In this document: in pieces, positions 1-64,000 of the stretch
Numbering within the stretch: position 1 is the first letter of the stretch
How the letters are laid out: every line of letters begins with the position of its first letter
Source: Sphyrna mokarran
Lineage: Eukaryota
NCBI GenBank assembly: GCA_024679065.1
Contig: JAGIQG010000009.1
Coordinates: forward strand, 102,610,001-102,674,000
Direction of reading: 5' to 3'
Length of the DNA: 64,000 bases
The notes under the pieces: generated by a model
The model's database searches: none
What the model saw: the letters and a program-made list of their open reading frames with translations, nothing else
What the model was told of the DNA's origin: nothing
Program-made: the position numbers and the translations under genes

Positions 1-739
1 CCATAGTGTATCTGAATAGGTGCCAAGTGTGGTGATTAGGGAATTAACACTGCAGCGTTAATATAAGACTACTTGTGACAATAATAAACTTTAAACTTTT
101 ACTACAAGGAGACTGGTCCAGAGTAATTCCAAGGCTGTGAAATTTTAGTTACAGCACTAAATTGGAAAAGCTGGGGTCAGAACAAAGGAGACTTAAGTGT
201 ACAAATCAGTATTGAAGGGAAAACTGTTCCCATTATATAGGGTCTTGGGTGGTGGACGCAGACTTCAGGATTTGGGGAGAGATACAAGGGGGTTGGGGAT
301 AGGGTGGGAACGGCAAGGCAGGAAGTAAGGAGAATAATTTTCTGCAGCGAGAGATCTGAAACCGGCCACGGTAGTTTGAGCTACCATACAATCCTGTTGG
401 ACTTGAAGCTGGCGTTGTGAGACTGCTTACCGTGATTTCATCACAGCTTACATCATGATTTCAAAACGAGTTTGCAGATTTACTGGAATGGGGTATTCCT
501 TCGTATTTTGTTTTCTGTTCGGACAGCTCCCTCTCATTTTTGGGGAGCTGCCCCTTTTAATTTGTCCCTATATTAATTTGTGTTAGTTTATTGGGTTGGC
601 ATTGAAAAGAAAAATCAGATTGCGGTGTAGGGATGCCATGGAGCTGGATTACTCTGGCTGTGACTCGGACTCTCGCGATCATAAATCTTTTTGTGGCTCC
701 AGGAAGTTGTTGAGTGAATTTAGATTTTTTTTTAAAACA

Positions 740-901
740 GGCTGGCTCCTTCCGTGCTATTCGCCCAATCGCTCCCTTACAGCCCCAGTGGAGGCGGGAG
801 CGGGTGAATCCGGATCCCAGTCCGCTTTGTGAAGAGGGTGAGAGCGGGTCGGGGTCCAGACTGAGCTCTGGATGCTGGCTGGAAGTTAAGACGTTGCGGG
901 G
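740..901 (+). promoter_or_regulatory. Probable CpG-rich promoter/5' UTR of the Ig-5TM gene
   Basis: Locally CpG-rich unique sequence with CCAAT (~765) and GC-box-like GAGGCGGGAG (~791) just upstream of the leader ATG at 902. Confidence 0.4.
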
Positions 902-968
902 ATGGAGCAGTTATTCCGTCTCCTGTTGCTGCCTGTCCTCTTCCAACTCCGGGCCGGCGGTGCAGAAG
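902..968 (+). CDS. Ig-5TM gene exon 1: signal peptide MEQLFRLLLLPVLFQLRAGGAE
   Basis: ATG in good context (GGGATGG), hydrophobic core, and a phase-1 donor (AAG|GT at 969) that joins the IgV exon in frame. Confidence 0.8.
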
Positions 969-1125
969 GTGGGGGGGGAGGGGGTAAGGGGGGGGAGGGT
1001 AGGGGGGGGGAGGGGGTGAGGGGGTGAGGAGGGGGAGGGGGAGGGGGGTAAGGAGGGGGAGGGGAGGAGCGGGAGGGGAGATGAGGAAGGAGGAGGGAGG
1101 AGGGAGGGAGGGGGTGAGGGGTGAA
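969..1125 (+). repeat. G-rich low-complexity tract with G-quadruplex potential at the start of intron 1
   Basis: Dense G3-G8 runs separated by A/T. Confidence 0.75.
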
Positions 1126-1304
1126 ACAAGGAGAGAAGCAAGTCCCCAGCAACGGGGAATGAATGGGAGCCGACTCAATGAATTGGTCAAATCCCCTCTA
1201 CCCCTGTACAGGGATATACCGGAGTCACTGCACTCTGCAAATGGCGCTTTTTTTTCATTGCTCAGACTCAGCTTCACGTTCCTTCACTGAATTATCTCTG
1301 AAAA

Positions 1305-1560
1305 GGGCGGCACGGTGGTTAACAGTACTGCCTCTCAGCACCGGGGACCTTGGGTCCCATTCCTGCCTGCGGTGAAGCCTGTCTGTGTGGAGCTTGCACA
1401 TTCTCCCCGTGTCTGCGTGGGTTTCCTCCCGCACTCCAGAGATGTGCGGGTTAGGTGGATTGGCCATGTGAAATTAGTCCCGAGGTTGGGGGATTAGCAG
1501 GGTAAATGAGCATAGGGCCTGGGTGGGATAGTGTTCGTGCAGATTCAATGGGCTGAAACC
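1305..1560 (+). mobile_element. HE1/V-SINE-type tRNA-derived SINE (representative of the CR1-tailed subfamily)
   Basis: tRNA-like head and V-domain GTCTGTGTGGAG..TGCACATTCTCCCCGTGTCTGCGTGGGTTTCCTCC. Similar copies lie at ~6913-7712(-), 8345-8640(-), 9875-10312(-), 14535-14828(-), 29865-30186(+), 35300-35605(+), 39575-39865(-), 43322-43635(-), 45525-45805(-) and 48452-48725(+). Confidence 0.85.
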
Positions 1561-1569
1561 CTGCCCAAC

Positions 1570-2130
1570 CACTTTTCCCCATTCCCTCCCACAGCCTCTT
1601 TGCCCTCTTCCTCCCCCAGCCTTTATGCCCCCTTCCGTCCCTCCAGCATATTTGCCCCCTCCCTCCAGCATATTTGTCGCCTCCAGCCTCTCTGCCCACC
1701 CCCCTCCCCCGCTGGCCTCTCTGCCCAGCCCCCTCCTCCGCCAGCCTCCCCCACCGGTCTCTTCTGCCCTCCCCTCCCCTGGCCTCTTCTGCCCTCCGGC
1801 CTGTTTGCATCATCCCCTTTGCCCCTGTCTTCCCCTCACAGCCTTTTTGTCCTCATTCATTCCCCCCACCCCCATACCCCCCCCCCCATACCCACACCTT
1901 TTCTCCCTGACCTTTTCTCACCAGCTCTCTCCCAGGTGGATTCTTTGCCTCCTTGTCCTCACCCATCTCCCCCTGTACCCACACCTTTTCTCCCTGACCT
2001 TTTCTCACCGTCTCTCTCCCGGGTGGGCTCTTTGCCTCTGCCCCCTTTTCCCCACCTTGTGTCTTTGCTCCCCCACCTCCTTTCCCTTTGAGCTCTTTCT
2101 CTCTCCCTCTCCCCTCCTGTTTCCCTTCAG
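1570..2130 (+). repeat. C/T-rich low-complexity tract with an internal ~35-bp direct repeat
   Basis: Polypyrimidine tract; TACCCACACCTTTTCTCCCTGACCTTTTCTCACC occurs at ~1889 and ~1976. Confidence 0.7.
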
Positions 2131-2522
2131 GCTCTTTAAACCCATCCTGCCTGCCACTTGCACTACACTCAGGTCAATTCATACACTGCTGCTCCCCCCA
2201 AGGGAGTGCTGCGCAGTCAGAAGCCTTGTCTTTCGGGTGAGGTTGAAGAGTGTAGGAATTGTCCCCAGTGTTGTTAGCAGATATCAATCCCTCAAATCAA
2301 CACACCAAAAAAAAGCCCAGAAGTTTCCGGCTGGTAACCCTGCTGTCGTGAACGGAGATTTGGCTGAGGGTCAAATTTTCCATCCTCACTTGCAGCGGTG
2401 ACTGGCCATGAATGGCTTGTTGTTGTCACACTGCGGAATCAAGGTGTGCACAAACTGACAGTCATATTTTCTACATTAGGGCAGTGACTGTCCTTCGTTG
2501 TGTCCTTTCATGGGGCTATTTA

Positions 2523-5500
2523 AATACACTCGGAACGAGTGCCTAGTTCGAGTCTTTACGTCGCTCGTCGACGTTTTTGTCAACCTCTAGCGAAACCCCA
2601 GTCAGGGGGGCTCACTTGATCTTGATTGAGGTACGTGTGTTGGAGTCACCTCTAAGATGTTACTAGCTAGAGAACGTGAGTTGGGTTCACAGCTAAGGTG
2701 TTATAGCTAGGTCGTGTTGTCATCCCAGGTGTGTATGGGCTTACTGGTGAGCCAATTTTGTCGGTCCTTGGTACTCGGGTCTCTGTACCCGCATGCATGG
2801 GGTGTCAATTTAGAGGGAATCAGGCCGAATTAAGGGGGTTCATTTCATTGACACTTTAGTTTCGCCAATCAGCCTGTTATAGCACGTTTTTGGCCATGTG
2901 GGAGGAAACCGGAGTGCCCGGGGAAAACCCACGCAAGCACAGGGAGAATGTGCAAACTCCCGCAGACATTGACCTTGGCCGGTAATCCGCCCTTGATCTC
3001 TGTAACTGCCCAGCCGACAGTGCTAGTCACCGGGCTGACGTGCTGCCCAAAGTCAGTCCATGTCAGCTCACACTACCGGCAGTGAAGTTCTGGATCACTC
3101 TCAGATCTCCACCCAAGAACCATCCATGCACCACCCGCCGAGTGCATGCCCCTTGTCATAGACAAGGTGGACTGTGACACCTGTAGGTGTAATAGGTGTT
3201 AGTATACATATTTACACATCACACGCTGTACAGTATATACAAACACACAGTCCGACAAACACCAAAGAGTCCTCCATATTGACATATGGGCTCTGCAGAG
3301 GGCAGTTTGCCATGATGTCTGACAAGTGGCCAGCTTGTCCTCCGGTTGTGATTGCCTCTCACCTGTCGTTGAAGATCCCCAATATCTCCAACGTGAGTGA
3401 CAAGGTGAGCCTTGAAATTTGTTGGGCGAATGAACGGAATCTCTTTATTCCCAGGAAGGCCATGAGGCTGTTATTCTTTTCCAACCATTTGCTCCTGGCG
3501 CCAACAACAAATCCAAAGTATTTGGGGTTCGGGCATCCCGTCAATTCCTCAATTTCTGGTCCCAGATGTTGGTACTTCTGGCACTTTTCCTGCCACGCCT
3601 TCTCCAGACTGTCATAGTTGTCCTCAAACCGGACTGTCACATCCACCACCGCTACCTGCTGGTCCTTTTCCCTCTTGAAGACGATGTCCGGCTTCCAGAG
3701 GCTGCCGTCCTTGGCAATGAGCCTTGGCTCCAGGTATGATGTCCAGCCGTATTTTCCGACATACTTATGCAGTTGGTCCAGGATCTTATTATGGCGTTTG
3801 ATCCGGCAGTTTTTCACGAATGGGCAAAAGCCTGAAATGTGACCGAGTGTTTCAAGACCTGTCCCACACCTTCGACAGGTCTTTGTGGCAGAGGGGTTCC
3901 CTCTCGACAGGGTCACCCTCGTCGGGTATAGGTTGCACCGGAGTAGCATGTTATTTACCAGGCGATGGGACTTCAGCTGGTATGCAGCCTTCATCCAACT
4001 GTTTGAAATTCTGTCATCGTGGTAGTAGTGAACTCCCACTCCTTGTGATGTGAGCTGTCTCCACTTGTGGAATTCCCATTCCCTCCACCCAGCATATCTA
4101 TTCAGTGGTTTGCTGGGTCCTGTCTCCTCGGCCGCCAGTGTCGGCAGTGCGGCTCTGATCATGGCTGTTTCGTCATTGCCACCGTCTTCCCTTGTAGGCA
4201 TGAAGTCTTCGATGTCCCTCAAAGCCTTGAGGGATCTCAGATCTTCGATGTTTCTGCCAACGTCCTGTTCACAGAACTGGAATGAGGCGCGAATGACTTG
4301 ATCTGTGGAGGCAGACAGTGCTTCCCATTTTCGGATCACCGCAGATGGTATCTGGATCTCGAGCTTAGGAATGCCCAGACCTCCATTTCGCGCCCGCGAA
4401 TAGAGGATTCCATCTGTAGTATGAGGTGGAAGGTGCAGGAACTGCTTGACAGCATTGCATATTAATTGGTCCAGTTTTACCAGCGTGTTCTGTGACGCTC
4501 CAGTTAGGATCAGGTGATAGTACAGCCTTGGTATGACATGGACAGTTAGCAGCTCGACGCGTTGCCTTGGGCGAAGAGCTGCTGCTTGTAGACTGGAGAT
4601 CCAAGTCTTCAGCCTGTCCTCCCATGCTCCTTCTTCCACACCAGCCCACGGGTCTATCCGGGCTCCCAGTTATTTCTCTGTCTCACCTGGTGGGATGTAT
4701 GCAATCTCTTCCTTCTGAATCCTCCAGTTTTTGCATTGATTATAAATAAAGGTCTTCCTCTTACAGGTGAAGTGGAATCCTTTGGTCTTGTTGATGTTGA
4801 CAGTAAGACCAGTCATTTCGCAAAAAGTCTGAAGAACCTTCAGGTTCCGTACCATCCCGGTGTGCGAGTCACTGAGCAGGGCAATGTCATCAGCAAACGC
4901 AAGGGCGGAGCAGTTGATTCTCACTCCATCTAGCATCATACTGACACCAGACTTAGCCGCTTCCAGACTGCACAGCAGTGGATCCAAAGCAATATTGAAT
5001 AGTACCGGTGAGAGCGGGTCTCCTTGCTTGACACCCCTCTCGATTGTTATTGGGGTGGTTTTCGACTTGTCGCCTTCCACCACCGTTGTGTTGCCAGTGT
5101 AGAGATTCTGAATGAGCTCCACAAAGGCGTCTGGTAGTTTGACTCTCTGTAATGCTTTAAAGAGTAGTTTGTGACCAACTGAGTCGAACGCTTTCGCCAA
5201 ATCAACAAAGACGACTGCGAGGTCCTTGTGGTTTTTCTTAGCTCCCTTCATTATATTTTGCAACACTGCAATGTTCTCATTGCACCCGGAGTAGCTGCCA
5301 AAAACCCTTTCTGCCTTGGGTTTATGTCGACTGTCTCACTCAGTCGTTTCGCCATGATCTTTGTAAATAGGCGCAGCAGCATTGGACCGATGGTAATTGG
5401 TCGCCAGTTGTCAATATTTTTAAGGCGTTCCCTGTCCTCGCATTTTGGGATCAGGACCGTTCGACTCTGTTTCATACAGAGAGGGATCGTCTTTGAAGCC

Positions 5501-6886
5501 AACCACAAGGAGAAGAGACGAGGTATGCGGGTTTCGTAGGCCTCGTGTATCTTCCGGATGTCCTCCAATTTCTGCCCATCCGGTCCAGGCGCGCTATCCT
5601 CCTTTATGCCCTTGATGGCCTGGGTAACCTCCTCTTCGGTGATTGGCTTCATCAACTCACCGTTATCTGTATTCCCATTGTACGCTTGGAATTTATTGAT
5701 ATTTGCCTTATTGTTCTGACTGGAGAGTTTCTCCCGAAAGCTTGCCTCCAGTTCCTCAGTCGTAAGTGGACATTTCATTTGTGTAGGCGCGCCCATGATC
5801 TGCCGGGCTAGTTGACGCCTATTGTTCTTGTAGAGCATCTGTGTTGCTCTAAAGACGGATTTCTGTTTTGCCCATCGTTTCTTTGCTCCACTATTAACCT
5901 CGTGCCGAGGCCCTCGGTTAACTTTCTTTCGTGCCTTCTCTTTCGGACAAGCCTTCTTTTGCCCTTTTCCATCACCTCTCATCAGAAGGTCAGTGATGCT
6001 CTCGATTAAACCCACTGCCAGGGTTAGATCTTCAGGGTCGTTCCTCGCAGATAATAGCCTCTCGATTTGGCTGAGATTCTCCTCCACATCCCTATGCTTA
6101 GGGACATGTGCCATAGGCTGACTGATGGAACTTACCTGCGGTACCAGATCTCTGACATCTCCCTCTTCAGGCTCCTGTTCTCTCTCAGAGTCTGGGTTCT
6201 CAGCCACAACTGGGAGTGCGTTGTTTGCTGATTTGCGCGCATTTGCCAGCAGCCTGCGCTTTTCAGAGATTTGTTTGGCCGTTTTAGTTGTTAAAATACT
6301 CCCAATCTCTTTATTGATGTACCGGGCACCAACAAATCTCTGTTCAAGCTCCACGAGGAGCGATTCCTCCTCCTCGGACCATACGCTCTTACTTCTACCT
6401 CGTTTGGCTGGGGGCTTAGGTAGTGCCTTTTCCGCACGTTTTTCATTGCGGAGGACCGGGTGACGGTGTCGCTCATGCTGGCTGAGTCCACTTTCTGTAG
6501 TGAAGGCCAACTCACATGCACTGCACTTGTATTGACCCACTGCCAGAGGCTTCACGCCCTGACATTTTGGGTAGTGGCAGGCAATTGAGTGGTACTCACC
6601 AGTCCTCCCGCACCGAGCACACTTAGTCACGATCTTCTTGGTCCTGTGCACTTTCTTGAGATGGTCTCTGAAAGCCCCAACCGAGGAGTGTATGGACTTG
6701 CAAGGCTTGCAATACAACGCATCAGTAGGGTAATGGATCACCACCTCCTTAACCTCTGAGCGGTCCTCTGTAGATGTTATTGTAATTGTCTCGATGAAGG
6801 TGCCCTCCTCCTGAGCACCTCCATCGCTTGCGGTATTTTGGCTGTTATCATTATTTCCCAAGCCCTTATTCAGGGCTAAATATGCC
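2523..6886 (-). mobile_element. R2-clade non-LTR retrotransposon, 5'-truncated, inserted outside rDNA
   Basis: Single ORF (3359-6886) broken by one frameshift (~5280) and one in-frame stop (4670, KYLG to K*LG). It encodes three N-terminal zinc fingers, a Myb domain (WSEEEESLL..KTAKQISEKRR), RT (GVKQGDPLSP, LAFADD), a CCHC knuckle and a restriction-like endonuclease (RHN, KPDIV, VDVTVRFE, KCQKY). It has an ~835-nt 3' UTR and a candidate 5-bp TSD ATTTA at 2518-2522 and 6887-6891. Confidence 0.9.
2850..3215 (-). ncRNA. Structured 3' UTR cassette in the R2 element: TACTAAC branch point, CTACAG|G acceptor, multi-stem RNA and degenerate tRNA-head/V-SINE domain
   Basis: Colinear similarity and compensatory base changes relative to 26410-26770 and 55550-55880. 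Confidence 0.6.
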
Positions 6887-7351
6887 ATTTAGAGCTTGGG
6901 GTGTACTGAGTTCATAGAATCCCTACAGTGAAAGAGGAGGCCGTTTGGCCCATCAACCCCGCACCAACAACAATCCCATCCAGGCCTTACCCTGTAACCC
7001 CATGTATTTACCCTAGCTAGTTCTGCTGACACTAAGGGGCAATTTAGTTTGGCCAATCACCGTAACTGCCTCATCTTGGGGCACTAAGGAGCAACTTAGC
7101 ACGGGCAATCCACCTAACCCGCACATCTTTGGAGTGATGTGGAGGTGCCAGCATTGGACTGGCACAGTAAAAATTCACACAATACCTGTCCAACAGGTTT
7201 ATTTGATATCACAGGCTTTCGGAGGCTACTCCATTAGAGAGTGGAGAGTTGGGTTCACAAGCATGGCATATATACACAGAGACTCAATTGCAAGATAATG
7301 ATTAGAATGTGAGTCTTTTCAGATAATCAAGTCTTTGGAGTGTGGGAGGAG

Positions 7352-7573
7352 TGATGTGGAGATGCTGGCCTTGGACTGGGGTAAACACAGTAAGAAGTCT
7401 CAGCACACCAGGTTAAAGTCCAACCAGTTTATTTGATAGTAAACTCACAAGCTTTCAGGATTTGCCCCTTCATCAGGTGAGTGGAGAGCTCTTGTCTCAA
7501 TCAGAGCATATCATATCACTATCAAATAAACTGGTTGGACTTTAACCTAGTGTTGTGAGACTTCTTACTGTGT
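7352..7573 (-). mobile_element. Short inverted Penelope-like pLTR relic with a minimal hammerhead ribozyme (7443-7482); a related fragment lies at ~7135-7335
   Basis: Minus strand reads ACTCAC-CTGATGA-AGGGGCAAATCCT-GAAA-GCTT-GTGAGT; inverted arm at ~7515-7573; resembles the 19-21 kb PLE end; nested in an HE1 SINE. Confidence 0.7.
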
Positions 7574-7951
7574 GTGAGGAAATAGAGAACATGAAGAAAA
7601 TCCATACAAACAAGGGGAGAACATGTAGACTCAAGATGGACAGTCATCAGAGACTGGGATTGAACCTAGGTCTCTGACGCTGTGAGACAGCAGTGCTCAC
7701 CATTGTGCCACCCAAGCGGGGGGTCTGTCTTTCCAACTTTCTTCCATACTCGGCAGATCAGGCAGCATCTGTGGAGAGAAACAGAGATTCAGGTTGGGAT
7801 GGCCTTTCATCAGAATGGAAGGAAGGTAGAAATATCAGAGTTTATAAGCAAGAGGAGGTGGGGAGCTGGGGGGGAGAATAAAAGTACATTCAATATCAGT
7901 GTTTCACTGTCACACTTCGAGAGATTACATTTGCTGTTTTATGTTATTCAG

Positions 7952-8257
7952 CCGGAGGAAGAGAAGTATTTGGTGTCCATGGTTGCTCGGTTTTACTGGA
8001 TCCAAAATATGAAGCCAATCTCAGTGAGAGTGAAGTTATGTGGACATTCATCGGCAGCAATGGGAACCTGGTTACCATTTTGGATTACGTACCAAATCAC
8101 CCAATGGAGGAACCAAATAAGCACTTCAAATCTCGCTTACAATTCAGTTCATCCAATGGAGCGCTGACGTTAAATGATTTAAACTCCGGTGACCAAGGGG
8201 TTTATCGCATGACTGTCGATGACAAATTACAATGGAATGCATCTCTGAAACTCATTG
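7952..8257 (+). CDS. Ig-5TM gene exon 2: V-set Ig domain of CD2/SLAM/CEACAM type (no canonical B-F disulfide)
   Basis: TTCAG| acceptor and G|GTGAGT donor, phase 1-1; AGGREVFGVHGCSVLLDP..VMWTF..FKSRLQFSSSNGALTLNDLNSGDQGVYRMTV. Confidence 0.9.
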
Positions 8258-8691
8258 GTGAGTTGTTTGGAAATTCTCAGTTTCAAAGTGTTGCCACTCA
8301 GACAACAAAAAAGTTAATTTCCATTCACTCCACATTCAGGCCTATCATAGAATCCCTACAGTGCAGAAGGAGGCTATTTGGTCCATCAAGTCTGCACAAT
8401 CCCATTTACGTGCCCTATTCACGTAACCTCACACATTTACCCTGCTCGTCTCCCTGATACAGATCAGCCTAACCCACACGTCTTTTGGGCTGTGGGAGAA
8501 AACCTGATCACCCGGAGGAAACCCACGCAGACACAGAGAGAATGTGCAGACTCCACGCAGATAGTGACCCAAGGCTGAAATTGAACTTGGGACCCTGGCG
8601 CTGTAGGTAGCAGTGCTAATGGCTGTGCCACCATACCACCCACAATTCCCTGGGCTCATTTGGGATTTGAACCCAGGACCTCTTGGCATTC

Positions 8692-9725
8692 TGGTGGTTG
8701 AGGGAAATTTTTCATCCTGGAGTTCTGTTACAAGTGGTGTACCTCAGGGATCTGTTTTGGGGCCCCTGCTGTTTGTAATTTTTATAAATGATCTGGATGA
8801 GGGTATTGAAGGATGGATGAGTAAATTTGCAGATGACACCAAAGTCGGAGGAGTGGTAGATAGTGAAGAGGGGTGTTATAGTTTGCAGAGAGACTTGGAC
8901 AAGTTGCAGAGCTGGGCCGAGAGGTGGCAAATGGAGTTTAATGAGGAAAAGTGTGAGGTAATTCACTTTGGCAGGAATAACAAATGTGTAGAGTATAGGG
9001 CTAATGGTAGGACTCTTAATAGTGTTGAAGAACAGAGGGATCTTGGTGTATGTGTGCATGGATCCCTGAAAGTTGGCAATCAAGTCGAAAAGGTTGTTAA
9101 GAAGGCATACGGAGTCTTAGCTTTTAATGGTAGGGGGATTGAATTTTGCAGCCGCAACATCATGTTGCAACTGTACAAAACTCTAGTGCGGCCGCTCTTG
9201 GAGTATGGTGTGCAGTTCTGGTCCCCGCATTATAAGAAAGGTGTGGAGGCATTGGAGAGGGTACAGAGGAGGTTTACCAGGATGTTGCCTGGTATGGAGG
9301 GCAGGTCTTATGAAGAGAGGCTGAGGGATTTGAGGTTGTTTTCGTTAGAAAGGAGGCGGCTAAGAGGGGACCTTATTGAAACATATAAGATGATTAGAGG
9401 TTTAGATAGGGTGGACAGTGATAGCCTTTTTCCTAGGATGGAGAAAGCTAGCACGAGGGGACATAGCTTTAAATTAAGGGGTGGTAGTTATAGGACGGAT
9501 GTCAGAGGTAGGTTCTTTACCCAGAGGGTGATAAGGGTATGGAATGCCCTGCCTGCTGCAGTGGTAGATGTGCCAAGTTTGGTGGCGTTTAAGAGGTTAG
9601 TAGATAAGTTTATGGATGAAAAGGGAATGGTTTAGGTTAGAGAGTCATTGCTTTTTTTTTAATTGGTCGGCACAACATCGAAGGCCGAAGGGCCTGTTCT
9701 GCGCTGTAATGTTCTATGTTCATGT
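8692..9725 (+). mobile_element. CR1 LINE, 5'-truncated 3' kilobase
   Basis: [24 protein letters not shown] and a CR1 3' tail; very similar to 62320-63345. Confidence 0.92.
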
Positions 9726-10369
9726 TTAGGGTTGTTAACCTCCAGAATTGGAGGGCTTTTGAACCAGATAATTGGAAGTTTTTAATAGGGGACTGGTGAT
9801 GTAGGGTAGTATTGGGATTAAGATTATATTCCGTTTTGGAATTTCAGACAAATAGGCTCGCAGGAAACCTTGAATCATAGAATAGTAGAGTCCCTACAAT
9901 GCAGAGGGAAGCCATTCAGCCCATCGAGCCTGCACTGACCACAATCCTGCCCATACCCTAGCACTGTAACCTCATCCATAACCCAAGGTAACATCATAGA
10001 ATCCTTACAGTGCATAAGGAAACCATTCAGCCCATCGAGCCAATACTGCTGGCAACTCCATCCAGGCCCTTTCCTGCAACCTCGTACATTTACCCTAGCT
10101 AATGCCCCTGACAGTAAGGGGCAATTCAGCATGGCCAATCAACCTAACCCGCACATCTTTGGACTGTGGGAGTAAACTGCAGCACTCGGAGGAAGCCCAC
10201 GCAGACACGGGGGGAATGTGCAAATTTCACACAGACAGTGATCTGAAGCTGGAATTGAACCTGGGTCCCTGGGACTTGTGAGGCAGCAGTGGCAGCCACT
10301 GTGTGGTACAGCACATCTTAAAAATTCTGCTAATGAGCTCAATATGAACTAAACAGAATATTTGTTTAA

Positions 10370-10705
10370 GTTCATTCTTGGGACGTGGGCATCGCTGGCT
10401 GACCAGTATTTATTGTCCTAGTTGCCTTTGGAGGGCGGTTGAAGTCAACCACATTGCTGTGGCTCTGGAGCCACATATAGGCCAGACCAATTAAGGACAG
10501 CAGATTTCCTTCCTTAAAGGACATTAGTGAACCAGATTGGTTTTTACAACAATAGTTTCATGGTCATCAGTAGATTCTTAATTCCAGATTTCTTTTTGTT
10601 AAATTCAAATTCTTCCTGGCAGGATTACGAGCCCAGGTCCCCAGAACATAAGTTGAGTTTCTGAATTAATAGTCACATAATAATATCACTAGGCCATCAC
10701 CTCCC
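10370..10705 (-). mobile_element. Second tRNA-derived SINE family (representative copy)
   Basis: Recurrent GAGTCAACCACATTGCTGTGG..AAGGACATTAGTGAACCAG..GGATTCGAAC unit, also at ~28125-28440, 36645-36975 and 52135-52470; the tail matches LINE-like 3' sequence at ~63420-63530. Confidence 0.65.
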
Positions 10706-11200
10706 CCATGCATTTTAATTTCCTTATAAGTTCCTTATAAGATTCACAACCTTATAAGAGGCTGGTGGATATCAATTCGATGTGGGATCATTAGGTACAT
10801 TGGCTAAATTCTCCCTCAATGTATCTGAACAGGTACCAGAGTGTGGCGACTAGGGGATTTTCACAGTATTTTCATTGCCGTGTTAATGTAAGCCTACTCA
10901 TGACACTAATAAATAAACTTTAATTTTAAACTTTAAACCTGGAGCCAGCACGAAGCAAGACCCATTAACCCAAATGCTTGTTTTCCTGTCAGTGGATCAA
11001 TTTAATTCCTGTGCACATTAAATGTAGTCACTGAGAAATTGGTCAGAGTTTGCATTTGAGGAGGACAAGCAGAACGGTTTAAGGACGTCACTCCCCCTGA
11101 GTGTGGGAGAAGCTTGGAGAAAGGGAAAGGTTTAAGCAGCAGGATGAGAACTTCATATTTAAAGTTTTGTGGGATGAGGGTCAATGTCAGTCAGTTAAAG

Positions 11201-11355
11201 CAGGGGGGAGGGGCTGGGGTGGGGAGGGTGGGGTGTTGCAGGGGGAGGGGTGGGGGGTGGGGTGGGATGGGACGGGGGCAGGAGGAGTGGGGCGGGGTGA
11301 TGGAGTGGGGGCGGGGGGAGTGGGGTAGGGAGGGGATGGGCGGGGGGGTGGTGAG
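11201..11355 (+). repeat. G-rich low-complexity tract
   Basis: Multiple GGGG runs. Confidence 0.7.
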
Positions 11356-11794
11356 GTTGCAAGCTACGTGTAACAGATTTAAAAAGGGAGAAGATACAAG
11401 CAACAGAGTTATAGATATGCATGAGGTTTCTGGTGGGTGAAAGGTGGGAGACAGGCTCAGAGAAAGTGAACAGAAAGTGCTGGAAAATCTCAGCATATCT
11501 GATAGAATCCATGGAAAGAGAATACATATCGAACCTAGGTGCTCTGACGAGGGGTCAGCCAGACTCAAAATGTTAGCTCCTTTCTCTCTCCGCAGATGCT
11601 GTCAGACCTGCTGAGATTTTCCAGCGTTTTCTGTTTTTTTTTGTTTCAGACACCAGCATTCGCAGTGCGTTGCTTTTATATTACATTGGAACAGTGGAGA
11701 CTGGAGTGAGGAAGTGATGGTTGAATGTATCAGCTGAGCTGGTGTCTGGACAAAGCCAGATAGTGTAACAGAAAGGAAGTGTAGAAATAGGGCC

Positions 11795-12670
11795 GTTTAA
11801 TTGCAATTGTATAGGGTGTTGGTGAGGCCACACCTGGAGTATTGTGTGCAGTTTTGTTGTCCTTATTTGAGGGAGGTGTCCTTGCTCTAGAGAGAATGCA
11901 ACAGAGATTTACCAGACTGATTATTGGGATGGCAGTCTGTTATATGAAGAGGGACTAAGTTGGTTAAGATTATATTCACTGGAGTTTAGAAGAGTGAGAG
12001 GGGATCACATAGAAACATAAAAATCTAACAGGGTTAGATTAGGTAGATTCAGAAATAATGTTCCTGATTATGGGGGAGTCCAGAACTAGGGATCATAGTT
12101 TGAGGATAAGGATATACCTTGTAGGACTGAGGTGAGGGAAATCTCTTCACTTAGAGGGTGGTGAATGTTTGGAATTCACTACCATAGTAGCTGAGGACAA
12201 AACATTGTGTGATTTTGAGGAGGGATTAGATATAGCTCTTGGGGCCAAGGGGATCAAGGCTTGGGTTGTTTTCTCTGGAGCAGGGAAGATTGAGGGGCAA
12301 CCTGATTGAGATGCTCAAGATTATGAGGGGCATGGACAGGGTGGATAGGGAGCAGCTGTTCCTCTTAGTTGAAGGGTCAGTTATGAGAGGACACAAGTTA
12401 AAAGTGAGAGGTGGAGGTTTTGGGGACATTTAGGGAAAAACTTTTCACCCAGAGGGCACTGACGGTCTGGAATGTGCTGCGTGGGAGGATGGTGGAAGCA
12501 GGATGCCTCATATCCTTTAAACAGTATTTGGATGAGAGCGTGGCATGCCATAACATTTCAAGGCTATAGGCCAACTGCAGGCAAGTGGGATTAGGTGGGC
12601 AGGTCAGAGCCTTTCATGCATCGGTGCAGACTCGATGGGCCAAAGGGCCTCTTCTGCACTGCAGTATTCT
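11795..12670 (+). mobile_element. Two nested, degraded CR1 3' fragments
   Basis: RPHLEYCVQF-like and LFSLEQGRLRGNL sequences plus CR1 tails; similar relics at ~15868-16007 with 22796-23230(-), 30598-31060(-), 31850-32215(-), 48750-49335(+) and 53040-53395(-). Confidence 0.75.
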
Positions 12671-12943
12671 GTGATAAGTGGCAGAAAGTGGCATCAGGAT
12701 ATTGAATTTAATGATCATCCAAGATCCAAATGAATGGTGGAGCAGGCTGGAAGGACAGAATGGTCTATTCCTGCTTCCAATATTTATATGTATTGGGATA
12801 CTTGGTGATAGGATTATGGAGTTAAAGATTCTTCTCTGGGTTGAAGCGTTATGAGATGTGTAAAAGACTTCTTAGTGACAGCGCTAGCAGTTAATGCTGA
12901 GCAACAATGTGGTCTTAATTCTCGGTCCTGTTTATCTTTTCAG

Positions 12944-13213
12944 AAGTACTTCCTGAACCTTCAATTGTTGGCAATTCCACCTGCATGGATACCACTATTG
13001 AATTGACCTGTCGAGTATCTGCAGGGACAGCGAGCTCCACTCTCTGGTGGAAAGATGATGAAATGATAACAGATGGCCAACATTATCAACTAATGAAAAA
13101 CAACAGCACATTGATTATTCCCAGAGCCATCAAGTCAAATTGCGGGAATTATACTTGCATCGTGGAGAACCCTGTTAGCAAGAGGACCAAGTCATACGCT
13201 CTTACTATTCACG
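12944..13213 (+). CDS. Ig-5TM gene exon 3: C2-set Ig domain
   Basis: TTTTCAG| acceptor and G|GTGAGT donor, phase 1-1; EVLPEPSIVGNSTCMDTTIELTC..WWKD..NNSTLII..CGNYTCIVENPVS. Confidence 0.92.
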
Positions 13214-13304
13214 GTGAGTCAAGCCAGGTACTTAGTTGCAAGAACAGGAATTGTTGGATGATATCAGCAGGTCTGGCAATATCTAAGGAGAGAAAAAAAT
13301 ATAG

Positions 13305-13805
13305 TTTTGATTTGATTTTGGTTTGATTTGCTTTATCAGTGCCACAAGTATTAGTATACAGTGAAAAGTATTGTTTCTTCCATCCTGTACAGACAAAGCC
13401 TATATTTAATAGAGAAGGAAAAGATAGAGTGCAGAATGTAGTGTTATATCTAGGACGTAGAAAAAGATCAACTTAGTGCAAGGTTAGCACATTCAAAAGT
13501 TTGATTGCAGCAGGGTAGAAGCTGTTCTTGAGCTAGTTGATATGTGTATCTTTTTCCCGAAGAAAGAAGGTGGAAGAGAGAATGTCCATGGTGGCGCGGG
13601 GTCCTTAATTACATTGGCTGCTTTGCTAAGGCAGTGGGAAGTGTAGACAGTCGATGGATGGGATGTTGGTTTGCATGGTGGATTGCGCTACATTTCACAA
13701 TCTTTGTAGTTTCTTGCAGTCTTGGTCAGAGCAGGAACCATACCAAGCTGTGATATAGCCAGAAAGAATTCTTTCTATGGTGCATCTGTAAAAGTTGGTG
13801 AGAGT
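13305..13805 (-). mobile_element. Rex1/Babar-type LINE 3' fragment (representative copy)
   Basis: (TCAAA)n tail and RT C-terminal coding relics in the family; other copies at ~25605-25824 with 26915-27250(-), 27250-27780(-), 38890-39500(+), 40305-40675(+) and 41245-41810(-). Confidence 0.65.
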
Positions 13806-15607
13806 GTTGGTCAATGGATTCAAAATGTTAACTCTGCTTCTCTCTCCCCAGATGCTGCCAGACCTGCTGGGTTTATCCAGATAGTTACTTTCCGACTGAA
13901 AAATAATATTTCAGTGATATCCCTTGCATTCAACCTTTAACATTGTGTTCTACTATTCTCATTTTTTTTTAACATGGACTGGCCCACAAATGATCTGAAA
14001 TATGAAAGAGAATGGAAAAATCATGGAGTGATATTGCACAATTTAAACCATTTTCCTGCCATTTGCTTTTCAGTTAGCCGTGGCAGTCAGAGGTTATGGG
14101 CAAGAAGTTCGATGTGGGAAGCAGAAAATATTCAGTTTGTGCCCAGTGAAACAGTCACTTCATGGACAGAGTTGAATGTACTTTACACTGCATCCTAAAT
14201 ACATAATAGCATTGAATCCATGAAGCGGGGAGGGTTGTGTCTTCTAGCATACAAGATCTTGATAACTATACCTGTAGTGTGAAATGTTACTGCCTACTCT
14301 GATTTGGGAAGCAGTCTAAGTTAAAAATAATGGCAGGAATTCTCTGGTCTCCTACGCCAACACTGTCAGTGAGAATGGAAAATTTGGCACTCAGCCAAAT
14401 CTCCATTCATGGCGGTGGGACTGGAGAATCCCAGATGCAGATGAGGTTGGAGATTTTGGCCAATGTATCTGTTTTAGATGAAAAGGTGGGGTAGAGGAGG
14501 GAAGAGTGAGGCCCTTAAGTGATATTTTATAATAGAGAATAGTAGAATCACAGAATCCCTCCAGTACAGAATGAGGCCAGTGGGCCCATTAAGTTTACAG
14601 GGACAACCATCCCGCCCAGGCCCTAATCCCATTTATTTACTTTGCTAATCTTCCTGAACAAAGGAACAATTTACTACCTAACCCACACATCTTTTGGAAT
14701 GTGGGAGGAAACCAGAGAAAACCCTCGCAGGCATGGGAAGAACGTGCAGAGTCCACACAGACAGTCACCTGAGGCTGGAATTGAACCTGGGTCCCTGACA
14801 CTGTGAGGCAGCAGTGCTAACCACTGTAGCAGACAGTGGTCAATGTTGCATTCCTGGTGATTTGGAATGGGAATGAGATAATAGCATTTTACATGGTCTA
14901 GCCAGATACGGCAGTGAATGGACAAGCCAGAAGTCCACCATATCTGGTCAAGTCTGCATCCCTCGGATTTGTAAAGGAGCAGAGATAAGAACCACATTGA
15001 GTGAGCGGCCAGGGTGAGAGACAGCATTGGTTTGACTGGGGGCCAAGGCGTCAAAGGTGGGGATGAGGATGTAGTTGGGTAAATCAGTAGCTCCAGATAT
15101 GTCGTACTGAACAGAGGGTGAAAGGCTAGGCAGTTGGAACTTTTTAACTGCTGTCGTAAATAAATTTGCAACAAGCGTTTTCCATGAGTGATGCAGCAAG
15201 CAAGTTAAGAGATTCATAAGAGTTTCATTTGGGCTGGTGTAAGGGCTGAGTTGGACAATGGTGTGAAGAAAGAGGGAAGCCAATTTTAGTGATAGGTTTA
15301 TGGATTAGGAAGTTCAGCCCAGGTCTGAAGAAGATGAAATGTATTCAAGCTATACTATGTAATGTTACTGTATTCACTGATGTTGTCTTATTCTCAGACC
15401 TGTTTAATTGTTCAGAATGATTTTGTATATTTCGGTCGCTATTAATTCTATCTATATGATAACCAGCACGTGGAGGACCTTGCTACTAATACAGGAGGTG
15501 TATTAATGTTAACACAGCAGACTTCAATTGCTACATTTATGAGAGGCATTTACATTTTGCGATCTGGTTTGGCTAGAAGTGTAACAAAAATAATATTTCT
15601 ATTTCAG

Positions 15608-15721
15608 GTCTTACAAATATACACTGTGGCACCGTGGCATTTTCCATCGCTGCTCTTGTGACTGCTGTTGTCACATTGTTAACTGCTGCTATAAGCGTTT
15701 TGAGTAAGCATTGCAAAGAAA
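15608..15721 (+). CDS. Ig-5TM gene exon 4: stalk and TM1 (GLTNIHCGTVAFSIAALVTAVVTLLTAAISVLSKHCKE)
   Basis: ATTTCAG| acceptor; two alternative phase-1 donors (after 15703 and after 15721); long hydrophobic stretch. Confidence 0.8.
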
Positions 15722-18700
15722 GTAAGAGAAATTGTTCTTTGTCCAGTTTTGTATTAAAAAAGTTAAATCTTATTAGAAATCCTGTGAAATCTTTAAGTAT
15801 TAAATTTTGGACCTCGAGTTTCAGCATCATTACTTTAATTGTGTGAATAATTTCTGCTCCAGTATTAAAAAGAACAAAGAAAGGTACAGCTCAGGAACAG
15901 GCCTTTTGGTCCTCCAAGCCCTTTCTCTTATGATGCCGTAACCAAACTAAAAAAGAAACCTTCTGCCCTTAGTCCGTATCTCTCTATTCCCTTCCTATTT
16001 GTGTATGGGGAGTCAGGGAACATGCCGTGTCCTTTCAGGGTGCTTTGTCCCCACCTGACGCTCAGCTCTCACCCGTGGCTCCCCGTAGCTGTTTGCATGT
16101 GACAGCGGCCACACCCTGGGCAATGGCCCCGACAATTTGGCTGAACCAGGTGAGGGTAGCCGACTTGTCTCAACCCTCGGTGAGGTAGGGGGATGTCTAT
16201 CCCAGCGTGTGAAGACAGACTCCGGCAGATTGAGCAGATGAGACCGATGGAAGGTCCAACGATCAAGAAGGTGGTCTCTGCAATCGTTGTGGAACTCTAA
16301 GAGCAGGCCAAGATACGGAAGACATCCTGGTCACCCACTGCGCCTAGTCTCACCTCCAGCCATCTTGACTCTTGTCTTGCCACTGGATCTAGGTGAGAAT
16401 TGGGAAGAGAGAGTGACGCTGGGCAACTCTCCCTCACTTTAATCCAAATCAAGCACTAGTTTCAACACCATCACCATCATCTTCAGTTCAACCCTTGAAG
16501 TCCTGTGGTGATGGGCGAGTGATGAAGCAGCAGGTATGGATACACTGGGAGCTGTAGTCACCAACCTGCACACAGACAGATCAGATCCAACGGCTGTTTC
16601 TCGCTGAGTGAAGCAGCAGTGGAACTCGGCATCAACCTGGGCGACTGAGCAGTTCCTCTTCAGGAACGCACTGCTCACCTCCATAGAATGAGGAAGGGAC
16701 TAGAAAAGGTACCTTAAACATTGCCTGCTTCACTACACTCCGGCCACTTTACCGCGGCTGGTGGGGATCCCATCTTGTGCTTGAACAAACAAAATAAAAC
16801 ACAAGGTTGACACCATTCGCCAGTGGCACTTGGAACGTGCACACGCTTTTGGATAACCCTACAGCAGACAGACCAGAGAGAAAAACAGTTGCCAGAGAGC
16901 TTGTAAGATACAACATTGACATTGCAGCCCTGAGTGAAACTCGTCTTGCCGACGTTGACTGAAACTGGAGGTGGATACACTTTTTCCTGGAGCGGTCATG
17001 GCAGCGATGAGCGTCGTGATGCTGGAATTGAATTCGCTGTCAGGAGTCACCTTGTTTGGAAACTTGACAGTTTACCCAAGGGTGTGAACGACCGGCTTAT
17101 GACATTACAGCTCCTCCTACAGAACAGAAGTCAAGCCACCCTGATCAGCACCTACGCCCCCACAATGAAGAACCGGACGAGATGAAAGACAAGTTCTACG
17201 AAGAACTAGACACCCTTTTATCGCAATGAGCAATACCGACAAGCTGATCTTGCTTGGCGATTTCACTGCAAGAGTGGAGTGTGACTCTGCAATCTGACAG
17301 GGAGTCGCTGGGAGGCATGGAGTGGAAAAGTGTAACAGTAACGGCCTATTCTTACTGAAGACCTGTGCACACACAACCTCCTCATCACCAACACAACCTT
17401 CTATCTGCCTATCCGTAACAAGACCTCCTGAATGCACCCCCCACGCTCTAAGCATCGGCATTTATCGACTATATCATTGTCAGGAGAAAAGACAGGCAGG
17501 ATGTCAGAGAGACCAAGGCCATGTGTGGTGCTGACCGCTGGACAAATCACAGCCTCATCGTATGCAAAATGAGGCTCCGCATCAGACCCAAGAGGCGACC
17601 ACAAGGAAGCAAGGTTATGAAAAGAATCAACGCGGCCAAGCTAAAGAACCCCAGCATAACTTCAGCACTGACTGAAAACTTAGAAATCAAGCTTGCTGAC
17701 CTACACCTCGCAGGCAGCACTGAGGATGACTGGGAATGCTTCAGTCATCTGACTGAAGATGCTCGAGCCCTCCATCCGCAAGCAGCAATGATTGGTTCGA
17801 TGAGAATGATGAGGAGATAAAGTTGAACTTGTTGAAAAGCACCGTCTGCATTGGGCCTGTCAGAACGACCCATCTTCAGCTGCTAAAAAAAATGCTTTTA
17901 CCAGTGCTCGCAGGACAGTCCAGAATCAACTGTGTAAAATGCAGGATGCCTGGCTGAGCACCAAAGCAGATGAAATACAGGGATACGCAGATGGAAACTA
18001 CTTGAAATGGATCTGTGACGCCCTCAACACTCTCTACGGATCTCAATCTCTCGGGAGTTCACCCCTCCTGAATACAGATGGTACTAGTCTCATTCCAGAG
18101 AAGGCTCAGATCCTGCAGAGATGGGCTGAACACTTTGAAACTATCCTCAACCAACTGTCATCTATTAACGATGAGGGAATAGAGAGGATTTCCCAGACTG
18201 ATATCAACAGCACCATGGATGACCCGACAGTAGTAGCCGAAGTCACAAAAGCTATCAGCTAGCTATCCAGTGGCAAAGCCCCACGGGCAGGTACCATACC
18301 CGCAGAGATCCATAAAGCTGCTGGTCCTGTACTTATCGAGAAGCTCACCAAGTTGTCCCAGACCTTTTGGAAGCAAGGATTCATTCCTCAGGAATTTAAA
18401 GATGCTTCCATCGTACACCTCTACAAGAGGAAGGGCAATCGGCAAATATGCAACAACCAGTGAGGAATCTCGCTGCTCTCCATCACAGGAAAAACCCATG
18501 CAAGAGTCCGCTAAATTATCTGGTCACTCATCTGGAGCTGGGCCTGCTTCCAGAGTCACAGGGTAGCTTCTGCAAAGGTCGTGGGACTATTGACATGATT
18601 TTTGCTGTGCATCAACTTCAAGAGAAGTGTCAGGAGCAGAATTGTGAGCTCTAAACAACCTTTGTTGACCTCACGAAAGCCTTTGATATCATAAGCTAAC

Positions 18701-19037
18701 AAGGCCTGTGGAGGATTATGTCAAAGTTCGATTGCCCTCCTCCCAAATTCATTCAGATCATATGCCAGTTCCATGATGGCCAGAGAATCCTCTGAGGCAT
18801 TCCCAGTCACCAATGGTGTCAAACAGGGCTGTGTGCTCACATCACACTGCTTGGCATGATGTTTACTGCCATGTTGAATGATGCCTTCCAGGACAGTGTT
18901 GCTGGAATCAGCCTCAAGTACAGAGTGGATGGGAAGCTCTTCAACCTGAGGAGACTTCAAGCTACTACCAAAGTGAAAGAGACTGTTCTGAGAGATTTCC
19001 TCTTTGCTGATGACTGCACCCTGTATGCTGGTTCAAA

Positions 19038-21809
19038 CTCAGTAAAGTTTTGCAACACCAATTTTAAATCCAACCAATTTATTTGATAGTAAATCCGCGA
19101 GCTTTCGACACTATGTTGTGCCTTCGTCAGGCAAATGCAGTGTTCTGATCTGCAGAGGCACTCAAATCCACACAGACAGTTACAGATTGCTGATTAGAAT
19201 GCGAATCCTTACATCTAACCTGCTATTCAAGTGTTAAAGTGGCTAACAATGTGTGTGAAGGGAATCCTGAGCATTGGTTAGAGAATTGTGTATTTTCTCC
19301 AGACAGCACAGTAAGTGAGGTTTTTTGCTAACCCAGGCAAGTTACGGGGGTTACAGATAGTGTGTCATGAAGCCAAGATCCCTGTTAAGACCATCCTCGT
19401 GTGCGGAGCTTGGCTATCAGTCTCTGCTCAGCGACTCTGCGCTGTCGTGTATCACGAAAGCCCCCTTGAAGAACATTTACCCGCAGGTCGGAGGCCGAAT
19501 GCCCATGACTGCTGAAGTGTTCGCCCACAGGAAGGGAACGGTTTTGCCTGGTGATTGTTGAGCGATGCTCATTCATCCGCTGTCATAGTGTCTGCATGGT
19601 CTCCCCAATGTACCATGCTTCGGGACATCATTTCTTGCAACGTATTAGGTAGACAATGTTGGCCGAGTTGCAAGAGTATGTACCGTGTACCTGGTGATTG
19701 GTATCCTCACGTTTGATGATGTCGTCCATGTCTATGATCTGACATGTCTTGCAGAGGTTGCTGTGGCAGGGTTGTGTGGTATTGTGGTCACTGTTCTCCT
19801 GAAGGTTGGGTAGTTTGCTGCGAACAATGATCTGTTTAAGGTTGTGCGGTTGTCTGAAAGCAAGAAGTGGGGGGGGGGATGTCCCTAGCGAGATGTTCAT
19901 CGTCATCGATGACATGTTGAAGACTCCGGAGAAGATGTCGTAGCTTCTCCGCTCCAGGGAAGTACTGGACAACAAAGGGTACTCTGTCTACCTTGTCCCG
20001 TGTTCGTCTTCTGAGGAGGTCAGTGCGGTTTTTCGCTGTGGCACGTTGGAACTGTTGATTAATGAGTCGAGCGCCATATCCTGTTCTCACGAGGGCATCC
20101 TTCAGCGTCTGGAGGTGTCTGTCACGATGCTCCTCATCTGACAAATTCTGTGTATACGGAGGGCTTGTCCATAGGGAATGGCTTCTTTAACGTGTCCAGG
20201 GTGGAAGCTGGAGAAGTGGAGCATTGTGAGGTTGTCTGTCGGTTTGCGGTACAGTGAGGTGCTGAGGTGACCGTCCTTGATGGAGATGCGTGTGTCCAAG
20301 AATGCAACTGATTCTGGAGAATAGTCCATGGTGAGTCTGATGGTGGGATGGAACTTGTTGATATCATCATACAGTTGTTTCAATGATTGTTCACCATGAG
20401 TCCAAAGGAAAAAGATGTCATCAATCATTGAAACAACTGTATGATGATATCAACAAGTTCCATCCCACCATCAGACTCACCATGGACTATTCTCCAGAAT
20501 CAGTTGCATTCTTGGACACACGCATCTCCATCAAGGACGGTCACCTCAGCACCTCACTGTACCGCAAACCGACAGACAACCTCACAATGCTCCACTTCTC
20601 CAGCTTCCACCCTGGACACGTTAAAGAAGCCATTCCCTATGGACAAGCCCTCCGTATACACAGAATTTGTCAGATGAGGAGCATCGTGACAGACACCTCC
20701 AGACGCTGAAGGATGCCCTCGTGAGAACAGGATATGGCGCTCGACTCATTAATCAACAGTTCCAACGTGCCACAGCGAAAAACCGCACTGACCTCCTCAG
20801 AAGACGAACACGGGACAAGGTAGACAGAGTACCCTTTGTTGTCCAGTACTTCCCTGGAGCGGAGAAGCTACGACATCTTCTCCGGAGTCTTCAACATGTC
20901 ATCGATGACGATGAACATCTCGCTAGGGCCATCCCCACCCCCCCACTTCTTGCTTTCAGACAACCGCACAACCTTAAACAGATCATTGTTCGCAGCAAAC
21001 TACCCAACCTTCAGGAGAACGGTGACCACAATACCACACAACCCTGCCACAGCAACCTCTACAAGACATGCCAGATCATAGACATGGACGACATCATCAA
21101 ATGTGAGGATACCATTCACCAGGTACACGGTACATACTCTTGCAACTCGGCCAACGTTGTCTACCTAATACGTTGCAAGAAAGGATGTCCCGAAGCATGG
21201 TACATTGGGGAGACCATGCAGACACTACGACAGCGGATGAATGAGCATCGCTCAACAATCACCAGGCAAAACAGTTCCCTTCCTGTGGGCGAACACTTCA
21301 GCAGTCATGGGCATTCGGCCTCCGACCTGCGGGTAAATGTTCTTCAAGGGGGCCTTCGTGACACACGACAGCGCAGAGTTGCTGAGCAGAGACTGATAGC
21401 CAAGTTCCGCACACATGAGGACGGTCTTAACAGGGATCTTGGCTTCATGACACACTATCTGTAACCCCCGTAACTTGCCTGGGTTAGCAAAAACCTCACT
21501 TACTGTGCTGTCTGGAGAAAATACACAATTCTCTAACCAATGCTCAGGATTCCCTTCACACACATTGTTAGCCACTTTAACACTTGAATAGCAGGTTAGA
21601 TGTAAGGATTCGCATTCTAATCAGCAATCTGTAACTGTCTGTGTGGATATGAGTGCCTCTGCAGATCAGAACACTGCATTTGCCTGACGAAGGCACAACA
21701 TAGTGTCGAAAGCTCGCGGATTTACTATCAAATAAATTGGTTGGATTTAAAATTGGTGTTGCAAAACTTTACTGAGTTTACTCCAGTCCAACGCCGGCAT
21801 CTCTACATC
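19038..21809. mobile_element. Penelope-like element (GIY-YIG) present as a ~1.35-kb-arm inverted duplication
   Basis: RT C-terminus (IDDIFF) and GIY-YIG (NVVYLIRC..WYIGET..RMNEH) on both strands; 13-bp TSD ATGCTGGTTCAAA at 19025-19037 and 21810-21822. Confidence 0.92.
21678..21721 (+). ncRNA. Minimal type-I hammerhead ribozyme in the PLE pLTR (mirror copy at 19093-19136, - strand)
   Basis: ATTTGC-CTGACGA-AGGCACAACATAGTGTC-GAAA-GCTC-GCGGAT: CUGANGA and GAAA cores, stems I and II pair, and a minimal palindromic stem III as known for PLE hammerheads. Confidence 0.8.
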
Positions 21810-23275
21810 ATGCTGGTTCAAAACCAGAGGTGCAAATCAATATAGACAAATTTTCCATGGCTTGTGACAATTTTGGACTCACCATCAACATTAAAAAGAT
21901 CGAAATCATACACCAGCCTACTCCTCATGCACTGTACACAGAACCCATAACCACAATCAAAGGGCAGAAACTACAGACAGTGGACCAGTTCACTTATCTT
22001 GGCAGCACCCTCTCCCAAGCAGTGATTATTGATGCAGAAGTTAACTGCAGAATAGCAGAGGCAAGTTCTGCTTTCAATGGACTGCGGTCCACTGTATGGG
22101 AACATCAAGGAATCAGTCCAGCCACAAAACTGAAGGTCTACAATGCTGTGGTACTCACCACCCACCTGTGTGCCTGTGAAACGTGGACTGTGTATCGAAG
22201 GCATTTGGGACAACTCAATTATTTCCACATGACTTTTCATTGCAGAATATTACACATCCATTGACAAGACAAAGTGCCAGACACTGAAGTTCTCTCTTGA
22301 GCAAGTCTACAATCAGTCCACACACTGCTGATGAGAGCGCAGACCCTGTGGGCAGGTCGTGTCGTCCGTATGTCAGATGAACGCAAACCCAAGCAACTCC
22401 TTTTTGATGGACTCTCTGCTAGAAGACGCTCACATTGGAGGGCAGAAGGAACGTTACAAAGATACACTCAAGGCCTCCCTGAAGTCGTTTGACATTGACA
22501 CGACCACCTGGTAAACGCTGGCACAAAACCACCCCTACCTGGCGCTGCCTCATCCGCAAAGGCTGTCAAGCTCACGCAGCAAGGTGTATTGCTGAAGCAT
22601 AACTTAAGTGCGAGCTGCACAAGTCCAGAACCACCAGCGCAATAACTACAGTGTCTACACGAGTCTATCCAATATGTGCCAGGACATTCCATTGCCCGAA
22701 TTGTCCTGATCAGTCATCTTCGGATACATCGCATCCAGCCTCAAAATGACTAATAGTGTTGAGGTCCTCATCGACGATGATGGACGAACAACAACATTCA
22801 CGTATGCATCCAAATGCCTCTTAAATGTTGCTCATGTGCCTACTTCCACCATCTCCTCTGGCCGTGTATTCCAGGTACCCATCGGTTTCTGTGTGAAAAT
22901 CTTCCCCTGCCCATCTGCCTTAAACTTTCCCCCTCTCGCCTTAAACCTGTGCCCCCTTATAATTAACACTTCCACCCTCTGGAAGTGGGAAAAAGCCTCT
23001 GACAATCCACACTGCCTATACCTCTTATAACTTTATAGACCTCTATCAGGTCCCCCCACAGCCTCCATCTTTCCAGTGAAGACAATCTTAGTTTATTCAC
23101 CCTGTCCTCCTAGTCAATGCCCTTGAGACCAGGCAACGTTCTTCTTTGCACTCTCTCCATAGCTTCCATGTCCCTCTGGTAGTATGGCGACCAGAACTGC
23201 ACACAATACTCTAAATACAGCCTAATTGAGGTTTTATGTATTATATTGTCAATATCAATTTGCTTATTTTCCCAG

Positions 23276-23380
23276 GGTTCCAGTCCGTTCAAGAGAAGCT
23301 GCAGCATTTCCTGGAATTTGCCCCAGTGCTTTCATTTATCTTTCTCCTTGTTGCGTGTGGGTGTTGGGTACAGACTGAAG
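23276..23380 (+). CDS. Ig-5TM gene exon 5: TM2 (RFQSVQEKLQHFLEFAPVLSFIFLLVACGCWVQTE)
   Basis: TTTTCCCAG| acceptor and AAG|GTATGT donor, phase 1-1, hydrophobic segment. Confidence 0.8.
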
Positions 23381-25014
23381 GTATGTTCACTTCCTGCTGT
23401 GGGTTAAATAGTGACAGGGGCAGAGTGAGGCCCTCAAGGGCCGTCACCAACGTAAAATCTGAAATTATTTCGCCTGACAGGCAGGCACGTCATGCATTGC
23501 ATTTTACAAGCCTCCTCCCTGCACCCCACTATCTTCAAACCTACCAGCCGTTGAATGTAAAAATCCTTTGGAAAATATTCCAGTGCAATAATGATGTATG
23601 AGGCTAAGAACTCGACGTTGCGAATTCTAACCTCATCATAATCACCTGGATTTGAATTAGATAAATTTGCCAGGTTGTTGGTTAGCACCGGACAAAGATT
23701 ATGAAACCTATCATTTTGGTGAACAAATCCGGGAATTGCCTTTGATCAGGTTGGACTCTTTTTAACTTCAGCTCCGAGGGAAAGCGATAGACCCTATTTA
23801 AACATCACATGTAAATGACAGTGAATGCTACAGTGATCCCTAATAATGCACTGAACTGCTGTTCTAGGTGACATCCTCAAATTTCTGAAAAGAAGCTTGA
23901 ACCTACAACCTTTGGGTTAATTTTTGTTATTCGGCTCCTAGGTTCTTTCCAAACACTCAGTTGGATGTGACAAGTCAATAGACAGGGGTTGACTCAGATT
24001 CATTTAAAATTTAACACTTTAGATACCAAACTCAAACTTACAACAGTTGCAACATTTTAATTCTTTTACTGAACTGTGTGCCAATCTGAGAAATTATGGC
24101 ACACAGTAAAATTTGAGACATGTATATAGTTTTAATGTTTGATATGTTATGACTATAATTTGTATGGAACTGTAAAGAAAAAAGTTTTAATTCTGCAATG
24201 TTTGCAATTCATAGACATGTAGATTTGCAATAGTTTATTTGAGATTTTTATGAATAAAGTATGTTTTTGGAAAAAAAAAATTAATTCTTTTACTGAAAAT
24301 TAACTCTTAACTGAACATTAACTCCAATTCATTAACTGAAAATAGATGCTACCCAATTTAGAACAAAATTGTTCTGTTCCCAATGTAGGCTCCATCCTTA
24401 TGGTCCTTCTCTGAAGATGTTCGTCAGGACACTCGTGCCATCGTTGATCTGAGTTATCACTGAAGACAAAAGAGTGAAGTGTCATTTTTATGTCCAAACT
24501 GCCCCAACCTGAAGTTCTCTGGCACCCAGACAATGGTGTAACCAGAAACTGATCACATTGTTCAACTAGGCCAATGGAGTTAGTCATAGAAAATTTTGTT
24601 TAAATGGCATGTTGGCCACATTGCCTCAACCTATATATGGGCATGGCTCTGTTGGGTCAATTTTAGTTCAAATAATTATTCTTATTTGGTCAACACATGA
24701 ATTGTCAGGTCAAAGCTCACAAACCAGATCACAGTAACTTTGCAACGAGCATCTGTGCTTAATTATAGCTTGACCAAATATCCCAACATGCTTAACTCTC
24801 ATTCACAATTGCTCTTTAAAGCTAATATTATTGTTGTTGACTACAACACTGATTTCATTCTTTCTTCATCCACGTGTACCTGTTATTAACTGATTGGCGA
24901 GATCCAGCAGCTGGAGAGTATTGCACTGCTCCATGGGAGGCCATCTCATTTTCTATCCAGTAGTATATTCGAGAATTCCATTTTAGAGACTATGTCCCTC
25001 CCTGCATGGTTTTG

Positions 25015-25298
25015 GGTGGCACAGTGGTTGGCATGGTGGTTAGCATTGCTGCCTGACAGCACGATGGACCCAGGTTGAATTCCCTGCTTGGGAACTCACT
25101 GTCTGTGCGGAGTCTATACATTCTTCCCATGTCTGTGTGGGCTTCTTCCCACAGTTTGAAAGACGTGCTGGTTAGGTGCATTGGCCATGCTAAATTCTCC
25201 TTTAGTGTACCCAAACAGGTGTCGGAGTGTGACAACAAGAGGATTTTCATTGCAGTGTTAGTGTAAGCCTGCTTGTGACATGAATAAGTAAACTTTAA
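25015..25298 (+). mobile_element. V-SINE subfamily with an alternative 3' tail (representative copy)
   Basis: Same head and V-domain, but the tail consensus is GAGTGTGGCGACTAGGGGATTTTCACAGTAACTTCATTGCAGTGTTAATGTAAGCCTACTTGTGAC..AATAAA. Also at ~1-100, 10795-10935, 33072-33366, 34030-34332, 44460-44755, 49583-49830(-), 50510-50800, 53398-53697(-), 58215-58465(-) and 59060-59342(-). Confidence 0.8.
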
Positions 25299-25467
25299 GA
25301 CACCTGAACTCATTACACACGAATGACTCAATGATCACAAGTGCAGGAAGAAGAAATCTCCCTAATACTAATTCTTGATCAGTTGCCTTCTCCAGAGGCA
25401 CTCTTGGAGAGAGACAGGTGTGGGTTTGTGCATATACATGTGTGACCAATGCTTTATTCATTCACAG

Positions 25468-25554
25468 TGTGCCACGAAATTTTCAATGTCGTAACGTCGG
25501 TGGAAGATATCATTGCAATGTCTATTCTGTTTGCTGAAGTACTGGGACAAACTG
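25468..25554 (+). CDS. Candidate extra or cryptic exon, paralogous to the TM4 exon (xCHEIFNVVTSVEDIIAMSILFAEVLGQT)
   Basis: TTCACAG| acceptor and G|GTGAGT donor, open phase 1-1 frame; aligns to 31349-31444. Confidence 0.45.
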
Positions 25555-25824
25555 GTGAGTTCCAATGATACAGTTATGATGAACAAATCGTCTCTGAAAG
25601 TGACATTTGATTTGATTTATTATTATCATATGAATTAATATACAGTGAAAAGTATTGCTTCTTGCACATTATACAGACAAAGCATACCATTCGCAGAGAA
25701 AGAAGTGAGAGAATACAGAATGTAGTGTTACAGTTATAGCTATGGTGTAGAGGAATATCAACTTAATGCAAGGTCGACCCATTCAAAAGTTTGATGGCAA
25801 CGAGGAAGAAGCTGTTCTTGAGTC

Positions 25825-26914
25825 AGACAGTTACACTGATTCACTCGCCTGGGTCCCCCGCTGGCAGCAGCAATCCCGGTATATTTACTGTGGGAGTTTA
25901 AAGACGGCACTTTCCCCCACCTGGCCACTCTCCTACCTTCTGCTGTCCCTGCAGCCAGGCCTGATTAGGCCCCACATTCCAGAGAGTGCAGAGGAGGTTT
26001 ACCAGGATGCTGCCTGGTATGGAAGGTCTGAGTTACGAGGTGAGGTTAGGCAAATTGGGGCTGCTTTCCTTAGAAAGACGTAGACTTAGAGGAGATCTCT
26101 TAGAGGTGTACAAGATTATGAGGGATATAGATAGAGTAAACAGGGTTGAGCTCTTTCCTAGGATGGACTCGAATAGCACGAGGGGTCACAGGCTTAGGGT
26201 GAGGAGGGTAAGATATAATTTGGATGCTAGAGGGAGTTTTTTCACACAGAGGGTGGTGGGGGTGTGGAATGCGCTGCCAAGTGAAGTGGTGGAGGCAGGT
26301 ACTCTGGAGTTATTTAAGAAATACTTAGATGTGCGCATGAACAGAATGGGAATGGAGGGGTATAGAAAACTGATTTAAAATAGGGATCATGAGCCTTGGG
26401 AGTCCCTGGGAAGTGTGTAAATAGATGATGATATTGATGCACTTGTTTTTATCCTACAGGTGCTTTGGTCCACCTTGTTGTCTAACAAGGGGCATACACG
26501 CGATGGGTCATGAGAGGGCTGCTCTTGGATTTCTTTTTTCGAGAGTATCCTAGTGCTTCACATCATTAGTGTACACTTGACCTGGACCATTTGATGGGCA
26601 ACAGGACAGTTCAGTGACTATCGCTGTGCTATGCAGATACATGGATTTGGGTCTGTGTCTGTGGGAGTTTGCGCATTCTCCCCGTGCTTGTGTGGGTTTT
26701 CTCCGAGTGCTCCGGTTTCCTCCCACATCCCAAAGATGTGCTCTTAGGCTAATTGGCAAAACAAATTCTCCTTAAATTGTCTCAAATTTGGTTTTTAATC
26801 CATAGATCTATAAACATAGACAGGGATTGCGGGTAGATGTGGGAACATCGGGGTGACGGCGTGGGCTCGTTGAGCCGAAGGGCCTGTTTCCTGTGCTGTT
26901 TTGTTCTTTGTTCT
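25825..26914 (+). mobile_element. CR1-family LINE 3' portion with an unusually long (~540 nt) composite 3' UTR
   Basis: ORF2 C-terminus 25981-26378 (ERRRLRGDL), then the structured cassette and V-domain, then a CR1-type tail with (TTCTTTG)n; TSD-like TTGAGTC at 25818-25824 and 26915-26921 inside a Rex1 relic. Confidence 0.85.
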
Positions 26915-28766
26915 TTGAGTCTTTTGGTACATGATCTCAGAATTTTGTATCTTTTTCCTGATGGAAGAAGGTGGAAGAGAGAACGTCTGAGATACATGGC
27001 ATCCTGGGCTGCTTTGCCGAGGCAGTGGGAAGTGTGACAGAGTCAATGGATGGGAGGCTGGTTTGCGTGATGGATTGGGCTACATTCATAACCTTTTATA
27101 ATTTCTCGTGGTCTCGGGCAGAAAAAGAGCCATACCAAGCTGTGATACAACCAGAAAGAATGCCTTCTAAGATGCATCTGTAAAGTTGGAGTTGTAGCTG
27201 ACATGCCAAATTTCCTTAGTCTTCTGAGAAAGTAGAGGTGTAGGTGGACGTAGGTGAGAAGGAAAAGAGAGGTGCAGAATTAGTATTACAGTCATAGCTA
27301 GTGTTTAGAGAAAAATCAACTTATAAGGTGATTTTTTTTTTTGAATGAATATAACTCCTATCAAAAGTCTGATGGCAACAGGAAAGAAGATGGTCTTGAT
27401 CCAGTTGGCATGTGATCTCAGACTTCTGGATCTTTTTTCCAATGGAAGGAGGTGAAAGAGAGTATGTCCAGAGTGTATTGGGTCTTTGAATATGCTGCAA
27501 CTTTTCCAAGGAGTGGGAAGTGTAGACGGAATTGATGCATGGGAGGCTGGTTTGAGTGATGGAGCCTTACCAAGCTATGCTACATCCAGAAAGAATGCTT
27601 TTTATGGTGCCTCTGTGAATGTTAGCGAGAGTCGTAGTGGGCGTGCCGAATTTCCTTAGCGTCCTGAGAAAGTGGAGGCGTTGGTGGGCTTTCTTAACTG
27701 TAACGTCAGCATGAAGGACTAAGACTGGTTGTTAGTGATCTGAATGTTTAGAAAATGAAGCTGTCAACCAGTTCCACATCATCCCGTGGGGAGCAGTGCA
27801 AGTAGGAGGGTCAATAATAGTCATCAATTTGAAGGTTACCTCTTTAAACTTGCTAATGAGCTAGGAGAGAAGACAGCAAAAATTTCTTGATGTTGAGTGT
27901 TTGCACACAGATTACTCTGTCACATGGAGCAATTGTTCTTTCAAATTCATTCATTCATGAGATGTGAGTGTTGCTGGCTAGGCCAGTGATTATTGCCCTA
28001 TTTGTCTATGTGAAGGTAGCAGTGAGCTGCCTTCTTGAACCAGTGCAATTCATGAGGTGAAAGGACTCTGACAATGCTGGTAGGCAGGAAGTTGTGGTGA
28101 TGGCGGATGTAGTTTTTAAAAATTTATTCAGTCTTAGAACATGGGCGTCACTGGTTGGCCAACATTTATTGTCCATCCCTAGTTGCCTGAGGGCATTTGA
28201 GAGTCAACCACATTGCTGTGGCACTGTAAGCCAGACCAGATGGTAGATTTCCTTCCCAAAAGGACATTAGTGAACCAGTTGGGTTTTCTTGATAATGGTC
28301 ATTAATAGGTTCTTAATTCTGGATTTTTTTATTGAATTCAAATTTCACCATCTGCCATGGCAGGATTCGAACACAGGTCACCAGGGCATTAGCTGAGTTT
28401 CTGGATTAACAGTCTAGTGACAATGCCACTCGGCCATCACCTGCTTTATGAGCGGATGATGATGTATTTCGAGTCAGAAAGTTGTAGGACTTTGAGGGGA
28501 ACTCGAAGCTGGTGAAGTGCCCTTTTTCCTGAGGCAGTGAGAGTTAAGATAAAAATGGGGAGGCGGTGAAGCAGTGAAACTTAATTTAGAATTACTCTTG
28601 CAAATTACTGGATGGACTTAACGAGTCAAATAATGCCTTCTCTGCTCGTAAACATATGTAAGTCTATCAATGAGCAATTTCATGAAGGAATGTGTAATTT
28701 TCATTTGTATTCATTTTTTAGCTAATCAGCGTATGTAATTTTATTCACCTTTTGTTCTTTACTTAG

Positions 28767-28886
28767 GACCTTCTGGAAGTGCTGTGATTCTGTTAGTGCT
28801 TTTATTCTTGCATCTAATAATAACCATATTTTCTGCCTTTAATATGGTGACCTGTGAGACATTGCATGAGATCTTGTCAACCAAAC
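28767..28886 (+). CDS. Ig-5TM gene exon 6: TM3 (GPSGSAVILLVLLFLHLIITIFSAFNMVTCETLHEILSTK)
   Basis: Polypyrimidine tract with TTAG| acceptor and C|GTAAGT donor, phase 1-1; too short for the ORF track. Confidence 0.8.
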
Positions 28887-31348
28887 GTAAGTTCAGATAA
28901 TAGTTATATTGTTATGAATATAACTCCTGTCAAAATCTTTCCTGATATTAAACCCCTTAATTAAACTGCCACTTTGCAATCTCTGCTTCCTTTAAAAAAT
29001 CCCATTAATCTCATCCTGTGAGTCAACTCTCATTTTAATGCTTTCTCTTTAAGCCCTGCCATTGATATGCAGTTGGCACTTTGCCTCCCAAAGCAAATGA
29101 TGTGTTGGTGGATACGTTAATGACCTTGTCATTGAGCAAAGTTTCCTTTGTCCCATTCTATTGCTGTAATCCAAAGATGTGCGGGTAGATGTGATGTGAT
29201 CAAAGATGTGATTGACCATGCTTAATTGCCTCTTATTGACATGGTAAATACCATGATTGTGGGGATTGGGCCTGGTGGGATTGTTGTTAGTGCAGGCTCG
29301 ATGGGCCAAATAGCCTCCTTCTGACTGTAGGAAATCTATGATTCTATAATAATTTGACTGGATTTAATGTGTTAGGGCATGGTTTGTGAATAAGATGCAC
29401 TATATTGATGTGCAGTAGTACAGTGGTTAATACTACCATCTCACAGCGCCAGGACCTGGGTACAATTTCGGTCTTGGGTCACTGTGTGGAGTCTGCACAT
29501 TCTTCCTGTGTCTGCGGGGGTTTCCTCTGGGTGCTCTGGTTTCCTCCTTTACTGGTGAATTAGACTGATAGTGCTGTTCGTTGAGTTGGATGAACCAGCT
29601 TGCGTTTATAAAGGCAATTTCACAACATCAGGCACTTCACAGCCAAGGGTGACTTTTTTAAAGAACAATCATTGGTTAAAGTAGAAGACCACAATAGTGA
29701 AATTAGATATGAAGTGGTCCAACAAGCATCATTGAGCTGGTTAACTGGGTCATATTTTAGAAGTCAATATTAACCTTAAAATAACACAGTTATAATTCCC
29801 GCTCGGATACATTCATCTGAGTGGGAATAAGAAACCTCAGTTGAACATCTTGGCTGGAATTCTGGGGTAGCACGATGTCACAGTGGTTAGCACTGTTGCC
29901 TCATAGCACCAGGGACCCGGGTTCGATTCCGGCCTCAGTCACTGTCCGTGTGGAGTTTGCATGTTCTCCCTGTGTCTGAGTGGGTTTCCTCTGGGTGCTC
30001 CAGTTTCCTCCCACACTCCAAAGTTTTGCGGGTTAGGTGGACTGGCCATGTTAAAGTGCCTGTTAGCGTCAGGGGGACTAGCTAGGATAAATGCATGGGG
30101 ATATGAGGATAGGGTCTGGGTAGAATTGTGGTCGGTGCAAACTCAATGGGCCAGATGGCTTCCATTACACCTTGGAATTCTATGATTTTCCTTTCCCACC
30201 CGCCATGGGAATTGGAGCAGGTGAGGATGGACGATGGAAAGGTCTGTTGATCTTGCAGAATTTCACGGTTTCAGGACAAGTAAGGTTGCAAAACCCCACC
30301 CATTATCCTAAAGATAGCACCCCCAACATGTAGCACACTCTCTCAGTACTTCACTGAGCTGATTGTGTATCCGAGACACTGAAGTGGGTCCTGGACCTCG
30401 GGTCTCCTTCCTAACTTTGTGTTTCACATTTCTCTCGTTGGGATTAGTTGATCGCTGGGACACAGCAAAAAGAGGAGAATGAGGAAGAGAGAAAGATCAC
30501 CTTATTTTCTGTCTGGCAAATCACATGATCTGTCTCAGAGGCACACAGTCTTCTCCACCCAATTTTCCTACATTCGTTGCAATTGAATGGTCAATACAAA
30601 GAGCGAAGAAAATTACAGTACAGGGACAGACCCTTTGGCTCTTCAAGCCTATACCAACCATGCTACCTGACTGAACTAAAACCCCCCTCCACCTCCTCCA
30701 GGGACCATATCCCTCCATTCGCATCCTATTCGTGTATTTGTCCAGATGCCCCTTAAAACTCACTATCTCCCCCGGCAGTGAGTTCCAGCAACCACCACCC
30801 TCTAGAAAGAAAAAAAACTTGCCTTTTATATCTCCTTTAAACCCTGCCCTTTGCACCCTAAACCCATTAACTCTTCCACCCTGGGAAAAATCTTCTGTCT
30901 GTGCTTCTCATAATCTGGTAGACTTTACCCCGCAAACTCTGTCATTCCAATGACAGCAAACCAATTTACTCCAAACTCTCATAGCTAGTGCCCTCCATAC
31001 CAGGCAACACTCTGGTAAATCTTTTCTGTACCCTCTCCAAAGGCTTTGCATCGTTCTGGTAGTGTCACATTGTAGGCACAGAAAAATCTTTCCTGTATTT
31101 TCCCCAATCAGTTGCAATTCCCAGCAATGCCGCTAGAGGCAGATGGAAGGAAAAGTCAGTGCAAAATTGTCAAATCTCATTAATAATATCGACACCATTA
31201 ATATAACAGTTCCACTTTAAAGTACTGAAGGCAAATTTGAACATGTTATTCTGGTATTCCTTTTGTTTTGAAGTTTAAATTTTCTTTTTCTTTTGGGAGC
31301 TGGGGATTCGTGTCCTGATCAAGCTTCTCCTGTCTGATTTGTTCCCAG

Positions 31349-31444
31349 GCTGCCGTGTCGTTTTTGGTTTAGTAGCTCCAGTGGGTGGGATCATCGGGAT
31401 ATGTGTGTCGAGTATCCTGATTACAGAAGTGATGAAACAAGCTG
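31349..31444 (+). CDS. Ig-5TM gene exon 7: TM4 (RCRVVFGLVAPVGGIIGICVSSILITEVMKQA)
   Basis: TTCCCAG| acceptor and G|GTGAGT donor, phase 1-1. Confidence 0.8.
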
Positions 31445-33506
31445 GTGAGTGTTCAGTGATGCTTTCAGAATTGAACTGACGAATTTAACATCCGGTCTGT
31501 CAGCGATTGGGAGAGCCTGGTCAATTTTGCTACAGTTTCATGTGAATCCTTCAAGCTTTTAAGTTCACTATGCTACCAAGTTGTTGCTCAACCGATTCAA
31601 ATCTAACGCAATTACCTTTGCTCCTTGTGGCCTTTCCTGCCTGGTTCAGAAAAACATTGAAGATAGAAGCAAGAGTAGGCCATTCAGCCCTTCAAGCCTG
31701 CTCCACCATTCATTATGGTTATGGCTGATGATCAGATTCCCTGATCACACCTTTCCCATATCCTTGATTGCTTTAGCCCCAAGAGCTGTATCTAATTTCT
31801 TCTTGTAATCACACAATATTTTGGCCTCAACTACTTTCTGTATTTCTTCAAATCCCCCCTAAATCTCCCACTTCTCACTTTTAACTTGTGTCCCCCTCGT
31901 AACTGACCTTTCAACTAAGGGGAACAGCTGCTCCCTATCCACCCAGTCCATGCCCCTCATAGTCTTGAACACCTCAATCAGGTTGTTCCTCAATCTTCTA
32001 GGCTCCAGAGAAAACAACCCAAGCCTTGATCCCTTTAATGCTAAGAGCTATATCCAATTCCTTCTTGAAATCACACAACATTTTGGCTTCAACTACTTTG
32101 TGTGGTAGTGAATTCCACACATTCACCATTCTCTGCATGAAGAAATTTTTCCTCACCTCAGACTTAAAAGGTTTACTCTTTATCCTCAAACTGTGATCCC
32201 CTAATTTTGGACTCCCTCATTTCCCTCAAGAGCTATAACTGATTTCAGCTTGAGATCGCACAATGTTTTGGCCCCACCTTCAAATGTTTACTCAATTTTC
32301 CATTGAGCTGCAATAGTTTATATCTCAGCCTTACCCTGTGGCAATGTACTTCCAGTTGTTTCATGATCATTGATAAAAACATTTCTGCTCATCTTTTATT
32401 TTCATCCTTGAGTGACTTTTTTGTGAGTTGGTAAACCATGTTTTACTAAAAGATCTGGTTTCCTTATTCATTCTATCAAACTCTTTAAAACCTCTGGAAT
32501 CTTTCGAATTTACGAGTTGCTGTGGCAGGCAAATACCTGATAAACAGGATGGCTGGGATTGGCACCTTTAATGCTTTTGCTACCCTGTACCTTGCGAACT
32601 TTCATGTTGCCAGATAATCATAACCACAATTTAAAGCCGGATCATTTCCTGATTTATGCTCTTGAGTCAGGAGTGTCAGGAGTGCTAATAGGGAATATCC
32701 TGGTATTTGGTAATAATGAAAGATATGTAAGAAATATCAAATCGACTGTAATAAGTCTTCGAGGTGGAAGTTCTTTCACCAAAAGTCCTTTATTTCCAAG
32801 GACTATATAGTATTATTTGATAACGCTGTAACACAGTAACACTATATAGATTGCTCTCAGTATGCAGTCTATCTCTGGAGGAAGCAGCACTCCTGTCTAA
32901 GTACAGAGCAAGGGGCTCCCTGACTAGACCAACAATTTGGCCCTTAATCGGGGGGTTCATATTCAAGCAGACTGACCTAAATTGCCTGATTATAATGGTC
33001 AGATCGAACATAACTCATGAGACAAGCTGAAAATTGTGAGCCAAGGACTTTTCCTTGGCAATGATCTAAAACGGGCAGCACAGTGGCACGGTGGTTTAGC
33101 ACTGCTACCTCTCTGCGCCAGGGACCCAGCTTCAATTCCCAGCTGGGGTCTGTGTGGAGTTAGCATGTTCTCCCTCTCCCTGCATCGGTTTTCTTTGGTT
33201 GCTCCGGTTTCCTCTCACTGTCCGAAAGACATGCTAGTTGGGTGGATTGGCCATGCTAAACTCTCCCTGAGTGCACCAGAACAAGTGCCAGAGTATGCCA
33301 ACTGGGGGATTTTCACAGTAATTTCTTTGCAGTGTTAATATAAGCCTAGTTGTGACACTAATAAATGCTAAGATGGGTACATTTACTTTTTCAATTGGCT
33401 TGTGTATTGCATCTGTTTATTATATTTGTTGTGAATGGATTGCACTGATTTCCCACCAATCTGTTCATTAGAACTACATTTCAGCTATTTATCCCTCTGT
33501 TACCAG

Positions 33507-33608
33507 GTGAAGAATGTGAACCAGCAGCCCACTTACAATCAACAATAATCTGTGCCGTGATAGTGACATTCGTTATTCTTGGTGTAACCTTTCAGCTCTA
33601 CAAATTAT
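33507..33608 (+). CDS. Ig-5TM gene exon 8: loop and TM5 (GEECEPAAHLQSTIICAVIVTFVILGVTFQLYKL)
   Basis: TACCAG| acceptor and T|GTAAGC donor, phase 1-1. Confidence 0.8.
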
Positions 33609-36425
33609 GTAAGCAATAATGACAGACATCGTTTAAAATCTACTATAAAGGACAATGTGCTTTGAACAGAAACCTTGACTGCGTTTTGCACATGACATGG
33701 TGCAGTAGTTTGCACAGCTGCCTCTTAGCACCAGGGACCCTGGTTCAATTCCCTCTGTGTGGAGTCTGCTTGTTCTCCCCATGTATGTGTGGGCTTCCTC
33801 CAGGTGATCTGGCCTCCTCCCACAGTCCGATGTGTTAGTTAAGTGCATTAGTCATGCTAAATTCTCCTCCAGTGTACCAGAAAGGTATTGGAGAGTGACG
33901 ACTAGAGGATTTTCTTCATTGCATTTCAAGAATGCATTTTGCATTTTTTGGTACTATTTTGTTAACCACTCAGTGCCTCTGTCTCCGAGTAAGCATCCTC
34001 TACATCTACATGATTAGGAGTTCATCTTTCATGGTGGCAGAGTAGTTAGCACTACTGCCTCACAGCACCAGGTTCGATTTCCGACTTGGGTCACTGTCCA
34101 TGTGAAGTCTGCATGTTCTCCCCATGTCTGCATGGGTTTCTTCTGGGTACTCCCTCCAGTCTCATCACACAGTCTGAAAGGTGTGCTGGTTAGGTACGTT
34201 ACCATGCTCAATTCTCCTTCTGTGTACCTGATCAGGCAACAGAGTGTAGCAACTAGGGTTTTTCACAGTAGCTTCATTGCAGCATTAATGTAAACCTACT
34301 TGTGGCGCTAATAAATAAACTTTCAAAACTTAAATGATAAAGATAACATCTTGCCTTAAATTAACAACAGTAATAGGTTAACAAATTCATCCCGTTTTGG
34401 GATGAACTCATTTGAATGACTGTAGATTGAGAGAGAGGAACATTCAACAGGACCTGGTGTCCTCGTACACCAGACAAAAGTAAGTGGGAGGATATATGTT
34501 AATGTATCAAATGTTGAGACTGTCATTAAAGCAAACAGAGAATGTTGGAAAAGGTCAACCAGTCTGGCAAAAAATTCTGAGGAAGAAGGTGGAGGCTTTG
34601 ATGGAATCATTTGGACTCAAAATGTTTCTCTCCCCACAGATGGTGCCAGGCCTATTGTGTTTTTCCAGGATTTTCCATTTTACAGATTTCTAGCATCTGA
34701 AGTATTTTGGTTTTATTCATACTGTCAATTTCCATTTGTAAATGACCAAGTCTTAAGGAGTCCTGATGCATTGCAGGGTTAGGGCCACTGCACACAGAGA
34801 AACCATCCCCTGTCCTTCTGCACTGAGCACAATGTTGAGATGATTTGATTAGTTGAGCTCTAGCCTGTTCTTGCAACATTCAGAACATAGTTTCCAACAT
34901 TAGATGTGACTCCATGATTGGATAGCATTTACTGAACAATACTAAACATGCCAAGATATTTTCGTGTGTGAAAGCTATTTCAGAACCCTGCTCAAGTTTT
35001 CTCTGCTCTGTTGCCCGAGAAAACATTTCAGCTGGAATTAAGCCTGACAGTAAAGTTTGGTGTGTGACAAAATGGTTTCAATCTGATCCAAACTTGGGGA
35101 TCCCACGCCTGGGATTCGTACATGTCAAAGGGTGTATGGGAGCACAGAGAGAGACTGGAATTGCTAGAGTTATTTCTACTGGAACAATGAAGGCTAAGAG
35201 GTTTTTCAAATTGGTTTTGGTAGTGAATGGGCAACATTAGGAAGTTTGTGATAACTCATCTCTTTAAAATCATTGCAAGGGTGAGATGAAGGTGAGATGT
35301 GGCATGGTGGCACAATGGTTAGCACTGCTGCCTCATAGCTACAGGGACCAGTGTTTGATCCCCGGCTTGGGGCATGTCTGTATGGAGTTTGCACATTCTC
35401 CCCCTATCTCTGTGGGCTTCCTCTGAGTGCTCCAGTTTCATCCCATGCTCCAAAGGTTAGGTACATTAGTTTCCCTTAGTGACCCAGGATGCATAGATTA
35501 AAGGGATTAGCAGGAGTTACGGGGGATTGGACGTAGGTAGGATTGTTGTCAGTGCATTCTTGAAGGCCGAATGGCCTCCTCCTGCACTTGAAGGTTTCTG
35601 TGAATTTTATATGAACTATTGAAGCATCAAAGAGTGGTTGAGGTGGGTTGCTGTGGATCTGGAGTTACATGTGGGGTAGGCAAGTGTCTAATAAAAGACA
35701 TTAGTGAATTAAATGGGCTCTGAAACAATGGTTTTATGGCCATCATTAGATTTTTTATTCCAGGTTTTTACTATATTCAACTTTCACCATCAGTCTTGAT
35801 CCTACTAATTCGGTGACAATACCACTGGGCCACTGTGTCTTTTATAAATTGTCGCTCCCTTTGAAACTTGGTATTCTGGCATTTGTCCCGCTGTGTGCAA
35901 GACAAAAAAACTAGGCAGAGTGCTCTCCTTTTTCTAAACAACAGAAAAGGATATTTGTGAGTCAGGCTGTTTTTTTTAATAACAATCAATGATAGTTTTT
36001 ATGGTCAGCATCGCTAGGATTTATTTTTAACTCCAGATTTATCAATGAGTTGAATTTAAGTTCCATCACATGCTGTGATGGGATTTGAACCCATGTCCCA
36101 GCTAGGGCATCTGGATTATCAGTCACATGACACTACCGTTGTGCCACCATCAGCCATATTCTCAATTGATTCGAGGCTGGATGACCCAATAACTGCACCG
36201 ACATCTGTAAGTGTGGGCAGGAGCATTTGGTAGGTAATGCCCCCAAAGGATTTTATATGTCTCCCCTCATCCTTCACATCATGCAATCGGACAGCATAAA
36301 ATCCAATCTGTGGTGCCTGAGGCAAAAACCTGTGCACTGTTTCAGATCAGCCAGTTATTGAAAACTTTTGTCCAATTCATTTTTGCATTGATATAATTCC
36401 TTGCATCTTTGCATCACAAACACAG

Positions 36426-36506
36426 GTTGGAAAAGACAGATAAGTGGAACTTCATCTGAAAATACCTACACAAAAGTAAAAAGCTCTGGTAAGAGTCAAC
36501 ATAGTG
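36426..36506 (+). CDS. Ig-5TM gene exon 9: cytoplasmic tail (CWKRQISGTSSENTYTKVKSSGKSQHS)
   Basis: CACAG| acceptor; phase-1 donors after 36488 (GTAAGA) or 36506 (GTAAGT); basic juxtamembrane KR and a YxxV motif. Confidence 0.6.
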
Positions 36507-38046
36507 GTAAGTATTGGAATCGAATACAAATATTTAGTAAGAAATACAGCTGCTATCCTGACCTTTTCTATAATGGGATGTCCCTGCCATTATTGTGGTG
36601 GGAATGGAAGATTTTATTTCATTTTCCAGTTTTGAGGTTTTTAAGTTTATGGGACATGGATATTGCTGGCTAGCCAGCATTTACCCTCCCTAGTTGCCCG
36701 AGCTCAATTGAGAGTCAATCACATTGCTGTGGTCAGGTCAGCCCAGGTCAGCTCGGCAGATTTCCTTTTCTAAAGGACACTAGTGAACCAGCTGGGTTTT
36801 TCTGACAATCGACAATGGTTTTATGGCCATCAGTAGGTTCTTAATTCTGGATTTTTTTTTTATTGAATTCAAATTCTACCATCTACTGTGGCAGGTTACA
36901 AACATAGGTCTCCAGAACATTAGCTGAGTTTCTGGATTAATAATCTGGCATTAATACCACTGAGCCATCTCCTCCTCATAAGTGGAAAAGACTCCAGTAT
37001 TTTAGGACAGCGTGGTGGCACAGTGATTAGCACTGCTGCCTCGCAGTGCCAGGGACCCACGTTCAATTCCGGTCTTGAGTGACAGTCGGTGAGCAGTTTG
37101 CACGTTTGCCCTGTTTCTGTGTGGGTTTCTTCTGAGTGCCCTGGTTTTTTTCCCACAGTCTGAAAGATGTACAGGTTAGATGGATTGGCCATACTCAATT
37201 GTCCCTTAGTGACAAAATTTGTGTAAGTTAGGGAGATTAGTGGGGTAAGTACAGAGGGATGAATTTTTTTTTCGCCCATCATGGGAATCATAGCAGGCGA
37301 AGGGGTGGTCCATGGCGGTCCACTAACTTTCGGTGGGATTTTCCGATTTTGGGGTGAGGTGAGCATGGCTGAAAAATCCCATCCGTGGGGTTAAGGGGAT
37401 AGGGCCTGGGTGGGATGCTCTGTCAGAATGTGGGAGCATCTCACCAGGTCCACTGCCTGCTCTATTCCCATAGTACCACATACTTACCCTGCTAATCCCT
37501 CCCAAGCTATACATCTTGGGATACTAAGGGAGCAATTCAGCGTGGCCAATCCACCTAACCTGCACATCTTTCAACTATGGGAGGAAACTGGAGCATGAGG
37601 TGGGGGGGTAACCCCCACAGATATGGGGATAACGTGCAGACTCCGCACAGTCATCGAAGGTTGGAATTGAACCCAGGTCTCTGGTGCTATACGACAGCAG
37701 TGCTAATCTCTGTTTCTGTCTTTGAAAAGAAGTCTTGACTAATTAAACTGGTGGTTGAGGCAGCTTCTCTCACAACATTTAAGAAGGATCTGGAAGAGAA
37801 CTTAAATCGCACGAGATTAGGACAGGTTGGTGTTTGATGATCAACGTAGACTTGTTGGGACAAATAACCCAATTCTGTGCTGTATGACTCAATGGTTCAT
37901 GTATTAAAGGAAAAAGCTTGATTTAATGCTTTGCTCAAAAAGAAAGGTCAAATCAAATACAAATGAAGAAGTGTCGACTTTACATTTTTGCATGTTTGAA
38001 TAAAATATGCCTGCTTATCTTTAAATTCACTTTTGTCTTACTTTAG

Positions 38047-38126
38047 GAGCTGAAGGAAACATAATTAAATCCAGCATAGCCACTATTGCAAAAGTGATTC
38101 CAACAAGAAGCACTGCCAACAAGTGA
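38047..38126 (+). CDS. Possible terminal coding exon (GAEGNIIKSSIATIAKVIPTRSTANK*)
   Basis: Strong polypyrimidine tract and TTTAG| acceptor; open in phase 1 to TGA. Confidence 0.4.
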
Positions 38127-40861
38127 GGAACTGTTTTAAATCTGGGAGCACCGCTGCCATCAACAAAGTGCCTTAAATTTGGACTTGAATTATCAGGTGG
38201 CGTGCCGAGCTGACACCTCATGATTTTCCATAAGACATTTGGGCAGAACCAGGCCAATTGGCCCATCGAATCTGCTCCGCCATTCAGTCATGGCTGATAT
38301 TTGCATCCTTGAATATGGAAAGTTCTGAAGGCCAGTTTTTTCTTTATTGTTATCAACAAGTAGGGAGGTGTTAAAGTCCATCATTTTAATAAATTTACGC
38401 TGAATACAATGTTCCTCAGTCTCGAGCTGATTCATTTCCAATGAGTCAAAATTATGTGGCCATCTCGTACAGTCTCCAGGTGACAAATTGTGGTTAAGAA
38501 GTCATCAGTGAGTAATGGTCATTCTACATTATGGAGCAGGATTTTCTGAGATTATCTCTGGGACCTCAGAGGGTGATTTATCAAATATTGTCAGGTACAT
38601 TGGTCAACTTTATAAGGAATGAAATGCCTTGATTCTAATTAGTGCATGTTTGTTGTGATCTGACTCACTCATCACAAGCAGAATCACAAAAGAGCATTAT
38701 GAAAATAGTATGTTCAGCAAAAGGGTGTGTAGGATTATTCTCAGCCCGACAAACCTGATTGAAATGTTTAACATGATTGCTGACTGGAGACACTGGAGAA
38801 GAAACACAGTCAGTTTGATTGATCTGTCACAACAGAGCTGCAAAACTCCAAATGTCACCACTTGTTATCTCAAGGTCGATCTCGTCTTCAAGTTTTTTTG
38901 TGTCCAGATCACCAACAACCTGTCCTGCTTCCCCCATACTGACACTACAGTAAGAAAGCCCACTAACGTCTCTACTTTTTCAGAAGTCTAAGGAAATTTG
39001 GCATGTCTGCTACGACTTTGTCCAACTTACACAGATGCACCAGAGAAAACATTCTTCCGGTTTGATCACAGCTTGGTATGTCTCCTGCCCTGCCCAAGAC
39101 TACAAAAATGACAAAAAGTCGTGACTGTAGCCCAATCCATCACGCAAACCAGCCTCCAATTCATTCACTCTGTCTATACTTTCTGCTACCTCAGCAAAGC
39201 AGCCAACATAATTGAGGGCTCCACTTACCTGAGACATTCTCCCTTCTTCTGTTGGTACCGCAAACAAAAGTTTGAGATACCAATTGACTCAAGAAAAGCT
39301 TCTACATTGCTACTATCAGAATCGACCTACTTTGCGTTAAGTTGATCTTTCTCTACACCCTAGCTACGACTGCAATACTACATTCTGCTGTCTCTTGGTT
39401 CCTTCTCAATGAATGGTATGCTTTGTCTGTACTAGTGCACAAGTAACAAAATTTTTTATTGCATGCTAATACATGTGACAATAATAAATCAAATCAAATC
39501 AATATATCAACTCAGAACAATGATCCGAATTCCAATGTCAAAAACAAGATTTAAAGTTACTGAAGAATCCCGACAATGCATAAGGAGACCTTTCAGCTCA
39601 TCAAACCTGCACTGATAACAATTCCATCCAGGTCTTATCCCCATAATCTCACATATTTACCCTGCTTATCCACTTTACACAAAGGAGCAATTTTGCATGG
39701 CCAATCGACCACATTTTTTTTTGTCTGTGGGAGGAAACCAGAGCATCCGGAGGAAACCCACGCAGGAACAGGGAGAACATGCAAACTCCACACAGACAAT
39801 GACCCAAACCTGGAATCAAACTCAGGTCCCTGGAGCTGTGAGGCAACAGTGCTAACCACTGTGCCAACAGTGATTATGCCTTCAACCAATATTATCAAAG
39901 TAGGTTCAATGGTTATTGATCTCAATCTGCTTTGTGGGATATTACTGATACAAATTCCCCGTATGTTTGCCTATTGAAATACAAAAGTTGCAATTTCATC
40001 TATTTGAAATGCTTGAAATGCTTTTTTGTGTCCTGTGGTTGTGCAAAGTGATTTTCAAATGCACATCTTTCTTAGCACCAGAGCACCTTTGCAATACACC
40101 AGAATCATTGATTTAACCATTTCAGTGAATGACTATTTGGGCAGCATTGCTGTCTCACGGCATCAGGGACCTGGGTTTAATTCTGGCCTTGGGTGACTGT
40201 CTGCATGGAGTTTGCACATTCTCCTCTGTGTCTGAATGGATTTCCTCTGGCTGCTATGGTTTCTTCCTGCAATCCAAAAAGTGAGTTAAGTTGATTGACA
40301 ATGGTAAACCAGCCTCCCATCCATTGACTTTGTCAACACTTCCGACTAACTTGGCAAACGCCAACATAATTAAGGACTCCAAGCATCCTGAGCATTCTCT
40401 CTTCCACATTCTTCGGGAAAAGGATACGAAAGTCTGAGGTCACATATCAACTACCTCAAGGACAACTTCTTCCCTGCTGCCGTCAGATTTCTGAATGAAC
40501 GCATTAAGTTATTTTTCACTACACCCTAGCTAAATCTGTAACGCTACATTCTGCACTCTCTCTCATTTCTTTTCCTATGAAAGGTATTTTTGCCTGTATG
40601 ATGAGAAAGAAATAACATTTTTCATTGTATGTTAATACATATGACAATAATAAATCAAATCAAATCAAAATCAAATCCTTCGTATCAGTGGGACTAGCAG
40701 GTAAATGTATGGTTTTGGAGATAGACCCTGAGTGGAATTGTTATTAGTGCATGCTTGATGGGCTGAACAGCCTCTTTCTGCACTGCAATGATTCTATGAT
40801 TTATAAAATATCTGCCATTGCATTTTAAACTTCAGCCACATCTTCCTGGCCTCTACTGCGA

Positions 40862-41060
40862 AGATGTGGAGATAACGGTGTTGGACTGGGGTGAACACAG
40901 TAAGAAACCTGACAACACCAGGTTTAAGTCCATCCGATTTATTTGATAGTAAACTCGAAAGCTTTGGGAGTTTGACCCTTTGTCAGGTGAATGAAGAGTT
41001 CTGGCCTCAGACAGAGCATATAACAGCACAGATAGTTTACAGATTACTGATGAGAATGTG
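40862..41060 (-). mobile_element. Penelope-like pLTR fragment with a degenerate hammerhead
   Basis: GATGTGGAGAT..TTGGACTGGGGTGAACACAGTAAG..ATTTGATAGTAAAC resembles the other PLE ends. Confidence 0.6.
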
Positions 41061-44000
41061 AATCTTTGCCAATAATACCCATGTCTCAAAAGAATGAAGG
41101 AAAAAACCTCCAAGTCAGGAAGTTTCTTGTTCATGTTCACCTCCAGGAGCTTGGCATCAAATCTAGGCTGACACATCAGTGAAATATTTAGGGAGTGCTG
41201 CACTGCCAGAGATGCGACTTCTAGATAGAGTATAAACCAATTAAATTGATTTGATTCGATGTATTATTATCACGCCTTTTGGGATAGTGAAAAGTTTTGT
41301 TTCTTGTGAGTTATCAGAGACAAAACAGTCATAGAGTACATAGAGAAGAAGGAAAGGATAGAATGTAGAATGTAATGTTGGATTTACCAATAGGGTAAAG
41401 AGAAAGATCAGCATAATATAGGTAAGACCATTCAAAATTCTGATGGCAGCAGGAAAGAAGCTGCTCTAAGTCAGATGGTTCATGACCTCAGATTTTTGTA
41501 CATTTTTCCCGATGGAAGAAGGTAGAAGAGAGTTTGTCCAGGGTGCGTGGGGTCCTTGATAATGTTGGTTGCTTTTATGAGGTAGCGGAAAATGTAGATG
41601 GAGTTAATAGTTAGGAGGCTAGTTTGCATAATGAACTGGGCTACTTTCATAACCCTTTGTAATTTTTTGTGATCTTGGGCAGAGCAAGAGTCATACCAAG
41701 CTGTGTTACATCCTGAATGGATGTTTTTGTTTATACATCTGTAAAAATTGTAGAGTCGTAGTGGACATGCTGAATTCCCTTAGCCTCCTGAGAAAATAGA
41801 GGCGTTAATGGGCCCCAAGACACCATCTGTCTTTTCACATGGACCTAACAGATTCAACTATTCTGCAGATGGGCTGTGAGTGCTACCAGGTTTTGTGCCA
41901 ATGATTGTCTCCCACCCAGTCTCACTGAACTGATTGTTTTGCTATTGCATCAATTCTGTGGGTGGACACTTGGTGCTATACTTCTTGCATAGATGCTATA
42001 AATTATAAAACTACCTCATTGGCAGCAAAGCACTTTGAGATGTCCTGAAGCTATGAAATCTACTTGTCATGTTTCTATATCTGTCTCTGATTTCCATGCA
42101 TCCCTGTCTCCAGAGTTGAAGGCATTCAGATTCTTGTGACTGTGGTAACGGTGGGTATTCCAAAGACTCTTTTCTCCTTTGGAATTCCTCTCCACAGTCA
42201 CAGTTGACAAATTTAATTTGGACATATCCCACGACTGCAAAAAAGGGGCTTGCAGAAGCCAACAACCATCCTGAGACACAGCCAACTAGGCCATGTTCAC
42301 TGGCTTTTTATCTGAGTCATGAGAGAAGTTGTAGTCTAGGTTGCTGTGGACCTCAGAGGGGAATTTGCAGGCGGTGGTGTTCCCATGCCCTTGCTACTTG
42401 TCTTTCTAGATGGTACAATTTGTAAGACTGGAAAACGCTGTCAAAGCAGGCTTGGTGAACTGCTGCAGTGCACTGTGTCGATGAAATATACTGCAGCAGG
42501 ATGGCAGAGTGGTTTACACTGTTGCCTCTCAGCTTCAGAGACTGGAGCTCAATTCTCCTCTTGTGTGGTTGTCTATGTGGGTCTGCACATTCTCCCAATG
42601 TCTGCATGGGTATCCTTCAGATGCTCCAGTCTCTTTCTCAGAATTAAAAGATTTGCAAGTTAGTTGGATTAACCATACTAAATTGTTCCTGCATGTTCCA
42701 AGGTGTGGAGATAAGAAGGATTAGTCAGGTAAACAAATGGGATTTAAGGGGATTGAGGGTTATAGATAGGCCTAGTAGGTAGGGATATGATCAGGCATTG
42801 TAACTGAAGAAGGAAGATCAAAGATCTTGCTCGGAATTGGAAGTTTGTGTCATGTTTGTTACCAAGACTCATGATATATAAACGCCCACTTGTGTTTGTG
42901 TTCCTTGAGAAGCCTAGCAGTCCTTGTTTGGAACCAATTTCTCCCAAAGCTCTGGAATAAAAGCCAGGGCTTTGAAATAAAAAATCACTGTATTTTGACT
43001 CACCAGCAGTCTCAGAAGTATTATTTTAACTACAACAGTGTCATTTGTAAACTTACGAACCATGCTTCCTATATTTTGCATAAAATGACAACTGTCCACC
43101 CTCATAGTCTAGGAAATCTCCGATCTTCCAAGAATTTGCACTCAGGGTGAGGCGGGTCCAAGAGGCGGAGATGGAGGCAAAATAACCTCTTTCAGGAATC
43201 AGCTCCACAATCCAGAACCCGGTCTCATGTCTCAGGGAGATAAACCCTTTCCTGTTCGCAGAACTCTCGGACCATCTCCAGAATCTATTCTGTGTTTCCC
43301 CCGCCTGCACCTTCCAGTAATCATTAAATCTTACAGTGCAGAAGGAGGCCATTTGGCCCATTGAGTCTGCACTAACCAGGATCTTGCCAAGGCCCTATTT
43401 TCGTAACCGCACACATTTATGCTCATCCCTCTGATGCCAGGCTCAATTTTTAGGATAGCCAATCAACCTAACGTGCACAACTTTGGATTATGGGAGGCAA
43501 CCAGAGCACCCAGAGGAAACACACACAGACACGGGGAGAATATGCAAACTCCACACAGACAATGCCCAAGGGCGGAATCGAACCTGGATCTCTGATGTTG
43601 TGAGGCAGCAGTGCTAACCACTGTGTCACTGTGCAGCATTCCAGACATTTCCTTTTGTTTTTCTTTTGATTTTCCTTAAAATTCTGCTTCTCTAATGTCT
43701 GTATGGCTCCCTGATGAACAATGATAATCAATGTTTCCCAGAATGACAAATGAGACCAGTCCAGTCTCCTGGAGCAATTCTACTTCTGATTCTGAGATTA
43801 GTGCTCTATTCCTCTGGTTATACCGATATCTTCGCTGCTTTGACAGATGGCGGACTTCAAACATTTACACAGAAAAACCCACAGAAAGTGAAATATGAGA
43901 GTGGAGAGAGTCCTGACAGTTAACAACCAACAATGCAAGTATTTCATTTGGGATCATGGAGCCCGTTTAGTTTATTTATAACCGGATTCATAACTAGGAA

Positions 44001-44271
44001 AATTAATATGGGTTTTAATGGGATTAATGGAGTCTATTATTTCTCTCCATGTTGTACTGTAAAGGACCTTTGAACTTTCCAATAGACAAGGTAGCAGCAG
44101 ATATGGAGAGTGAGTAATTCACTAATCCTGCACGTGTTAAAACAATGATGTTGTAAATCTGTCTTTATTAGAATATTTTCAAACTTGTTATGATGAGGTT
44201 TTCAGCTCTTTTGATGATTGAGAGAGTGCACCAAGTGAAATGCTAATCTTGTTTTACTTAACTGAGAAAGA

Positions 44272-44420
44272 TTACAATCAATGATAATTTCTGCTGCGCT
44301 GACATTATCTATTCTTGGTGTAACCTTTCAACTCTACAAAACATGTAAGCAATGATGGTAGACGTTGTTTCAAATATATTATAAGGGGCACATGTGCTAT
44401 GAGTAGAAACCTTGACTGGG
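44272..44420 (+). pseudogene. Orphan duplicate of the TM5 exon 3' part plus downstream intron
   Basis: LQSMIISAALTLSILGVTFQLYKT then T|GTAAGC; similarity to 33533-33680 continues into the intron (AGAAACCTTGACTG); no clear acceptor. Confidence 0.75.
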
Positions 44421-46390
44421 CCTTTCACTTCAGTTACACATGATAAATAGCCAGGAAATGTGGCACAGTGGTTAGCACTGCTGCTTCACAGCGCTGGGGA
44501 TCTGGGTTCAATTTCAGACTTGGGTCACTGTGCTGAGCCTGTACATCTTCCCTGTCTCTGCATGGGTTTTCTCCAGGCACTCGTTTCCTCCCACAATCTG
44601 AAAGATGTGCTGGCGTTAGGAGCATTGGCCGTGCTAAATTCTCCCTCAGTTTACCTGAAGGGATGGAGATGGGGTGTGATGACTAGAGGATTTTCACAGT
44701 AACTTCATTGCAGTATTAATGTAAACCTACTTGTGACACTGATAATAATAACAACTTGGGAATTCAAGGGCATAGATTGGAAACACTCAAGTCCTGAAAA
44801 AAAATGTGCCAAACCTGATAATGGAATTGTTAACAAGACTTTATACACTTCCTCTCTATTTCTCTATCTTGATTTAAAATTCTCCAAAATCCATTTCTGT
44901 CATCCAGATTAATATTTTCTTTTTTGTCTCTTTGTCAATTTTCTTTATAATGCTCTTGTGAATTTCCTTTAGGGCATCACGTTACATTAAAAGTATCGTA
45001 TAAATACAAGTGTACATTGTTGTGGTTGTTAAGAACTTCAACGGGGCACAGGAAGTTGGCTTCCTGTAGTATGAACTCCCTGACAGAGGTGGTAATCAGT
45101 GATTCTCATCTGTATATAAAACTGGGAGTGTCAGGTCTCCTGGCACTGCGGATTCTGGCTGCTTACCTGAAGCAGACTTTTGAGTGGAATAGAGTTTGTA
45201 GATAAAGTGAATCTGGTGAGGGAACAGCGGCCCACAAGGAGCTATTTCACAGAACCAGTTTGTATTTAGAATAAAAATAAAGTCCGTAAATGTGTGAAGT
45301 TATTGGGTTGTTCAGACTCTGTGCACATGACCCGCTCCTTGGAAACATCAGCTGTGTGGTTTTTACAGGATGAGTGGGAAGTCACAGACACAAACAGCCA
45401 ACGTTACTTCCGGCCTGGAAATCAGTTTGTATTGTTTACACTTTACCAGGTTCCACTATTGTAGAACCGTTACGTTAAATCACTGTAATAAAGGCAGGCA
45501 TTACAAAACTTTTGCCCCGAACTAACAGAATCATGGAATTCCTACAGTGCAAAAGGAGGCCAATTGGCCCATCGACTCTGCACCAATAACAATCCCATCC
45601 AAACCCTTTCCCTAACATTTATCCTGCCAGTCCCCCAGTCACTAAGGGGCAATTTAGCATGGCCACTCCACAAACCTGCACATCTTTGGACTGTGACAGG
45701 AAAGCCACACAGACACAGGAGAATGTAGAAGCTCCACACAGACAGGTACAGGATTTGAACACAGGTCCCTGGTGCTGTGAGGCAGCAGTACTAACCACTG
45801 TGCGGCATCAAAAATGTGATGCTGAACATGGGGCTCTTGATTAAAAGTCTCGTGCTTTACCAACTGCGCTAGGTGGGCTTTGTCGACTGAGATAGCTGGA
45901 CTGTTCCGGCTGAGTTAGCTGGGCTCGACCAGGCAGTTGGTGGAGTTTTGGTGGCCCAATAAACGGCTATTTAATGTTGTGACAACAACTACTTAAATAA
46001 ATCACAATATCAGTTCACTGAGTTTATTTTACCAAATGGCAGAGTTTCAGTGAAGAACGTGTCCTATCTTCTCTTCTGACAAAACCTTCTCCTGAAAGAA
46101 ATGGATGAGGAACAGTGAGGGTAACAGTGACAAGTTTCAGGAGGAGTTCAACACACTGGTGAAATCCGAGCAGACTCGGAACAGATGAGATTTCACACGA
46201 AAGTGTAAGGTGATGCATTTGGAATGAAGATTGTGGAGAGTCAAATAAACTGGAATTGAACATCAGTCTCCACTCACAGACACAGAGGCTGGAATTATAC
46301 TGCTCCATCCACCAAGGGCATCAGAGCGGGTGGGAGAGGGGGGCAGACAATAAAATGGTCCATTTACCTCAAGCAGGATTTCATGGTTTC

Positions 46391-46626
46391 AAAGAACAAA
46401 GAGCAAAACAGCACGGGAAACAGGCCGTTTGGCCCAACGAGCCCGCGCCGCCACCCCGATGTTCCCACTTCTACCTGTGATCCCTGTCTATGCTTATAGA
46501 TCTATGGATTAAAAACCAAATTTGAGACAATTTAGGGAGAATTTGTTTTGCCAATTAGCGTAAGAGCACATCTTTGAGATGTGGGACGAAACCGGAGCAC
46601 CCGGAGAAAACCCACACCAGCACAGG
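46391..46626 (-). mobile_element. 3' end of the composite-UTR CR1 family
   Basis: Near-identical to 26680-26917 and 55393-55635. Confidence 0.85.
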
Positions 46627-49600
46627 TCTGTATATTTTATCAATATATGTCACACTGCAATTCAACCTTTGGAGCTGATAAAATATTATTAGAAATTAAC
46701 ATTATCTGTATCATTATCTGTATCTGTATTATCTCTGTATCAGGCTGTGTGTCTAGTCAATCATGAAATCTTTTCTTAAATGAATTAAAGCAAGATAATT
46801 AGTCATAATGTACAGAGGATTTTTGCTATGAATCAATTGGTTACATAAATAAAGTCTGAGTGACACTACTCCACAAGTGTAGGCCTCCATGAAAATAACC
46901 AAAGTTATTTATCAATTACATCAACGGAAAAAAAATCAGGGATCAATTATAACAGGTCACAGGAAAAGGCCATTTAGTCCATTGTGTGTGCACTGGCTTT
47001 CTGAATGGCATCGTGACTTAGTTCCAATTGCCCTGCTTTTTCCCTGTGGCCCTGCACATTGTTTTTGTTCAAATAATCATCTAATGGCCTCTTAAATACC
47101 TCGATTGAACTTGCCTGCGTCATACTTACAGGTTGAGCAATTCAGACCTGAACCCACTCATTGTGGAAAACTTTTTATCTCACATCACATTTGATGAGCC
47201 CTGAAAATGGAACTGTGAGCTTCTTATCTTTCTCTAATTAGCTGGCTATCTGATGCTTAACAATACCCACCACTGTTAGAACTGCAATCTAATCAAGCTA
47301 TTGAAAATCCAGTTTCTGGAATGCATACACACTTCCCATAGCAACACATTCATTTACCCAAGCCCAGAGAACTTAAGCTTAGGCTGGCAAGACTAAGAAC
47401 ATTCAAGAATACCGATGATCACGACTGTTGCTTATTCCATGCAGCTTACCAACAATAACTTAAAAGATAAAAGTTTATTTATTAGTCACAAGTAAAGCTT
47501 ACATTAATACTGCAATGAAGTTACTGTGAAATTCCTACTTGCAATTTTATGGTGCCATCAAGGAAGATGTTAAGAACATTAGAAATAGGAGCAGGAGACA
47601 CTCATACGACTCTTTGCATCTGCTCCACTACTTGATATGATCATGGTTGATCTTCTGTCTCAGTTCTACTTTCTTCCTGAGTCCCTAAGTGACAAAAGAA
47701 TCTGTACCTAACGTTTAAATATATTCACAGATAAAGCATCCACAATTCTGGAGTAGAGGATCCCAAAGAGATCCTTTCTAATCTGTGTCCTAAATGATCA
47801 TCCCCCTCATTCTGAGATTGCCTCAGAATGTGCAAAGCCGTAAAATCCCACTCGATGACTCACCATAACAGGTACACCCACACACTCACAATATAGAACT
47901 GGAACTGATTACAGTGGAAGTTCCAGGACAGAATTAAACTTGGGCAACACACAAATAATCATAAAGCGAGTGTGAAATTTGAGAAAACTCATTTTAAGGA
48001 GATTAAAGGTATTCCCGGGAATCTGCAGACAGTATGGGAGCCCTTAGTTCAAAGACAACATTCAGGGACAAGAAATTCTACTCAATTCTCCTTCAGTGTA
48101 CCTGAACTGGTGCTGGAGTGAGGCGACTAGGGGTTTTCACCTTAACTTCATTGCAGTGTTAATGTAAGTCTACTTGTGACTAATAAATAAACTTTTAACT
48201 TTACTATTTTTAAGTAAACTCTACATTAATACCATAGCTATCTCCATTTATTGACTGTGTGAAATTTCACTGCACTGACCTGCAATATATTGCCTCACCT
48301 TCAGAAATATCAGCTGGTTTTTTTGCTTCATCTGCTTCTGCAACTTTGAGACTTTCTCCTCAATCGAATTTAAATTCACTTCAATTTCTCAAATGTTTCT
48401 TTCCATTAGTTCTCAAATTCCCTCCTCTCCTTCTCTGAGGCCTGTGAGTATGGCGGCAAGGTGATACAGTGGTTAGCACTGCTGCCTTACAGCACCAGTG
48501 ACCCGGGTTCGATTCTTGCCTCGGTCACTGTCTGTGTAGTTTCCACATTCTCCCTGTGTCTGCGTGGGTCTCCTCGGGGTGCTCCGGTTTCCTCCCACAG
48601 TTCACTCATGTGCAGGTTAGATTGATTGGCTATGATAAATTGACCTAGTGTCAGGAAATTAGCAGGGTAAATATGTAGGGCTATGGGAATAGGATCTGGG
48701 TGGGAATGGTCTCTTTCTGCACTGCTTTTTCTCAGTGAGAACCTGGTGCATTTTAGTGAACTGGGATGCAGATAGGAAATATACAGTGAATGGCAGAACC
48801 CTTAAGAGTATTGATAGGTAAAGGGATCTGGGTGTACAGGTACACAGATCACTGAAAGTGGCAATGCAGTTGGAGAAAGTGCTCAAGAAGACATATGGCA
48901 TGTTTGCCTTCATTGGCTAGAGTATTGAGTTTAAAAATTGACAAGTCATGTTGCAGCTTTATAAAACCTGATAGAAGTCTACAACATTATGTGAGGCATG
49001 GACAGAATGGATAGTCAGAAGCTTTCTCCCAGGGTGGAAGAGTCAATTACTAGGGGGACCAGGTTTAAGGTGCGAGGGGCAAGGTTTAAAAGAGATGTAG
49101 GAGGCAGATGTTTTACACAGAAAGTAGTGGGTGCCTAGAATTTGTTGCCAGGGGAGGTAGTGGAAACAGATATGGTAATGACTTTTAAGAGGCATCTTGA
49201 CAAGTACATAAATGAGATGGGAGTGGAGGGATATGGTCACTGGAAGGGTAGAGAGTTTTAATTAAGTCAGGCAGTATGGTCGGTGCAGGCTTGGAAGGCC
49301 AAAGGGCCTGTTCCTGTGCTGTAATTTTCTTTGTTTCTTTCTTCTTCGATGTGAAGTGGATCTGCAGGCTGCTTGACTGTTCCTACCAAATGAAATGTGA
49401 AACATAATTCATGTCCCACGATAAAGGGAACAAAATTAACCAAGATTCCAGAAAGTCAGCACAGGGATGCCTTTTCGTTCTGTTTCCGTTCCGTTTCTAG
49501 GTCAGCCGATTTCTTCTCTGTGACAGAATCTAAGGACAATTTCACCTGATCCTGAGGAAACAAAAAAGATGCAGAATAAATATTTATTTATCAGTCACAA

Positions 49601-50902
49601 GTAAGGCAATGACTGTGAAAATCCCCCAGTTGCCACACTCTGGCGCCTGTTTGGGTACAGCGAGGGAAAATTTAGCATGGCCAATGCACTTAACCAGGAC
49701 GTCTTTTGAACTGTGGGAGGAAATCGGAGTATCTGGAGACCCAAGCAGACACGGGAAGAATGTGTAGACTCCACACAAACAGTGACCCAAGCTGGGAATC
49801 GAATCCAGATACTGGCAGCACTACTAACCAATTCATTGGTACATCACATTGCAATAAAATAATCCACTGATAAAATATGTCTTCTTCCACTTTGTAGATT
49901 TCGGCAGCTTCTTAATCGGGATGAAACAGTGCTCGCTGTGTGTTCTGATGAATCTTTACAAATCAGACAGATTCACAAAATAGCTTCAATTTTTCCTGAT
50001 GTTCCTCACAGTGACGTTCCTTCACTTTTGGATCCAAGTCTATTTTCTAAGCTTTCTTGGCCAGATTCGCGAAGGTCCGATTTCCCTTGAGGTCTCTTTG
50101 CAGACACTCCTGTCTACATTCTGAGCAGGAGTTTATCTCCTTAGTTTCCCAACACTGGGTGATACAGGAGCGGCAGAAGTTGTGTCCACAATCCAGCGTT
50201 ACCGGCTTGGTGAAGAAATCGAGGCAAATGGGGCACTCTGCCTCCTTGGTCCAACTCTCTTTGAGTTGGCTGGAAGGCATCTTCAGATTCAGTACTCCCT
50301 GATTCAAACTGCTCTCAATTTCACTGTTGCTACCGAACAGTCTTTTTCCTAAATACTCCATTATCCAATCTTGAGATTTTCACACTGAAGAAAGAAACTC
50401 AAACAATTTAAAGGATAATGAAGGGGAGAAGAGGGAAGGCAGGGGAGCAGTGGTATTGTCGCTGGACTATTAGTCAATGACGCAGGTAATGCTCTGGGTT
50501 TGTAATCAGCATGGTGGAACAGTGCTTAGCACTGCTGCCTCCCAGCACCAGGAACACGGGCTTCTTGGATTAGGTCAGTGCCTGTAAGGAGTCTACGCAT
50601 TCCCCTCATGTCTGTGTGCATTTCCTCAGGATGCTCCAGTTTCCCCCCACAGTCTGAAAGATGTGCCAAGTAGATGCATTGGCTATGCTAAATTCTCCCT
50701 CACTGTACCTGAACATGCGCTGGAGTGTGGTGACTAGGGGACTTTCTCAGTAACTTCATTGCAGTATTAATGTAAGCCTACTTGTGAAAGTAATAAATAA
50801 GTTTTAGAAAACAGCAGTGAGTTTAGACTGGACGGAAGTGCAATGAAATCTCAATCCCGCCCATCTCCTGATTTCTCTATCCCTGTCTAAATCCCATTGT
50901 CA

Positions 50903-52070
50903 TGATGTAGAGATGCCGGCGTTGGACTGGGGTAAACTCAGTAAAGTTTTACAACACCAATTTTAAATCCAACCAATTTATTTGATAGTAAATTCGTGAG
51001 CTTTCGACTTTATAGCCTTCGTCAGGCAAATGCAGTGTTCTGGTCTGCAATAGCACTCATATCCACACAGACAGTTACAGATTGCTGATTAGAATGCGAA
51101 TCCTTACATCTAACCTGCTATTCAAGTGTTAATGTGGCTAACAATGTGTGTGAAGGGAATCCTGAGCATTGGTTAGAGAATTGTGTATTTTCTCCAGACA
51201 GCACAGTAAGTGAGGTTTTTTGCTAACCCAGGCAAGTTACGGGTGTTACAGATAGTGTGACATGAAGCCAAGATCCCTGTTAAGACCGTCCTCATGTGTG
51301 CGGAACTTGGCTATCAGTTTCTGCTCAGCAACTCTGCGCTGTCGTGTGTCATGAAGGCCCCCTTGAAGAACATTTACCCACAGGTTGGAGGCCGAATGCC
51401 CATGACTGCTGAAGTGTTCGCCCACAGGAAGGGAACAGTTTTGCCTGGTGATTGTTGAGCGATGCTCATTCATCCGCTGTCATAGTGTCTGCATGGTCTC
51501 CCCAATGTACCATGCTTAGCATGGTACACTGGGGGGACCATGCATCGCTCAACAATCACCAGGCAAAACAGTTCCCTTCCTGTGGGCGAACACTTCAGCA
51601 GTCATGGGCATTCGGCCTCCGATCTGCGGGTAAATGTTCTTCAAGGGGGCCTTCGTGACACACGACAGCGCAGAGTCGCTGAGCAGAGACTGATAGCCAA
51701 GTTCCACACACATGAGGACGGTCTTAATAGGGATCCTGGCTTCATGACACACTATCTGTAACCCCCGTAACTTGCCTGGGTTAGCAAAAAACCTCACTTA
51801 CTGTGCTGTCTGGAGAAAATACACAATTCTCTAACCAATGCTCAGGAGTCCCTTCACACACATTGTTAGCCACTTTAACACTTGAATAGCAGGTTAGATG
51901 TAAGGATTCGCATTCTAATCAGCAATCTGTAACTGCCTGTGTGGATATGAGTGCCTCTGCAGATCAGAACACTGCATTTGCCTGACGAAGGCTGTAAAGT
52001 CGAAAGCTCGCGGATTTACTGTCAAATAAATTGGTTGGATTTAAAATTGGTGTTGTAAAACTTTACTGAG
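50903..52070. mobile_element. Penelope-like element present as a near-perfect palindrome, with hammerheads at 50992-51031(-) and 51976-52015(+)
   Basis: GIY-YIG C-terminus and pLTR on both arms; centre GTACCATGCT-T-AGCATGGTAC at 51517; TSD-like TAAATCCCAT at 50888-50897 and 52071-52080. Confidence 0.9.
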
Positions 52071-54249
52071 TAAATCCCATAGAACACCCCCCCCCCCTCC
52101 CGTCGATTCCCCCTAATTCATTTTCTTCAACTGCCTATGGGATTCAGGGATCACTGGCTAGGCCAGTATTTATTGCCCATCTCTGAAGGTATTTCAGAGT
52201 CAATCACATTGCTGTGGATCTGGAGTCACATGTAGGCCAGTCTAGGTAAGGACGGCAGATTTCCTTCCCTAAAGGACATTAGTGAATCAGATACATTTTA
52301 ATGAAAATCAGCAATGATTTCATGGTCATCATAATGACTTTTTAAGTCCAGTTTTTTTAAAATTGCATTCAAATTTCACCATCTGGTCTTGTGGGATTCA
52401 TCGGGTCCCCTGAACATTATCCCAGGTCTCTGGATTGCTAATCCAGAGACAATAACACCAAGCCACTGCTTCCCACTCTTGTGCGTGATGAGAATATGGA
52501 ACTCATCACGTGAACTAGTTGAGAGGTAGAGAGAGTTGATACATTGACTTGAATTACAAGATGGCTTTATACCACACAGAATGTTTGTGGAGCTTATTTT
52601 GTGTCCATTTGAGAAAGTTGAACTCATTTTTAGAAATAGAAAACAAAAACCACAGAGGTTTCAGTAATGTTGAGGTCTGTGTATTGATGTCTCAGATAGC
52701 GATGCCCTCCCAGTCCCTGATAAAAGGAAAAATATCACAAGGGCAATACTGGAGGATAGACCAATAAGAAATGGAAGGGAGTGAAATCACATCTTATTGT
52801 GGTTGAACTTGAAGAAGAGTTTCTCCTTGCTAATCTAACAAGAAAACCAAGGTGAAGTTTTGAGATGCATCAGCTTTATAAACAAACAGTTTAATAAAGT
52901 TGGGAAAATGTAGAGTAAAAGCAGTGGGGAGAAGAGGAGAGGTCAATGTTGATTGGAAATAAATCTCTTGTTTTATTGCAGAGATATTGTGTAAAATATT
53001 TCACACATATAACAGTATTTTGAACATTGATTTTTATCGAATTGTAGAGTCATACAATGCAGAAGAGACCATTCGGTCCATCAAGTCTGCACCAACACAT
53101 TAGAAACATGTTAACACCCACCTAATCCCATTTACCAGCACTTGGATAGCCTTGAATGTTATGATGTGCCAAGTGCTCATCCAAGTACTTTTTAAAGGTA
53201 TGAGGCAACCGGCCTCTACTACCCTAACAGGCAGCACATCCCAGATCATCACCACCCTCTGGATAAAAAGGTTTTTCCTCACATTCCCCCTTAAACCTCC
53301 TGCTCTTTACCTTGAACCTACGTCCCCTCATGACTGACCCTTCAATTAAGGGAAACAGCTGATCCTTATCCACTCTGTCCATGTCCCTCAAAATCTTAAA
53401 GTTAAAGTTTATTTATTAGTGTCACAAGTAGGCTTACATTAACACTGCAATGAAGTTACTGTGAAAATCCCTTAGTTGCCACAATCCAACACACTTGTTT
53501 GAGTACACTGAGGGAGAATTTAACATGACCAATGCATCTAATCAGCATGTCTTTTGGACTGTGCAAGGAAACTTGAACACCTGGAGGAAACCCATGCAGA
53601 CACAGGGAGAACATGCAGATTCCACACAGACGGGGACTGAAGCCGAGAACTGAACCTGGGTCCTTAGTGCTGTGAGGCAGCAGTGCTAACCACTGTGGTA
53701 TTCTTGTACATTTTGGCTTTATTGTTATTGCTTGGGTGTTTAACAGTTCCTGTGTCGAGCACAGAAAGAACAATCTGGTCAGGGGGATGTGGATATCTCC
53801 AATACAACCCAGCTGTGATTTTCATTTCAACACATGGAAAATCTGGGAAGTTTCTATCATTTGTGACAATCTCCCTACATAACGGCAGTTCCTACACCTT
53901 GTGAGTGCAGTAAGTTTTTGGGATATGTTGAATTTCGCTGCTGCAGGAAAGATTTTGCCATTAAAAATGAGCCAAGAAGTGGGGATTTCGATCTTTAAAG
54001 GTGAGTTGGTTCACTGAATGGTATGGATTCCTTCTGTTTTGTATCAGATTGGAATTATTATGTGTTATTAAACTATAATCTGATCAAATCCAGATTCACA
54101 AATTCGATTCACTCAAACTCATTCATTAGTGAGATATTCCCTGATTATTAGTGAGAAAGATTACCTGGAGAATGTCATATTAATACTCTCCATTTTCTGG
54201 GAAGGATTTACAAATTAAAATTAATTAAGAATGCTCTAGAAAGTGTCAG

Positions 54250-56715
54250 TATATCGAAGGAGGAAATATTGGGTATCCTAAATTGCATCAAGTAGATAAA
54301 TATCTGGGACCTTAACAGATATCTTCACATCCTCGTTGACCACAGGCAAGGTTTCAGAGGACTGGAGAATAGTCAATGTCATCGTTCCCTTGATTAAGAA
54401 AGGAAGTGGGAATAATCCAGCAAATATTGGGCCGGTGAACCTGACGTTTGTGGTAGGGAACATTTTGGAGAATATATTGAGGGACAGGATATATTTGCAC
54501 ATTTGAAAGAAACTGGACTAGTTAGTGCTGAGCTGCATTGTTTTGTATAGGGAAGGTCATGTCTCACCAACTTGATTGAATTTTTTGAATAGGTGACAAA
54601 GATGATTGATGAGGGAAGGGCTGTGGATGTAGTTTATATGGACACGAGAAAGGCATTTGACAAGGTCCCACGTGGCAGACTAGTACAAAACCTAAATTCA
54701 CATGGGATTTGGTATGGATTAGCTAGATGTATATAGAACTGGCTTGGACATAGACAACAGAAAGTAGCAGTGGAAAGATTTTTTTCAGAATGGAGATCTT
54801 TAGCTAGTTGTGTTCTGCAGGAATCAATGCTGGGACCTCTATTGTTTGCAGTATATTTAAATAACCTAGAGGAAAATGTGGGTGGTCTGATTAGTAATAT
54901 TGTGGATGACAAAAATTGGTGGAGCTGCTGATAGTGCTGGGGATTGTTAGAGAATATACCAGGATAGAGATAGATTGGAGACTTGGGCACAGAAATGGCA
55001 GGTGGTGTTTAATGCAGATAAATGCGAGATAATATATTTTGGAGAATTAAATTTAGGTGGCAATTATACTGTAAACAGCAGAACATTTAGGAACATTAAT
55101 ACACAAAGAGTCTGGGTATGCAGATCCACAGTTCTATAAAAGTGGCAACACAAATGGCCAAGATGATTAAGAAGACATACAGCATTCTTACCTTCACCCA
55201 CTGGGGCGTTGCACACAAAAGTTGGCAAATAGCCTTTATAGTCTTATCTATAAAGAGAGGTTGGATAAACTTAATTTATTCTCACTGGAAAGATGGAGGT
55301 TGAAGGGTGATCTGATAGAGTTTTAAAAAATTATAAGGGGCATGGACAGGGTGGATAATCAGATACTGTTTCCTAGAGCAGAAAAGTCAATTAAAGAACA
55401 AAGAACAAAAAACAAAACAGCATGGGAAACAGACCCTTCGGCCCAATGAGCCCGTGCCGCCACCCCGATGTTCCCACTTCTACACGCGATCCCTGTCTAT
55501 GTTTATAGATCTATGGATTAAAAACCAAATTTGAGACAATTTAGGGAGAATTTGTTTTGCCAATTAGCCTAAGAGCACATCTTTGGGATGTGGGAGGAAA
55601 CCCGGAGCACCCGGAGAAAACCCACGCAAGCACAGGGAGAATGCGCAAACTCCCACAGACACAGGCCCAAATCCATGTATCTGCACAGCACAGCGATAGT
55701 CACTGAGCTGTCGTGTTGCCCATCAAATGGTCCAGGTCAAGCGTACACTAACAACGTGAAGCACTAGGATACTCTCAAAAAAATCCAAGAGCAGCCCTCT
55801 CACGACCCATCGCGTGTATGCCCCTCGTTAGACAACAAGGTGGACCAAAGCACCTGTAAGATAAAAACAAGTACATCAATAATAAAAACAAGTACATCAA
55901 TAAGGGACATTAGTTTATGCTGCATGGGGAAAAGTTTAAAGGCAAATTTTTTACATAAAGCATGGTGAATTTCTGGAATGCCTGGAGAGGTAATGGGAGC
56001 AGGTATGATGATGGCATTTAAGGAGCAACTAAAATATTACATGATTAGGATGGGAATGGAAGGATATGTTCTCCATAAGCGCAGTTTGGAGAGCTGAAAG
56101 GCCTATTTCTGTCCCGTAGTGCTCTTTGTTCTTTGTAAATCATGTTGCAGCTATATAAAATGTTGGTTAGGCTGCATTTAGAGTTTTGTGTGCAATTCTG
56201 GTCACCACACTACCAGAAGGACGTGGAAGCCTTGGACAGAGTGCAAAGAAGTTTCATCAGACTATTGCCTGCTCTCGAGGGTGTTGGTTATGAGGAGGGT
56301 TGAATAAACTGAGATTGTTTTCTCCAGAAAGACAGAGGCTGAGGGGAGATCTAACAGAGGTGTACAAAATTATGAGAGGCATAGACAGGGTGGAAAGTCA
56401 GAGATATTTCTTCCAAGGTGGAAGTATCATTTGTAAGGGGCACAGGTTCAATGTGAGGGGAAAGTTTAAGGGAGATATGCGGGGTTAAGTTTTTCAAGCA
56501 GGGAATGATGGGTGCCTAGAATATGCTGCCAGAGGAGATGGTGGAAGTAGGCAGTTCAGCAACATTTTGAGAGCCATCTGGAAATAGGGAGGAAATAGAG
56601 GGATATGGACAGAGTAAGGGAGGAAGTTTTTTTTTCGGTTTAGATGGGGCAGCATAGTCGGTGCAGACTTGGAGGGCTGAACGGCCTGTTCCCGTGCTGT
56701 ACTTTTCTTTGTTCT
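54250..56715 (+). mobile_element. Degraded CR1 ORF2 relics (two copies), the first interrupted by the 55393-55900 insertion
   Basis: Decayed SCLTNLIEFF, KAFDKV and ERQRLRGDL motifs plus CR1 tails. Confidence 0.75.
55393..55900 (-). mobile_element. 3' UTR-only copy of the composite-UTR CR1 family (cassette, V-domain and tail)
   Basis: Highly similar to 26432-26917; the 5' end lies at the branch/polypyrimidine tract, with a 20-bp tandem duplication ATTGATGTACTTGTTTTTAT. Confidence 0.85.
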
Positions 56716-57097
56716 AAGCACTTAGCAAGTGATTAAGATTTGGAAAGTGCTGTTTGAGAGTTTAACAGAGACAGGTTCAATCCAGATATTCAGGAAGGAA
56801 TTGAATTGGGTTGTATGAAGAAAAAATATGCAGAGTCACCCCGGAGGTGGGTTGGGGGTGGAGGGAATAGTATCGCTCATTAGAAGAGCTAGTCTAGGAA
56901 CGATGAACGGAATGGTCTTCTGCACGGGTACATTCCAATGAGATTTCCGTGTTTACAAAGGCACTTCCTGATTTTTTTTTCGTCACAACAATCTCAAATT
57001 TCGAGGCGGGGCTGAAACAGTCAAAGAAGGTTTTGTCAGGGGTGGAAAATAATATGTTGTAAAAGTGAAGCTTGTCTTGGATTTTGCGGGAAGCTAG

Positions 57098-57191
57098 ATG
57101 AATTATCGATTTACTTTTTACTTTCTGCCCTTCATCCTTCTGCTGTTGCAAGATCTCGGCGTCCTCAGTTCCCGCTCTGTCAATGAAACAG
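57098..57191 (+). CDS. Leader (signal peptide) exon of a downstream gene: MNYRFTFYFLPFILLLLQDLGVLSSRSVNET
   Basis: Hydrophobic core and phase-1 donor CAG|GTACTT; upstream GC box GAGGCGGGGC (~57003) and ETS-like CACTTCCTG (~56962); the rest of the gene is not in the window. Confidence 0.6.
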
Positions 57192-59402
57192 GTACTTTAC
57201 TGACTGGGGCAGGGAATGAAGTTAACGCTGGTTTGTTCTTTGTACAGTCTTTTGCGGGGGAGTGGGCAGTGAAGGTGAACTAAGCCAGGGGTCGGGAATG
57301 CAGAGAGAGGTCAGGACAGGGAGTGTTTTGTTGTGAAATTCGATGCTCAGAGCTGATGTTACTCTTAAGCTAAAAGGGCTTTAAACTGGTATATCTGGCC
57401 ACCTGATCCCATGTTGTTGGCACAGTTATTATTTGTAAACACGTGGGCCGGATCACCCGCAGCTATACCTGACCTAGGGCAGATTTACACCGACTATACT
57501 TACCCTCCCACTCTTTCCTCAATACTAAATTATCAGCCTGCTCATGTGCATGAACAGAAATTTCTTCCAGCTAAATATAGGGGAGAAAGGTAGCAGTTTT
57601 CGATCCCAGTTACTGACTCTCTCTCTCCCTGACAACAGTCTGAAGCTAAACTAGACTGTCTGCAGTCTTGGTGTAACATTTGGCTGTGAAGAGAGTTTAT
57701 CAGTATCATCATTGGGGCTCTCTACCTCCAGCTCCACAATATTGCCGGATTCCACTCCTGTCTCTGCTGCTGAAGTTTAAAGCTTATTTATTATTGTTAC
57801 AAGTAGGCTCACATGGCAAAACAACCTACTTATCATTTCCTAGAATTGGGTGTGTGAGGTTTGCGAGCATGCTGTTTTTCATTTTACCAAATCATCCAAA
57901 AAGGTTTGATAATGGATTGTTTATAGCAGTTAGCACTGCTGGCTCACAGCAACAGAGAGCTGTGTTTTATTCCTGTTTTGTGTCACCAAGGTCTGTGTTC
58001 TCCCCCGTGTTTGTGTGGGGTTTCCTTTGGGTGCTCCGGTTTCCTTTCTCAGCCTAATATGGGTTTGGTGCATCCACTATGCTAAAATTTTTCCTCAGTG
58101 TATCCAAACAGGTGCCGGAGTGTGGCGACTGGGGGATTTTCATAGTAAATTCATTGCGGTGTAAATGTATTAATGAGATTATAAATGAGATTAATAAATA
58201 ATATTTTAAAAAATTAACACTGCAATGAAATTACTGTGAAAACCCCCTAATCACCACACTCTGGTGTCTGTTCAGGTAGACTGAAGGAGAATTTAGCGCA
58301 GCCGACGCACCTAACCGGCATGTCTTTCAGATTGTGGGAGGAAACCGGAGCACCCGGAGGAAACCAGCGCAGACACGGGGAGAACCTGCAGGCTTTGCAC
58401 AAGACAAGTGATCCAAGTCGGGAATCGAACCCTGGTTCTGTGAAACAGCAGTGCTAACAACTGTACTATCATTGCCACCTTAGGTGGTTTATGGTTTAGA
58501 GAGGTGGTGAATTGCGAGAGTGGTATGGGTTGTTGTTCAGGAGATAAGTTGGGTGCTAGTGAGAGTTTGACCGGGGTGGAATGTTCAAGAGGAGTTGAGA
58601 CATGTGTGATGAAAACGGACATGTTTTGGGATGAGTTCAGGGGGTTTCCAGAATGAGAGAAAGATGTTGACGAGGGTTGGGGGAAGCTTAAGTACCGTGT
58701 ATTTGTGTGGTGTGTGTGTGTTTGCGTGCGTGTGTTGCACACGTGTGTGTGAGTGGTGGATGTGTGACATGCATGTGTGCATGGCATGTTGTCTGTTCAA
58801 GATTTCATTAATAATTAGGACAACTGGACTAGCAGGTCAAAGACAGGTCAGAGGCTGGGAATCCTGCGGCGAGTAACTCATCTCCTGACTCTCCAAAGCC
58901 TGTTCACCATCTGCAAGGCACAAGTCAGTAGTGTGTTGGATGGATGAGTGCAGCTGGAACAACATTCAAGGAACTTAGCACTATCCCAGAAAAGCAGCCT
59001 GCTTGATTGGCAGCAGTAAACGTTCAGTCCCTCCACTACAGCGCAGTGTGTACCATCTCAGTTTAAGTTTATTAATTTATGTCACAAGTAGGCTGCAGTA
59101 AAGTTACTGTGGAAATCCCCTAGTCATCATACTCCAGCTGTTTAAGTACACCGAGGGAGAATTTACAACGGCCAACACATCTAACCAGCATGTCTTTTGA
59201 ACTGTGGGAGAAAACCAGGACACCCGGAGGAAACCCATGCAAACATGGGGAGAATGTGCAGACTCTGCACCCAAGCTGGGGATCGAAATTGGGTCCCTCG
59301 TGCTTGTGAGGCAGTAGTGCTAACCACTGTGGCACTGTGCCACCTACCTATAACATGCACTGCAGGAACTCAGCGAGGTTTCTTAGATAGCATCTTCTAA
59401 AC

Positions 59403-62400
59403 TTGTTCCCTTGGAGCAGCACGGAGAGGCAGCGATTTGGGAAAGCGTGAAGTTCGAGTGTTAAGTACTTTTTTAACTTTTCTCTTTGTTTAAAATAGCG
59501 AGCGGGGGTAGTTTTTGCCGTTTTTATTTTAAACTAACAAGAAACCGGAAGTCGTCATTAGGAGGCTGCCGGGAGTTGTAGTTTTCTCTGTCTCTATAAA
59601 TTGGTCCAGAGAGGACCAATCCGAGAGGTTGAGGAGGATATTGGCAGGAGTGACAAAGAGATAGTCACTCCTAAAAGTGATTCGTGGGTAACTATTAGGA
59701 GGAGGGGTAAGAAGCAATTGGGTAGACAATCCCCTGGGGCTGTTCCCCTCCAAAACAAATTTTCTGTCTTGGAGGCTACAGTTGAGGAAGAATCAACTGG
59801 AGATGACCAAAGGGAGCAGGTCTCTGGGGGTGAGCCTGCTGAGAATGCTCAGGTGGGTAGGGAGAATAAGAGATTGGGCTTAGTAATTGGAGACTCCACA
59901 GTTAGAGGGACAGATAGGAGAGTAAGTAGTAATAAAAGTGACTCAGGGCTGGTGTGTTGCCTCCCAGGGGCTGGAGTCCAGGATGTCGCAGATCGGGCTT
60001 TTAAGGTTCTTAAGGGAGAGGGGAGTCAACCCCAAGTCATAGTTCATGTAGGGACACATGATATAGGAAGGACGAGGGAAGGGGATATTAAACAGAAATT
60101 TATGGAGTTGGGGTGGAAGCTTAGGGCCAAAACTGGCAGAGTGGTTATCTCTGGACTCTTGCCTGTGCCAAGGGATAGTTTAGAGAAGAAGAGAGAGAGG
60201 GAATGTTTGAACTCGTGGCTGCGGGGATGGTGCAGGAGGGAGGGGTTCAGGTTCCTGAACAATTGGGACTCCTTCTGGGATAGGTGGGACCTCTACAAGA
60301 GAGATGGTCTACACCTGAACCAGAGGGGAACTAATATCTTGGGGGGAAAATTTGCTAAGGCTATGCAGGGGGCTTTAAACTGATCCGGGGGGGGGTAGGA
60401 TCCTGAATAGTTGGGGTGCTAAGAGGGATGAGAGTAAGGGGGTCATAGAGGAAAGCTGTAAAACACAGCAGCATACGGGTGGGGTAGGGCATGGTTTGAA
60501 ATGCGTATACTTTAATGCAAGGAGTATTCGCAATAAGGGGAGGAACTTGCAGCTTGGACCAGTACCTGGAACTTCGATGTTGTGGCCATTTCAGAGACTT
60601 GGGTAGAGCAGGGACAAGAATGGATGTTGCAGGTTCCAGGGTTCAAATGCTCTAGTCGGAGTAGAGAAGGAGGTAGAAGTGGGGGAGGAGTGGCATTATT
60701 AGTCAAAGACTGTATCACAGTGACAGAGAAGAAGTTTGATGAGGACTTGTCTGTTGAGGTAGTATGGGGTGAGATTAGAAACAGGAAAGGAGAGGTCACC
60801 CTGTTGGGAGTCTTTTATAGACCTCCTAAAAGTTCTAGAGAGGTTGACGAAAGGATTGCCAAGTCAATTCTGTTCAGGAGTGAAAGTAATAGGGTAATTG
60901 TTATGGGGGACTTTAACTTTACTAATATTGATTGGAATAGCTATAGCTCTAGCTTGTTAGAGGGGTCAGTTTTTGTACAAAGTGTGCAGGAAGGTTTTTG
61001 ACTCAGTATGTAGATAGGCCAACTAGAGGTGAGGCTACATTGGATTTGGTGCTGGGCAATGAGCCAGACCAGGTGTTAGGCTTGGAAGCTGGTGAACATT
61101 TTGGTGATAGTGACCACAATTCGGTTACATTCACCTTAGTGATGGATAGGGATAGGCATGAAGCTGGAGGCAGTAGTTATAGCTGGGGGAAGGGTAATTA
61201 TGAGGCCATAAGGAGAGAATTAGGGTGCATAGGTTGGACTAAAACTACAGGGACTGGGAACATCTGAAATGTGGAGCTTATTCAAGGAGCAGCTGCTGCG
61301 AGTCCTTGATAAGTATGTCCCTGGCAGGCAAGGAGGAAATGGTCGAGTAAGAGAACCTTGGTGTACGAAAAAAGTTGATTTGCTGGTTAAAAGGAAAAAG
61401 GAGGCTTATGTCAGGATGAGGCTTGAAGGTTCGGTTAGTGCAATGGATAGCTATAGATTAGCCAGGAGGGAGCTAAAGAGTGAATTGAGGAGAGCTAAGA
61501 GAGGACACGAGAAGACTTTGGCTGATAGGATTAAGGAGAATCCAAAAGCTTTCTTTAGATATGTTAAGAATAGAAGATTGGTTAGGGCAAGATTAGGGCC
61601 AGTCATAGACAGCAGTGGGAAGTTGTGCGTGGAGCCTGAAGAGATTGGAGAGGCACTGAATAAATATTTCTCTTCGATATTCAGGCAGGGTGATGTAAAT
61701 GTAGTTATGGAGAACACTGAGGTACAGGGTAGCAAACTGGAAAGTATCGAAGTAGATAGGGAGGATGTGCTAGATATTCTCGAGGGTTTGAAGTTGGATA
61801 AGTCCCCTGGGCCGGACGGGATTTACCCTAGGATGCTCTGGGAGGCAAGAGAGGAGATTGCAGAGCCTCTGGCTCTGATCTTCAGGTCCTCGTTGGTTAC
61901 GGGTGTGGTTCGGAGGACTGGAGGATAGCGAATGTGGTCCCATTGTTTAAGAAGGGGAAGAGAGACCTTCCAGGGAATTATAGGCCAGTGAGTTTTACTT
62001 CTGTTGTGGGCAAGGTATTGGAGAGAATTATTAGGGATAGGATTTATAGTTATTTAGAGAGAAATGAATTGATTGGGGATAGTCAGCATGGTTTCGTGAA
62101 GGGTAGGTCATGCCTTACTAACCTCATTGAGTTTTTTGAGAAAGTGACCAGAGAGGTGGATGGGGGGTAAGGCGGTTGATGTAGTATATATGGACTTTAG
62201 TAAGGCGTTTGATAAGGTGGCCCATGGAAGACTTCTACAGAAAATGCAGATGTGTGGAATAGAGGGTGATTTAGCTAATTGGATAGGAATTGGCTGGCAG
62301 ATAGAAGACAGAGGGTGGTGGTTGATGGGAGATATTCATCGTGGAGTTCGGTGACAAGTGGTGTGCCTCAGGGGTCTGTTTTGGGCCCCTGCTGTTTGTA

Positions 62401-63345
62401 ATTTTTATAAATGATCTGGATGAGGGTATTGAGGGATGGATCAGTAAATTTGCAGATGACACTAAAGTCGGTGGAGTGGTAGATAGTGAAGAGGGTGTTA
62501 TAGTTTGCAGAGGGACTTGGACAAGTTGCAGAGCTGGGCCGAGAGGTGGCAAATGGAGTTTAATGTGGAAAAGTGTGAGGTAATGCACTATGGCAGAACT
62601 AATAAATGTGTAGAGTATAGGGCAAATGGTAGGATTCTTAGTAGTCTAGATGAACAGAGGGATCTTGGTGTGTATGTGCATCGATCCCTGAAAGTAGGCA
62701 GTCAGGTCGAGAAGGTTGTTAAGAAGGCATATGGAGTCTTAGCTTTTATTGGTAGGGGGATTGAATTTCAGAGCCGCAACGTCATGTTGCAACTGTACAA
62801 AAACCTAGTGCGGCCGCACTTGGAGTATTGTGTGCAGTTCTGGTCCCCACAGTATAAGAAAGATGTGGAGGCATTGGAGAGGGTACAGAGGAGGTTTACC
62901 AGGATGTTGCCTGGTATGGAGGGCAGGTCTTATGAAGAGAGGCTGAGGGATTTGAGGTTGTTTTCATTAGAAAGGAGGCGGCTAAGAGGGGAACTAATCG
63001 AAACATATAAGATGATTAGAGGTTTAGATAGGGTGGACAGTGATAGCCTCTTTCCTAGGATGGAGAAAGCTAGCACGAGGGGACACAGCTTTAAATTAAG
63101 GGGTGATAGTTATAGGACGGATATCAGAGGTAGGTTCTTTACCCAAAGGGTGGTTCGGAAGTGGAATGCCCTGCCTGCGGAGGTTGTAGATGCGCCAAGT
63201 TTGGTGGCGTTTAAGAGGTTAGTTGATAAGTATTTGGAAGAGAAGGGAACGGTTTAGTTTGGAGGGGCATTGCTTTTTATATTGGTCGGTGCAACATCGA
63301 AGGCCGAAGGGCCTGTTCTGTGCTGTAATGTTCTATGTTCTATGC
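59403..63345 (+). mobile_element. Near-full-length CR1 LINE with disrupted ORFs
   Basis: ORF1 SGNH/esterase domain (IGDS, LPGA, HVGTHD, DGLHL; 59601-60383) and ORF2 APE plus RT in several frames, CR1 tail; TSD-like TCTAAAC at 59396-59402 and 63346-63352. Confidence 0.93.
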
Positions 63346-64000
63346 TCTAAACCCATGTTTCTTCCCTCAGTCAAAATCCTGAAACTCCCACGCTAATAGC
63401 ACTATGGGTGTACCTACACCAAATGGACTGCATCAGTGCAAGAAGGCCATAGACCACCACCTTCTCAGGGAAATTAGGGGTGGGCAATAAATACTGGCCT
63501 AGTCAGTATTGTCCACATCCCATTACTGAATTAAGTAAATCATAATGACTTGTTGCATAAACTTCAGCATGTTATAAACCAAAATATGATATAATTGATA
63601 TCTCTGCATAACTTAAGACAATGATTAGATTGTGAAAGTTTAACCACTTTATCTTGTTCCAATTTGCTTAATCACATTACTTAACAACCACTCCTAACAA
63701 TCGCGTTTTGACATTTTCCACAATAAATTGTCATTCTTTGCAACATAGTCTTGGTAATAAAAGAAAAATAACAACATAAAAAGTTCATAAAAAATTATTG
63801 AACATTGTGTGGGTTTTCTTCTGACACCCTTTCCTCAACAACTTGTATTTATGCAGCAACTTAATGTGGTAGAACTTCACAAATTGTTTCCTCTGATTAT
63901 TGTCTTAACAGTAAGCTGTAACCAGAGATATTGTAACAAAGAAACTAGAAGCAAGAGTAGGCCATTCAGCCCCAATTGCTCTGCAATTAATTTTGATCAT

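What the first reader, a model, noticed from the sequence alone, without database searches (positions are those of the whole stretch)
902..38126. Two-Ig-domain, five-transmembrane receptor: a CD2/SLAM/CEACAM-type ectodomain on a CD47-like membrane domain
Seen: nine or ten exons, all phase 1, join into one stop-free frame: leader, IgV lacking the B-F disulfide, IgC2, five separate hydrophobic exons and a short tail. Established: CD2/SLAM/CEACAM proteins are single-pass or GPI-linked, Skint1 is IgV-IgC with three TMs, and CD47 is one IgV plus five TMs with a long-range disulfide between an extra Ig Cys and a Cys in the TM4-TM5 loop. Here the membrane-proximal Ig has an extra Cys before strand B (CMDTTIELTC, compare CD47 CNDTVVIPC) and the TM4-TM5 loop has CEPAAH (compare CD47 CIPMH); the CD47 motifs are quoted from memory. 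Inference: a possibly uncharacterised cartilaginous-fish receptor family linking CD47-type 5-TM proteins with CD2-family ectodomains. Automated annotation would probably name it only from its Ig domains.
Basis: partly seen in the sequence, partly recalled or inferred. Interest (0 to 1): 0.85.

Follow-up and report, generated by a model that had tools for sequence, protein, structure and literature searches.

The report
Shark two-Ig, five-pass membrane receptor gene
This is an intact shark gene for a cell-surface protein with two antibody-like domains on a five-helix membrane base, one of a large undescribed shark-and-ray family that is built like human CD47 but shows no detectable kinship with it.

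Summary
On the + strand, 11 exons (902-38126) all have AG/GT sites, all are phase 1, and they sum to 475 codons plus a stop. In order they are: leader, a disulfide-less V domain, a C2/I-set domain, TM1, TM2, a cassette I call X, TM3, TM4, TM5 and two tail exons.

Exon C1 (36426-36506) is needed, because joining TM5 straight to the last exon makes TGA.

The chain is colinear with RefSeq models from other sharks (Mustelus asterias, 62-90% identity per exon). The family was seen in 16 shark and ray species. None is named CD47; they are "uncharacterized" or named after their Ig domains.

The V domain is closest to CD58, CD48 and 2B4. AlphaFold2 gives five long helices.

The TM4-TM5 loop Cys is conserved.

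Kinship with CD47 was tested by Pfam, a profile search against PDB sequences, Foldseek and VIA-align. None found it.

First readers noted two sister genes in this genome (unchecked).

The parts
902..968 (+). Exon 1: start codon and signal peptide (22 codons plus 1 base)
   Evidence: ATG at 902, hydrophobic core, donor GT at 969. 88% identical to the Mustelus P0004 N-terminus.
7952..8257 (+). Exon 2: V-set Ig domain with no B-F disulfide (CD2/SLAM/CEACAM type)
12944..13213 (+). Exon 3: membrane-proximal C2/I-set Ig domain. It has the canonical B-F Cys pair plus two extra Cys, one before strand B and one in the E-F loop.
   Evidence: Pfam I-set 2.5e-13. It aligns from its first residues to the CEA A-type domains, E 3.2e-5 per domain. 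90% identical to Mustelus.
15608..15721 (+). Exon 4: TM1. The long donor is at 15721; an alternative in-phase donor lies at 15703.
   Evidence: Kyte-Doolittle 19-residue maximum (KD19) 2.48 with 0 charges. Splice sites. The extension past 15703 matches the Mustelus model.
23276..23380 (+). Exon 5: TM2
   Evidence: KD19 2.19. 76% identical to Mustelus, E 8.5e-13. Splice sites.
25468..25554 (+). Exon 6 (X): an 87-nt cassette. It is acidic and weakly hydrophobic, starts with a conserved Cys, and is a diverged copy of the TM4 exon. It probably forms an extracellular helix in loop 1.
   Evidence: Splice sites. 77% identical to Mustelus. Present in P0161, P0169, P0012 and P0021. 39% identical end to end with the TM4 exon, E 2e-5. 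KD19 1.76 with 3 charges, net charge -4.
28767..28886 (+). Exon 7: TM3
   Evidence: KD19 2.88. 88% identical to Mustelus. Splice sites.
31349..31444 (+). Exon 8: TM4 (Gly-rich)
   Evidence: KD19 2.22. It aligns to P0004, P0161 and P0169. Splice sites.
33507..33608 (+). Exon 9: the acidic TM4-TM5 loop with the conserved Cys, followed by TM5
   Evidence: KD19 2.44. 74% identical to Mustelus. The loop Cys is present in 31 of 36 gene-level relatives.
36426..36506 (+). Exon 10 (C1): basic cytoplasmic segment with a Y-T-K-V motif. An alternative in-phase donor lies at 36488.
   Evidence: Splice sites. It aligns to the tails of P0004 and P0161. Net charge +4.
38047..38126 (+). Exon 11: the last 25 codons and the stop codon
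   Evidence: Acceptor. 73% identical to the Mustelus C-terminus.
44272..44340 (+). Relic partial copy of the TM5 exon and its downstream intron, 6 kb beyond the stop. It is probably not part of the transcript.
   Evidence: tblastn 71% over 24 aa, E 2.7e-5. DNA similarity 33533-33914 versus 44272-44695 is 68.5%. The loop-Cys part and a matching acceptor are missing.

Best explanation
This is an intact 11-exon gene for a glycoprotein that begins like a type I receptor and then crosses the membrane five times. Its parts, in order:
- a signal peptide;
- a distal V domain without the core disulfide, of the CD2/SLAM/CEACAM type that usually binds a partner on another cell;
- a CEACAM-like C2 domain;
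- five TM helices, each on its own phase-1 exon;
- an extra acidic helix (exon X, an old copy of the TM4 exon) in the first outer loop;
- a cytoplasmic tail of about 55 residues.

It belongs to a large family that was found only in sharks and rays among the proteins whose names I saw.

Shown: the exon chain, the domain types, five predicted helices, and the family with its range.

Inferred: the C2 domain is stapled to the TM4-TM5 loop by a disulfide between the E-F loop Cys and the loop Cys, as CD47 staples its V domain to the same loop. This would hold the ectodomain at a fixed angle on a rigid five-helix base. In this gene's orthogroup a second staple may join the pre-B Cys to the Cys at the head of exon X. 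Signalling would run through neighbours in the membrane and the short tail.

The membrane module is not detectably related to CD47. The likeness is best read as convergence or very deep divergence.
For: Exon chain:
- All 11 exons have AG/GT sites, are phase 1 and sum to 1428 nt.
- They are colinear with Mustelus P0004/P0151 at 62-90% identity per exon.
- They are also colinear with Scyliorhinus P0161, Carcharodon P0169 and Heterodontus P0012.

Domains:
- Pfam gives V-set 3.8e-7 and I-set 2.5e-13.
- The V exon is closest in PDB sequence to CD48/CD2, CD48 and CEACAM. The C2 exon matches CEA A-type domains.

Five helices:
- AlphaFold2 on P0160: pLDDT 71.2, helices 126-157, 163-190, 194-219, 227-263 and 270-305.
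- AlphaFold2 on the TM part of P0011: pLDDT 76.7, pTM 0.62, five long helices.
- Window TM exons have KD19 2.19-2.88.
- K+R residues lie in loop TM1-TM2, loop TM3-TM4 and the tail. Acidic residues lie in the other loops (read). This fits N-terminus outside, C-terminus inside.

Exon X has KD19 1.2-1.8 with 1-3 charges in the window gene and five relatives, against 0-1 charges in the TM exons.

Family:
- 293 representatives at E<=1e-3.
- Every relative with 4 or more hydrophobic segments whose name I saw is from one of 16 elasmobranch species.

Staple:
- Of 36 gene-level rows, 29 have both Cys, 5 have neither, 2 have the loop Cys only and 0 have the E-F Cys only.
- All 3 inferred losses of the loop Cys fall on lineages that also lost the E-F Cys.
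- One of the two loop-only rows (P0005) carries the pre-B Cys instead.
- The pre-B Cys is present in 4 of 4 database genes that have both exon X and a C2 domain, and in the window. It is present in 2 of 33 rows without X.

CD47's own staple, C15-C245 in the TM4-TM5 loop, is described in PMC8410850 (passages and section 10 read) and in PMC7206415 (passage).
Against:
- The disulfide is inferred from covariation only. With 3 co-losses the tree-based sign test cannot reach significance (median p 0.5, range 0.25-0.5).
- P0166 lost the E-F Cys and kept the loop Cys. P0021 and P0083 keep the loop Cys in models that have no C2 domain.
- No Cys-Cys distance could be measured, because the structure tool returns no coordinates.
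- Exon X reaches KD19 1.76-1.78 in the window gene and Mustelus, so a sixth span is not excluded.
- The TM models are of middling confidence.
- Function (cell-cell binding, signalling) is inferred from resemblance only.
Confidence: 0.72

Rival explanations
1. The five-helix module is a true but very distant homologue of the CD47 membrane domain. The family would then be a sister or ancestral form of CD47, and the C2 domain would stand where CD47's single V domain stands.
For: - Same order of parts: Ig domain, five helices, short tail.
- A conserved Cys in the same loop (TM4-TM5) that tracks an Ig-domain Cys, as in CD47 (PMC8410850).
- Some family models have one V domain plus five helices (P0021, P0053, P0083, P0076, P0160).
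- One helix per exon, and tail exons whose skipping would give a very short tail. CD47 tails of 4 to 34 residues arise by splicing (PMC7206415 passage).
- Weak sub-threshold Pfam V-set_CD47 hits on the C2 domain: window exon E 0.0018, and 3 of 10 relatives.
Against: - Pfam CD47 TM model PF04549 hit 0 of 5 exons, 0 of 10 proteins and 0 of 11 TM parts at E<=10.
- The TM profile A2 found 0 hits at E<=10 in PDB sequences. It found 0 at E<=1 among 8000 database candidates of about 98-313 aa.
- The W-F linker motif that CD47 shares with its viral relatives is absent from the window linker.
- The V-set_CD47 hits are far weaker than the generic I-set hits on the same stretch.
Confidence: 0.18
2. The protein has six spans. 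Exon X crosses the membrane, so TM3-TM5 are flipped, the Cys-bearing loop is cytoplasmic and the C-terminus is outside.
For: - X reaches KD19 1.76 in the window and 1.78 in Mustelus.
- My crude hydropathy count gave 6 segments for P0004.
- X derives from a TM exon.
- X is conserved in several shark orders.
Against: - X has 2-3 charged residues in its most hydrophobic 19-mer in 5 of 6 sequences. Its net charge is -4 in the window, and its KD19 is 1.22-1.48 in four relatives.
- Basic residues follow TM5 and sit in loops TM1-TM2 and TM3-TM4, which fits the five-span topology.
- Most family members lack X and have five helices.
- A cytoplasmic loop Cys would not explain its co-loss with an ectodomain Cys.
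Confidence: 0.07
3. The chain is a gene-model artefact. The Ig exons plus TM1 make an ordinary single-pass receptor, and TM2-TM5 belong to a separate small membrane-protein gene in the same orientation.
For:
- RefSeq models can copy one another's structure.
- P0175 is a single-pass relative.
Against: - All junctions keep phase 1, and there is no start codon or leader for a second gene.
- The same chain is modelled in 16 species, with TM exons kept open and conserved.
- TM1 ends in a basic stretch that runs on without a stop into TM2 in the models.
- The ectodomain Cys and the TM4-TM5 loop Cys are lost together, which is expected only if they sit in one protein.
Confidence: 0.03

Closest known systems
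CD47 (integrin-associated protein) and poxviral CD47-like proteins
   Same: - Ig ectodomain followed by five TM helices and a short cytoplasmic tail.
- A conserved Cys in the TM4-TM5 outer loop that appears to pair with a Cys at the membrane-facing end of the adjacent Ig domain. CD47's pair is C15-C245 (PMC8410850).
- Tail carried on small exons.
   Different: - Two Ig domains instead of one, and the distal V domain lacks the core disulfide.
- The Ig-side Cys is in the E-F loop of a C2 domain.
- No match to Pfam PF04549, no profile hit and no fold-search hit to CD47.
- No W-F linker motif.
- A multigene family with fast-evolving TM parts, not a single conserved gene.
CD2/SLAM family (CD2, CD48, CD58, 2B4/CD244, NTB-A, SLAM)
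   Same: - Distal V domain without the B-F disulfide followed by a C2 domain.
- Best sequence match (CD48/CD2 chimera) and best structure matches (CD58, 2B4, CD48).
- RefSeq calls some members CD48 antigen-like.
   Different: - Five-pass instead of single-pass or GPI-anchored.
- The tail motif N-T-Y-T-K-V lacks the Thr at -2 of the TxYxxV/I switch motif (motif recalled).
CEACAM family
   Same: - N-terminal V domain without a disulfide.
- The C2 exon aligns from its first residues to the CEA A-type C2 domains.
- One relative is named CEACAM1-like.
   Different: - CEACAMs are single-pass or GPI-linked (recalled).
- No five-helix module.
- Similarity is at the domain level only.
Skint1 (IgV-IgC with three TM helices)
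   Same: A two-Ig ectodomain on a multi-pass membrane part.
   Different: Three helices rather than five. No comparison was run here, because I had no Skint sequence from a tool.

Membership tests
CD47 | Five TM helices directly after the Ig ectodomain, with the C-terminus inside the cell | tested here: met
   Five long helices in both AlphaFold2 models. Five window exons have KD19 2.19-2.88, and basic residues lie on the predicted inner side. This is a prediction only.
CD47 | Sequence match to the CD47 transmembrane family model (Pfam PF04549) | tested here: not met
   0 of 5 window TM exons, 0 of 10 full-length relatives and 0 of 11 TM parts at E<=10. HMMER filters may drop very weak hits.
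CD47 | A single V domain with the canonical disulfide joined to helix I | tested here: not met
   The window gene has a V domain without B/F Cys plus a C2 domain. A few relatives' models have one V domain, also without the disulfide.
CD47 | Inter-domain disulfide between the Ig domain and the TM4-TM5 loop | tested here: inconclusive
   The loop Cys is present. Across 36 rows the counts are 29 both, 5 neither, 2 loop only and 0 E-F only. There are 3 joint losses, but the sign test is not significant. No distances or chemistry are available.
CD47 | Linker with buried W-F (the SWF loop), conserved also in viral CD47-like proteins (PMC8410850) | tested here: not met
   The window linker between the C2 domain and TM1 has no W-F pair (translation). 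No alignment to CD47 was possible, because I had no CD47 sequence from a tool.
CD47 | Fold of the TM bundle like that of full-length CD47 | tested here: inconclusive
   No CD47 chain is in the top 50 of Foldseek PDB, VIA-align wide or VIA-align second look for the TM-only model, nor for the V+5TM model. I could not confirm that the full-length chain was among those aligned. Model pLDDT is 76.7.
CD2/SLAM family | Distal V domain lacking the B-F disulfide, followed by a C2 domain | tested here: met
   The best structure matches are CD58, 2B4 and CD48.
CD2/SLAM family | Single TM helix or GPI anchor | tested here: not met
   Five predicted helices.
CD2/SLAM family | TxYxxV/I switch motifs in the tail (SLAM receptors; motif recalled) | tested here: not met
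   The window tail has one Tyr, in N-T-Y-T-K-V, with Asn at -2.
MARVEL four-helix domain | Match to Pfam PF01284 over TM2-TM5 | tested here: not met
   1 of 10 full-length proteins (E 0.011) and 1 of 11 TM parts (E 0.003), both below the cut-off. No family recurs in more than one member.

The most novel reading that the evidence does not exclude
The five-helix base and its Ig-to-loop disulfide are homologous to CD47's. CD47 would then descend from, or share an ancestor with, a CD2/SLAM-like two-Ig receptor family that survives as a multigene family only in sharks and rays. This would give the 'unique' CD47 fold its first relatives and tie two major leukocyte recognition systems together.
Probability: 0.17. 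Interest if true: 0.85.

Novelty: new variant of a known kind. Interest (0 to 1): 0.62.

Why it matters
The paper on the full-length CD47 structure calls CD47 the only five-TM receptor of the immune system. It reports no sequence or structural relatives of the CD47 membrane domain (abstract, section 10).

Here is a whole family of Ig receptors on a five-helix base, found in 16 shark and ray species. It carries a CD2/SLAM-type recognition domain and signs of the same kind of Ig-to-loop disulfide.

If the two are related, CD47's origin becomes traceable. If they are not, the same unusual build and the same disulfide staple arose twice. That would argue that a rigid multi-helix pedestal is a general way to present an Ig domain at a fixed angle.

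The family is also a test bed for exon shuffling. Every exon is phase 1, and the relatives show duplicated V, C2 and TM exons.

Whether the family acts in immunity is not known, because no expression data could be obtained.

Tried and rejected
- Per-exon Pfam scans for a colinear series of weak CD47-TM hits found none.
- A region-restricted search with the P0011 TM part found only itself and one Scyliorhinus gene in two isoforms. The TM part diverges too fast for word-based search.
- ESM Atlas on the TM part gave no usable hit.
- A profile of 11 TM parts found nothing in PDB sequences and nothing in the large protein collection. The latter covered only lengths of about 98-313 aa and 8000 candidates.
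- The weak Pfam V-set_CD47 hits on the C2 domain were rejected as evidence. Generic Ig models score far higher on the same stretch.
- Seven literature searches for a prior description found none: and by six RefSeq LOC numbers. One search, a broader search on CD47 evolution in teleosts, also found none; from it I read only passages of PMC13262535, which did not bear on this. Supplements were closed, so gene lists that might mention these loci, and the species lists of PMC8410850, were not seen.
- The rest of the window (38-64 kb) holds no further family exon except the TM5 relic.

Full report
THE EXON CHAIN. I read every candidate exon with its flanks. I then checked them by script without joining them. 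Eleven exons lie on the + strand:
- leader, 902-968
- V domain, 7952-8257
- C2 domain, 12944-13213
- TM1, 15608-15721
- TM2, 23276-23380
- X, 25468-25554
- TM3, 28767-28886
- TM4, 31349-31444
- TM5, 33507-33608
- C1, 36426-36506
- last exon, 38047-38126

All ten acceptors are AG after a pyrimidine tract, and all ten donors are GT. No exon has an internal stop and all are phase 1. The lengths sum to 1428 nt, which is 475 codons plus TGA. None of the ten codons that span an intron is a stop.

First, exon X was missed. Third, TM1 and C1 each have a second in-phase donor (15703 and 36488). Full-length questions were put to database proteins instead.

ORTHOLOGUES AND FAMILY. A full HMMER scan with the V exon found 293 cluster representatives at E<=1e-3, and 12 at E<=1e-30.

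The best single-domain hit is P0004, Mustelus asterias XP_078073557.1, "uncharacterized protein LOC144496861". Laid on the window by tblastn, it matches every exon in order:

| Exon | Identity to Mustelus |
|---|---|
| Leader | 88% |
| V domain | 83% |
| C2 domain | 90% |
| TM2 | 76% |
| X | 77% |
| TM3 | 88% |
| TM5 | 74% |
| C1 | 62% |
| Last exon | 73% |

TM1 and TM4 are covered inside longer alignments. P0161 (Scyliorhinus canicula), P0169 (Carcharodon) and P0012 (Heterodontus, a model that ends early) give the same order, X included. On a tree, P0004, P0161 and P0169 form a clade with 100% SH-aLRT support.

All proteins with four or more hydrophobic segments whose source names I saw come from 16 elasmobranch species. 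The sharks are Mustelus, two Scyliorhinus species, Hemiscyllium, Chiloscyllium, Heterodontus, Carcharodon, Cetorhinus, Rhincodon and Heptranchias. The rays are Pristis, Amblyraja, Hypanus, Hemitrygon and two Mobula species.

The four non-elasmobranch hits I looked up were two from a loach, one from carp and one from a frog. These are long multi-Ig proteins with 0-2 hydrophobic segments. No holocephalan was seen.

Names are "uncharacterized" or taken from Ig similarity, and never CD47. Close LOC numbers on one chromosome in Hypanus and Pristis suggest tandem clusters. First readers of this scan noted sister genes 124 kb upstream of this window and 17 kb beyond its end. I did not check those notes.

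DOMAINS. The V exon scores Pfam V-set 3.8e-7. It has one Cys, and it is at neither the B nor the F strand position. Its best PDB sequence matches are a CD48/CD2 chimera (E 0.007), then JAML, CD48, CEA, CEACAM1 and CD58 at E 0.08-0.8.

The C2 exon scores I-set 2.5e-13. It aligns from its first residues to the A-type C2 domains of CEA.

MEMBRANE PART. Five window exons have a Kyte-Doolittle 19-residue maximum (KD19) of 2.19-2.88 with 0-1 charged residues.

AlphaFold2 with a 35-row family alignment gave five long helices after the V domain of P0160 (mean pLDDT 71.2, pTM 0.52). With the TM part of P0011 as target it again gave five long helices (pLDDT 76.7, pTM 0.62).

Basic residues cluster after TM1, after TM3 and after TM5. 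The TM2-TM3 and TM4-TM5 loops are acidic. This fits N-terminus outside and C-terminus inside.

Exon X is different. Its KD19 is 1.76 in the window and 1.22-1.78 in five relatives. It has 2-3 charges in that stretch in 5 of 6 sequences, and a net charge of -4 in the window. It is 39% identical end to end with the TM4 exon (E 2e-5 for the pair). It was also the best non-self hit of the TM4 peptide in the whole window. I read it as an old duplicate of the TM4 exon that now forms an extracellular helix. A sixth span is not excluded.

All exons being phase 1 explains the variants seen in relatives. Mustelus isoform X1 has two V domains. Scyliorhinus and Heterodontus have two C2 domains. Some models lack the C2 domain. 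One single-pass form joins the C2 domain to a TM5-like exon.

CYSTEINES. I tabulated the family at the alignment columns of the pre-B Cys, the E-F loop Cys (five residues before the F-strand Cys), the Cys at the head of X, and the TM4-TM5 loop Cys.

For the count I collapsed isoforms to 36 gene-level rows. I dropped P0064 and P0184 because their models end before the loop, and P0120 because it is off-family. I left out the models that have no C2 domain: P0013, P0021, P0053, P0076, P0083, P0160 and their isoforms.

| State | Rows (of 36) |
|---|---|
| Both E-F and loop Cys | 29 |
| Neither | 5 |
| Loop Cys only | 2 |
| E-F Cys only | 0 |

The five "neither" rows are three events: the P0159/P0164 pair, the P0023/P0171 pair and P0040. 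Each sits next to rows that have both Cys. All three inferred losses of the loop Cys coincide with losses of the E-F Cys. The plain Fisher test gives 5.6e-5, but it ignores relatedness. The tree-based sign test cannot reach significance with so few events (median p 0.5, range 0.25-0.5).

Results against the pairing:
- P0166 lost the E-F Cys and kept the loop Cys.
- P0021 and P0083 keep the loop Cys in models without a C2 domain.

P0005 has the loop Cys with a pre-B Cys in place of the E-F Cys.

In most members the E-F Cys is the only unpaired Cys of the ectodomain. Its loop lies at the membrane end of the domain (general Ig-fold knowledge). A staple to the TM4-TM5 loop is therefore the simplest reading.

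It occurs in only 2 of 33 rows without X. X begins with a conserved Cys. A second staple, pre-B Cys to X, is possible but untested.

IS IT CD47-LIKE BY DESCENT? The full-length CD47 structure paper (PMC8410850) gives these features:
- the C15-C245 disulfide to the loop between helices IV and V;
- a W-F linker loop;
- a Gly at the top of helix III that is kept even in poxviral relatives;
- no sequence or structural relative of the membrane domain.

I saw the abstract, passages and section 10 of that paper.

My tests were as follows:
- Pfam PF04549 hit 0 of 5 TM exons, 0 of 10 full-length relatives and 0 of 11 TM parts at E<=10.
- The TM profile hit nothing in PDB sequences at E<=10.
- It hit nothing at E<=1 among 8000 length-limited candidates of the large collection.
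- Foldseek on the TM-only model gave no match at E<=0.001 in the PDB (best 0.41) or in the viral library (best 0.33). No CD47 or CD47-like row is named among the 50 shown in each, though some viral rows carry no name.
- The V+5TM model matched only single V domains, with about 90-105 residues aligned.

The window linker has no W-F pair.

There are limits to these tests. I had no CD47 sequence from any tool, so no profile-profile comparison was possible. I could not confirm that the full-length CD47 chain was among the chains aligned. The models are of middling confidence. The verdict is that the build is the same, probably the staple too, and descent is not shown.

LITERATURE. Seven searches found no description of such a family: and with six RefSeq LOC numbers. 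One search, a broader search on CD47 evolution in teleosts, found none either; passages of one of its papers, PMC13262535, were read and did not bear on this. PMC7206415 (passages only) confirms the CD47 long-range disulfide and spliced tails of 4 to 34 residues. Supplements were closed.

There is therefore no transcript evidence for this genome and no DNA of the orthologous loci. One run (X1, kind guessed as RNA) holds all 28 sampled words of the V exon, but no holder is on record as RNA. Function is inferred from resemblance: trans binding by the CD2-type V domain, a pedestal fixed by disulfide, and signalling through membrane neighbours and the short basic tail with one Y-x-x-V motif.

Noticed in passing
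window 44272-44695 (+): A partial copy of the TM5 exon plus its downstream intron lies 6 kb past the gene's stop. It is 71% identical over 24 aa and 68.5% over about 430 nt. It lacks the loop-Cys part and has a 3-nt deletion. It is probably a relic of a segmental duplication.
   Followed up: partly
window 19628-21464, both strands (TM1-TM2 intron): Two copies of one element lie head to head. Identical 108-aa ORFs sit at 20102-20428 (-) and 20383-20709 (+). The longer + ORF carries a GIY-YIG nuclease domain (Pfam 8.3e-5), as in Penelope-like retroelements (that link is recalled).
   Followed up: partly
window 3359-6888 (-) and 8613-9635 (+): Reverse-transcriptase ORFs of non-LTR retroelements lie in introns 1 and 2 (RVT_1 at 6.8e-30 and 1.3e-14). 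The first also has zinc-finger ORFs. Other first-reader notes (s1-887775, s1-887730) cover this element.
   Followed up: partly
window 33608/38047 junction; donors at 15703 and 36488: Skipping exon C1 would place TGA across the TM5-to-last-exon junction and give a protein that ends three residues after TM5. TM1 and C1 each have a second GT donor in the same phase. Whether any of these is used is unknown.
   Followed up: no
window 38027-38266 (-): A 79-aa ORF antisense to the last exon has a hydrophobic stretch. It has no Pfam match at E<=0.01 and is probably chance.
   Followed up: partly
window 970-2400: Just after the leader exon, intron 1 is G-rich low-complexity sequence (GGGAGG-type runs). 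It gives long Pro- or Gly-rich ORFs on both strands.
   Followed up: no
family alignments A1, A2 (relatives, not the window): Across sharks and rays the V domain is far better conserved than the membrane part. All nearly invariant columns of A1 lie in the V domain, and only one Trp at the end of TM2 is nearly invariant in A2. This is the reverse of what the CD47 paper describes for mammalian CD47.
   Followed up: partly

What the first reader, a model, noticed from the sequence alone, without database searches (positions are those of the whole stretch)
2505..6900. R2 element with three zinc fingers and Myb inserted in an intron, at a site partly resembling the 28S target
Established: R2 elements with three zinc fingers plus Myb normally insert at a fixed 28S rDNA site (..CTCTTAAGG/TAGCCAAATG..). 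Seen: no rDNA flanks this copy. It interrupts an old SINE/LINE-tail relic, and the reconstructed empty site on the element strand reads AAGCTCTAAATAGCCCCATG, with the 3' junction followed by TAGCC as in 28S. The ORF has only two visible lesions, so the family may be fairly young. Inference: either an off-target insertion of an rDNA-specific R2 or a vertebrate R2 lineage with relaxed specificity. Both are relevant to R2-based gene insertion tools. The ~835-nt 3' UTR is long because of the cargo cassette.
Basis: partly seen in the sequence, partly recalled or inferred. Interest (0 to 1): 0.75.

Follow-up and report, generated by a model that had tools for sequence, protein, structure and literature searches.

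The report
Shark R2 spread beyond rDNA
This is a broken copy of an R2 jumping gene, normally confined to ribosomal RNA genes, whose family sits at dozens of ordinary chromosomal sites in this genome at loose look-alikes of the ribosomal target, likely because copies made from ribosomal-gene residents land off target, and it likely also moves a protein-less 1.6-kb partner element.

Summary
Confirmed and extended. Window 6886-2520 (minus strand) is a 5'-truncated, doubly broken lineage-A R2 (three zinc fingers, Myb, RT, RLE) in predicted intron 1 of an Ig-superfamily gene. It is not a one-off: 75 of 76 family copies with a readable 3' end lie outside 28S, read depth suggests roughly 150 copies, and 8 of 80 fetched loci keep a ~1,350-aa open frame. 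Targeting is relaxed, not lost. At least 4 of 5 TAGCC bases follow 51 of 82 independent junctions (control 1.6%), the 28S -25..-19 motif is enriched upstream, and 24 of 105 insertions reuse three LINE sites. This mirrors the published R2Tg off-target logo. Full-length copies start at 28S -28, the usual ribozyme cut site, and some carry 40-370 nt of downstream 28S, pointing to rDNA-resident donors. A 1.6-kb ORF-less element with the same ends and targets is dispersed too. The rDNA array is not assembled, so looser enzyme versus slow accumulation of ordinary off-targets stays open. Shark R2s are published as 28S-specific, and invertebrate non-specific R2s are known. Two unchecked scan notes report similar off-target R2s in other genomes. 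New variant of a known kind.

The parts
2520..6886 (-). 5'-truncated R2 copy (young subfamily), lacking the first 592 nt of the 4,958-nt element
   Evidence: 99.0% to full-length copy L117 over 4,368 nt, starting at L117 element position 593
5288..6886 (-). ORF part 1: three zinc fingers, Myb, start of RT
4673..5287 (-). ORF part 2: RT core, after the 1-nt deletion at 5287
   Evidence: RVT_1 E 3e-31; indel in reads
3359..4672 (-). premature stop (4670-4672), then thumb, CCHC and RLE endonuclease to the natural stop
2520..3358 (-). 3' UTR; its last ~70 nt are shared with the non-autonomous element
2850..3060 (-). SINE fragment fixed in the 3' UTR of young, old and older subfamilies and in the non-autonomous element
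   Evidence: read depth above 4,000 at 2834-3004; boundaries approximate
2509..2519 (-). downstream target half, beginning TAGCC; 8 of 10 bases match 28S +1..+10
6887..6915 (-). upstream target half; 4 of 7 match to the 28S -25..-19 motif at near-expected spacing
2339..2417 (+). conserved core of the old repeat that the R2 interrupts
   Evidence: family not identified by any search
902..968 (+). predicted leader exon of the host Ig-superfamily gene
   Evidence: sequence only
7951..8260 (+). predicted V-set exon of the host gene (3' end approximate)
   Evidence: PF07686 E 1.9e-6

Best explanation
The window holds a dead copy of a lineage-A R2 family that sits at many non-rDNA sites resembling the 28S target, likely produced by donors resident in 28S genes and an R2 protein that likely reads its target more loosely than avian R2 does. 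Steps: (1) inferred: donors are co-transcribed with 28S, a predicted HDV-like ribozyme cuts at 28S -28, and the RNA ends in a few bases of downstream 28S, occasionally 40-370; (2) inferred from R2Tg work: ZnF1 and the RT6a loop read a -25..-19 motif, the endonuclease nicks, and 4-5 bp of primer pairing selects TAGCC-like sites; (3) shown: 5' ends join with short deletions, occasional duplications or extra bases, and 37 of 66 copies are full length; (4) inferred: the same protein copies a 1.6-kb ORF-less RNA with the same two ends; (5) speculative: the altered RT6a loop of the shark sub-lineage contributes to the looser reading.
For: Spread: 69 exact 3'-end matches, 0 for the reversed control. 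75 of 76 autonomous and 29 of 29 non-autonomous 3' junctions are non-rDNA. Read depth of about 60-130 over the ORF at 0.69-fold single-copy coverage gives about 90-190 copies. Downstream logo: T 72, TAG 43, TAGC 33, and at least 4 of TAGCC 51 of 82, against 39%, 3%, 0.3% and 1.6% in matched controls; the signal fades after +6. Upstream motif: at least 6 of 7 in 7 of 72 flanks (control 1.1%, p 1.6e-5), at least 5 of 7 in 16 of 72 (7.3%, p 5e-5). Both features are those of the R2Tg off-target logo (PMC12222951 section 11). Hotspots: 16, 6 and 2 of 105 insertions at three sites of one CR1-type LINE, from both subfamilies and the partner, with different 5' junctions. Paralogous empty LINE copies carry the same TAG words, so they are target-derived. 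In a 1.15-kb LINE segment, 1 of 13 TAG-type words took 7 of 9 mapped insertions and 12 took none. rDNA donors: 20 of 47 full-length copies and 8 of 21 partner copies start exactly at 28S -28, the commonest R2 cleavage site (PMC3774820). Dispersed copies carry 128, ~80, ~40, ~40 and ~370 nt of downstream 28S (L111, L061, L062, L067, L063). A contig with the 3' part of 28S to its end begins with 15 nt of this family's 3' end (L068/L183). The partner's outer 28S tag is intact while an inner duplicate has drifted. No two copies share a downstream flank above 96.3%, and all shared flanks are LINE sites.
Against: The rDNA array is not assembled (8 hits of the downstream 28S 27-mer, none an intact uninserted site), so no full rDNA-resident donor was seen and the on-target fraction is unknown. 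The 15-nt end on the 28S contig could belong to R2 or to the partner. 43 of 72 flanks score 3 of 7 or less for the upstream motif, the position profile has no sharp peak at -20, the largest hotspot has the motif one base off, and the second hotspot matches only 3 of 7. The motif and window were chosen after I had read the R2Tg paper and looked at flanks. Private changes are depleted in replacements (0.47 and 0.71 of neutral), so there were many donors, which dispersed intact copies could also supply. L137 has a hotspot flank at 95-96% to others but an unrelated upstream flank, a possible composite copied from a dispersed donor. The Rfam HDV hit is weak (17.5 bits, E 3.2), and P2 has two mismatches in both main subfamilies. 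Published sharks with close relatives of this R2 have it inside long 28S flanks (PMC13188248 Table S2). No biochemistry was done.
Confidence: 0.55

Rival explanations
1. Ordinary fidelity, extraordinary retention: a normal 28S-specific R2 that is highly active in the germ line, whose rare off-target products pile up in a slowly turning-over genome while rDNA copies are purged.
For: The logo equals that of rare R2Tg off-targets. PMC13580325 section 7 warns that extant locations can mislead for this reason. Dispersed copies span subfamilies from 99% to 82% identity.
Against: At least 20 dispersed copies belong to one subfamily with 1.6% median pairwise distance, and the top 40 partner copies are at least 99% alike over the query, so deposition was fast. 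R2Bm non-28S insertions are described as rare (PMC10499050). ORF read depth is of the same order as the dispersed copies seen, leaving no sign of a far larger rDNA pool, although that tool drops human-like reads.
Confidence: 0.25
2. Emancipated family: dispersed full-length copies, which carry their own 28S tag and ribozyme, are released from host read-through transcripts and are now the main donors; rDNA is incidental.
For: 8 of 80 loci have stop-free frames of 1,345 aa or more (6 pass a motif filter). The tag completes P1 in dispersed copies. Purifying selection on private changes implies many donors. L137 is a candidate composite.
Against: Five dispersed copies show 28S read-through, and no unique non-rDNA flank is shared among 105 copies. 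The TAGCC consensus persists across subfamilies and the partner.
Confidence: 0.16
3. Copies spread passively by DNA duplication, or inside LINE transcripts, after one or a few off-target events.
For: 24 of 105 copies share LINE flanks at 70-96%.
Against: 81 of 105 have unrelated flanks. Hotspot copies differ in family, length and 5' junction, and 18 of 24 are colinear with the LINE upstream as well.
Confidence: 0.04

Closest known systems
Chondrichthyan lineage-A R2s of Hassan et al. 2026 (R2-1_SCa, R2-1_STig, R2-1_CMax, R2-1_SAc, R2-1_CCar; PMC13188248 Table S2) and Scyliorhinus torazame proteins P0001/P0002
   Same: Same architecture and sub-lineage: 73% and 69% RT identity to P0001/P0002; visibly alike N-terminal and RT sequences and ribozyme core in the table rows seen (by eye, cells cut at 400 characters).
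   Different: The paper defines R2 by the 28S site and, in the passages and sections I read, reports no dispersed shark copies and tests no shark protein. Hints it did not discuss: R2-1_CCar has an empty upstream-28S cell, R2-1_SCa has only ~110 nt of 28S after other sequence, and P0001/P0002 lie on 255- and 487-kb scaffolds.
R2Tg (zebra finch, PDB 9DOU) and PlaMe (turtle, PDB 9NL2)
   Same: E 2e-215 and 2.5e-212; three fingers plus Myb; their engineered off-target logo matches the natural one here.
   Different: Over 99% on target in human cells. They form a separate branch in the quick tree. The RT6a loop reads TKDS (PlaMe THDS) against KRKT here, so the aspartate reported to read position -23 aligns with a lysine (mapping by alignment).
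R2NS-1_SMed and R2NS-1_CSi (PMC5035012); BLAG elements of Blattella (PMC7650587); Porifera R2-homologues (PMC13188248)
   Same: R2-related families found outside rDNA.
   Different: Invertebrate, clades D and C or a separate clade, and described as non-specific or random. This family is vertebrate lineage A, keeps 28S-derived ends and keeps a 28S-like target.
Rare non-28S R2Bm insertions (Xiong et al. 1988, seen only as cited in PMC10499050)
   Same: Off-target site with partial target motifs at the right spacing.
   Different: Described as rare; here it is the state of 75 of 76 assembled copies.
R2 SIDEs of Drosophila (PMC3414825, abstract)
   Same: Non-autonomous element with an R2 ribozyme 5' end and an R2 3' end.
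   Different: SIDEs are rare and were found in rRNA gene loci. The shark partner is 1.6 kb, dispersed (445 candidates, 40 scored), and its interior does not match the current R2.

Membership tests
R2 clade, lineage A | Single ORF: ZnF3-2-1, Myb, RT, CCHC, RLE | tested here: met
R2 clade, lineage A | RT groups with three-finger R2s | tested here: met
   R2Tg E 2e-215 versus the 1,114-aa RT-like PDB entries 8gh6/8ibw (recalled as R2Bm) E 4e-83; quick IQ-TREE of 42 rows places it with shark and turtle proteins (SH-aLRT 93-98) beside mollusc and bird/fish R2s. The careful search did not finish, and no named R8, R9, NeSL or Utopia reference was included.
R2 clade, lineage A | 5' HDV-like ribozyme cutting in upstream 28S | tested here: inconclusive
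   Absent from the truncated window copy. In full-length copies: Rfam RF00094 17.5 bits, below gathering; P1, P1.1, P3, P4 and J4/2 present by inspection, P2 imperfect; 20 of 47 start at -28. Cleavage not testable here.
Strictly 28S-specific R2 | Copies confined to the 28S site | tested here: not met
   75 of 76 autonomous 3' junctions are non-rDNA
Strictly 28S-specific R2 | Resident copies in the rDNA array | tested here: inconclusive
   Only a 15-nt 3' end at the edge of a 28S contig and 28S read-throughs; array not assembled
R2NS (non-sequence-specific R2) | No target-sequence preference | tested here: not met
R2 SIDE (for the 1.6-kb partner) | R2-type ribozyme 5' end, R2 3' end, no ORF | tested here: met
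   Longest frame 127 aa, no tblastn match to R2 below E 4, last 71 nt 94% to R2; all ribozyme helices present, P2 6 of 6 pairs, with P2 and P4 sequences different from R2's
R2 SIDE (for the 1.6-kb partner) | Inserted at the 28S site | tested here: not met
   0 of 29; three other copies found by the 28S pattern carry 28S downstream only
R2 SIDE (for the 1.6-kb partner) | Derived by internal deletion of a full-length R2 | tested here: inconclusive
   Shares tag, SINE piece (78%) and 3' end, but not the rest, with the current R2; an older parent was not searched
R2 SIDE (for the 1.6-kb partner) | Mobilised by R2 protein in trans | not testable with these tools
   Indirect only: same 3' end, same junction logo, same LINE hotspots

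The most novel reading that the evidence does not exclude
A shark sub-lineage of lineage-A R2, marked by a rewired RT6a loop, has become a genome-wide retrotransposon with an intrinsically loosened 28S-like target. Its dispersed copies carry their own ribozyme and can act as donors, and it drives a SINE-like family of hundreds of 28S-tagged, ribozyme-headed elements: a living intermediate between site-specific R2 and generalist LINEs in a vertebrate.
Probability: 0.3. Interest if true: 0.82.

Novelty: new variant of a known kind. Interest (0 to 1): 0.62.

Why it matters
Lineage-A R2 proteins are the basis of current RNA-only gene insertion tools, and how graded their specificity can be is named as an open question in a 2026 review (PMC13580325 section 7). 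This genome offers over 100 natural germ-line insertion sites that reproduce the engineered R2Tg off-target logo. It also offers intact proteins whose target-reading loop differs, and defined LINE hotspot substrates, so the determinants of fidelity become directly testable. It suggests that surveys requiring 28S flanks miss dispersed R2s, and it adds a likely R2-dependent non-autonomous family in a vertebrate.

Tried and rejected
Chance TAGCC resemblance: rejected. TAGC copied only from the RNA: mostly rejected, because empty LINE paralogues carry the words; a few junctions (L157, L089, L154) differ from their paralogues toward TAG and may be RNA-templated, undecided. SINE piece as a later insertion in this copy: rejected, it is in all copies. 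L111 as an insertion into an old 28S pseudogene: disfavoured, since its 28S parts are nearly unchanged and end at a LINE site also used by L102/L163, but not excluded. Reconstructing the window's empty site from paralogues failed. An empty allele was not seen among the 15 joints shown (541 not shown) at about 0.7-fold per run: uninformative. The share of rDNA units carrying the element could not be measured from reads. No RNA holder was listed; run X2 is only guessed to be RNA and was not used. Rfam on five loci gave only the 28S fragment. 3' UTR end fold z -1.9, not significant; 5' 191 nt z -3.05, a nested fold that cannot show the pseudoknot. Careful tree unfinished. Pfam scans covered 235 of 244 unmasked frames of 45 aa or more (nine frames between 1454 and 2398 left out). 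Literature: searches found no report of dispersed shark R2 or of the partner. Fell et al. 2025 is not held, and Repbase/Dfam could not be checked, so either may already list them. No structure prediction was run.
Full report
The element. The minus strand of window 6886-2520 holds three long frames that together encode three zinc fingers, Myb, RT, CCHC and an RLE endonuclease. It is 99.0% identical to a 4,958-nt copy elsewhere in G000 (L117) and starts at that copy's position 593. It is therefore 5'-truncated and also carries a 1-nt deletion at 5287 and a stop at 4670-4672. It lies antisense in a predicted phase-1 first intron (969-7950) of a leader/V-set/I-set gene (no RNA evidence). That the host is a shark is inferred from the nearest proteins, from Scyliorhinus and Chiloscyllium.

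Family placement. L117's protein hits R2Tg at E 2e-215 and PlaMe at 2.5e-212. A quick ML tree of 42 RT rows (2 of 44 chosen rows dropped for short coverage; careful search unfinished) puts it in a shark group with one turtle protein. That group is sister to mollusc R2s and apart from the bird/PlaMe/fish group. No named R8, R9, NeSL or Utopia reference was in the tree. The RT6a loop differs from that of R2Tg and PlaMe in all shark rows that I aligned and in the older subfamilies.

Spread. A 241-nt 3' query gave 41 matches at 91-100% on many contigs (601 candidates, 40 scored), and an exact 3'-end pattern gave 69 with 0 in the control. I fetched 80 loci. With the window they give 76 autonomous copies with a readable 3' end, of which one (L111) is followed by 28S. 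Three runs of one other sample, each 0.69-fold single-copy coverage, give summed depth of about 60-130 across the ORF at 85% likeness, or roughly 90-190 copies (my division; human-like reads are dropped by the tool). Two main subfamilies differ by 8.5%, with 1.6% (20 copies) and 2.7% (45 copies) within. Four older copies at 79-85% are also dispersed. Of 66 copies chosen by their 3' end, 37 are full length, and 8 of 80 loci keep a stop-free frame of 1,345 aa or more.

Target. Among 105 junctions (76 R2, 29 partner) the first five flank bases match TAGCC in 95, 83, 71, 53 and 63 cases. I then collapsed three hotspots to one copy each and dropped L111 and L098. At least 4 of 5 match in 51 of 82 against 1.6% in controls treated alike, and the signal fades after +6. 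For the upstream side I dropped 14 copies with unsure or non-host 5' flanks and collapsed hotspots. The 28S -25..-19 motif then scores 6 or 7 of 7 in 7 of 72 (control 1.1%) and 5 or more in 16 of 72 (7.3%). Against this, 43 of 72 score 3 or less, there is no sharp peak at -20, and the test was framed after reading the R2Tg passages. Unknown deletions blur positions: hotspot copies lack about 0-10 upstream bases by eye, and a few copies have 19-30 bp duplications (L090, L104, L121). The two features found are the first two reported for 1,530 R2Tg off-target loci (PMC12222951 section 11). Sixteen, six and two insertions sit at three sites of one CR1-type LINE (GGAATTA|TAGGCC, CTGAAAG|TAGGCA, TCTAGG|TAGCAT), and one more at GATAAGG|TGGCCC. 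Empty paralogues show that the words belong to the target. Within 1.15 kb of that LINE, one of 13 TAG-type words took 7 of 9 mapped insertions, so more than a 5-mer is read.

Donors. Twenty of 47 full-length copies start exactly at 28S -28 and the rest within 18 nt, although their flanks are not rDNA. Position -28 is the commonest R2 ribozyme cut (PMC3774820 passages). An HDV-like core follows (Rfam 17.5 bits, E 3.2; helices by inspection, P2 with two mismatches). Of 8 genome hits to a downstream 28S 27-mer, five are dispersed elements followed by about 40-370 nt of 28S and then other DNA. One is a contig that carries 28S to its 3' end and begins with 15 nt of the family's 3' end, and two are orphan 28S pieces (for L183). 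I read these as read-through from rDNA-resident donors (inference). No two of 105 copies share a downstream flank above 96.3%, and all sharing is at LINE sites, though L137 may be a composite from a dispersed donor. Replacement changes are depleted between subfamilies (pN/pS 0.16) and among private changes (0.47 and 0.71 of neutral for 13 and 41 copies). Many donors existed, and this does not say where they were.

Partner element. A 1,610-nt element has the 28S tag, an HDV-like core with its own P2 and P4 sequences, the same SINE piece, and the last 71 nt at 94% to R2, but no frame above 127 aa and no R2 protein match. Forty scored copies are 99-100% alike over the query (445 candidates). All 29 readable junctions are non-rDNA and include the same LINE hotspots. 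A tag pattern that excludes most main-family copies gave 249 matches against 1 in the control. Of the 100 listed, 12 begin like R2 subfamilies, none like an uninserted 28S site, and most of the other 88 look like the partner by eye. Mobilisation by R2 protein is inferred.

Comparison with print. PMC13188248 (abstract, sections 10, 11, 14, passages, and Table S2/S7 rows with cells cut at 400 characters) describes shark R2s as 28S inserts and tests none. PMC5035012 (passages) reports non-specific R2 only in a planarian and a fluke. PMC7650587 (abstract) reports randomly distributed R2-like elements in cockroach, and PMC3414825 (abstract) describes SIDEs. PMC10499050 (passages) calls non-28S R2Bm insertions rare. 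PMC13580325 (passages and section 7) cautions that extant locations can mislead and that specificity is probably graded. PMC13586686 and PMC13343379 were seen as passages. Nine searches showed no paper on dispersed shark R2. Fell et al. 2025, Repbase, Dfam and the other supplements of PMC13188248 were not seen and may bear on novelty. Two unchecked scan notes describe off-target shark R2 copies in other genomes; they agree with my reading, came after it, and are not counted as support. A look-up with the partner's sequence found none.

Verdict. Real, and family-wide. By protein and ends it is a lineage-A R2. It fails the strict 28S-only test and also fails the no-preference test of R2NS. Best model: rDNA donors with a loosely reading enzyme, 0.55; accumulation of ordinary off-targets 0.25; dispersed donors 0.16; passive duplication 0.04. 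New variant of a known kind, interest 0.62.

Noticed in passing
L074 (G000:C299), L149-L178, L185: Young 1.6-kb non-autonomous element with 28S tag, HDV-like core and R2 3' end; likely hundreds of copies.
   Followed up: partly
L115 (G000:C949:10166682-10173709): Two partner elements head to tail, 85% alike, at a LINE hotspot.
   Followed up: no
L098 (G000:C772:47702147-47709306): An R2 copy followed by a repeat of its own last ~140 nt, joined at a TAG word inside the R2 3' UTR.
   Followed up: no
L064, L066: Dispersed 28S fragments of 200 nt or more that begin about 10 nt before the R2 site, with no element in front.
   Followed up: no
L063/L184 (G000:C741): Partner element plus ~370 nt of 28S embedded in a tandem satellite of ~47/94-bp period.
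   Followed up: no
L093 5' flank; L095, L149, L164: 5' junctions with duplicated element sequence or extra 28S-like pieces, suggesting template jumps.
   Followed up: no
L085, L069, L130, L083, L188: Insertions at positions that look homologous to the hotspots in other CR1-type families.
   Followed up: no
P0006, P0087: R2 ORFs of this sub-lineage inside host gene models on a 156-Mb turtle chromosome and a 1.9-Mb bamboo shark scaffold; likely dispersed copies in other species.
   Followed up: no
window 902-968, 7951-8260, ~12945-13220 (+): Ig-superfamily gene with leader, V-set and I-set exons.
   Followed up: partly
window 50050-50379 and 43056-43394 (-): RING and SPRY frames, a probable TRIM-type gene.
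   Followed up: no
window 16798-16959 and 59562-60380 (+): Endonuclease and GDSL-esterase frames, probably LINE ORF2 and ORF1 pieces.
   Followed up: no

What the first reader, a model, noticed from the sequence alone, without database searches (positions are those of the whole stretch)
2850..3215. Structured splice-acceptor/V-SINE cassette shared by the 3' UTRs of two unrelated LINE clades (R2 and CR1)
Seen in sequence: the R2 3' UTR (minus strand) and the CR1-family 3' UTR (26410-26770, again at 55550-55880) are colinear over ~330 nt, although their ORFs belong to distant clades (RLE-type versus APE-type). Shared anchors are TGTGTAAATA, CTACAGGTG, GTCCACCTTGT..ACAAGGGGCAT.CAC, TCTTGG.T..GAGAGT.ATCC, CTTCAC..TAGTGT..TGAC.TGGAC, then GGGCA.CA...CAG..C.GTGACTA and the V-domain. 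Differences are compensatory: hairpin CCTTGTC/GACAAGG versus CCTTGTT/AACAAGG; stem TCGGCGG/CTGCCGG versus GCGATG/CGTTGT; inner stem TTCTTGGGT/ATCCAGAA versus GCTCTTGGAT/ATCCTAGTGC around a conserved GAGAGT; and a closing GTCCA/TGGAC helix. The tRNA-derived head has degenerate Pol III A and B boxes in both, with the same A-box change (CAG..C.GTGACTA), so two independent SINE insertions are unlikely. Inference: a selected, exchangeable RNA module carried as cargo by autonomous retrotransposons. Possible roles include export, stability, translation control, or a decoy/mimic of the dominant V-SINEs. I do not recognise it as a described element.
Basis: partly seen in the sequence, partly recalled or inferred. 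Interest (0 to 1): 0.9.

Follow-up and report, generated by a model that had tools for sequence, protein, structure and literature searches.

The report
RNA module shared by two LINEs
Two unrelated families of jumping genes in a shark-like genome carry the same non-coding block of about 370 letters, a folded leader plus a worn-out V-SINE, in their tail regions, so such blocks can pass between retrotransposon lineages and be kept there.

Summary
The R2 3' UTR (minus strand, about 3215-2845) is colinear with a CR1-tailed family at 26413-26790 (+), at 55881-55545 (-), and in part at 46626-46389 (-). Identity by segment is 65-68% for the leader, 68-71% for the tRNA-like head and 86-90% for the V-domain. 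It falls to about 42% outside these segments.

- **Single origin.** The SINE part of the four LINE-borne copies forms one group, with 99/97 support, against 15 ordinary V-SINEs.
- **Fixed in the R2 family.** Raw reads give the leader the same depth as the R2 ORF (55 against a mean of 74; flank about 0.15). Contigs from a second species label also cover it. It is therefore not a private insertion.
- **CR1 version.** It follows a CR1 stop codon directly. Its in-window copies have 5' ends at three different points. Reads suggest about 10^4 copies.
- **Leader fold.** The roughly 150-nt leader is kept across about 33% divergence. Only two independent lineages support this.
- **Not supported or not shown.** I found no evidence of splicing, and the function is unknown.
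- **Other evidence.** Rfam has no match, and no paper I found describes the module. First-stage notes of this scan report the same module on other DNA of this genome.

Verdict: a real LINE-SINE chimera module shared across clades. Selection on it is plausible but not shown.

The parts
2330..6920 (-). R2-clade LINE copy. The 5' end abuts the tail of an ordinary V-SINE. The 3' end is placed only to about +-50 nt.
   Evidence: ORFs. PDB R2 proteins match at E about 1e-73 over the N-terminal and C-terminal parts. RVT_1 is found. Read depth drops from about 60 to about 0.15 within bin 2248-2421.
3359..4639 (-). Last R2 ORF piece (thumb, CCHC, restriction-like endonuclease). The stop codon is at 3359-3361.
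3216..3358 (-). R2-specific proximal 3' UTR.
   Evidence: About 42% identity to the CR1 copies in a forced alignment, which is no homology.
2845..3215 (-). Shared module in the R2 3' UTR: a 10-mer anchor, a spacer, the leader, the decayed tRNA-like head, the V-domain and a short post-V stretch.
3045..3192 (-). Structured leader, R2 version. It has a closing helix, a 7-bp hairpin and a long arm ending in a 10-13 bp hairpin.
   Evidence: MFE -62.9 kcal/mol, z -3.4. Consensus of 49 pairs. Permutation tests.
2969..3044 (-). Decayed tRNA-like head. The A box is altered and the B-box region is present but degenerate.
   Evidence: Alignment with ordinary V-SINE heads. ARAGORN finds no tRNA in the window. 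No Rfam tRNA hit at E up to 5.
2880..2968 (-). V-domain (the highly conserved domain of V-SINEs).
   Evidence: 86-90% identity to the CR1 version. The motif has 21 matches in the window against 0.65 expected. Reads pile up here to about 1000x.
2330..2844 (-). R2-specific distal 3' UTR. It has no similarity to the CR1 copies.
   Evidence: Local alignment score 17 against a shuffled mean of 16.5. Read depth 60-66, like the R2 body.
25975..26920 (+). 5'-truncated CR1-group LINE copy: ORF2 C-terminus, a short generic UTR, the module, then a SINE-like post-V stretch and the CR1 tail with a (TGTTCTT)n-like end.
   Evidence: tblastn gives 60% amino-acid identity over 127 residues to the in-window CR1 ORF. 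The ORF is 25986-26378. No second CR1 tail lies behind 26920.
26413..26790 (+). Shared module, CR1 version. The leader is 26451-26600. The head lacks the 19-nt B-box stretch. The V-domain is about 26650-26740.
55399..55881 (-). Second CR1-family copy. It starts about 20 nt into the module's spacer with a 20-nt tandem duplication, and it is inserted antisense into another CR1 ORF fragment.
   Evidence: 93.0% over 487 nt to the 26.4 kb copy. Sequence and flanks. Host CR1.
46389..46626 (-). Third CR1-family copy, 5'-truncated inside the V-domain.
   Evidence: 92.0% over 238 nt. Sequence.

Best explanation
The feature is a non-coding module of about 370 nt with a single origin. It has a roughly 150-nt multi-helix leader followed by a promoter-dead tRNA-V SINE remnant.

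It is now a fixed part of the 3' UTR of two autonomous LINE families with different integration machineries:
- a dispersed R2-clade family (restriction-like endonuclease), on the order of 10^2 copies, with a UTR of about 1 kb;
- a very abundant CR1-group subfamily (AP-type endonuclease), on the order of 10^4 3' ends.

In both it sits in the permissive interior of the UTR, between the stop codon and the clade-specific 3' end where reverse transcription starts.

Most likely history (inferred):
1. A CR1-mobilised V-SINE became joined to a CR1 transcript or copy through the tail they share. The CR1 version is colinear with ordinary tRNA-V-CR1 SINEs down to the last base.
2. The block 'leader + head + V' was later copied into the R2 UTR, or into both LINEs from one non-autonomous donor. 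The route was template switching of a reverse transcriptase, or insertion followed by loss of the tail.

Since then both lineages have carried it as part of their Pol II or read-through transcripts. The tRNA promoter decayed, and the B box was lost in CR1. The leader's fold and the V-domain were kept. This suggests a cis-acting role in the LINE sense RNA, such as stability, export or RNP assembly. That role is not shown.
For: **Shown**
- Colinearity with sharp edges.
- One group at 99/97, found in 98% of 200 bootstrap trees, for the 4 LINE-borne head+V rows against 15 ordinary V-SINEs.
- The R2 identity of the ORF.
- The AP-endonuclease/esterase nature of the in-window CR1, whose C-terminus matches the ORF before the module.
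- Read depth: flank about 0.15, distal UTR 60-66, leader bin 55, R2 ORF mean 74 (range 35-110). Contig X2 spans 2945-3415 and bridges the leader to the ORF end. Organism B contigs cover the same bins.
- 4445 reads leave the V-domain at 2968 into sequence of the CR1 version.
- The three CR1 copies have 5' ends at three different points.
- The CR1 version is colinear with ordinary V-SINEs to the tail.
- Promoter decay.

**Fold**
- z is -3.4, -2.2 and -2.7 on the sense strand against -1.6 and -1.1 on the antisense strand.
- 97.2% of 145 cells are paired. 7 pairs are changed on both sides, against 0-2 in the six slid controls. 2 of 500 shuffles reach the observed values.
- A structure predicted from one lineage alone is kept in the other: P = 0.0003, 0.014, 0/20000 and 0/20000.
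- The same test is weaker on the antisense strand (P 0.009-0.24) and in the head+V control (P 0.0046-0.47).
Against: - Only two independent lineages carry the leader; the 26.4 and 55.8 kb copies are 95% alike. Covariation statistics are therefore thin.
- One of four sense tests gave only P = 0.014. One of four control tests reached P = 0.0046.
- The consensus structure was derived from the same three sequences.
- CR1 ORF adjacency is seen in one in-window copy only. Other windows are covered only by unchecked first-stage notes.
- The direction of transfer is not resolved. The R2 version keeps the B-box stretch that the CR1 version lacks, and its post-V part looks more like ordinary V-SINEs. 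Neither present form is therefore the other's parent.
- Only 15 of 78 joints were shown, so R2 copies without the module cannot be excluded.
- No function was tested.
Confidence: 0.55

Rival explanations
1. Neutral passenger. The block was captured as described, but it does nothing. LINE 3' UTR interiors tolerate cargo. The apparent fold conservation comes from a G+C-rich palindromic sequence and a tiny sample.
For: - The block sits outside the parts known to be needed: the 3' tail for stringent CR1-type LINEs, and the 3' end of the UTR for R2. Passages of PMC12247875 describe using only the 'R2 3' UTR 3' end' as template.
- A precedent for pure hitch-hiking of a V-SINE in another transposon is MER6 (PMC6887750, passages read).
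- One control region reached P = 0.0046 in 1 of 4 tests.
- There are only two lineages.
Against: - Both LINE lineages kept the block through about 33% divergence of the leader, while sequence just outside it is unalignable.
- 7 pairs are changed on both sides against 0-2 in slid controls.
- The signal is stronger on the sense strand than on the antisense strand.
Confidence: 0.3
2. One composite non-autonomous element (leader + tRNA-like part + V + CR1 tail, about 500 nt) is the true unit. It entered the R2 UTR and fused to CR1 independently. Most of the roughly 10^4 copies are this element and not LINE 3' ends.
For: - Three boundaries cluster within about 40 nt: the start of R2 homology (the 10-mer at 3215 / 26413), the 5' end of the 55.8 kb copy with its target duplication, and the end of the generic CR1 UTR in the 26.4 kb copy.
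- Copy number is very high.
- One first-stage note on other DNA reads it as a composite SINE (s1-887293, unchecked).
Against: - No Pol III promoter is recognisable. ARAGORN finds 0 tRNAs. The A box is altered, the B box is deleted in the CR1 version, and the head lies about 170 nt from the 5' end.
- The leader matches no Rfam small RNA at E up to 5.
- The R2 version has no CR1 tail.
- One copy is truncated inside the V-domain and one is continuous with a CR1 ORF.
- Five first-stage notes on other DNA report CR1 ORFs continuous with it (unchecked).
Confidence: 0.2
3. The head of the block is a working 3' splice site (pyrimidine tract plus CAG|GTG). It would give a spliced subgenomic LINE RNA or trap host exons.
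For: The motif is kept in all three copies. A first-stage note makes the same suggestion (s1-887774).
Against: - In the consensus fold the motif is one strand of the outermost helix (helix 1), which explains its conservation.
- The X2 contig over 2945-3415 runs through it unspliced, and none of the 15 joints shown (of 78) lies at about 3178.
- X2 is only guessed to be RNA.
Confidence: 0.05

Closest known systems
V-SINE superfamily (HE1 of sharks and rays, DANA, Lun1 and others; Ogiwara et al. 2002, known to me from citations in PMC4824008 and PMC3747384; the paper itself is not held)
   Same: The tRNA-derived head and the conserved V-domain are in the same order. The CR1 version also has the CR1-derived post-V part and tail of ordinary tRNA-V-CR1 SINEs.
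   Different: It is embedded in the 3' UTRs of autonomous LINEs. The promoter boxes are decayed or deleted. A 150-nt structured leader precedes it, which none of the 15 ordinary V-SINEs aligned from this window has. The R2 version has no LINE tail of its own.
MER6/MER6A MITEs carrying a captured V-SINE (Luchetti et al. 2019, PMC6887750, passages read)
   Same: A V-SINE that lost its head function is spread as cargo of another transposable element.
   Different: That carrier is a DNA transposon derivative. Here the carriers are two autonomous non-LTR retrotransposon clades, and they share an extra structured leader.
R2 families with foreign sequence in the 3' UTR (28S-derived stretch; Kojima et al. 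2016, PMC5035012, passages read)
   Same: The R2 3' UTR takes up and keeps foreign RNA-derived sequence upstream of its own 3' end.
   Different: The captured sequence here is a SINE plus leader shared with a CR1 family. It is not the element's own target.
SINE bodies derived from LINE parts, and module exchange among SINEs (Kojima 2018, PMC5786205, abstract and Discussion read)
   Same: Modular shuffling between LINEs and SINEs by template switching.
   Different: Kojima reports LINE 5' parts (RTE, Vingi) inside SINEs and states that no LINE counterpart of the conserved SINE bodies had been found. Here a conserved SINE body sits in LINE 3' UTRs.
LINE/SINE pairs sharing a 3' tail (stringent type; UnaL2/UnaSINE1, ZfL2; PMC1636434 and PMC4176376, search listing only)
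   Same: RNA elements in the 3' UTR are shared between different retroposons.
   Different: In those pairs the shared part is the terminal recognition stem-loop of one LINE clade. Here the shared part is internal and is common to two clades whose terminal parts differ.

Membership tests
V-SINE superfamily | Central V-domain of about 80 bp | tested here: met
   The V-domain aligns with 15 ordinary V-SINEs of the window. The motif has 21 matches against 0.65 expected.
V-SINE superfamily | tRNA-derived head with working A and B boxes at the 5' end of the unit | tested here: not met
   Homology to the head is present. However, ARAGORN finds no tRNA, Rfam gives no tRNA hit at E up to 5, and the B-box stretch is deleted in the CR1 version. 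The head lies about 170 nt inside the unit.
V-SINE superfamily | LINE-derived 3' tail directly used for mobilisation | tested here: inconclusive
   The CR1 version ends in a CR1-type tail colinear with ordinary V-SINEs. The R2 version has none.
R2 clade of non-LTR retrotransposons (the carrier at 2330-6920) | Single ORF with N-terminal zinc fingers and Myb, RT, then C-terminal CCHC and a restriction-like endonuclease | tested here: met
   phmmer against PDB R2 proteins (9dou, 9nl3, 9nl2) gives E about 1e-73 for both the N-terminal 545 aa and the C-terminal 426 aa pieces. RVT_1 is found. In this copy the ORF is in three pieces.
R2 clade of non-LTR retrotransposons (the carrier at 2330-6920) | Insertion at the specific 28S rDNA site | tested here: not met
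   Rfam finds no rRNA in the window or near the 3' end. The 3' flank is single-copy by read depth. The family is dispersed. A short 28S-like relic at the junction was not testable.
CR1 group of LINEs (the carrier at 25975-26920) | ORF2 with AP-type endonuclease and RT, often an esterase ORF1, and a 3' end with a stem and a short tandem repeat instead of poly(A) | tested here: inconclusive
   This copy holds only the last 130 aa of the ORF, and these have no Pfam hit. They are 60% identical over 127 aa to an in-window LINE. A near full-length relative of that LINE, at 59601-63340, has a GDSL esterase ORF1 and Exo_endo_phos. The tail is shared with other CR1 ends in the window. The finer clade (CR1 against L2 or Rex1) was not tested.
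Rfam RNA families (any described structured RNA) | A score at or above a family's gathering threshold | tested here: not met
   There were 0 matches in the window at gathering scores. E-value scans up to 5 gave no hit inside the module.

The most novel reading that the evidence does not exclude
The leader plus V-domain would be a portable cis-acting RNA element that benefits any retrotransposon RNA carrying it, whatever the reverse transcriptase or endonuclease. It might recruit a host factor for export, stability or RNP assembly. This would explain two things at once: why an RLE-type and an APE-type LINE both keep it, and the long-standing puzzle of why the V-domain stays conserved across SINE families.
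Probability: 0.2. Interest if true: 0.8.

Novelty: new variant of a known kind. Interest (0 to 1): 0.55.

Why it matters
The role of the highly conserved SINE domains (V, CORE, Deu) is still called unclear (PMC11481361, passages). Kojima (PMC5786205, Discussion) notes that no LINE counterpart of these bodies had been found.

A V-domain block kept inside the 3' UTRs of two autonomous LINE clades offers a natural experiment. The clades use different endonucleases and different 3'-end recognition. If the block matters, it must act on the RNA and not through one particular reverse transcriptase. Its leader has a concrete, testable fold.

The finding also documents lateral exchange of UTR modules between LINE clades. 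It shows an R2 lineage that lives dispersed outside the rDNA at about 10^2 copies. If the block is only a passenger, the finding is still a clean example of LINE-SINE-LINE chimerism. In that case it is ordinary in kind.

Tried and rejected
- **Known RNA family.** Rfam at gathering scores gave 0 hits on the whole window. E-value scans of 2250-3400 and 26350-26950 gave only two weak hits outside the module, CRISPR-DR22 at E 0.29 and SNORD95 at E 3.7, and none in the CR1 copy. ARAGORN found 0 tRNAs.
- **More copies in the window.** A covariance model of the leader found only its three training copies at E up to 10.
- **Copies elsewhere.** One pattern scan of metagenome contigs gave a single hit, L001. 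It shares the hairpin only, with no flank similarity, which is about what chance predicts for 22 fixed bases in a collection of that size (my estimate). I rejected it.
- **Homology beyond the module.** None was found downstream.
- **Donor direction.** This is not resolved.
- **Papers.** Six answered searches found no description of a V-domain or this leader in an R2 or CR1 3' UTR. Ogiwara 2002 (PMC155270) is not held. Supplements were not opened, so the repeat libraries and R2 tables in the supplements of PMC12247875 and PMC13343379 could hold these families.
- **Rows dropped.** Of the 21 V-motif hits I aligned 19. I left out 25140 and 50638, both 2-mismatch hits, without a test. In the tree, row 46593 is truncated inside V and carries unrelated flank, which gives it a long branch.
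- **Copy numbers.** These are rough. The flank depth rests on very few reads, and the genome size is unknown to me.
Full report
**What is there**

On the minus strand, 6888-3359 holds an R2-type ORF in three pieces.
- The pieces match solved R2 proteins (9dou, 9nl3, 9nl2) at E about 1e-73. The match covers the N-terminal zinc-finger/Myb part and the C-terminal part through the endonuclease. The middle piece has RVT_1.
- The stop codon is at 3359-3361.
- Downstream, from about 3215 to 2845, the sequence is colinear with 26413-26790 (+) and 55881-55545 (-) (alignment A1).
- blastn gives 70.8% over 336 nt (E 4e-34) to the 55.8 kb copy and 82.4% over 119 nt to the 26.4 kb copy.
- The 26.4 and 55.8 kb copies are 93.0% alike over 487 nt. 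A third copy at 46626-46389 (-) is 92.0% alike over 238 nt and begins inside the V-domain.

**Boundaries**

| Segment (R2 coordinates) | Identity, R2 version vs CR1 version |
|---|---|
| Leader, 3045-3192 | 65-68% |
| tRNA-like head, 2969-3044 | 68-71% |
| V-domain, 2880-2968 | 86-90% |
| Post-V, 2845-2879 | 68% |
| Either side of the module | about 42% (no homology) |

A local alignment of the R2 distal UTR with the CR1 post-V part and tail scores 17, against a shuffled mean of 16.5. Upstream, only the 10-mer anchor stands out, with score 20 against 14.6 +- 2.4.

**The SINE part**

The window has 21 matches to a V-domain motif, against 0.65 expected. I aligned 19 of them and left two 2-mismatch hits out.
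- Fifteen are ordinary tRNA-V SINEs. Their tRNA-like head, with recognisable A and B boxes, starts the element. None has the leader.
- The R2 and CR1 versions share derived states in the head and the V-domain.
- The CR1 version lacks a 19-nt stretch that includes the B box. The R2 version keeps that stretch in degenerate form.
- In a maximum-likelihood tree of head+V, the four LINE-borne rows are one side of a branch with 99/97 support, found in 98% of 200 bootstrap trees. One of the four rows is truncated and carries flank.
- ARAGORN finds no tRNA in the window. Rfam gives nothing in the module even at E up to 5.
- From the head to its last base, the CR1 version is colinear with ordinary tRNA-V-CR1 SINEs. 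It differs in the terminal repeat unit.

**Is it part of the R2 family?**

I laid raw WGS reads of the same species label (X9, 1.9 Gb read) and Logan contigs of three other runs on 1900-7100 at 90% likeness. Depths below are the two directions summed.

| Region | Depth |
|---|---|
| 1900-2247 (flank) | about 0.15 |
| 2248-2421 | 31 |
| Distal UTR | 61 and 66 |
| Two bins holding the V-domain | 1115 and 881 |
| 3118-3291 (half the leader plus the proximal UTR) | 55 |
| Twenty ORF bins | 35-110, mean 74 |

- The R2 family is therefore multi-copy, on the order of 10^2 copies. Its 3' end lies near 2330 +- 50, which gives a UTR of about 1 kb. The leader has the depth of the element.
- A contig of another sample (X2, 2945-3415, 5 differences) bridges the leader to the ORF end.
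- A run under another species label (X3) covers the same bins at its usual depth.
- No joint that skips the block is among the 15 shown of 78.
- The refuting scenario of a private SINE insertion in this R2 copy is therefore rejected.

**The CR1 side**

- The 26.4 kb copy follows a 130-aa ORF end (25986-26378). That ORF is 60% identical over 127 aa to an in-window LINE ORF.
- A near full-length relative of that LINE, at 59601-63340, has a GDSL esterase ORF1 and an Exo_endo_phos domain.
- After the stop come about 35 nt. By eye, the first part resembles the generic CR1 UTR. Then come the module, then the SINE-like part and the CR1 tail.
- No second CR1 tail lies behind 26920.
- The 55.8 kb copy is a separate insertion. 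It has an imperfect 8-10 bp target duplication and a 20-nt duplicated 5' end, and it sits antisense in another CR1 fragment.
- The three in-window copies have 5' ends at three different points, which is the LINE pattern.
- In one search, 4445 reads leave the V-domain at 2968 into sequence that matches the CR1 version. This suggests on the order of 10^4 copies. Another 815 reads at 2897 belong to a third, intermediate subfamily.
- First-stage notes of this scan on other DNA of the genome describe a CR1 lineage with a V-SINE in its UTR five times, the R2/CR1 sharing once, and a 'composite SINE' once. These are unchecked leads. I could not read that DNA.

**The leader's fold**

- Each version folds better than its shuffles on the sense strand (z -3.4, -2.2, -2.7). 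The antisense strand is weaker (-1.6, -1.1).
- RNAalifold predicts 49 pairs in five helices. Seven pairs are changed on both sides.
- On this structure 97.2% of 145 cells pair. 2 of 500 column shuffles reach the observed values. The six slid controls give 40-45% pairing and 0-2 double changes. This structure was derived from the same sequences.
- As a less circular test, I predicted the MFE structure from one lineage alone and asked how many pairs survive in the other. The null permuted the substitutions among columns. The sense leader gave P = 0.0003, 0.014, 0/20000 and 0/20000, with 3-6 double changes against about 2 expected.
- The same test on the antisense strand gave P = 0.028, 0.24, 0.086 and 0.009. 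On the head+V region it gave 0.14, 0.0046, 0.079 and 0.47.
- The signal favours a sense-strand RNA structure. It rests on two independent lineages only.

**How it most likely came about and works**

Shown:
- single origin;
- fixation in the R2 family;
- continuity with a CR1 ORF in one copy;
- promoter decay;
- a position between the stop codon and the clade-specific 3' end in both LINEs.

Inferred:
- A CR1-mobilised V-SINE became the 3' part of a CR1 lineage through the shared tail.
- The block was then copied into the R2 UTR, or into both from one donor, by template switching or by insertion with loss of the tail.
- Neither present form can be the other's parent. The R2 version keeps the B-box stretch, and the CR1 version keeps the tail.
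- The retained fold and the very conserved V-domain suggest a cis-acting role in the LINE sense RNA. No function is shown, and a neutral passenger remains a serious rival.
- The splice-acceptor idea has no support. The motif is one strand of the outermost helix (helix 1), and a contig runs through it unspliced.

**Comparison with what is known**

- V-SINEs are defined by the tRNA head, the V-domain and a LINE tail. Here the domain is met and the working head is not.
- A V-SINE carried by another transposon is known for the MER6 MITEs (PMC6887750, passages).
- R2 UTRs that hold foreign sequence are known (PMC5035012, passages).
- Kojima's survey found LINE 5' parts in SINE bodies but no LINE counterpart of the conserved bodies (PMC5786205, Discussion).
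- Recent R2 and CR1 surveys that include sharks do not mention such a UTR in the passages I read (PMC12247875, PMC13343379). Their supplements were closed.
- Six answered literature searches found no description.
- I therefore rate it a new variant of a known kind, a LINE-SINE chimera with module exchange. It has a modest chance of being a portable functional RNA element.

Noticed in passing
window 2330-6920 and flank 1900-2330: This R2 family lives dispersed outside the rDNA at roughly 10^2 copies. Read depth is about 74 over the ORF against about 0.15 in the 3' flank, and Rfam finds no rRNA in the window. First-stage notes on other DNA mention 28S relics at R2 ends. By eye, a short stretch near 2356-2364 recalls the 28S target downstream sequence, but I did not test this.
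   Followed up: partly
window 6921-7140: The 5' end of the R2 copy abuts the 3' tail of an ordinary V-SINE. The copy seems to lack a 5' UTR. Its reading frame is interrupted twice, and reads suggest at least one interruption is private to this copy.
   Followed up: no
window 59601-63340: A near full-length CR1 sits here. It has a GDSL-esterase ORF1, an Exo_endo_phos domain, an RT C-terminus and a short 85-nt UTR with the usual CR1 tail. It makes a useful contrast with the long-UTR subfamily.
   Followed up: partly
window 2897 (reads): At this point 815 reads leave the V-domain into a sequence intermediate between the R2 and CR1 versions. A third subfamily of this V type therefore exists in the genome, but not in this window.
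   Followed up: no
window 55860-55905: The 55.8 kb CR1-family copy starts with a 20-nt tandem duplication of its own 5' end, next to an imperfect target duplication. This may be a footprint of template jumping at the end of reverse transcription.
   Followed up: no
window 900-2150: A long purine/pyrimidine-rich, low-complexity stretch with two repeated units of about 100 nt. It produces spurious proline-rich ORFs on both strands.
   Followed up: no
runs X3, X4: Runs under other species labels hold R2 sequence that is 90-99% like this copy. Pieces differ by 1.5-5.5% in the ORF and by about 5% plus gaps in the distal UTR. The family is therefore shared among related species.
   Followed up: partly
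L001 2554-2581: A G+C-rich microbial-eukaryote-like metagenome contig carries the same 11+11 nt hairpin arms, with no other similarity. I take this for chance.
   Followed up: yes

Follow-up and report, generated by a model that had tools for sequence, protein, structure and literature searches.

Introns on the sense strand of a retrotransposon should vanish in each round of copying. At the locus studied here, a branch-point motif and a 3' splice acceptor were kept at the head of the same 3' UTR module in LINEs of two clades, and the question is what maintained them; such retention points to a role in the unspliced RNA or to regulated splicing. The locus lies in a stretch of 64,000 nt from the shark Sphyrna mokarran (assembly GCA_024679065.1, contig JAGIQG010000009.1, positions 102,610,001 to 102,674,000 of the forward strand), which is called the window below. 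A first-pass annotation of this stretch, made from the letters alone, had proposed that the elements splice out their ORF to express the downstream cassette as a non-coding RNA or that they capture host transcripts.

Module copies in R2 and CR1 elements

An R2 element and a CR1 family of the window each carry the same 3' UTR module, composed of putative 3' splice signals, a predicted folded RNA of approximately 135 nt and a promoter-disabled SINE (Table 1). The R2 element was identified by Pfam matches (C2H2, with one match above and one below the cut-off, and RVT_1) and by its protein homologues, which are R2; its likeness to the entries in the visible part of Table S2 of PMC13188248 was judged by eye. 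Its 3' UTR is 843 nt long. The match of its 3' end to that of the zebra-shark element R2-1_STig, as displayed in the same table, fixed the end of the element at 2519, where it abuts TAGCCCCATG, a sequence that is 8/10 like the 28S target TAGCCAAATG (target taken from the visible part of Table S2). The copy does not lie in 28S rDNA before TAGCCAAATG: the flank TAGCCCCATG belongs to a host intron, and there is no Rfam match in the window.

The CR1-family copies are designated c1, c3 and c4. Copy c1 is a single insertion that extends from the ORF2 end to the tail and is flanked by a 7-bp duplication. Approximately 150 nt at 25825-25978 (+) lie inside the target-site duplication of c1 ahead of the ORF2 piece and could be either captured RNA or the 5' end of the family. 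The start of copy c3 falls on the branch motif itself and includes a tandem duplication of 21 nt (55902-55882); this start (55902-55874, minus strand; one copy) may mark an RNA end or a stop of reverse transcription. Because c1 and c3 are 93% identical, the three copies that cover the junction (c1, c3 and R2) represent only two independent lineages. The 5' part of the CR1 family is absent from the window, and each junction between a LINE and the cassette is represented by a single copy.

Table 1. Positions of the module, its parts and its surroundings in the window.
Feature	Positions	Strand	Remarks
R2 element	2519..6912	-	5'-truncated and frameshifted; zinc fingers and RT; antisense in host intron 1, outside rDNA
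Ancestral R2 3' end	2519..2592	-	matches the end of zebra-shark R2-1_STig as displayed in its source, 42/53 columns by eye
R2 V-SINE	2806..3048	-	A box altered; B box mutated (2991-2981)
R2 structured domain	3049..3180	-	z -2.6
R2 GT-AG interval	3181..3362	-	182 nt; four TGTA words; TACTAAC (3204-3198); CTACAG acceptor (AG 3182-3181)
R2 donor CAG/GTGAGA	3357..3365	-	8/9; spans the end of the ORF (last codon plus TGA stop); intron begins at 3362
Host exon directly 5' of c1	25468..25554	+	phase-1 donor CTG/GTGAGT; real next host acceptor at 28766
c1 left target-site duplication and 5' end of insertion	25818..25978	+	duplication 25818-25824, then about 150 nt; no second copy in the window
CR1 ORF2 3' end	25979..26378	+	stop TAA 26376-26378; about 71% identity to other CR1 copies of the window
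Block TGTGTAAATA	26414..26423	+	upstream homology edge with the R2 copy; identical at 3218-3209 (-)
c1 branch-point-like motif and acceptor	26432..26459	+	TATTGAT (26432-26438, A 26437); tract 11/14 pyrimidines; CTACAG/G, AG 26458-26459
c1 structured domain	26460..26595	+	predicted three-way junction; stem 26466-26472/26583-26589, short hairpin and long arm; z -2.7
c1 V-SINE	26596..26780	+	A box altered; about 19 nt over the B box deleted; central core from 26657; right edge approximate
CR1-type 3' tail	26874..26921	+	(GTTCTTT)n repeats; ends in right target-site duplication TTGAGTC (26915-26921)
c4, shorter CR1-family copy	46389..46626	-	starts within the SINE core; without acceptor
c3, 5'-truncated CR1-family cassette copy	55392..55902	-	TATTGAT at -22; TTACAG/G, AG 55855-55854

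Putative splice signals at the head of the module

In a U2-type 3' splice site, the A of the branch consensus lies approximately 18-40 nt upstream of the exon and is followed by an AG-free gap. In c1, c3 and R2, the branch A was found at -22, -22 and -18, the AG-free zones were 33, 64 and 43 nt long, respectively, and YAG/G was present at the junction in 3/3 copies. The pyrimidine tract scored 11/14 in c1 and c3 and 9/14 in R2; five host acceptors scored 10-12/14. Two counts over the 8,723 AGs of the window (both strands) indicated that the signals are more than a chance occurrence. When AGs were filtered for YAG/G, a tract with 11/14 pyrimidines or better, 20 nt or more free of AG and a loose branch motif, c1 and c3 were among the 17 that passed, and the R2 site failed because of its tract. 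The R2 site was the only AG with YAG and an in-range 7/7 TACTAAC without an intervening AG (TACTAAC occurs five times in the window).

The first-pass annotation had located the motifs of the three copies correctly. Its statement that a branch-point-like motif precedes the acceptor in each copy covering the region is true of three copies that amount to the two lineages mentioned above, and the pyrimidine tract, which it described for the CR1 copies, is weak in R2. It had also reported that the signals are kept and the bases between them diverge, and this was borne out: after approximately 30% divergence, the spacer between branch and AG was altered in both length and sequence, whereas the branch consensus, the AG-free zone and CTACAG/GTG were retained. 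The branch motifs of R2 and CR1 differ at three positions, and all three differences are transitions allowed by the consensus. The claim that strong conservation begins at the acceptor had to be abandoned since homology already starts above the branch motif, at TGTGTAAATA, which lies 37-46 nt from the exon start; above this block, the alignment is lost (16 matches over 38 nt).

The UGUA(H)AUA motif within TGTGTAAATA is presumably of the Pumilio type. Three of the eight TGTA(H)ATA words in 128 kb (both strands) lie within 60 nt upstream of these acceptors, at 26416 (+) and at 3241 and 3216 (-). All three junctions read CAG/GTG (26457-26465; 3183-3175; 55856-55848) and score 6-7/9 as donors, which is weak. 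The AG/GT arrangement is that of recursive splice sites.

A donor over the R2 stop codon

The stop codon of R2 lies inside a strong donor that closes a 182-nt interval with the acceptor. This arrangement was missed by the first-pass annotation and is new here. The four TGTA words of the interval fall within 37 nt. Six donors with a score of at least 8/9 were found in R2 (at 6599, 6515, 6135, 5660, 4686 and 3362), and the donor at 6135 scored 9/9 and is in phase 0. The R2 reading frames thus hold six such donors, where 400 synonymous shuffles gave 1.5 on average (p 0.0025, one of 12 tests). The excess was gone when donors of at least 7/9 were counted (8 vs 8.1), and five other element sets were without excess.

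The predicted structured domain

In addition to the c1 domain, the R2 and c3 domains, folded separately, gave a like predicted three-way junction. The fold z-scores were -2.6 to -2.7 for the sense strand vs -0.9 to -1.7 for the antisense strand. Across the lineages, 46/54 predicted pairs (control 40.0, p 0.01) and 52/58 predicted pairs (control 41.7, reached in 0/20,000 permutations) were kept. For c1, the value was 41/54 (p 0.07). Where bases differed, the pairs were kept mostly through one-sided changes, and double-sided base changes in the domain were not above the permutation control. Rfam contained no family for the domain at the gathering score, and only matches with E values of 3.5 and 9.2 were obtained elsewhere. 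A conserved peptide in the cassette was rejected because the reading frames differ between R2 and CR1.

R2 elements carry an HDV-like ribozyme at the 5' end. An HDV-like or hammerhead ribozyme in the cassette was rejected after a crude scan, in which no hammerhead core was found and a loose HDV-like pattern was present in R2 and absent from c1 and c3.

The embedded V-SINE and the origin of the module

The embedded SINE is complete and aligns with 22 free copies (tRNA-derived head and central core) of the commonest SINE family in the window. We take it to be an HE1-type V-SINE, a name supported by the available portions of PMC3747384 and PMC4824008. Intact Pol III boxes were found in 0/3 cassette copies (A or B); among the free copies, the A box was intact in 14/22 and the B box, loosely defined, in 16/22. 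Four derived SINE characters occur in 3/3 cassette copies, and the three of them that were checked in the free copies occur in 0/22. The modules of R2 and CR1 therefore have a common origin: considering this distribution, the SINE was likely captured once, and the module was then likely transferred once between the R2 and CR1 clades. Both copies that reach beyond the left edge of the module are joined to a LINE ORF end, and the embedded SINE is thus not a free-standing dispersed unit.

Three pattern matches in metagenome contigs were considered as additional copies of the module and judged to be due to chance (two in one bacterial-looking frame and one in microsatellite-rich DNA). Viral contigs contained 0 matches to the cassette pattern and 0 loci for the R2 protein.

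R2 relatives in other sharks and rays

According to the visible part of Table S2 of PMC13188248, the rDNA-resident R2-1_STig resembles the R2 element of the window in its zinc-finger N-terminus, the start of the 3' UTR, the 3' end and insertion before TAGCC. Its 3' UTR comprises 216 nt and lacks the cassette, whereas the R2 of the window occupies a 28S-like site within a host intron, and its 3' UTR is longer by approximately 630 nt, among them the entire module. Since the two UTRs start and end alike, the module is, as far as the table displays them, an acquisition relative to this rDNA-resident relative. Neither this absence nor the embedded, disabled SINE had been noticed in the first annotation. 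The R2-1_STig UTR likewise opens with TGAG, the preceding base lying outside the visible text, so that the stop-codon donor may be older than the cassette.

Among the 13 chondrichthyan rows covered in this table, none of the five with 3' UTR sequence (two given whole and three as their first 400 characters) showed the module; eight rows, including catshark and two lamniforms, are without 3' UTR sequence, and the module may be present there. No such module is noted in the visible part of the table, and the strings 'SINE' and 'splic' are absent from the main text as available (PMC13188248). By eye, the visible UTR of the rDNA-resident stingray element R2-1_HSa contains CAG/GTGAG and TACTAAC, and that of the rDNA-resident bamboo-shark element R2-1_CPu contains a CAG/GTGAG word and a long T tract before TAG (PMC13188248). 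Such words can therefore occur where splicing is unexpected.

In the Mustelus asterias gene model XP_078059768.1 (P0001), the R2 segment ends at GIFNDR and runs on into sequence without a match in any frame of the R2 3' UTR. Since the model leaves R2 there, the annotation pipeline put a donor at this very codon in a second shark; the predicted model joins a different exon, not the cassette. It sets an exon from the R2 endonuclease region between two zinc-finger arrays and is probably chimeric. Splicing was rejected for two Chiloscyllium R2 models with extended C-termini, which by eye look like UTR read-through. Scyliorhinus, Chiloscyllium and Mustelus likewise have R2-derived gene models on contigs that are not of rDNA size.

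Possible use of the acceptor

We favour, at a probability of roughly 40%, a reading in which the acceptor would be real and selected and would be used inefficiently with the element's own donors. Splicing would occur in a minority of element transcripts, while retrotransposition would proceed from the unspliced RNA. All three junction-covering copies keep the intron side, which indicates integration from unspliced RNA. The stop-codon donor is the partner predicted for R2: the 182 nt with their UGUA motifs would be excised, the 3' end of the element would be retained, and the C-terminus would change from ...FNDR to ...FNDRCHSPPCL. The acceptor would thereby offer a nearby sink to a donor that otherwise joins downstream host exons, as in the Mustelus model, with loss of the R2 3' end. 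A helix that begins no more than 7 nt from the AG may dampen use of the acceptor. Recognition by the spliceosome, the partner donors, the low efficiency and the benefit are what we infer from the sequence features.

Two consequences bear on this reading. Because a spliced product loses the branch point, survival of the signals over approximately 30% divergence would need a benefit to the unspliced element or regulated splicing. In addition, splicing at the stop codon would not cut into the ORF; spliced copies are thus to be expected and might displace the intron, and in the window 0/3 copies covering the junction were spliced. This also holds for the retrocopies with a precisely removed ORF that the first-pass annotation had envisaged. 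The best donor in the 250 nt upstream of the c1 acceptor scores at most 6/9, and none reaches 8/9 in its 414-nt ORF piece; no strong CR1 partner donor was thus found in these stretches.

The first alternative, which we regard as unlikely, is that the splice words are an unused relic. The module would have been copied from a host pre-mRNA at the last intron-exon junction, or the AG would be a chance edge, and selection would have acted on the fold or on nothing. The survival of the branch consensus, the AG-free zone and CTACAG/GTG despite the changed spacer argues against a relic, as does the matching donor of R2 182 nt upstream. However, homology does begin within the intron-like part and ends approximately 45 nt upstream, which is what one would expect of a captured fragment; c1 is without a strong nearby donor; blocks of 8-11 identical bases are spread over the whole module when R2 and CR1 are compared; and the splice-like words in the visible UTRs of rDNA-resident R2 elements fit this reading as well. 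If the splice signals were a relic, what is left would be a composite 3' UTR of LINEs that is undescribed but only modestly interesting.

It is quite unlikely that the signals serve binding without splicing, with SF1, U2AF, U2 and UGUA-binding proteins causing the LINE RNA to be stabilized, formed at its 3' end or exported like a last exon. The unspliced state of 3/3 copies, the intact host gene, the clustering of TGTA(H)ATA words near acceptors and the many U1-type words in R2 would be accounted for. Nevertheless, AATAAA and ATTAAA are absent after the cassette in c1 and R2, and binding alone would not require a YAG/G to be kept at step-2 distance from the branch motif. Unspliced introns were reported to shield transgenes from HUSH, but splice sites around stuffer DNA gave no shielding and short introns gave little (PMC8770142); evasion of HUSH as the purpose is disfavoured by these controls.

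Improbable enough to be ranked after binding is a subgenomic RNA, either a short cassette RNA formed when upstream donors remove most of the ORF or a zinc-finger/Myb-only protein, spliced from 6135 and extended by a tail of 35 aa, which could dampen the element. The former is the ORF splicing of the first annotation. The donors at 6599, 6515, 6135, 5660 and 4686 and the phase-0 frame of the cassette, open for 35 codons in R2, are compatible with such products, and splicing in the L1 5' UTR and ORF1 is a precedent in the part of PMC5860796 available. However, the nearest of the six R2 donors, that at the stop codon, would remove only 182 nt and compete with the others, as do weaker internal acceptors; the window contains no ORF-less spliced copy, and the cassette frames are not conserved between R2 and CR1. 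The R2 5' UTR is missing from the window copy, and its donors are out of view.

Very unlikely is a host exon trap, in which sense intronic copies take upstream host exons in the manner of SVA, truncating genes or retroposing 5' exons. The phase-1 product GALVHLVV followed by a stop had been predicted correctly for the c1 acceptor; splicing from the TM2 exon was right as to phase 1 and wrong as to the exon since the adjoining upstream exon is 25468-25554, not 23276-23380. Copy c1 lies in a host intron in the sense orientation, and its tract matches those of true host acceptors and lies 2.3 kb before a true one; SVA_F1 gained MAST2 sequence via splicing (PMC3287187, as available), and exonization of intronic transposable elements is suppressed in soma and higher in testis (accessible part of PMC10901741). 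Truncation of the receptor was nonetheless not upheld. The host gene (902-38126, +) has 11 exons with an intact joined frame of 472 aa and canonical internal GT/AG sites; its closest relative is Mustelus asterias LOC144496861 (Ig exon identity 90%), and the exons past c1 show 62-88% identity to the Mustelus protein (tblastn), about the same match as the exons before c1. No AATAAA or ATTAAA occurs from c1 to the next host acceptor, and no donor above 6/9 closes an exon in the 500 nt past the acceptor. A host exon was joined to the acceptor in 0/3 integrated copies, no cassette peptide was present among the proteins gathered for comparison, and the phase-2 frame had three 5-residue words in common with no longer protein, a weak test that covered this one frame of the three. 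Moreover, trapping alone cannot maintain a branch point that its spliced product lacks. Constitutive trapping of host exons by c1 is thus unlikely; low-level or germline use may occur.

Relation to known systems and significance

The favoured reading resembles what the available text of PMC5860796 describes for human L1, an autonomous LINE that keeps rarely used donor and acceptor sites, with unspliced RNA driving propagation; use of the sites is a prediction here. In the same text, the L1 sites lie in the 5' UTR and ORF1 and are explained by factor-binding or coding constraints, whereas the acceptor of the module lies in the 3' UTR. Unlike the L1 SpIREs, it heads a captured piece, is common to two LINE clades and is associated with 0/3 spliced retrocopies. 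SVA_F1, as described in the part of PMC3287187 at hand, is likewise a composite retroelement with a SINE-derived part headed by a splice acceptor; however, SVA is non-autonomous and has a host exon in integrated copies, whereas the shark module stands behind LINE ORFs and keeps the intron side. In its tRNA-type head, central core and, in the CR1 family, CR1-type tail, the module resembles the HE1 V-SINE with its HER1 (CR1) tail, as far as PMC3747384 and PMC4824008 were available. In contrast to free HE1, its SINE has altered or deleted A and B boxes and sits in LINE 3' UTRs behind a structured domain and an acceptor. Here, a SINE gave sequence to LINEs, opposite to the LINE-to-SINE flow described in the available part of Kojima 2018 (PMC5786205). 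The module thus illustrates both this movement and that between R2 and CR1, with a predicted fold kept after loss of the promoter boxes.

In the literature searched, whose scope excluded Repbase/Dfam and most subscription papers, no splice acceptor or SINE-containing module was described in shark R2 or CR1 3' UTRs. The composite 3' UTR module common to R2 and CR1 in this shark is real and probably undescribed so far, and its putative splice signals are credible. A broader and rather doubtful proposal is that an R2 lineage that left rDNA for RNA polymerase II territory might have gained a transferable last-exon module, in which a short spliceosomal intron of its own is followed by a new structured RNA and by a SINE that has been domesticated. 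Such a module would keep the RNA of this lineage intact in host pre-mRNAs and would be fit enough to move to CR1. If this were true, a retroelement would hold an intron under selection, and there would be a handle on the role of the conserved V-SINE core once Pol III transcription is gone. The function of the core becomes testable in a retrotransposition assay, and the module-free rDNA-resident relative offers a natural comparison for the adaptation of R2 on leaving rDNA.

Other residents of the window

The host gene, which has six hydrophobic exons and encodes two Ig domains, appears to be that of a shark receptor; its relatives are labelled HEPACAM-like or CD276-like. Long inverted repeats with self-matches of 98% and 91% were found at 19035-21812 and 50901-52079, respectively; the element contains an RT fragment and an endonuclease-like frame, and we take it to be of the Penelope type. 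The repeat at 19035-21812 splits an RTE-like LINE. A gene at 43056-50379 (-), with a RING frame at 50379-50050 and a PRY/SPRY-like frame at 43394-43056, is presumably TRIM-like. Copy c4 lies inside this gene in the sense orientation, and c3 lies 5.0 kb upstream of the RING frame.
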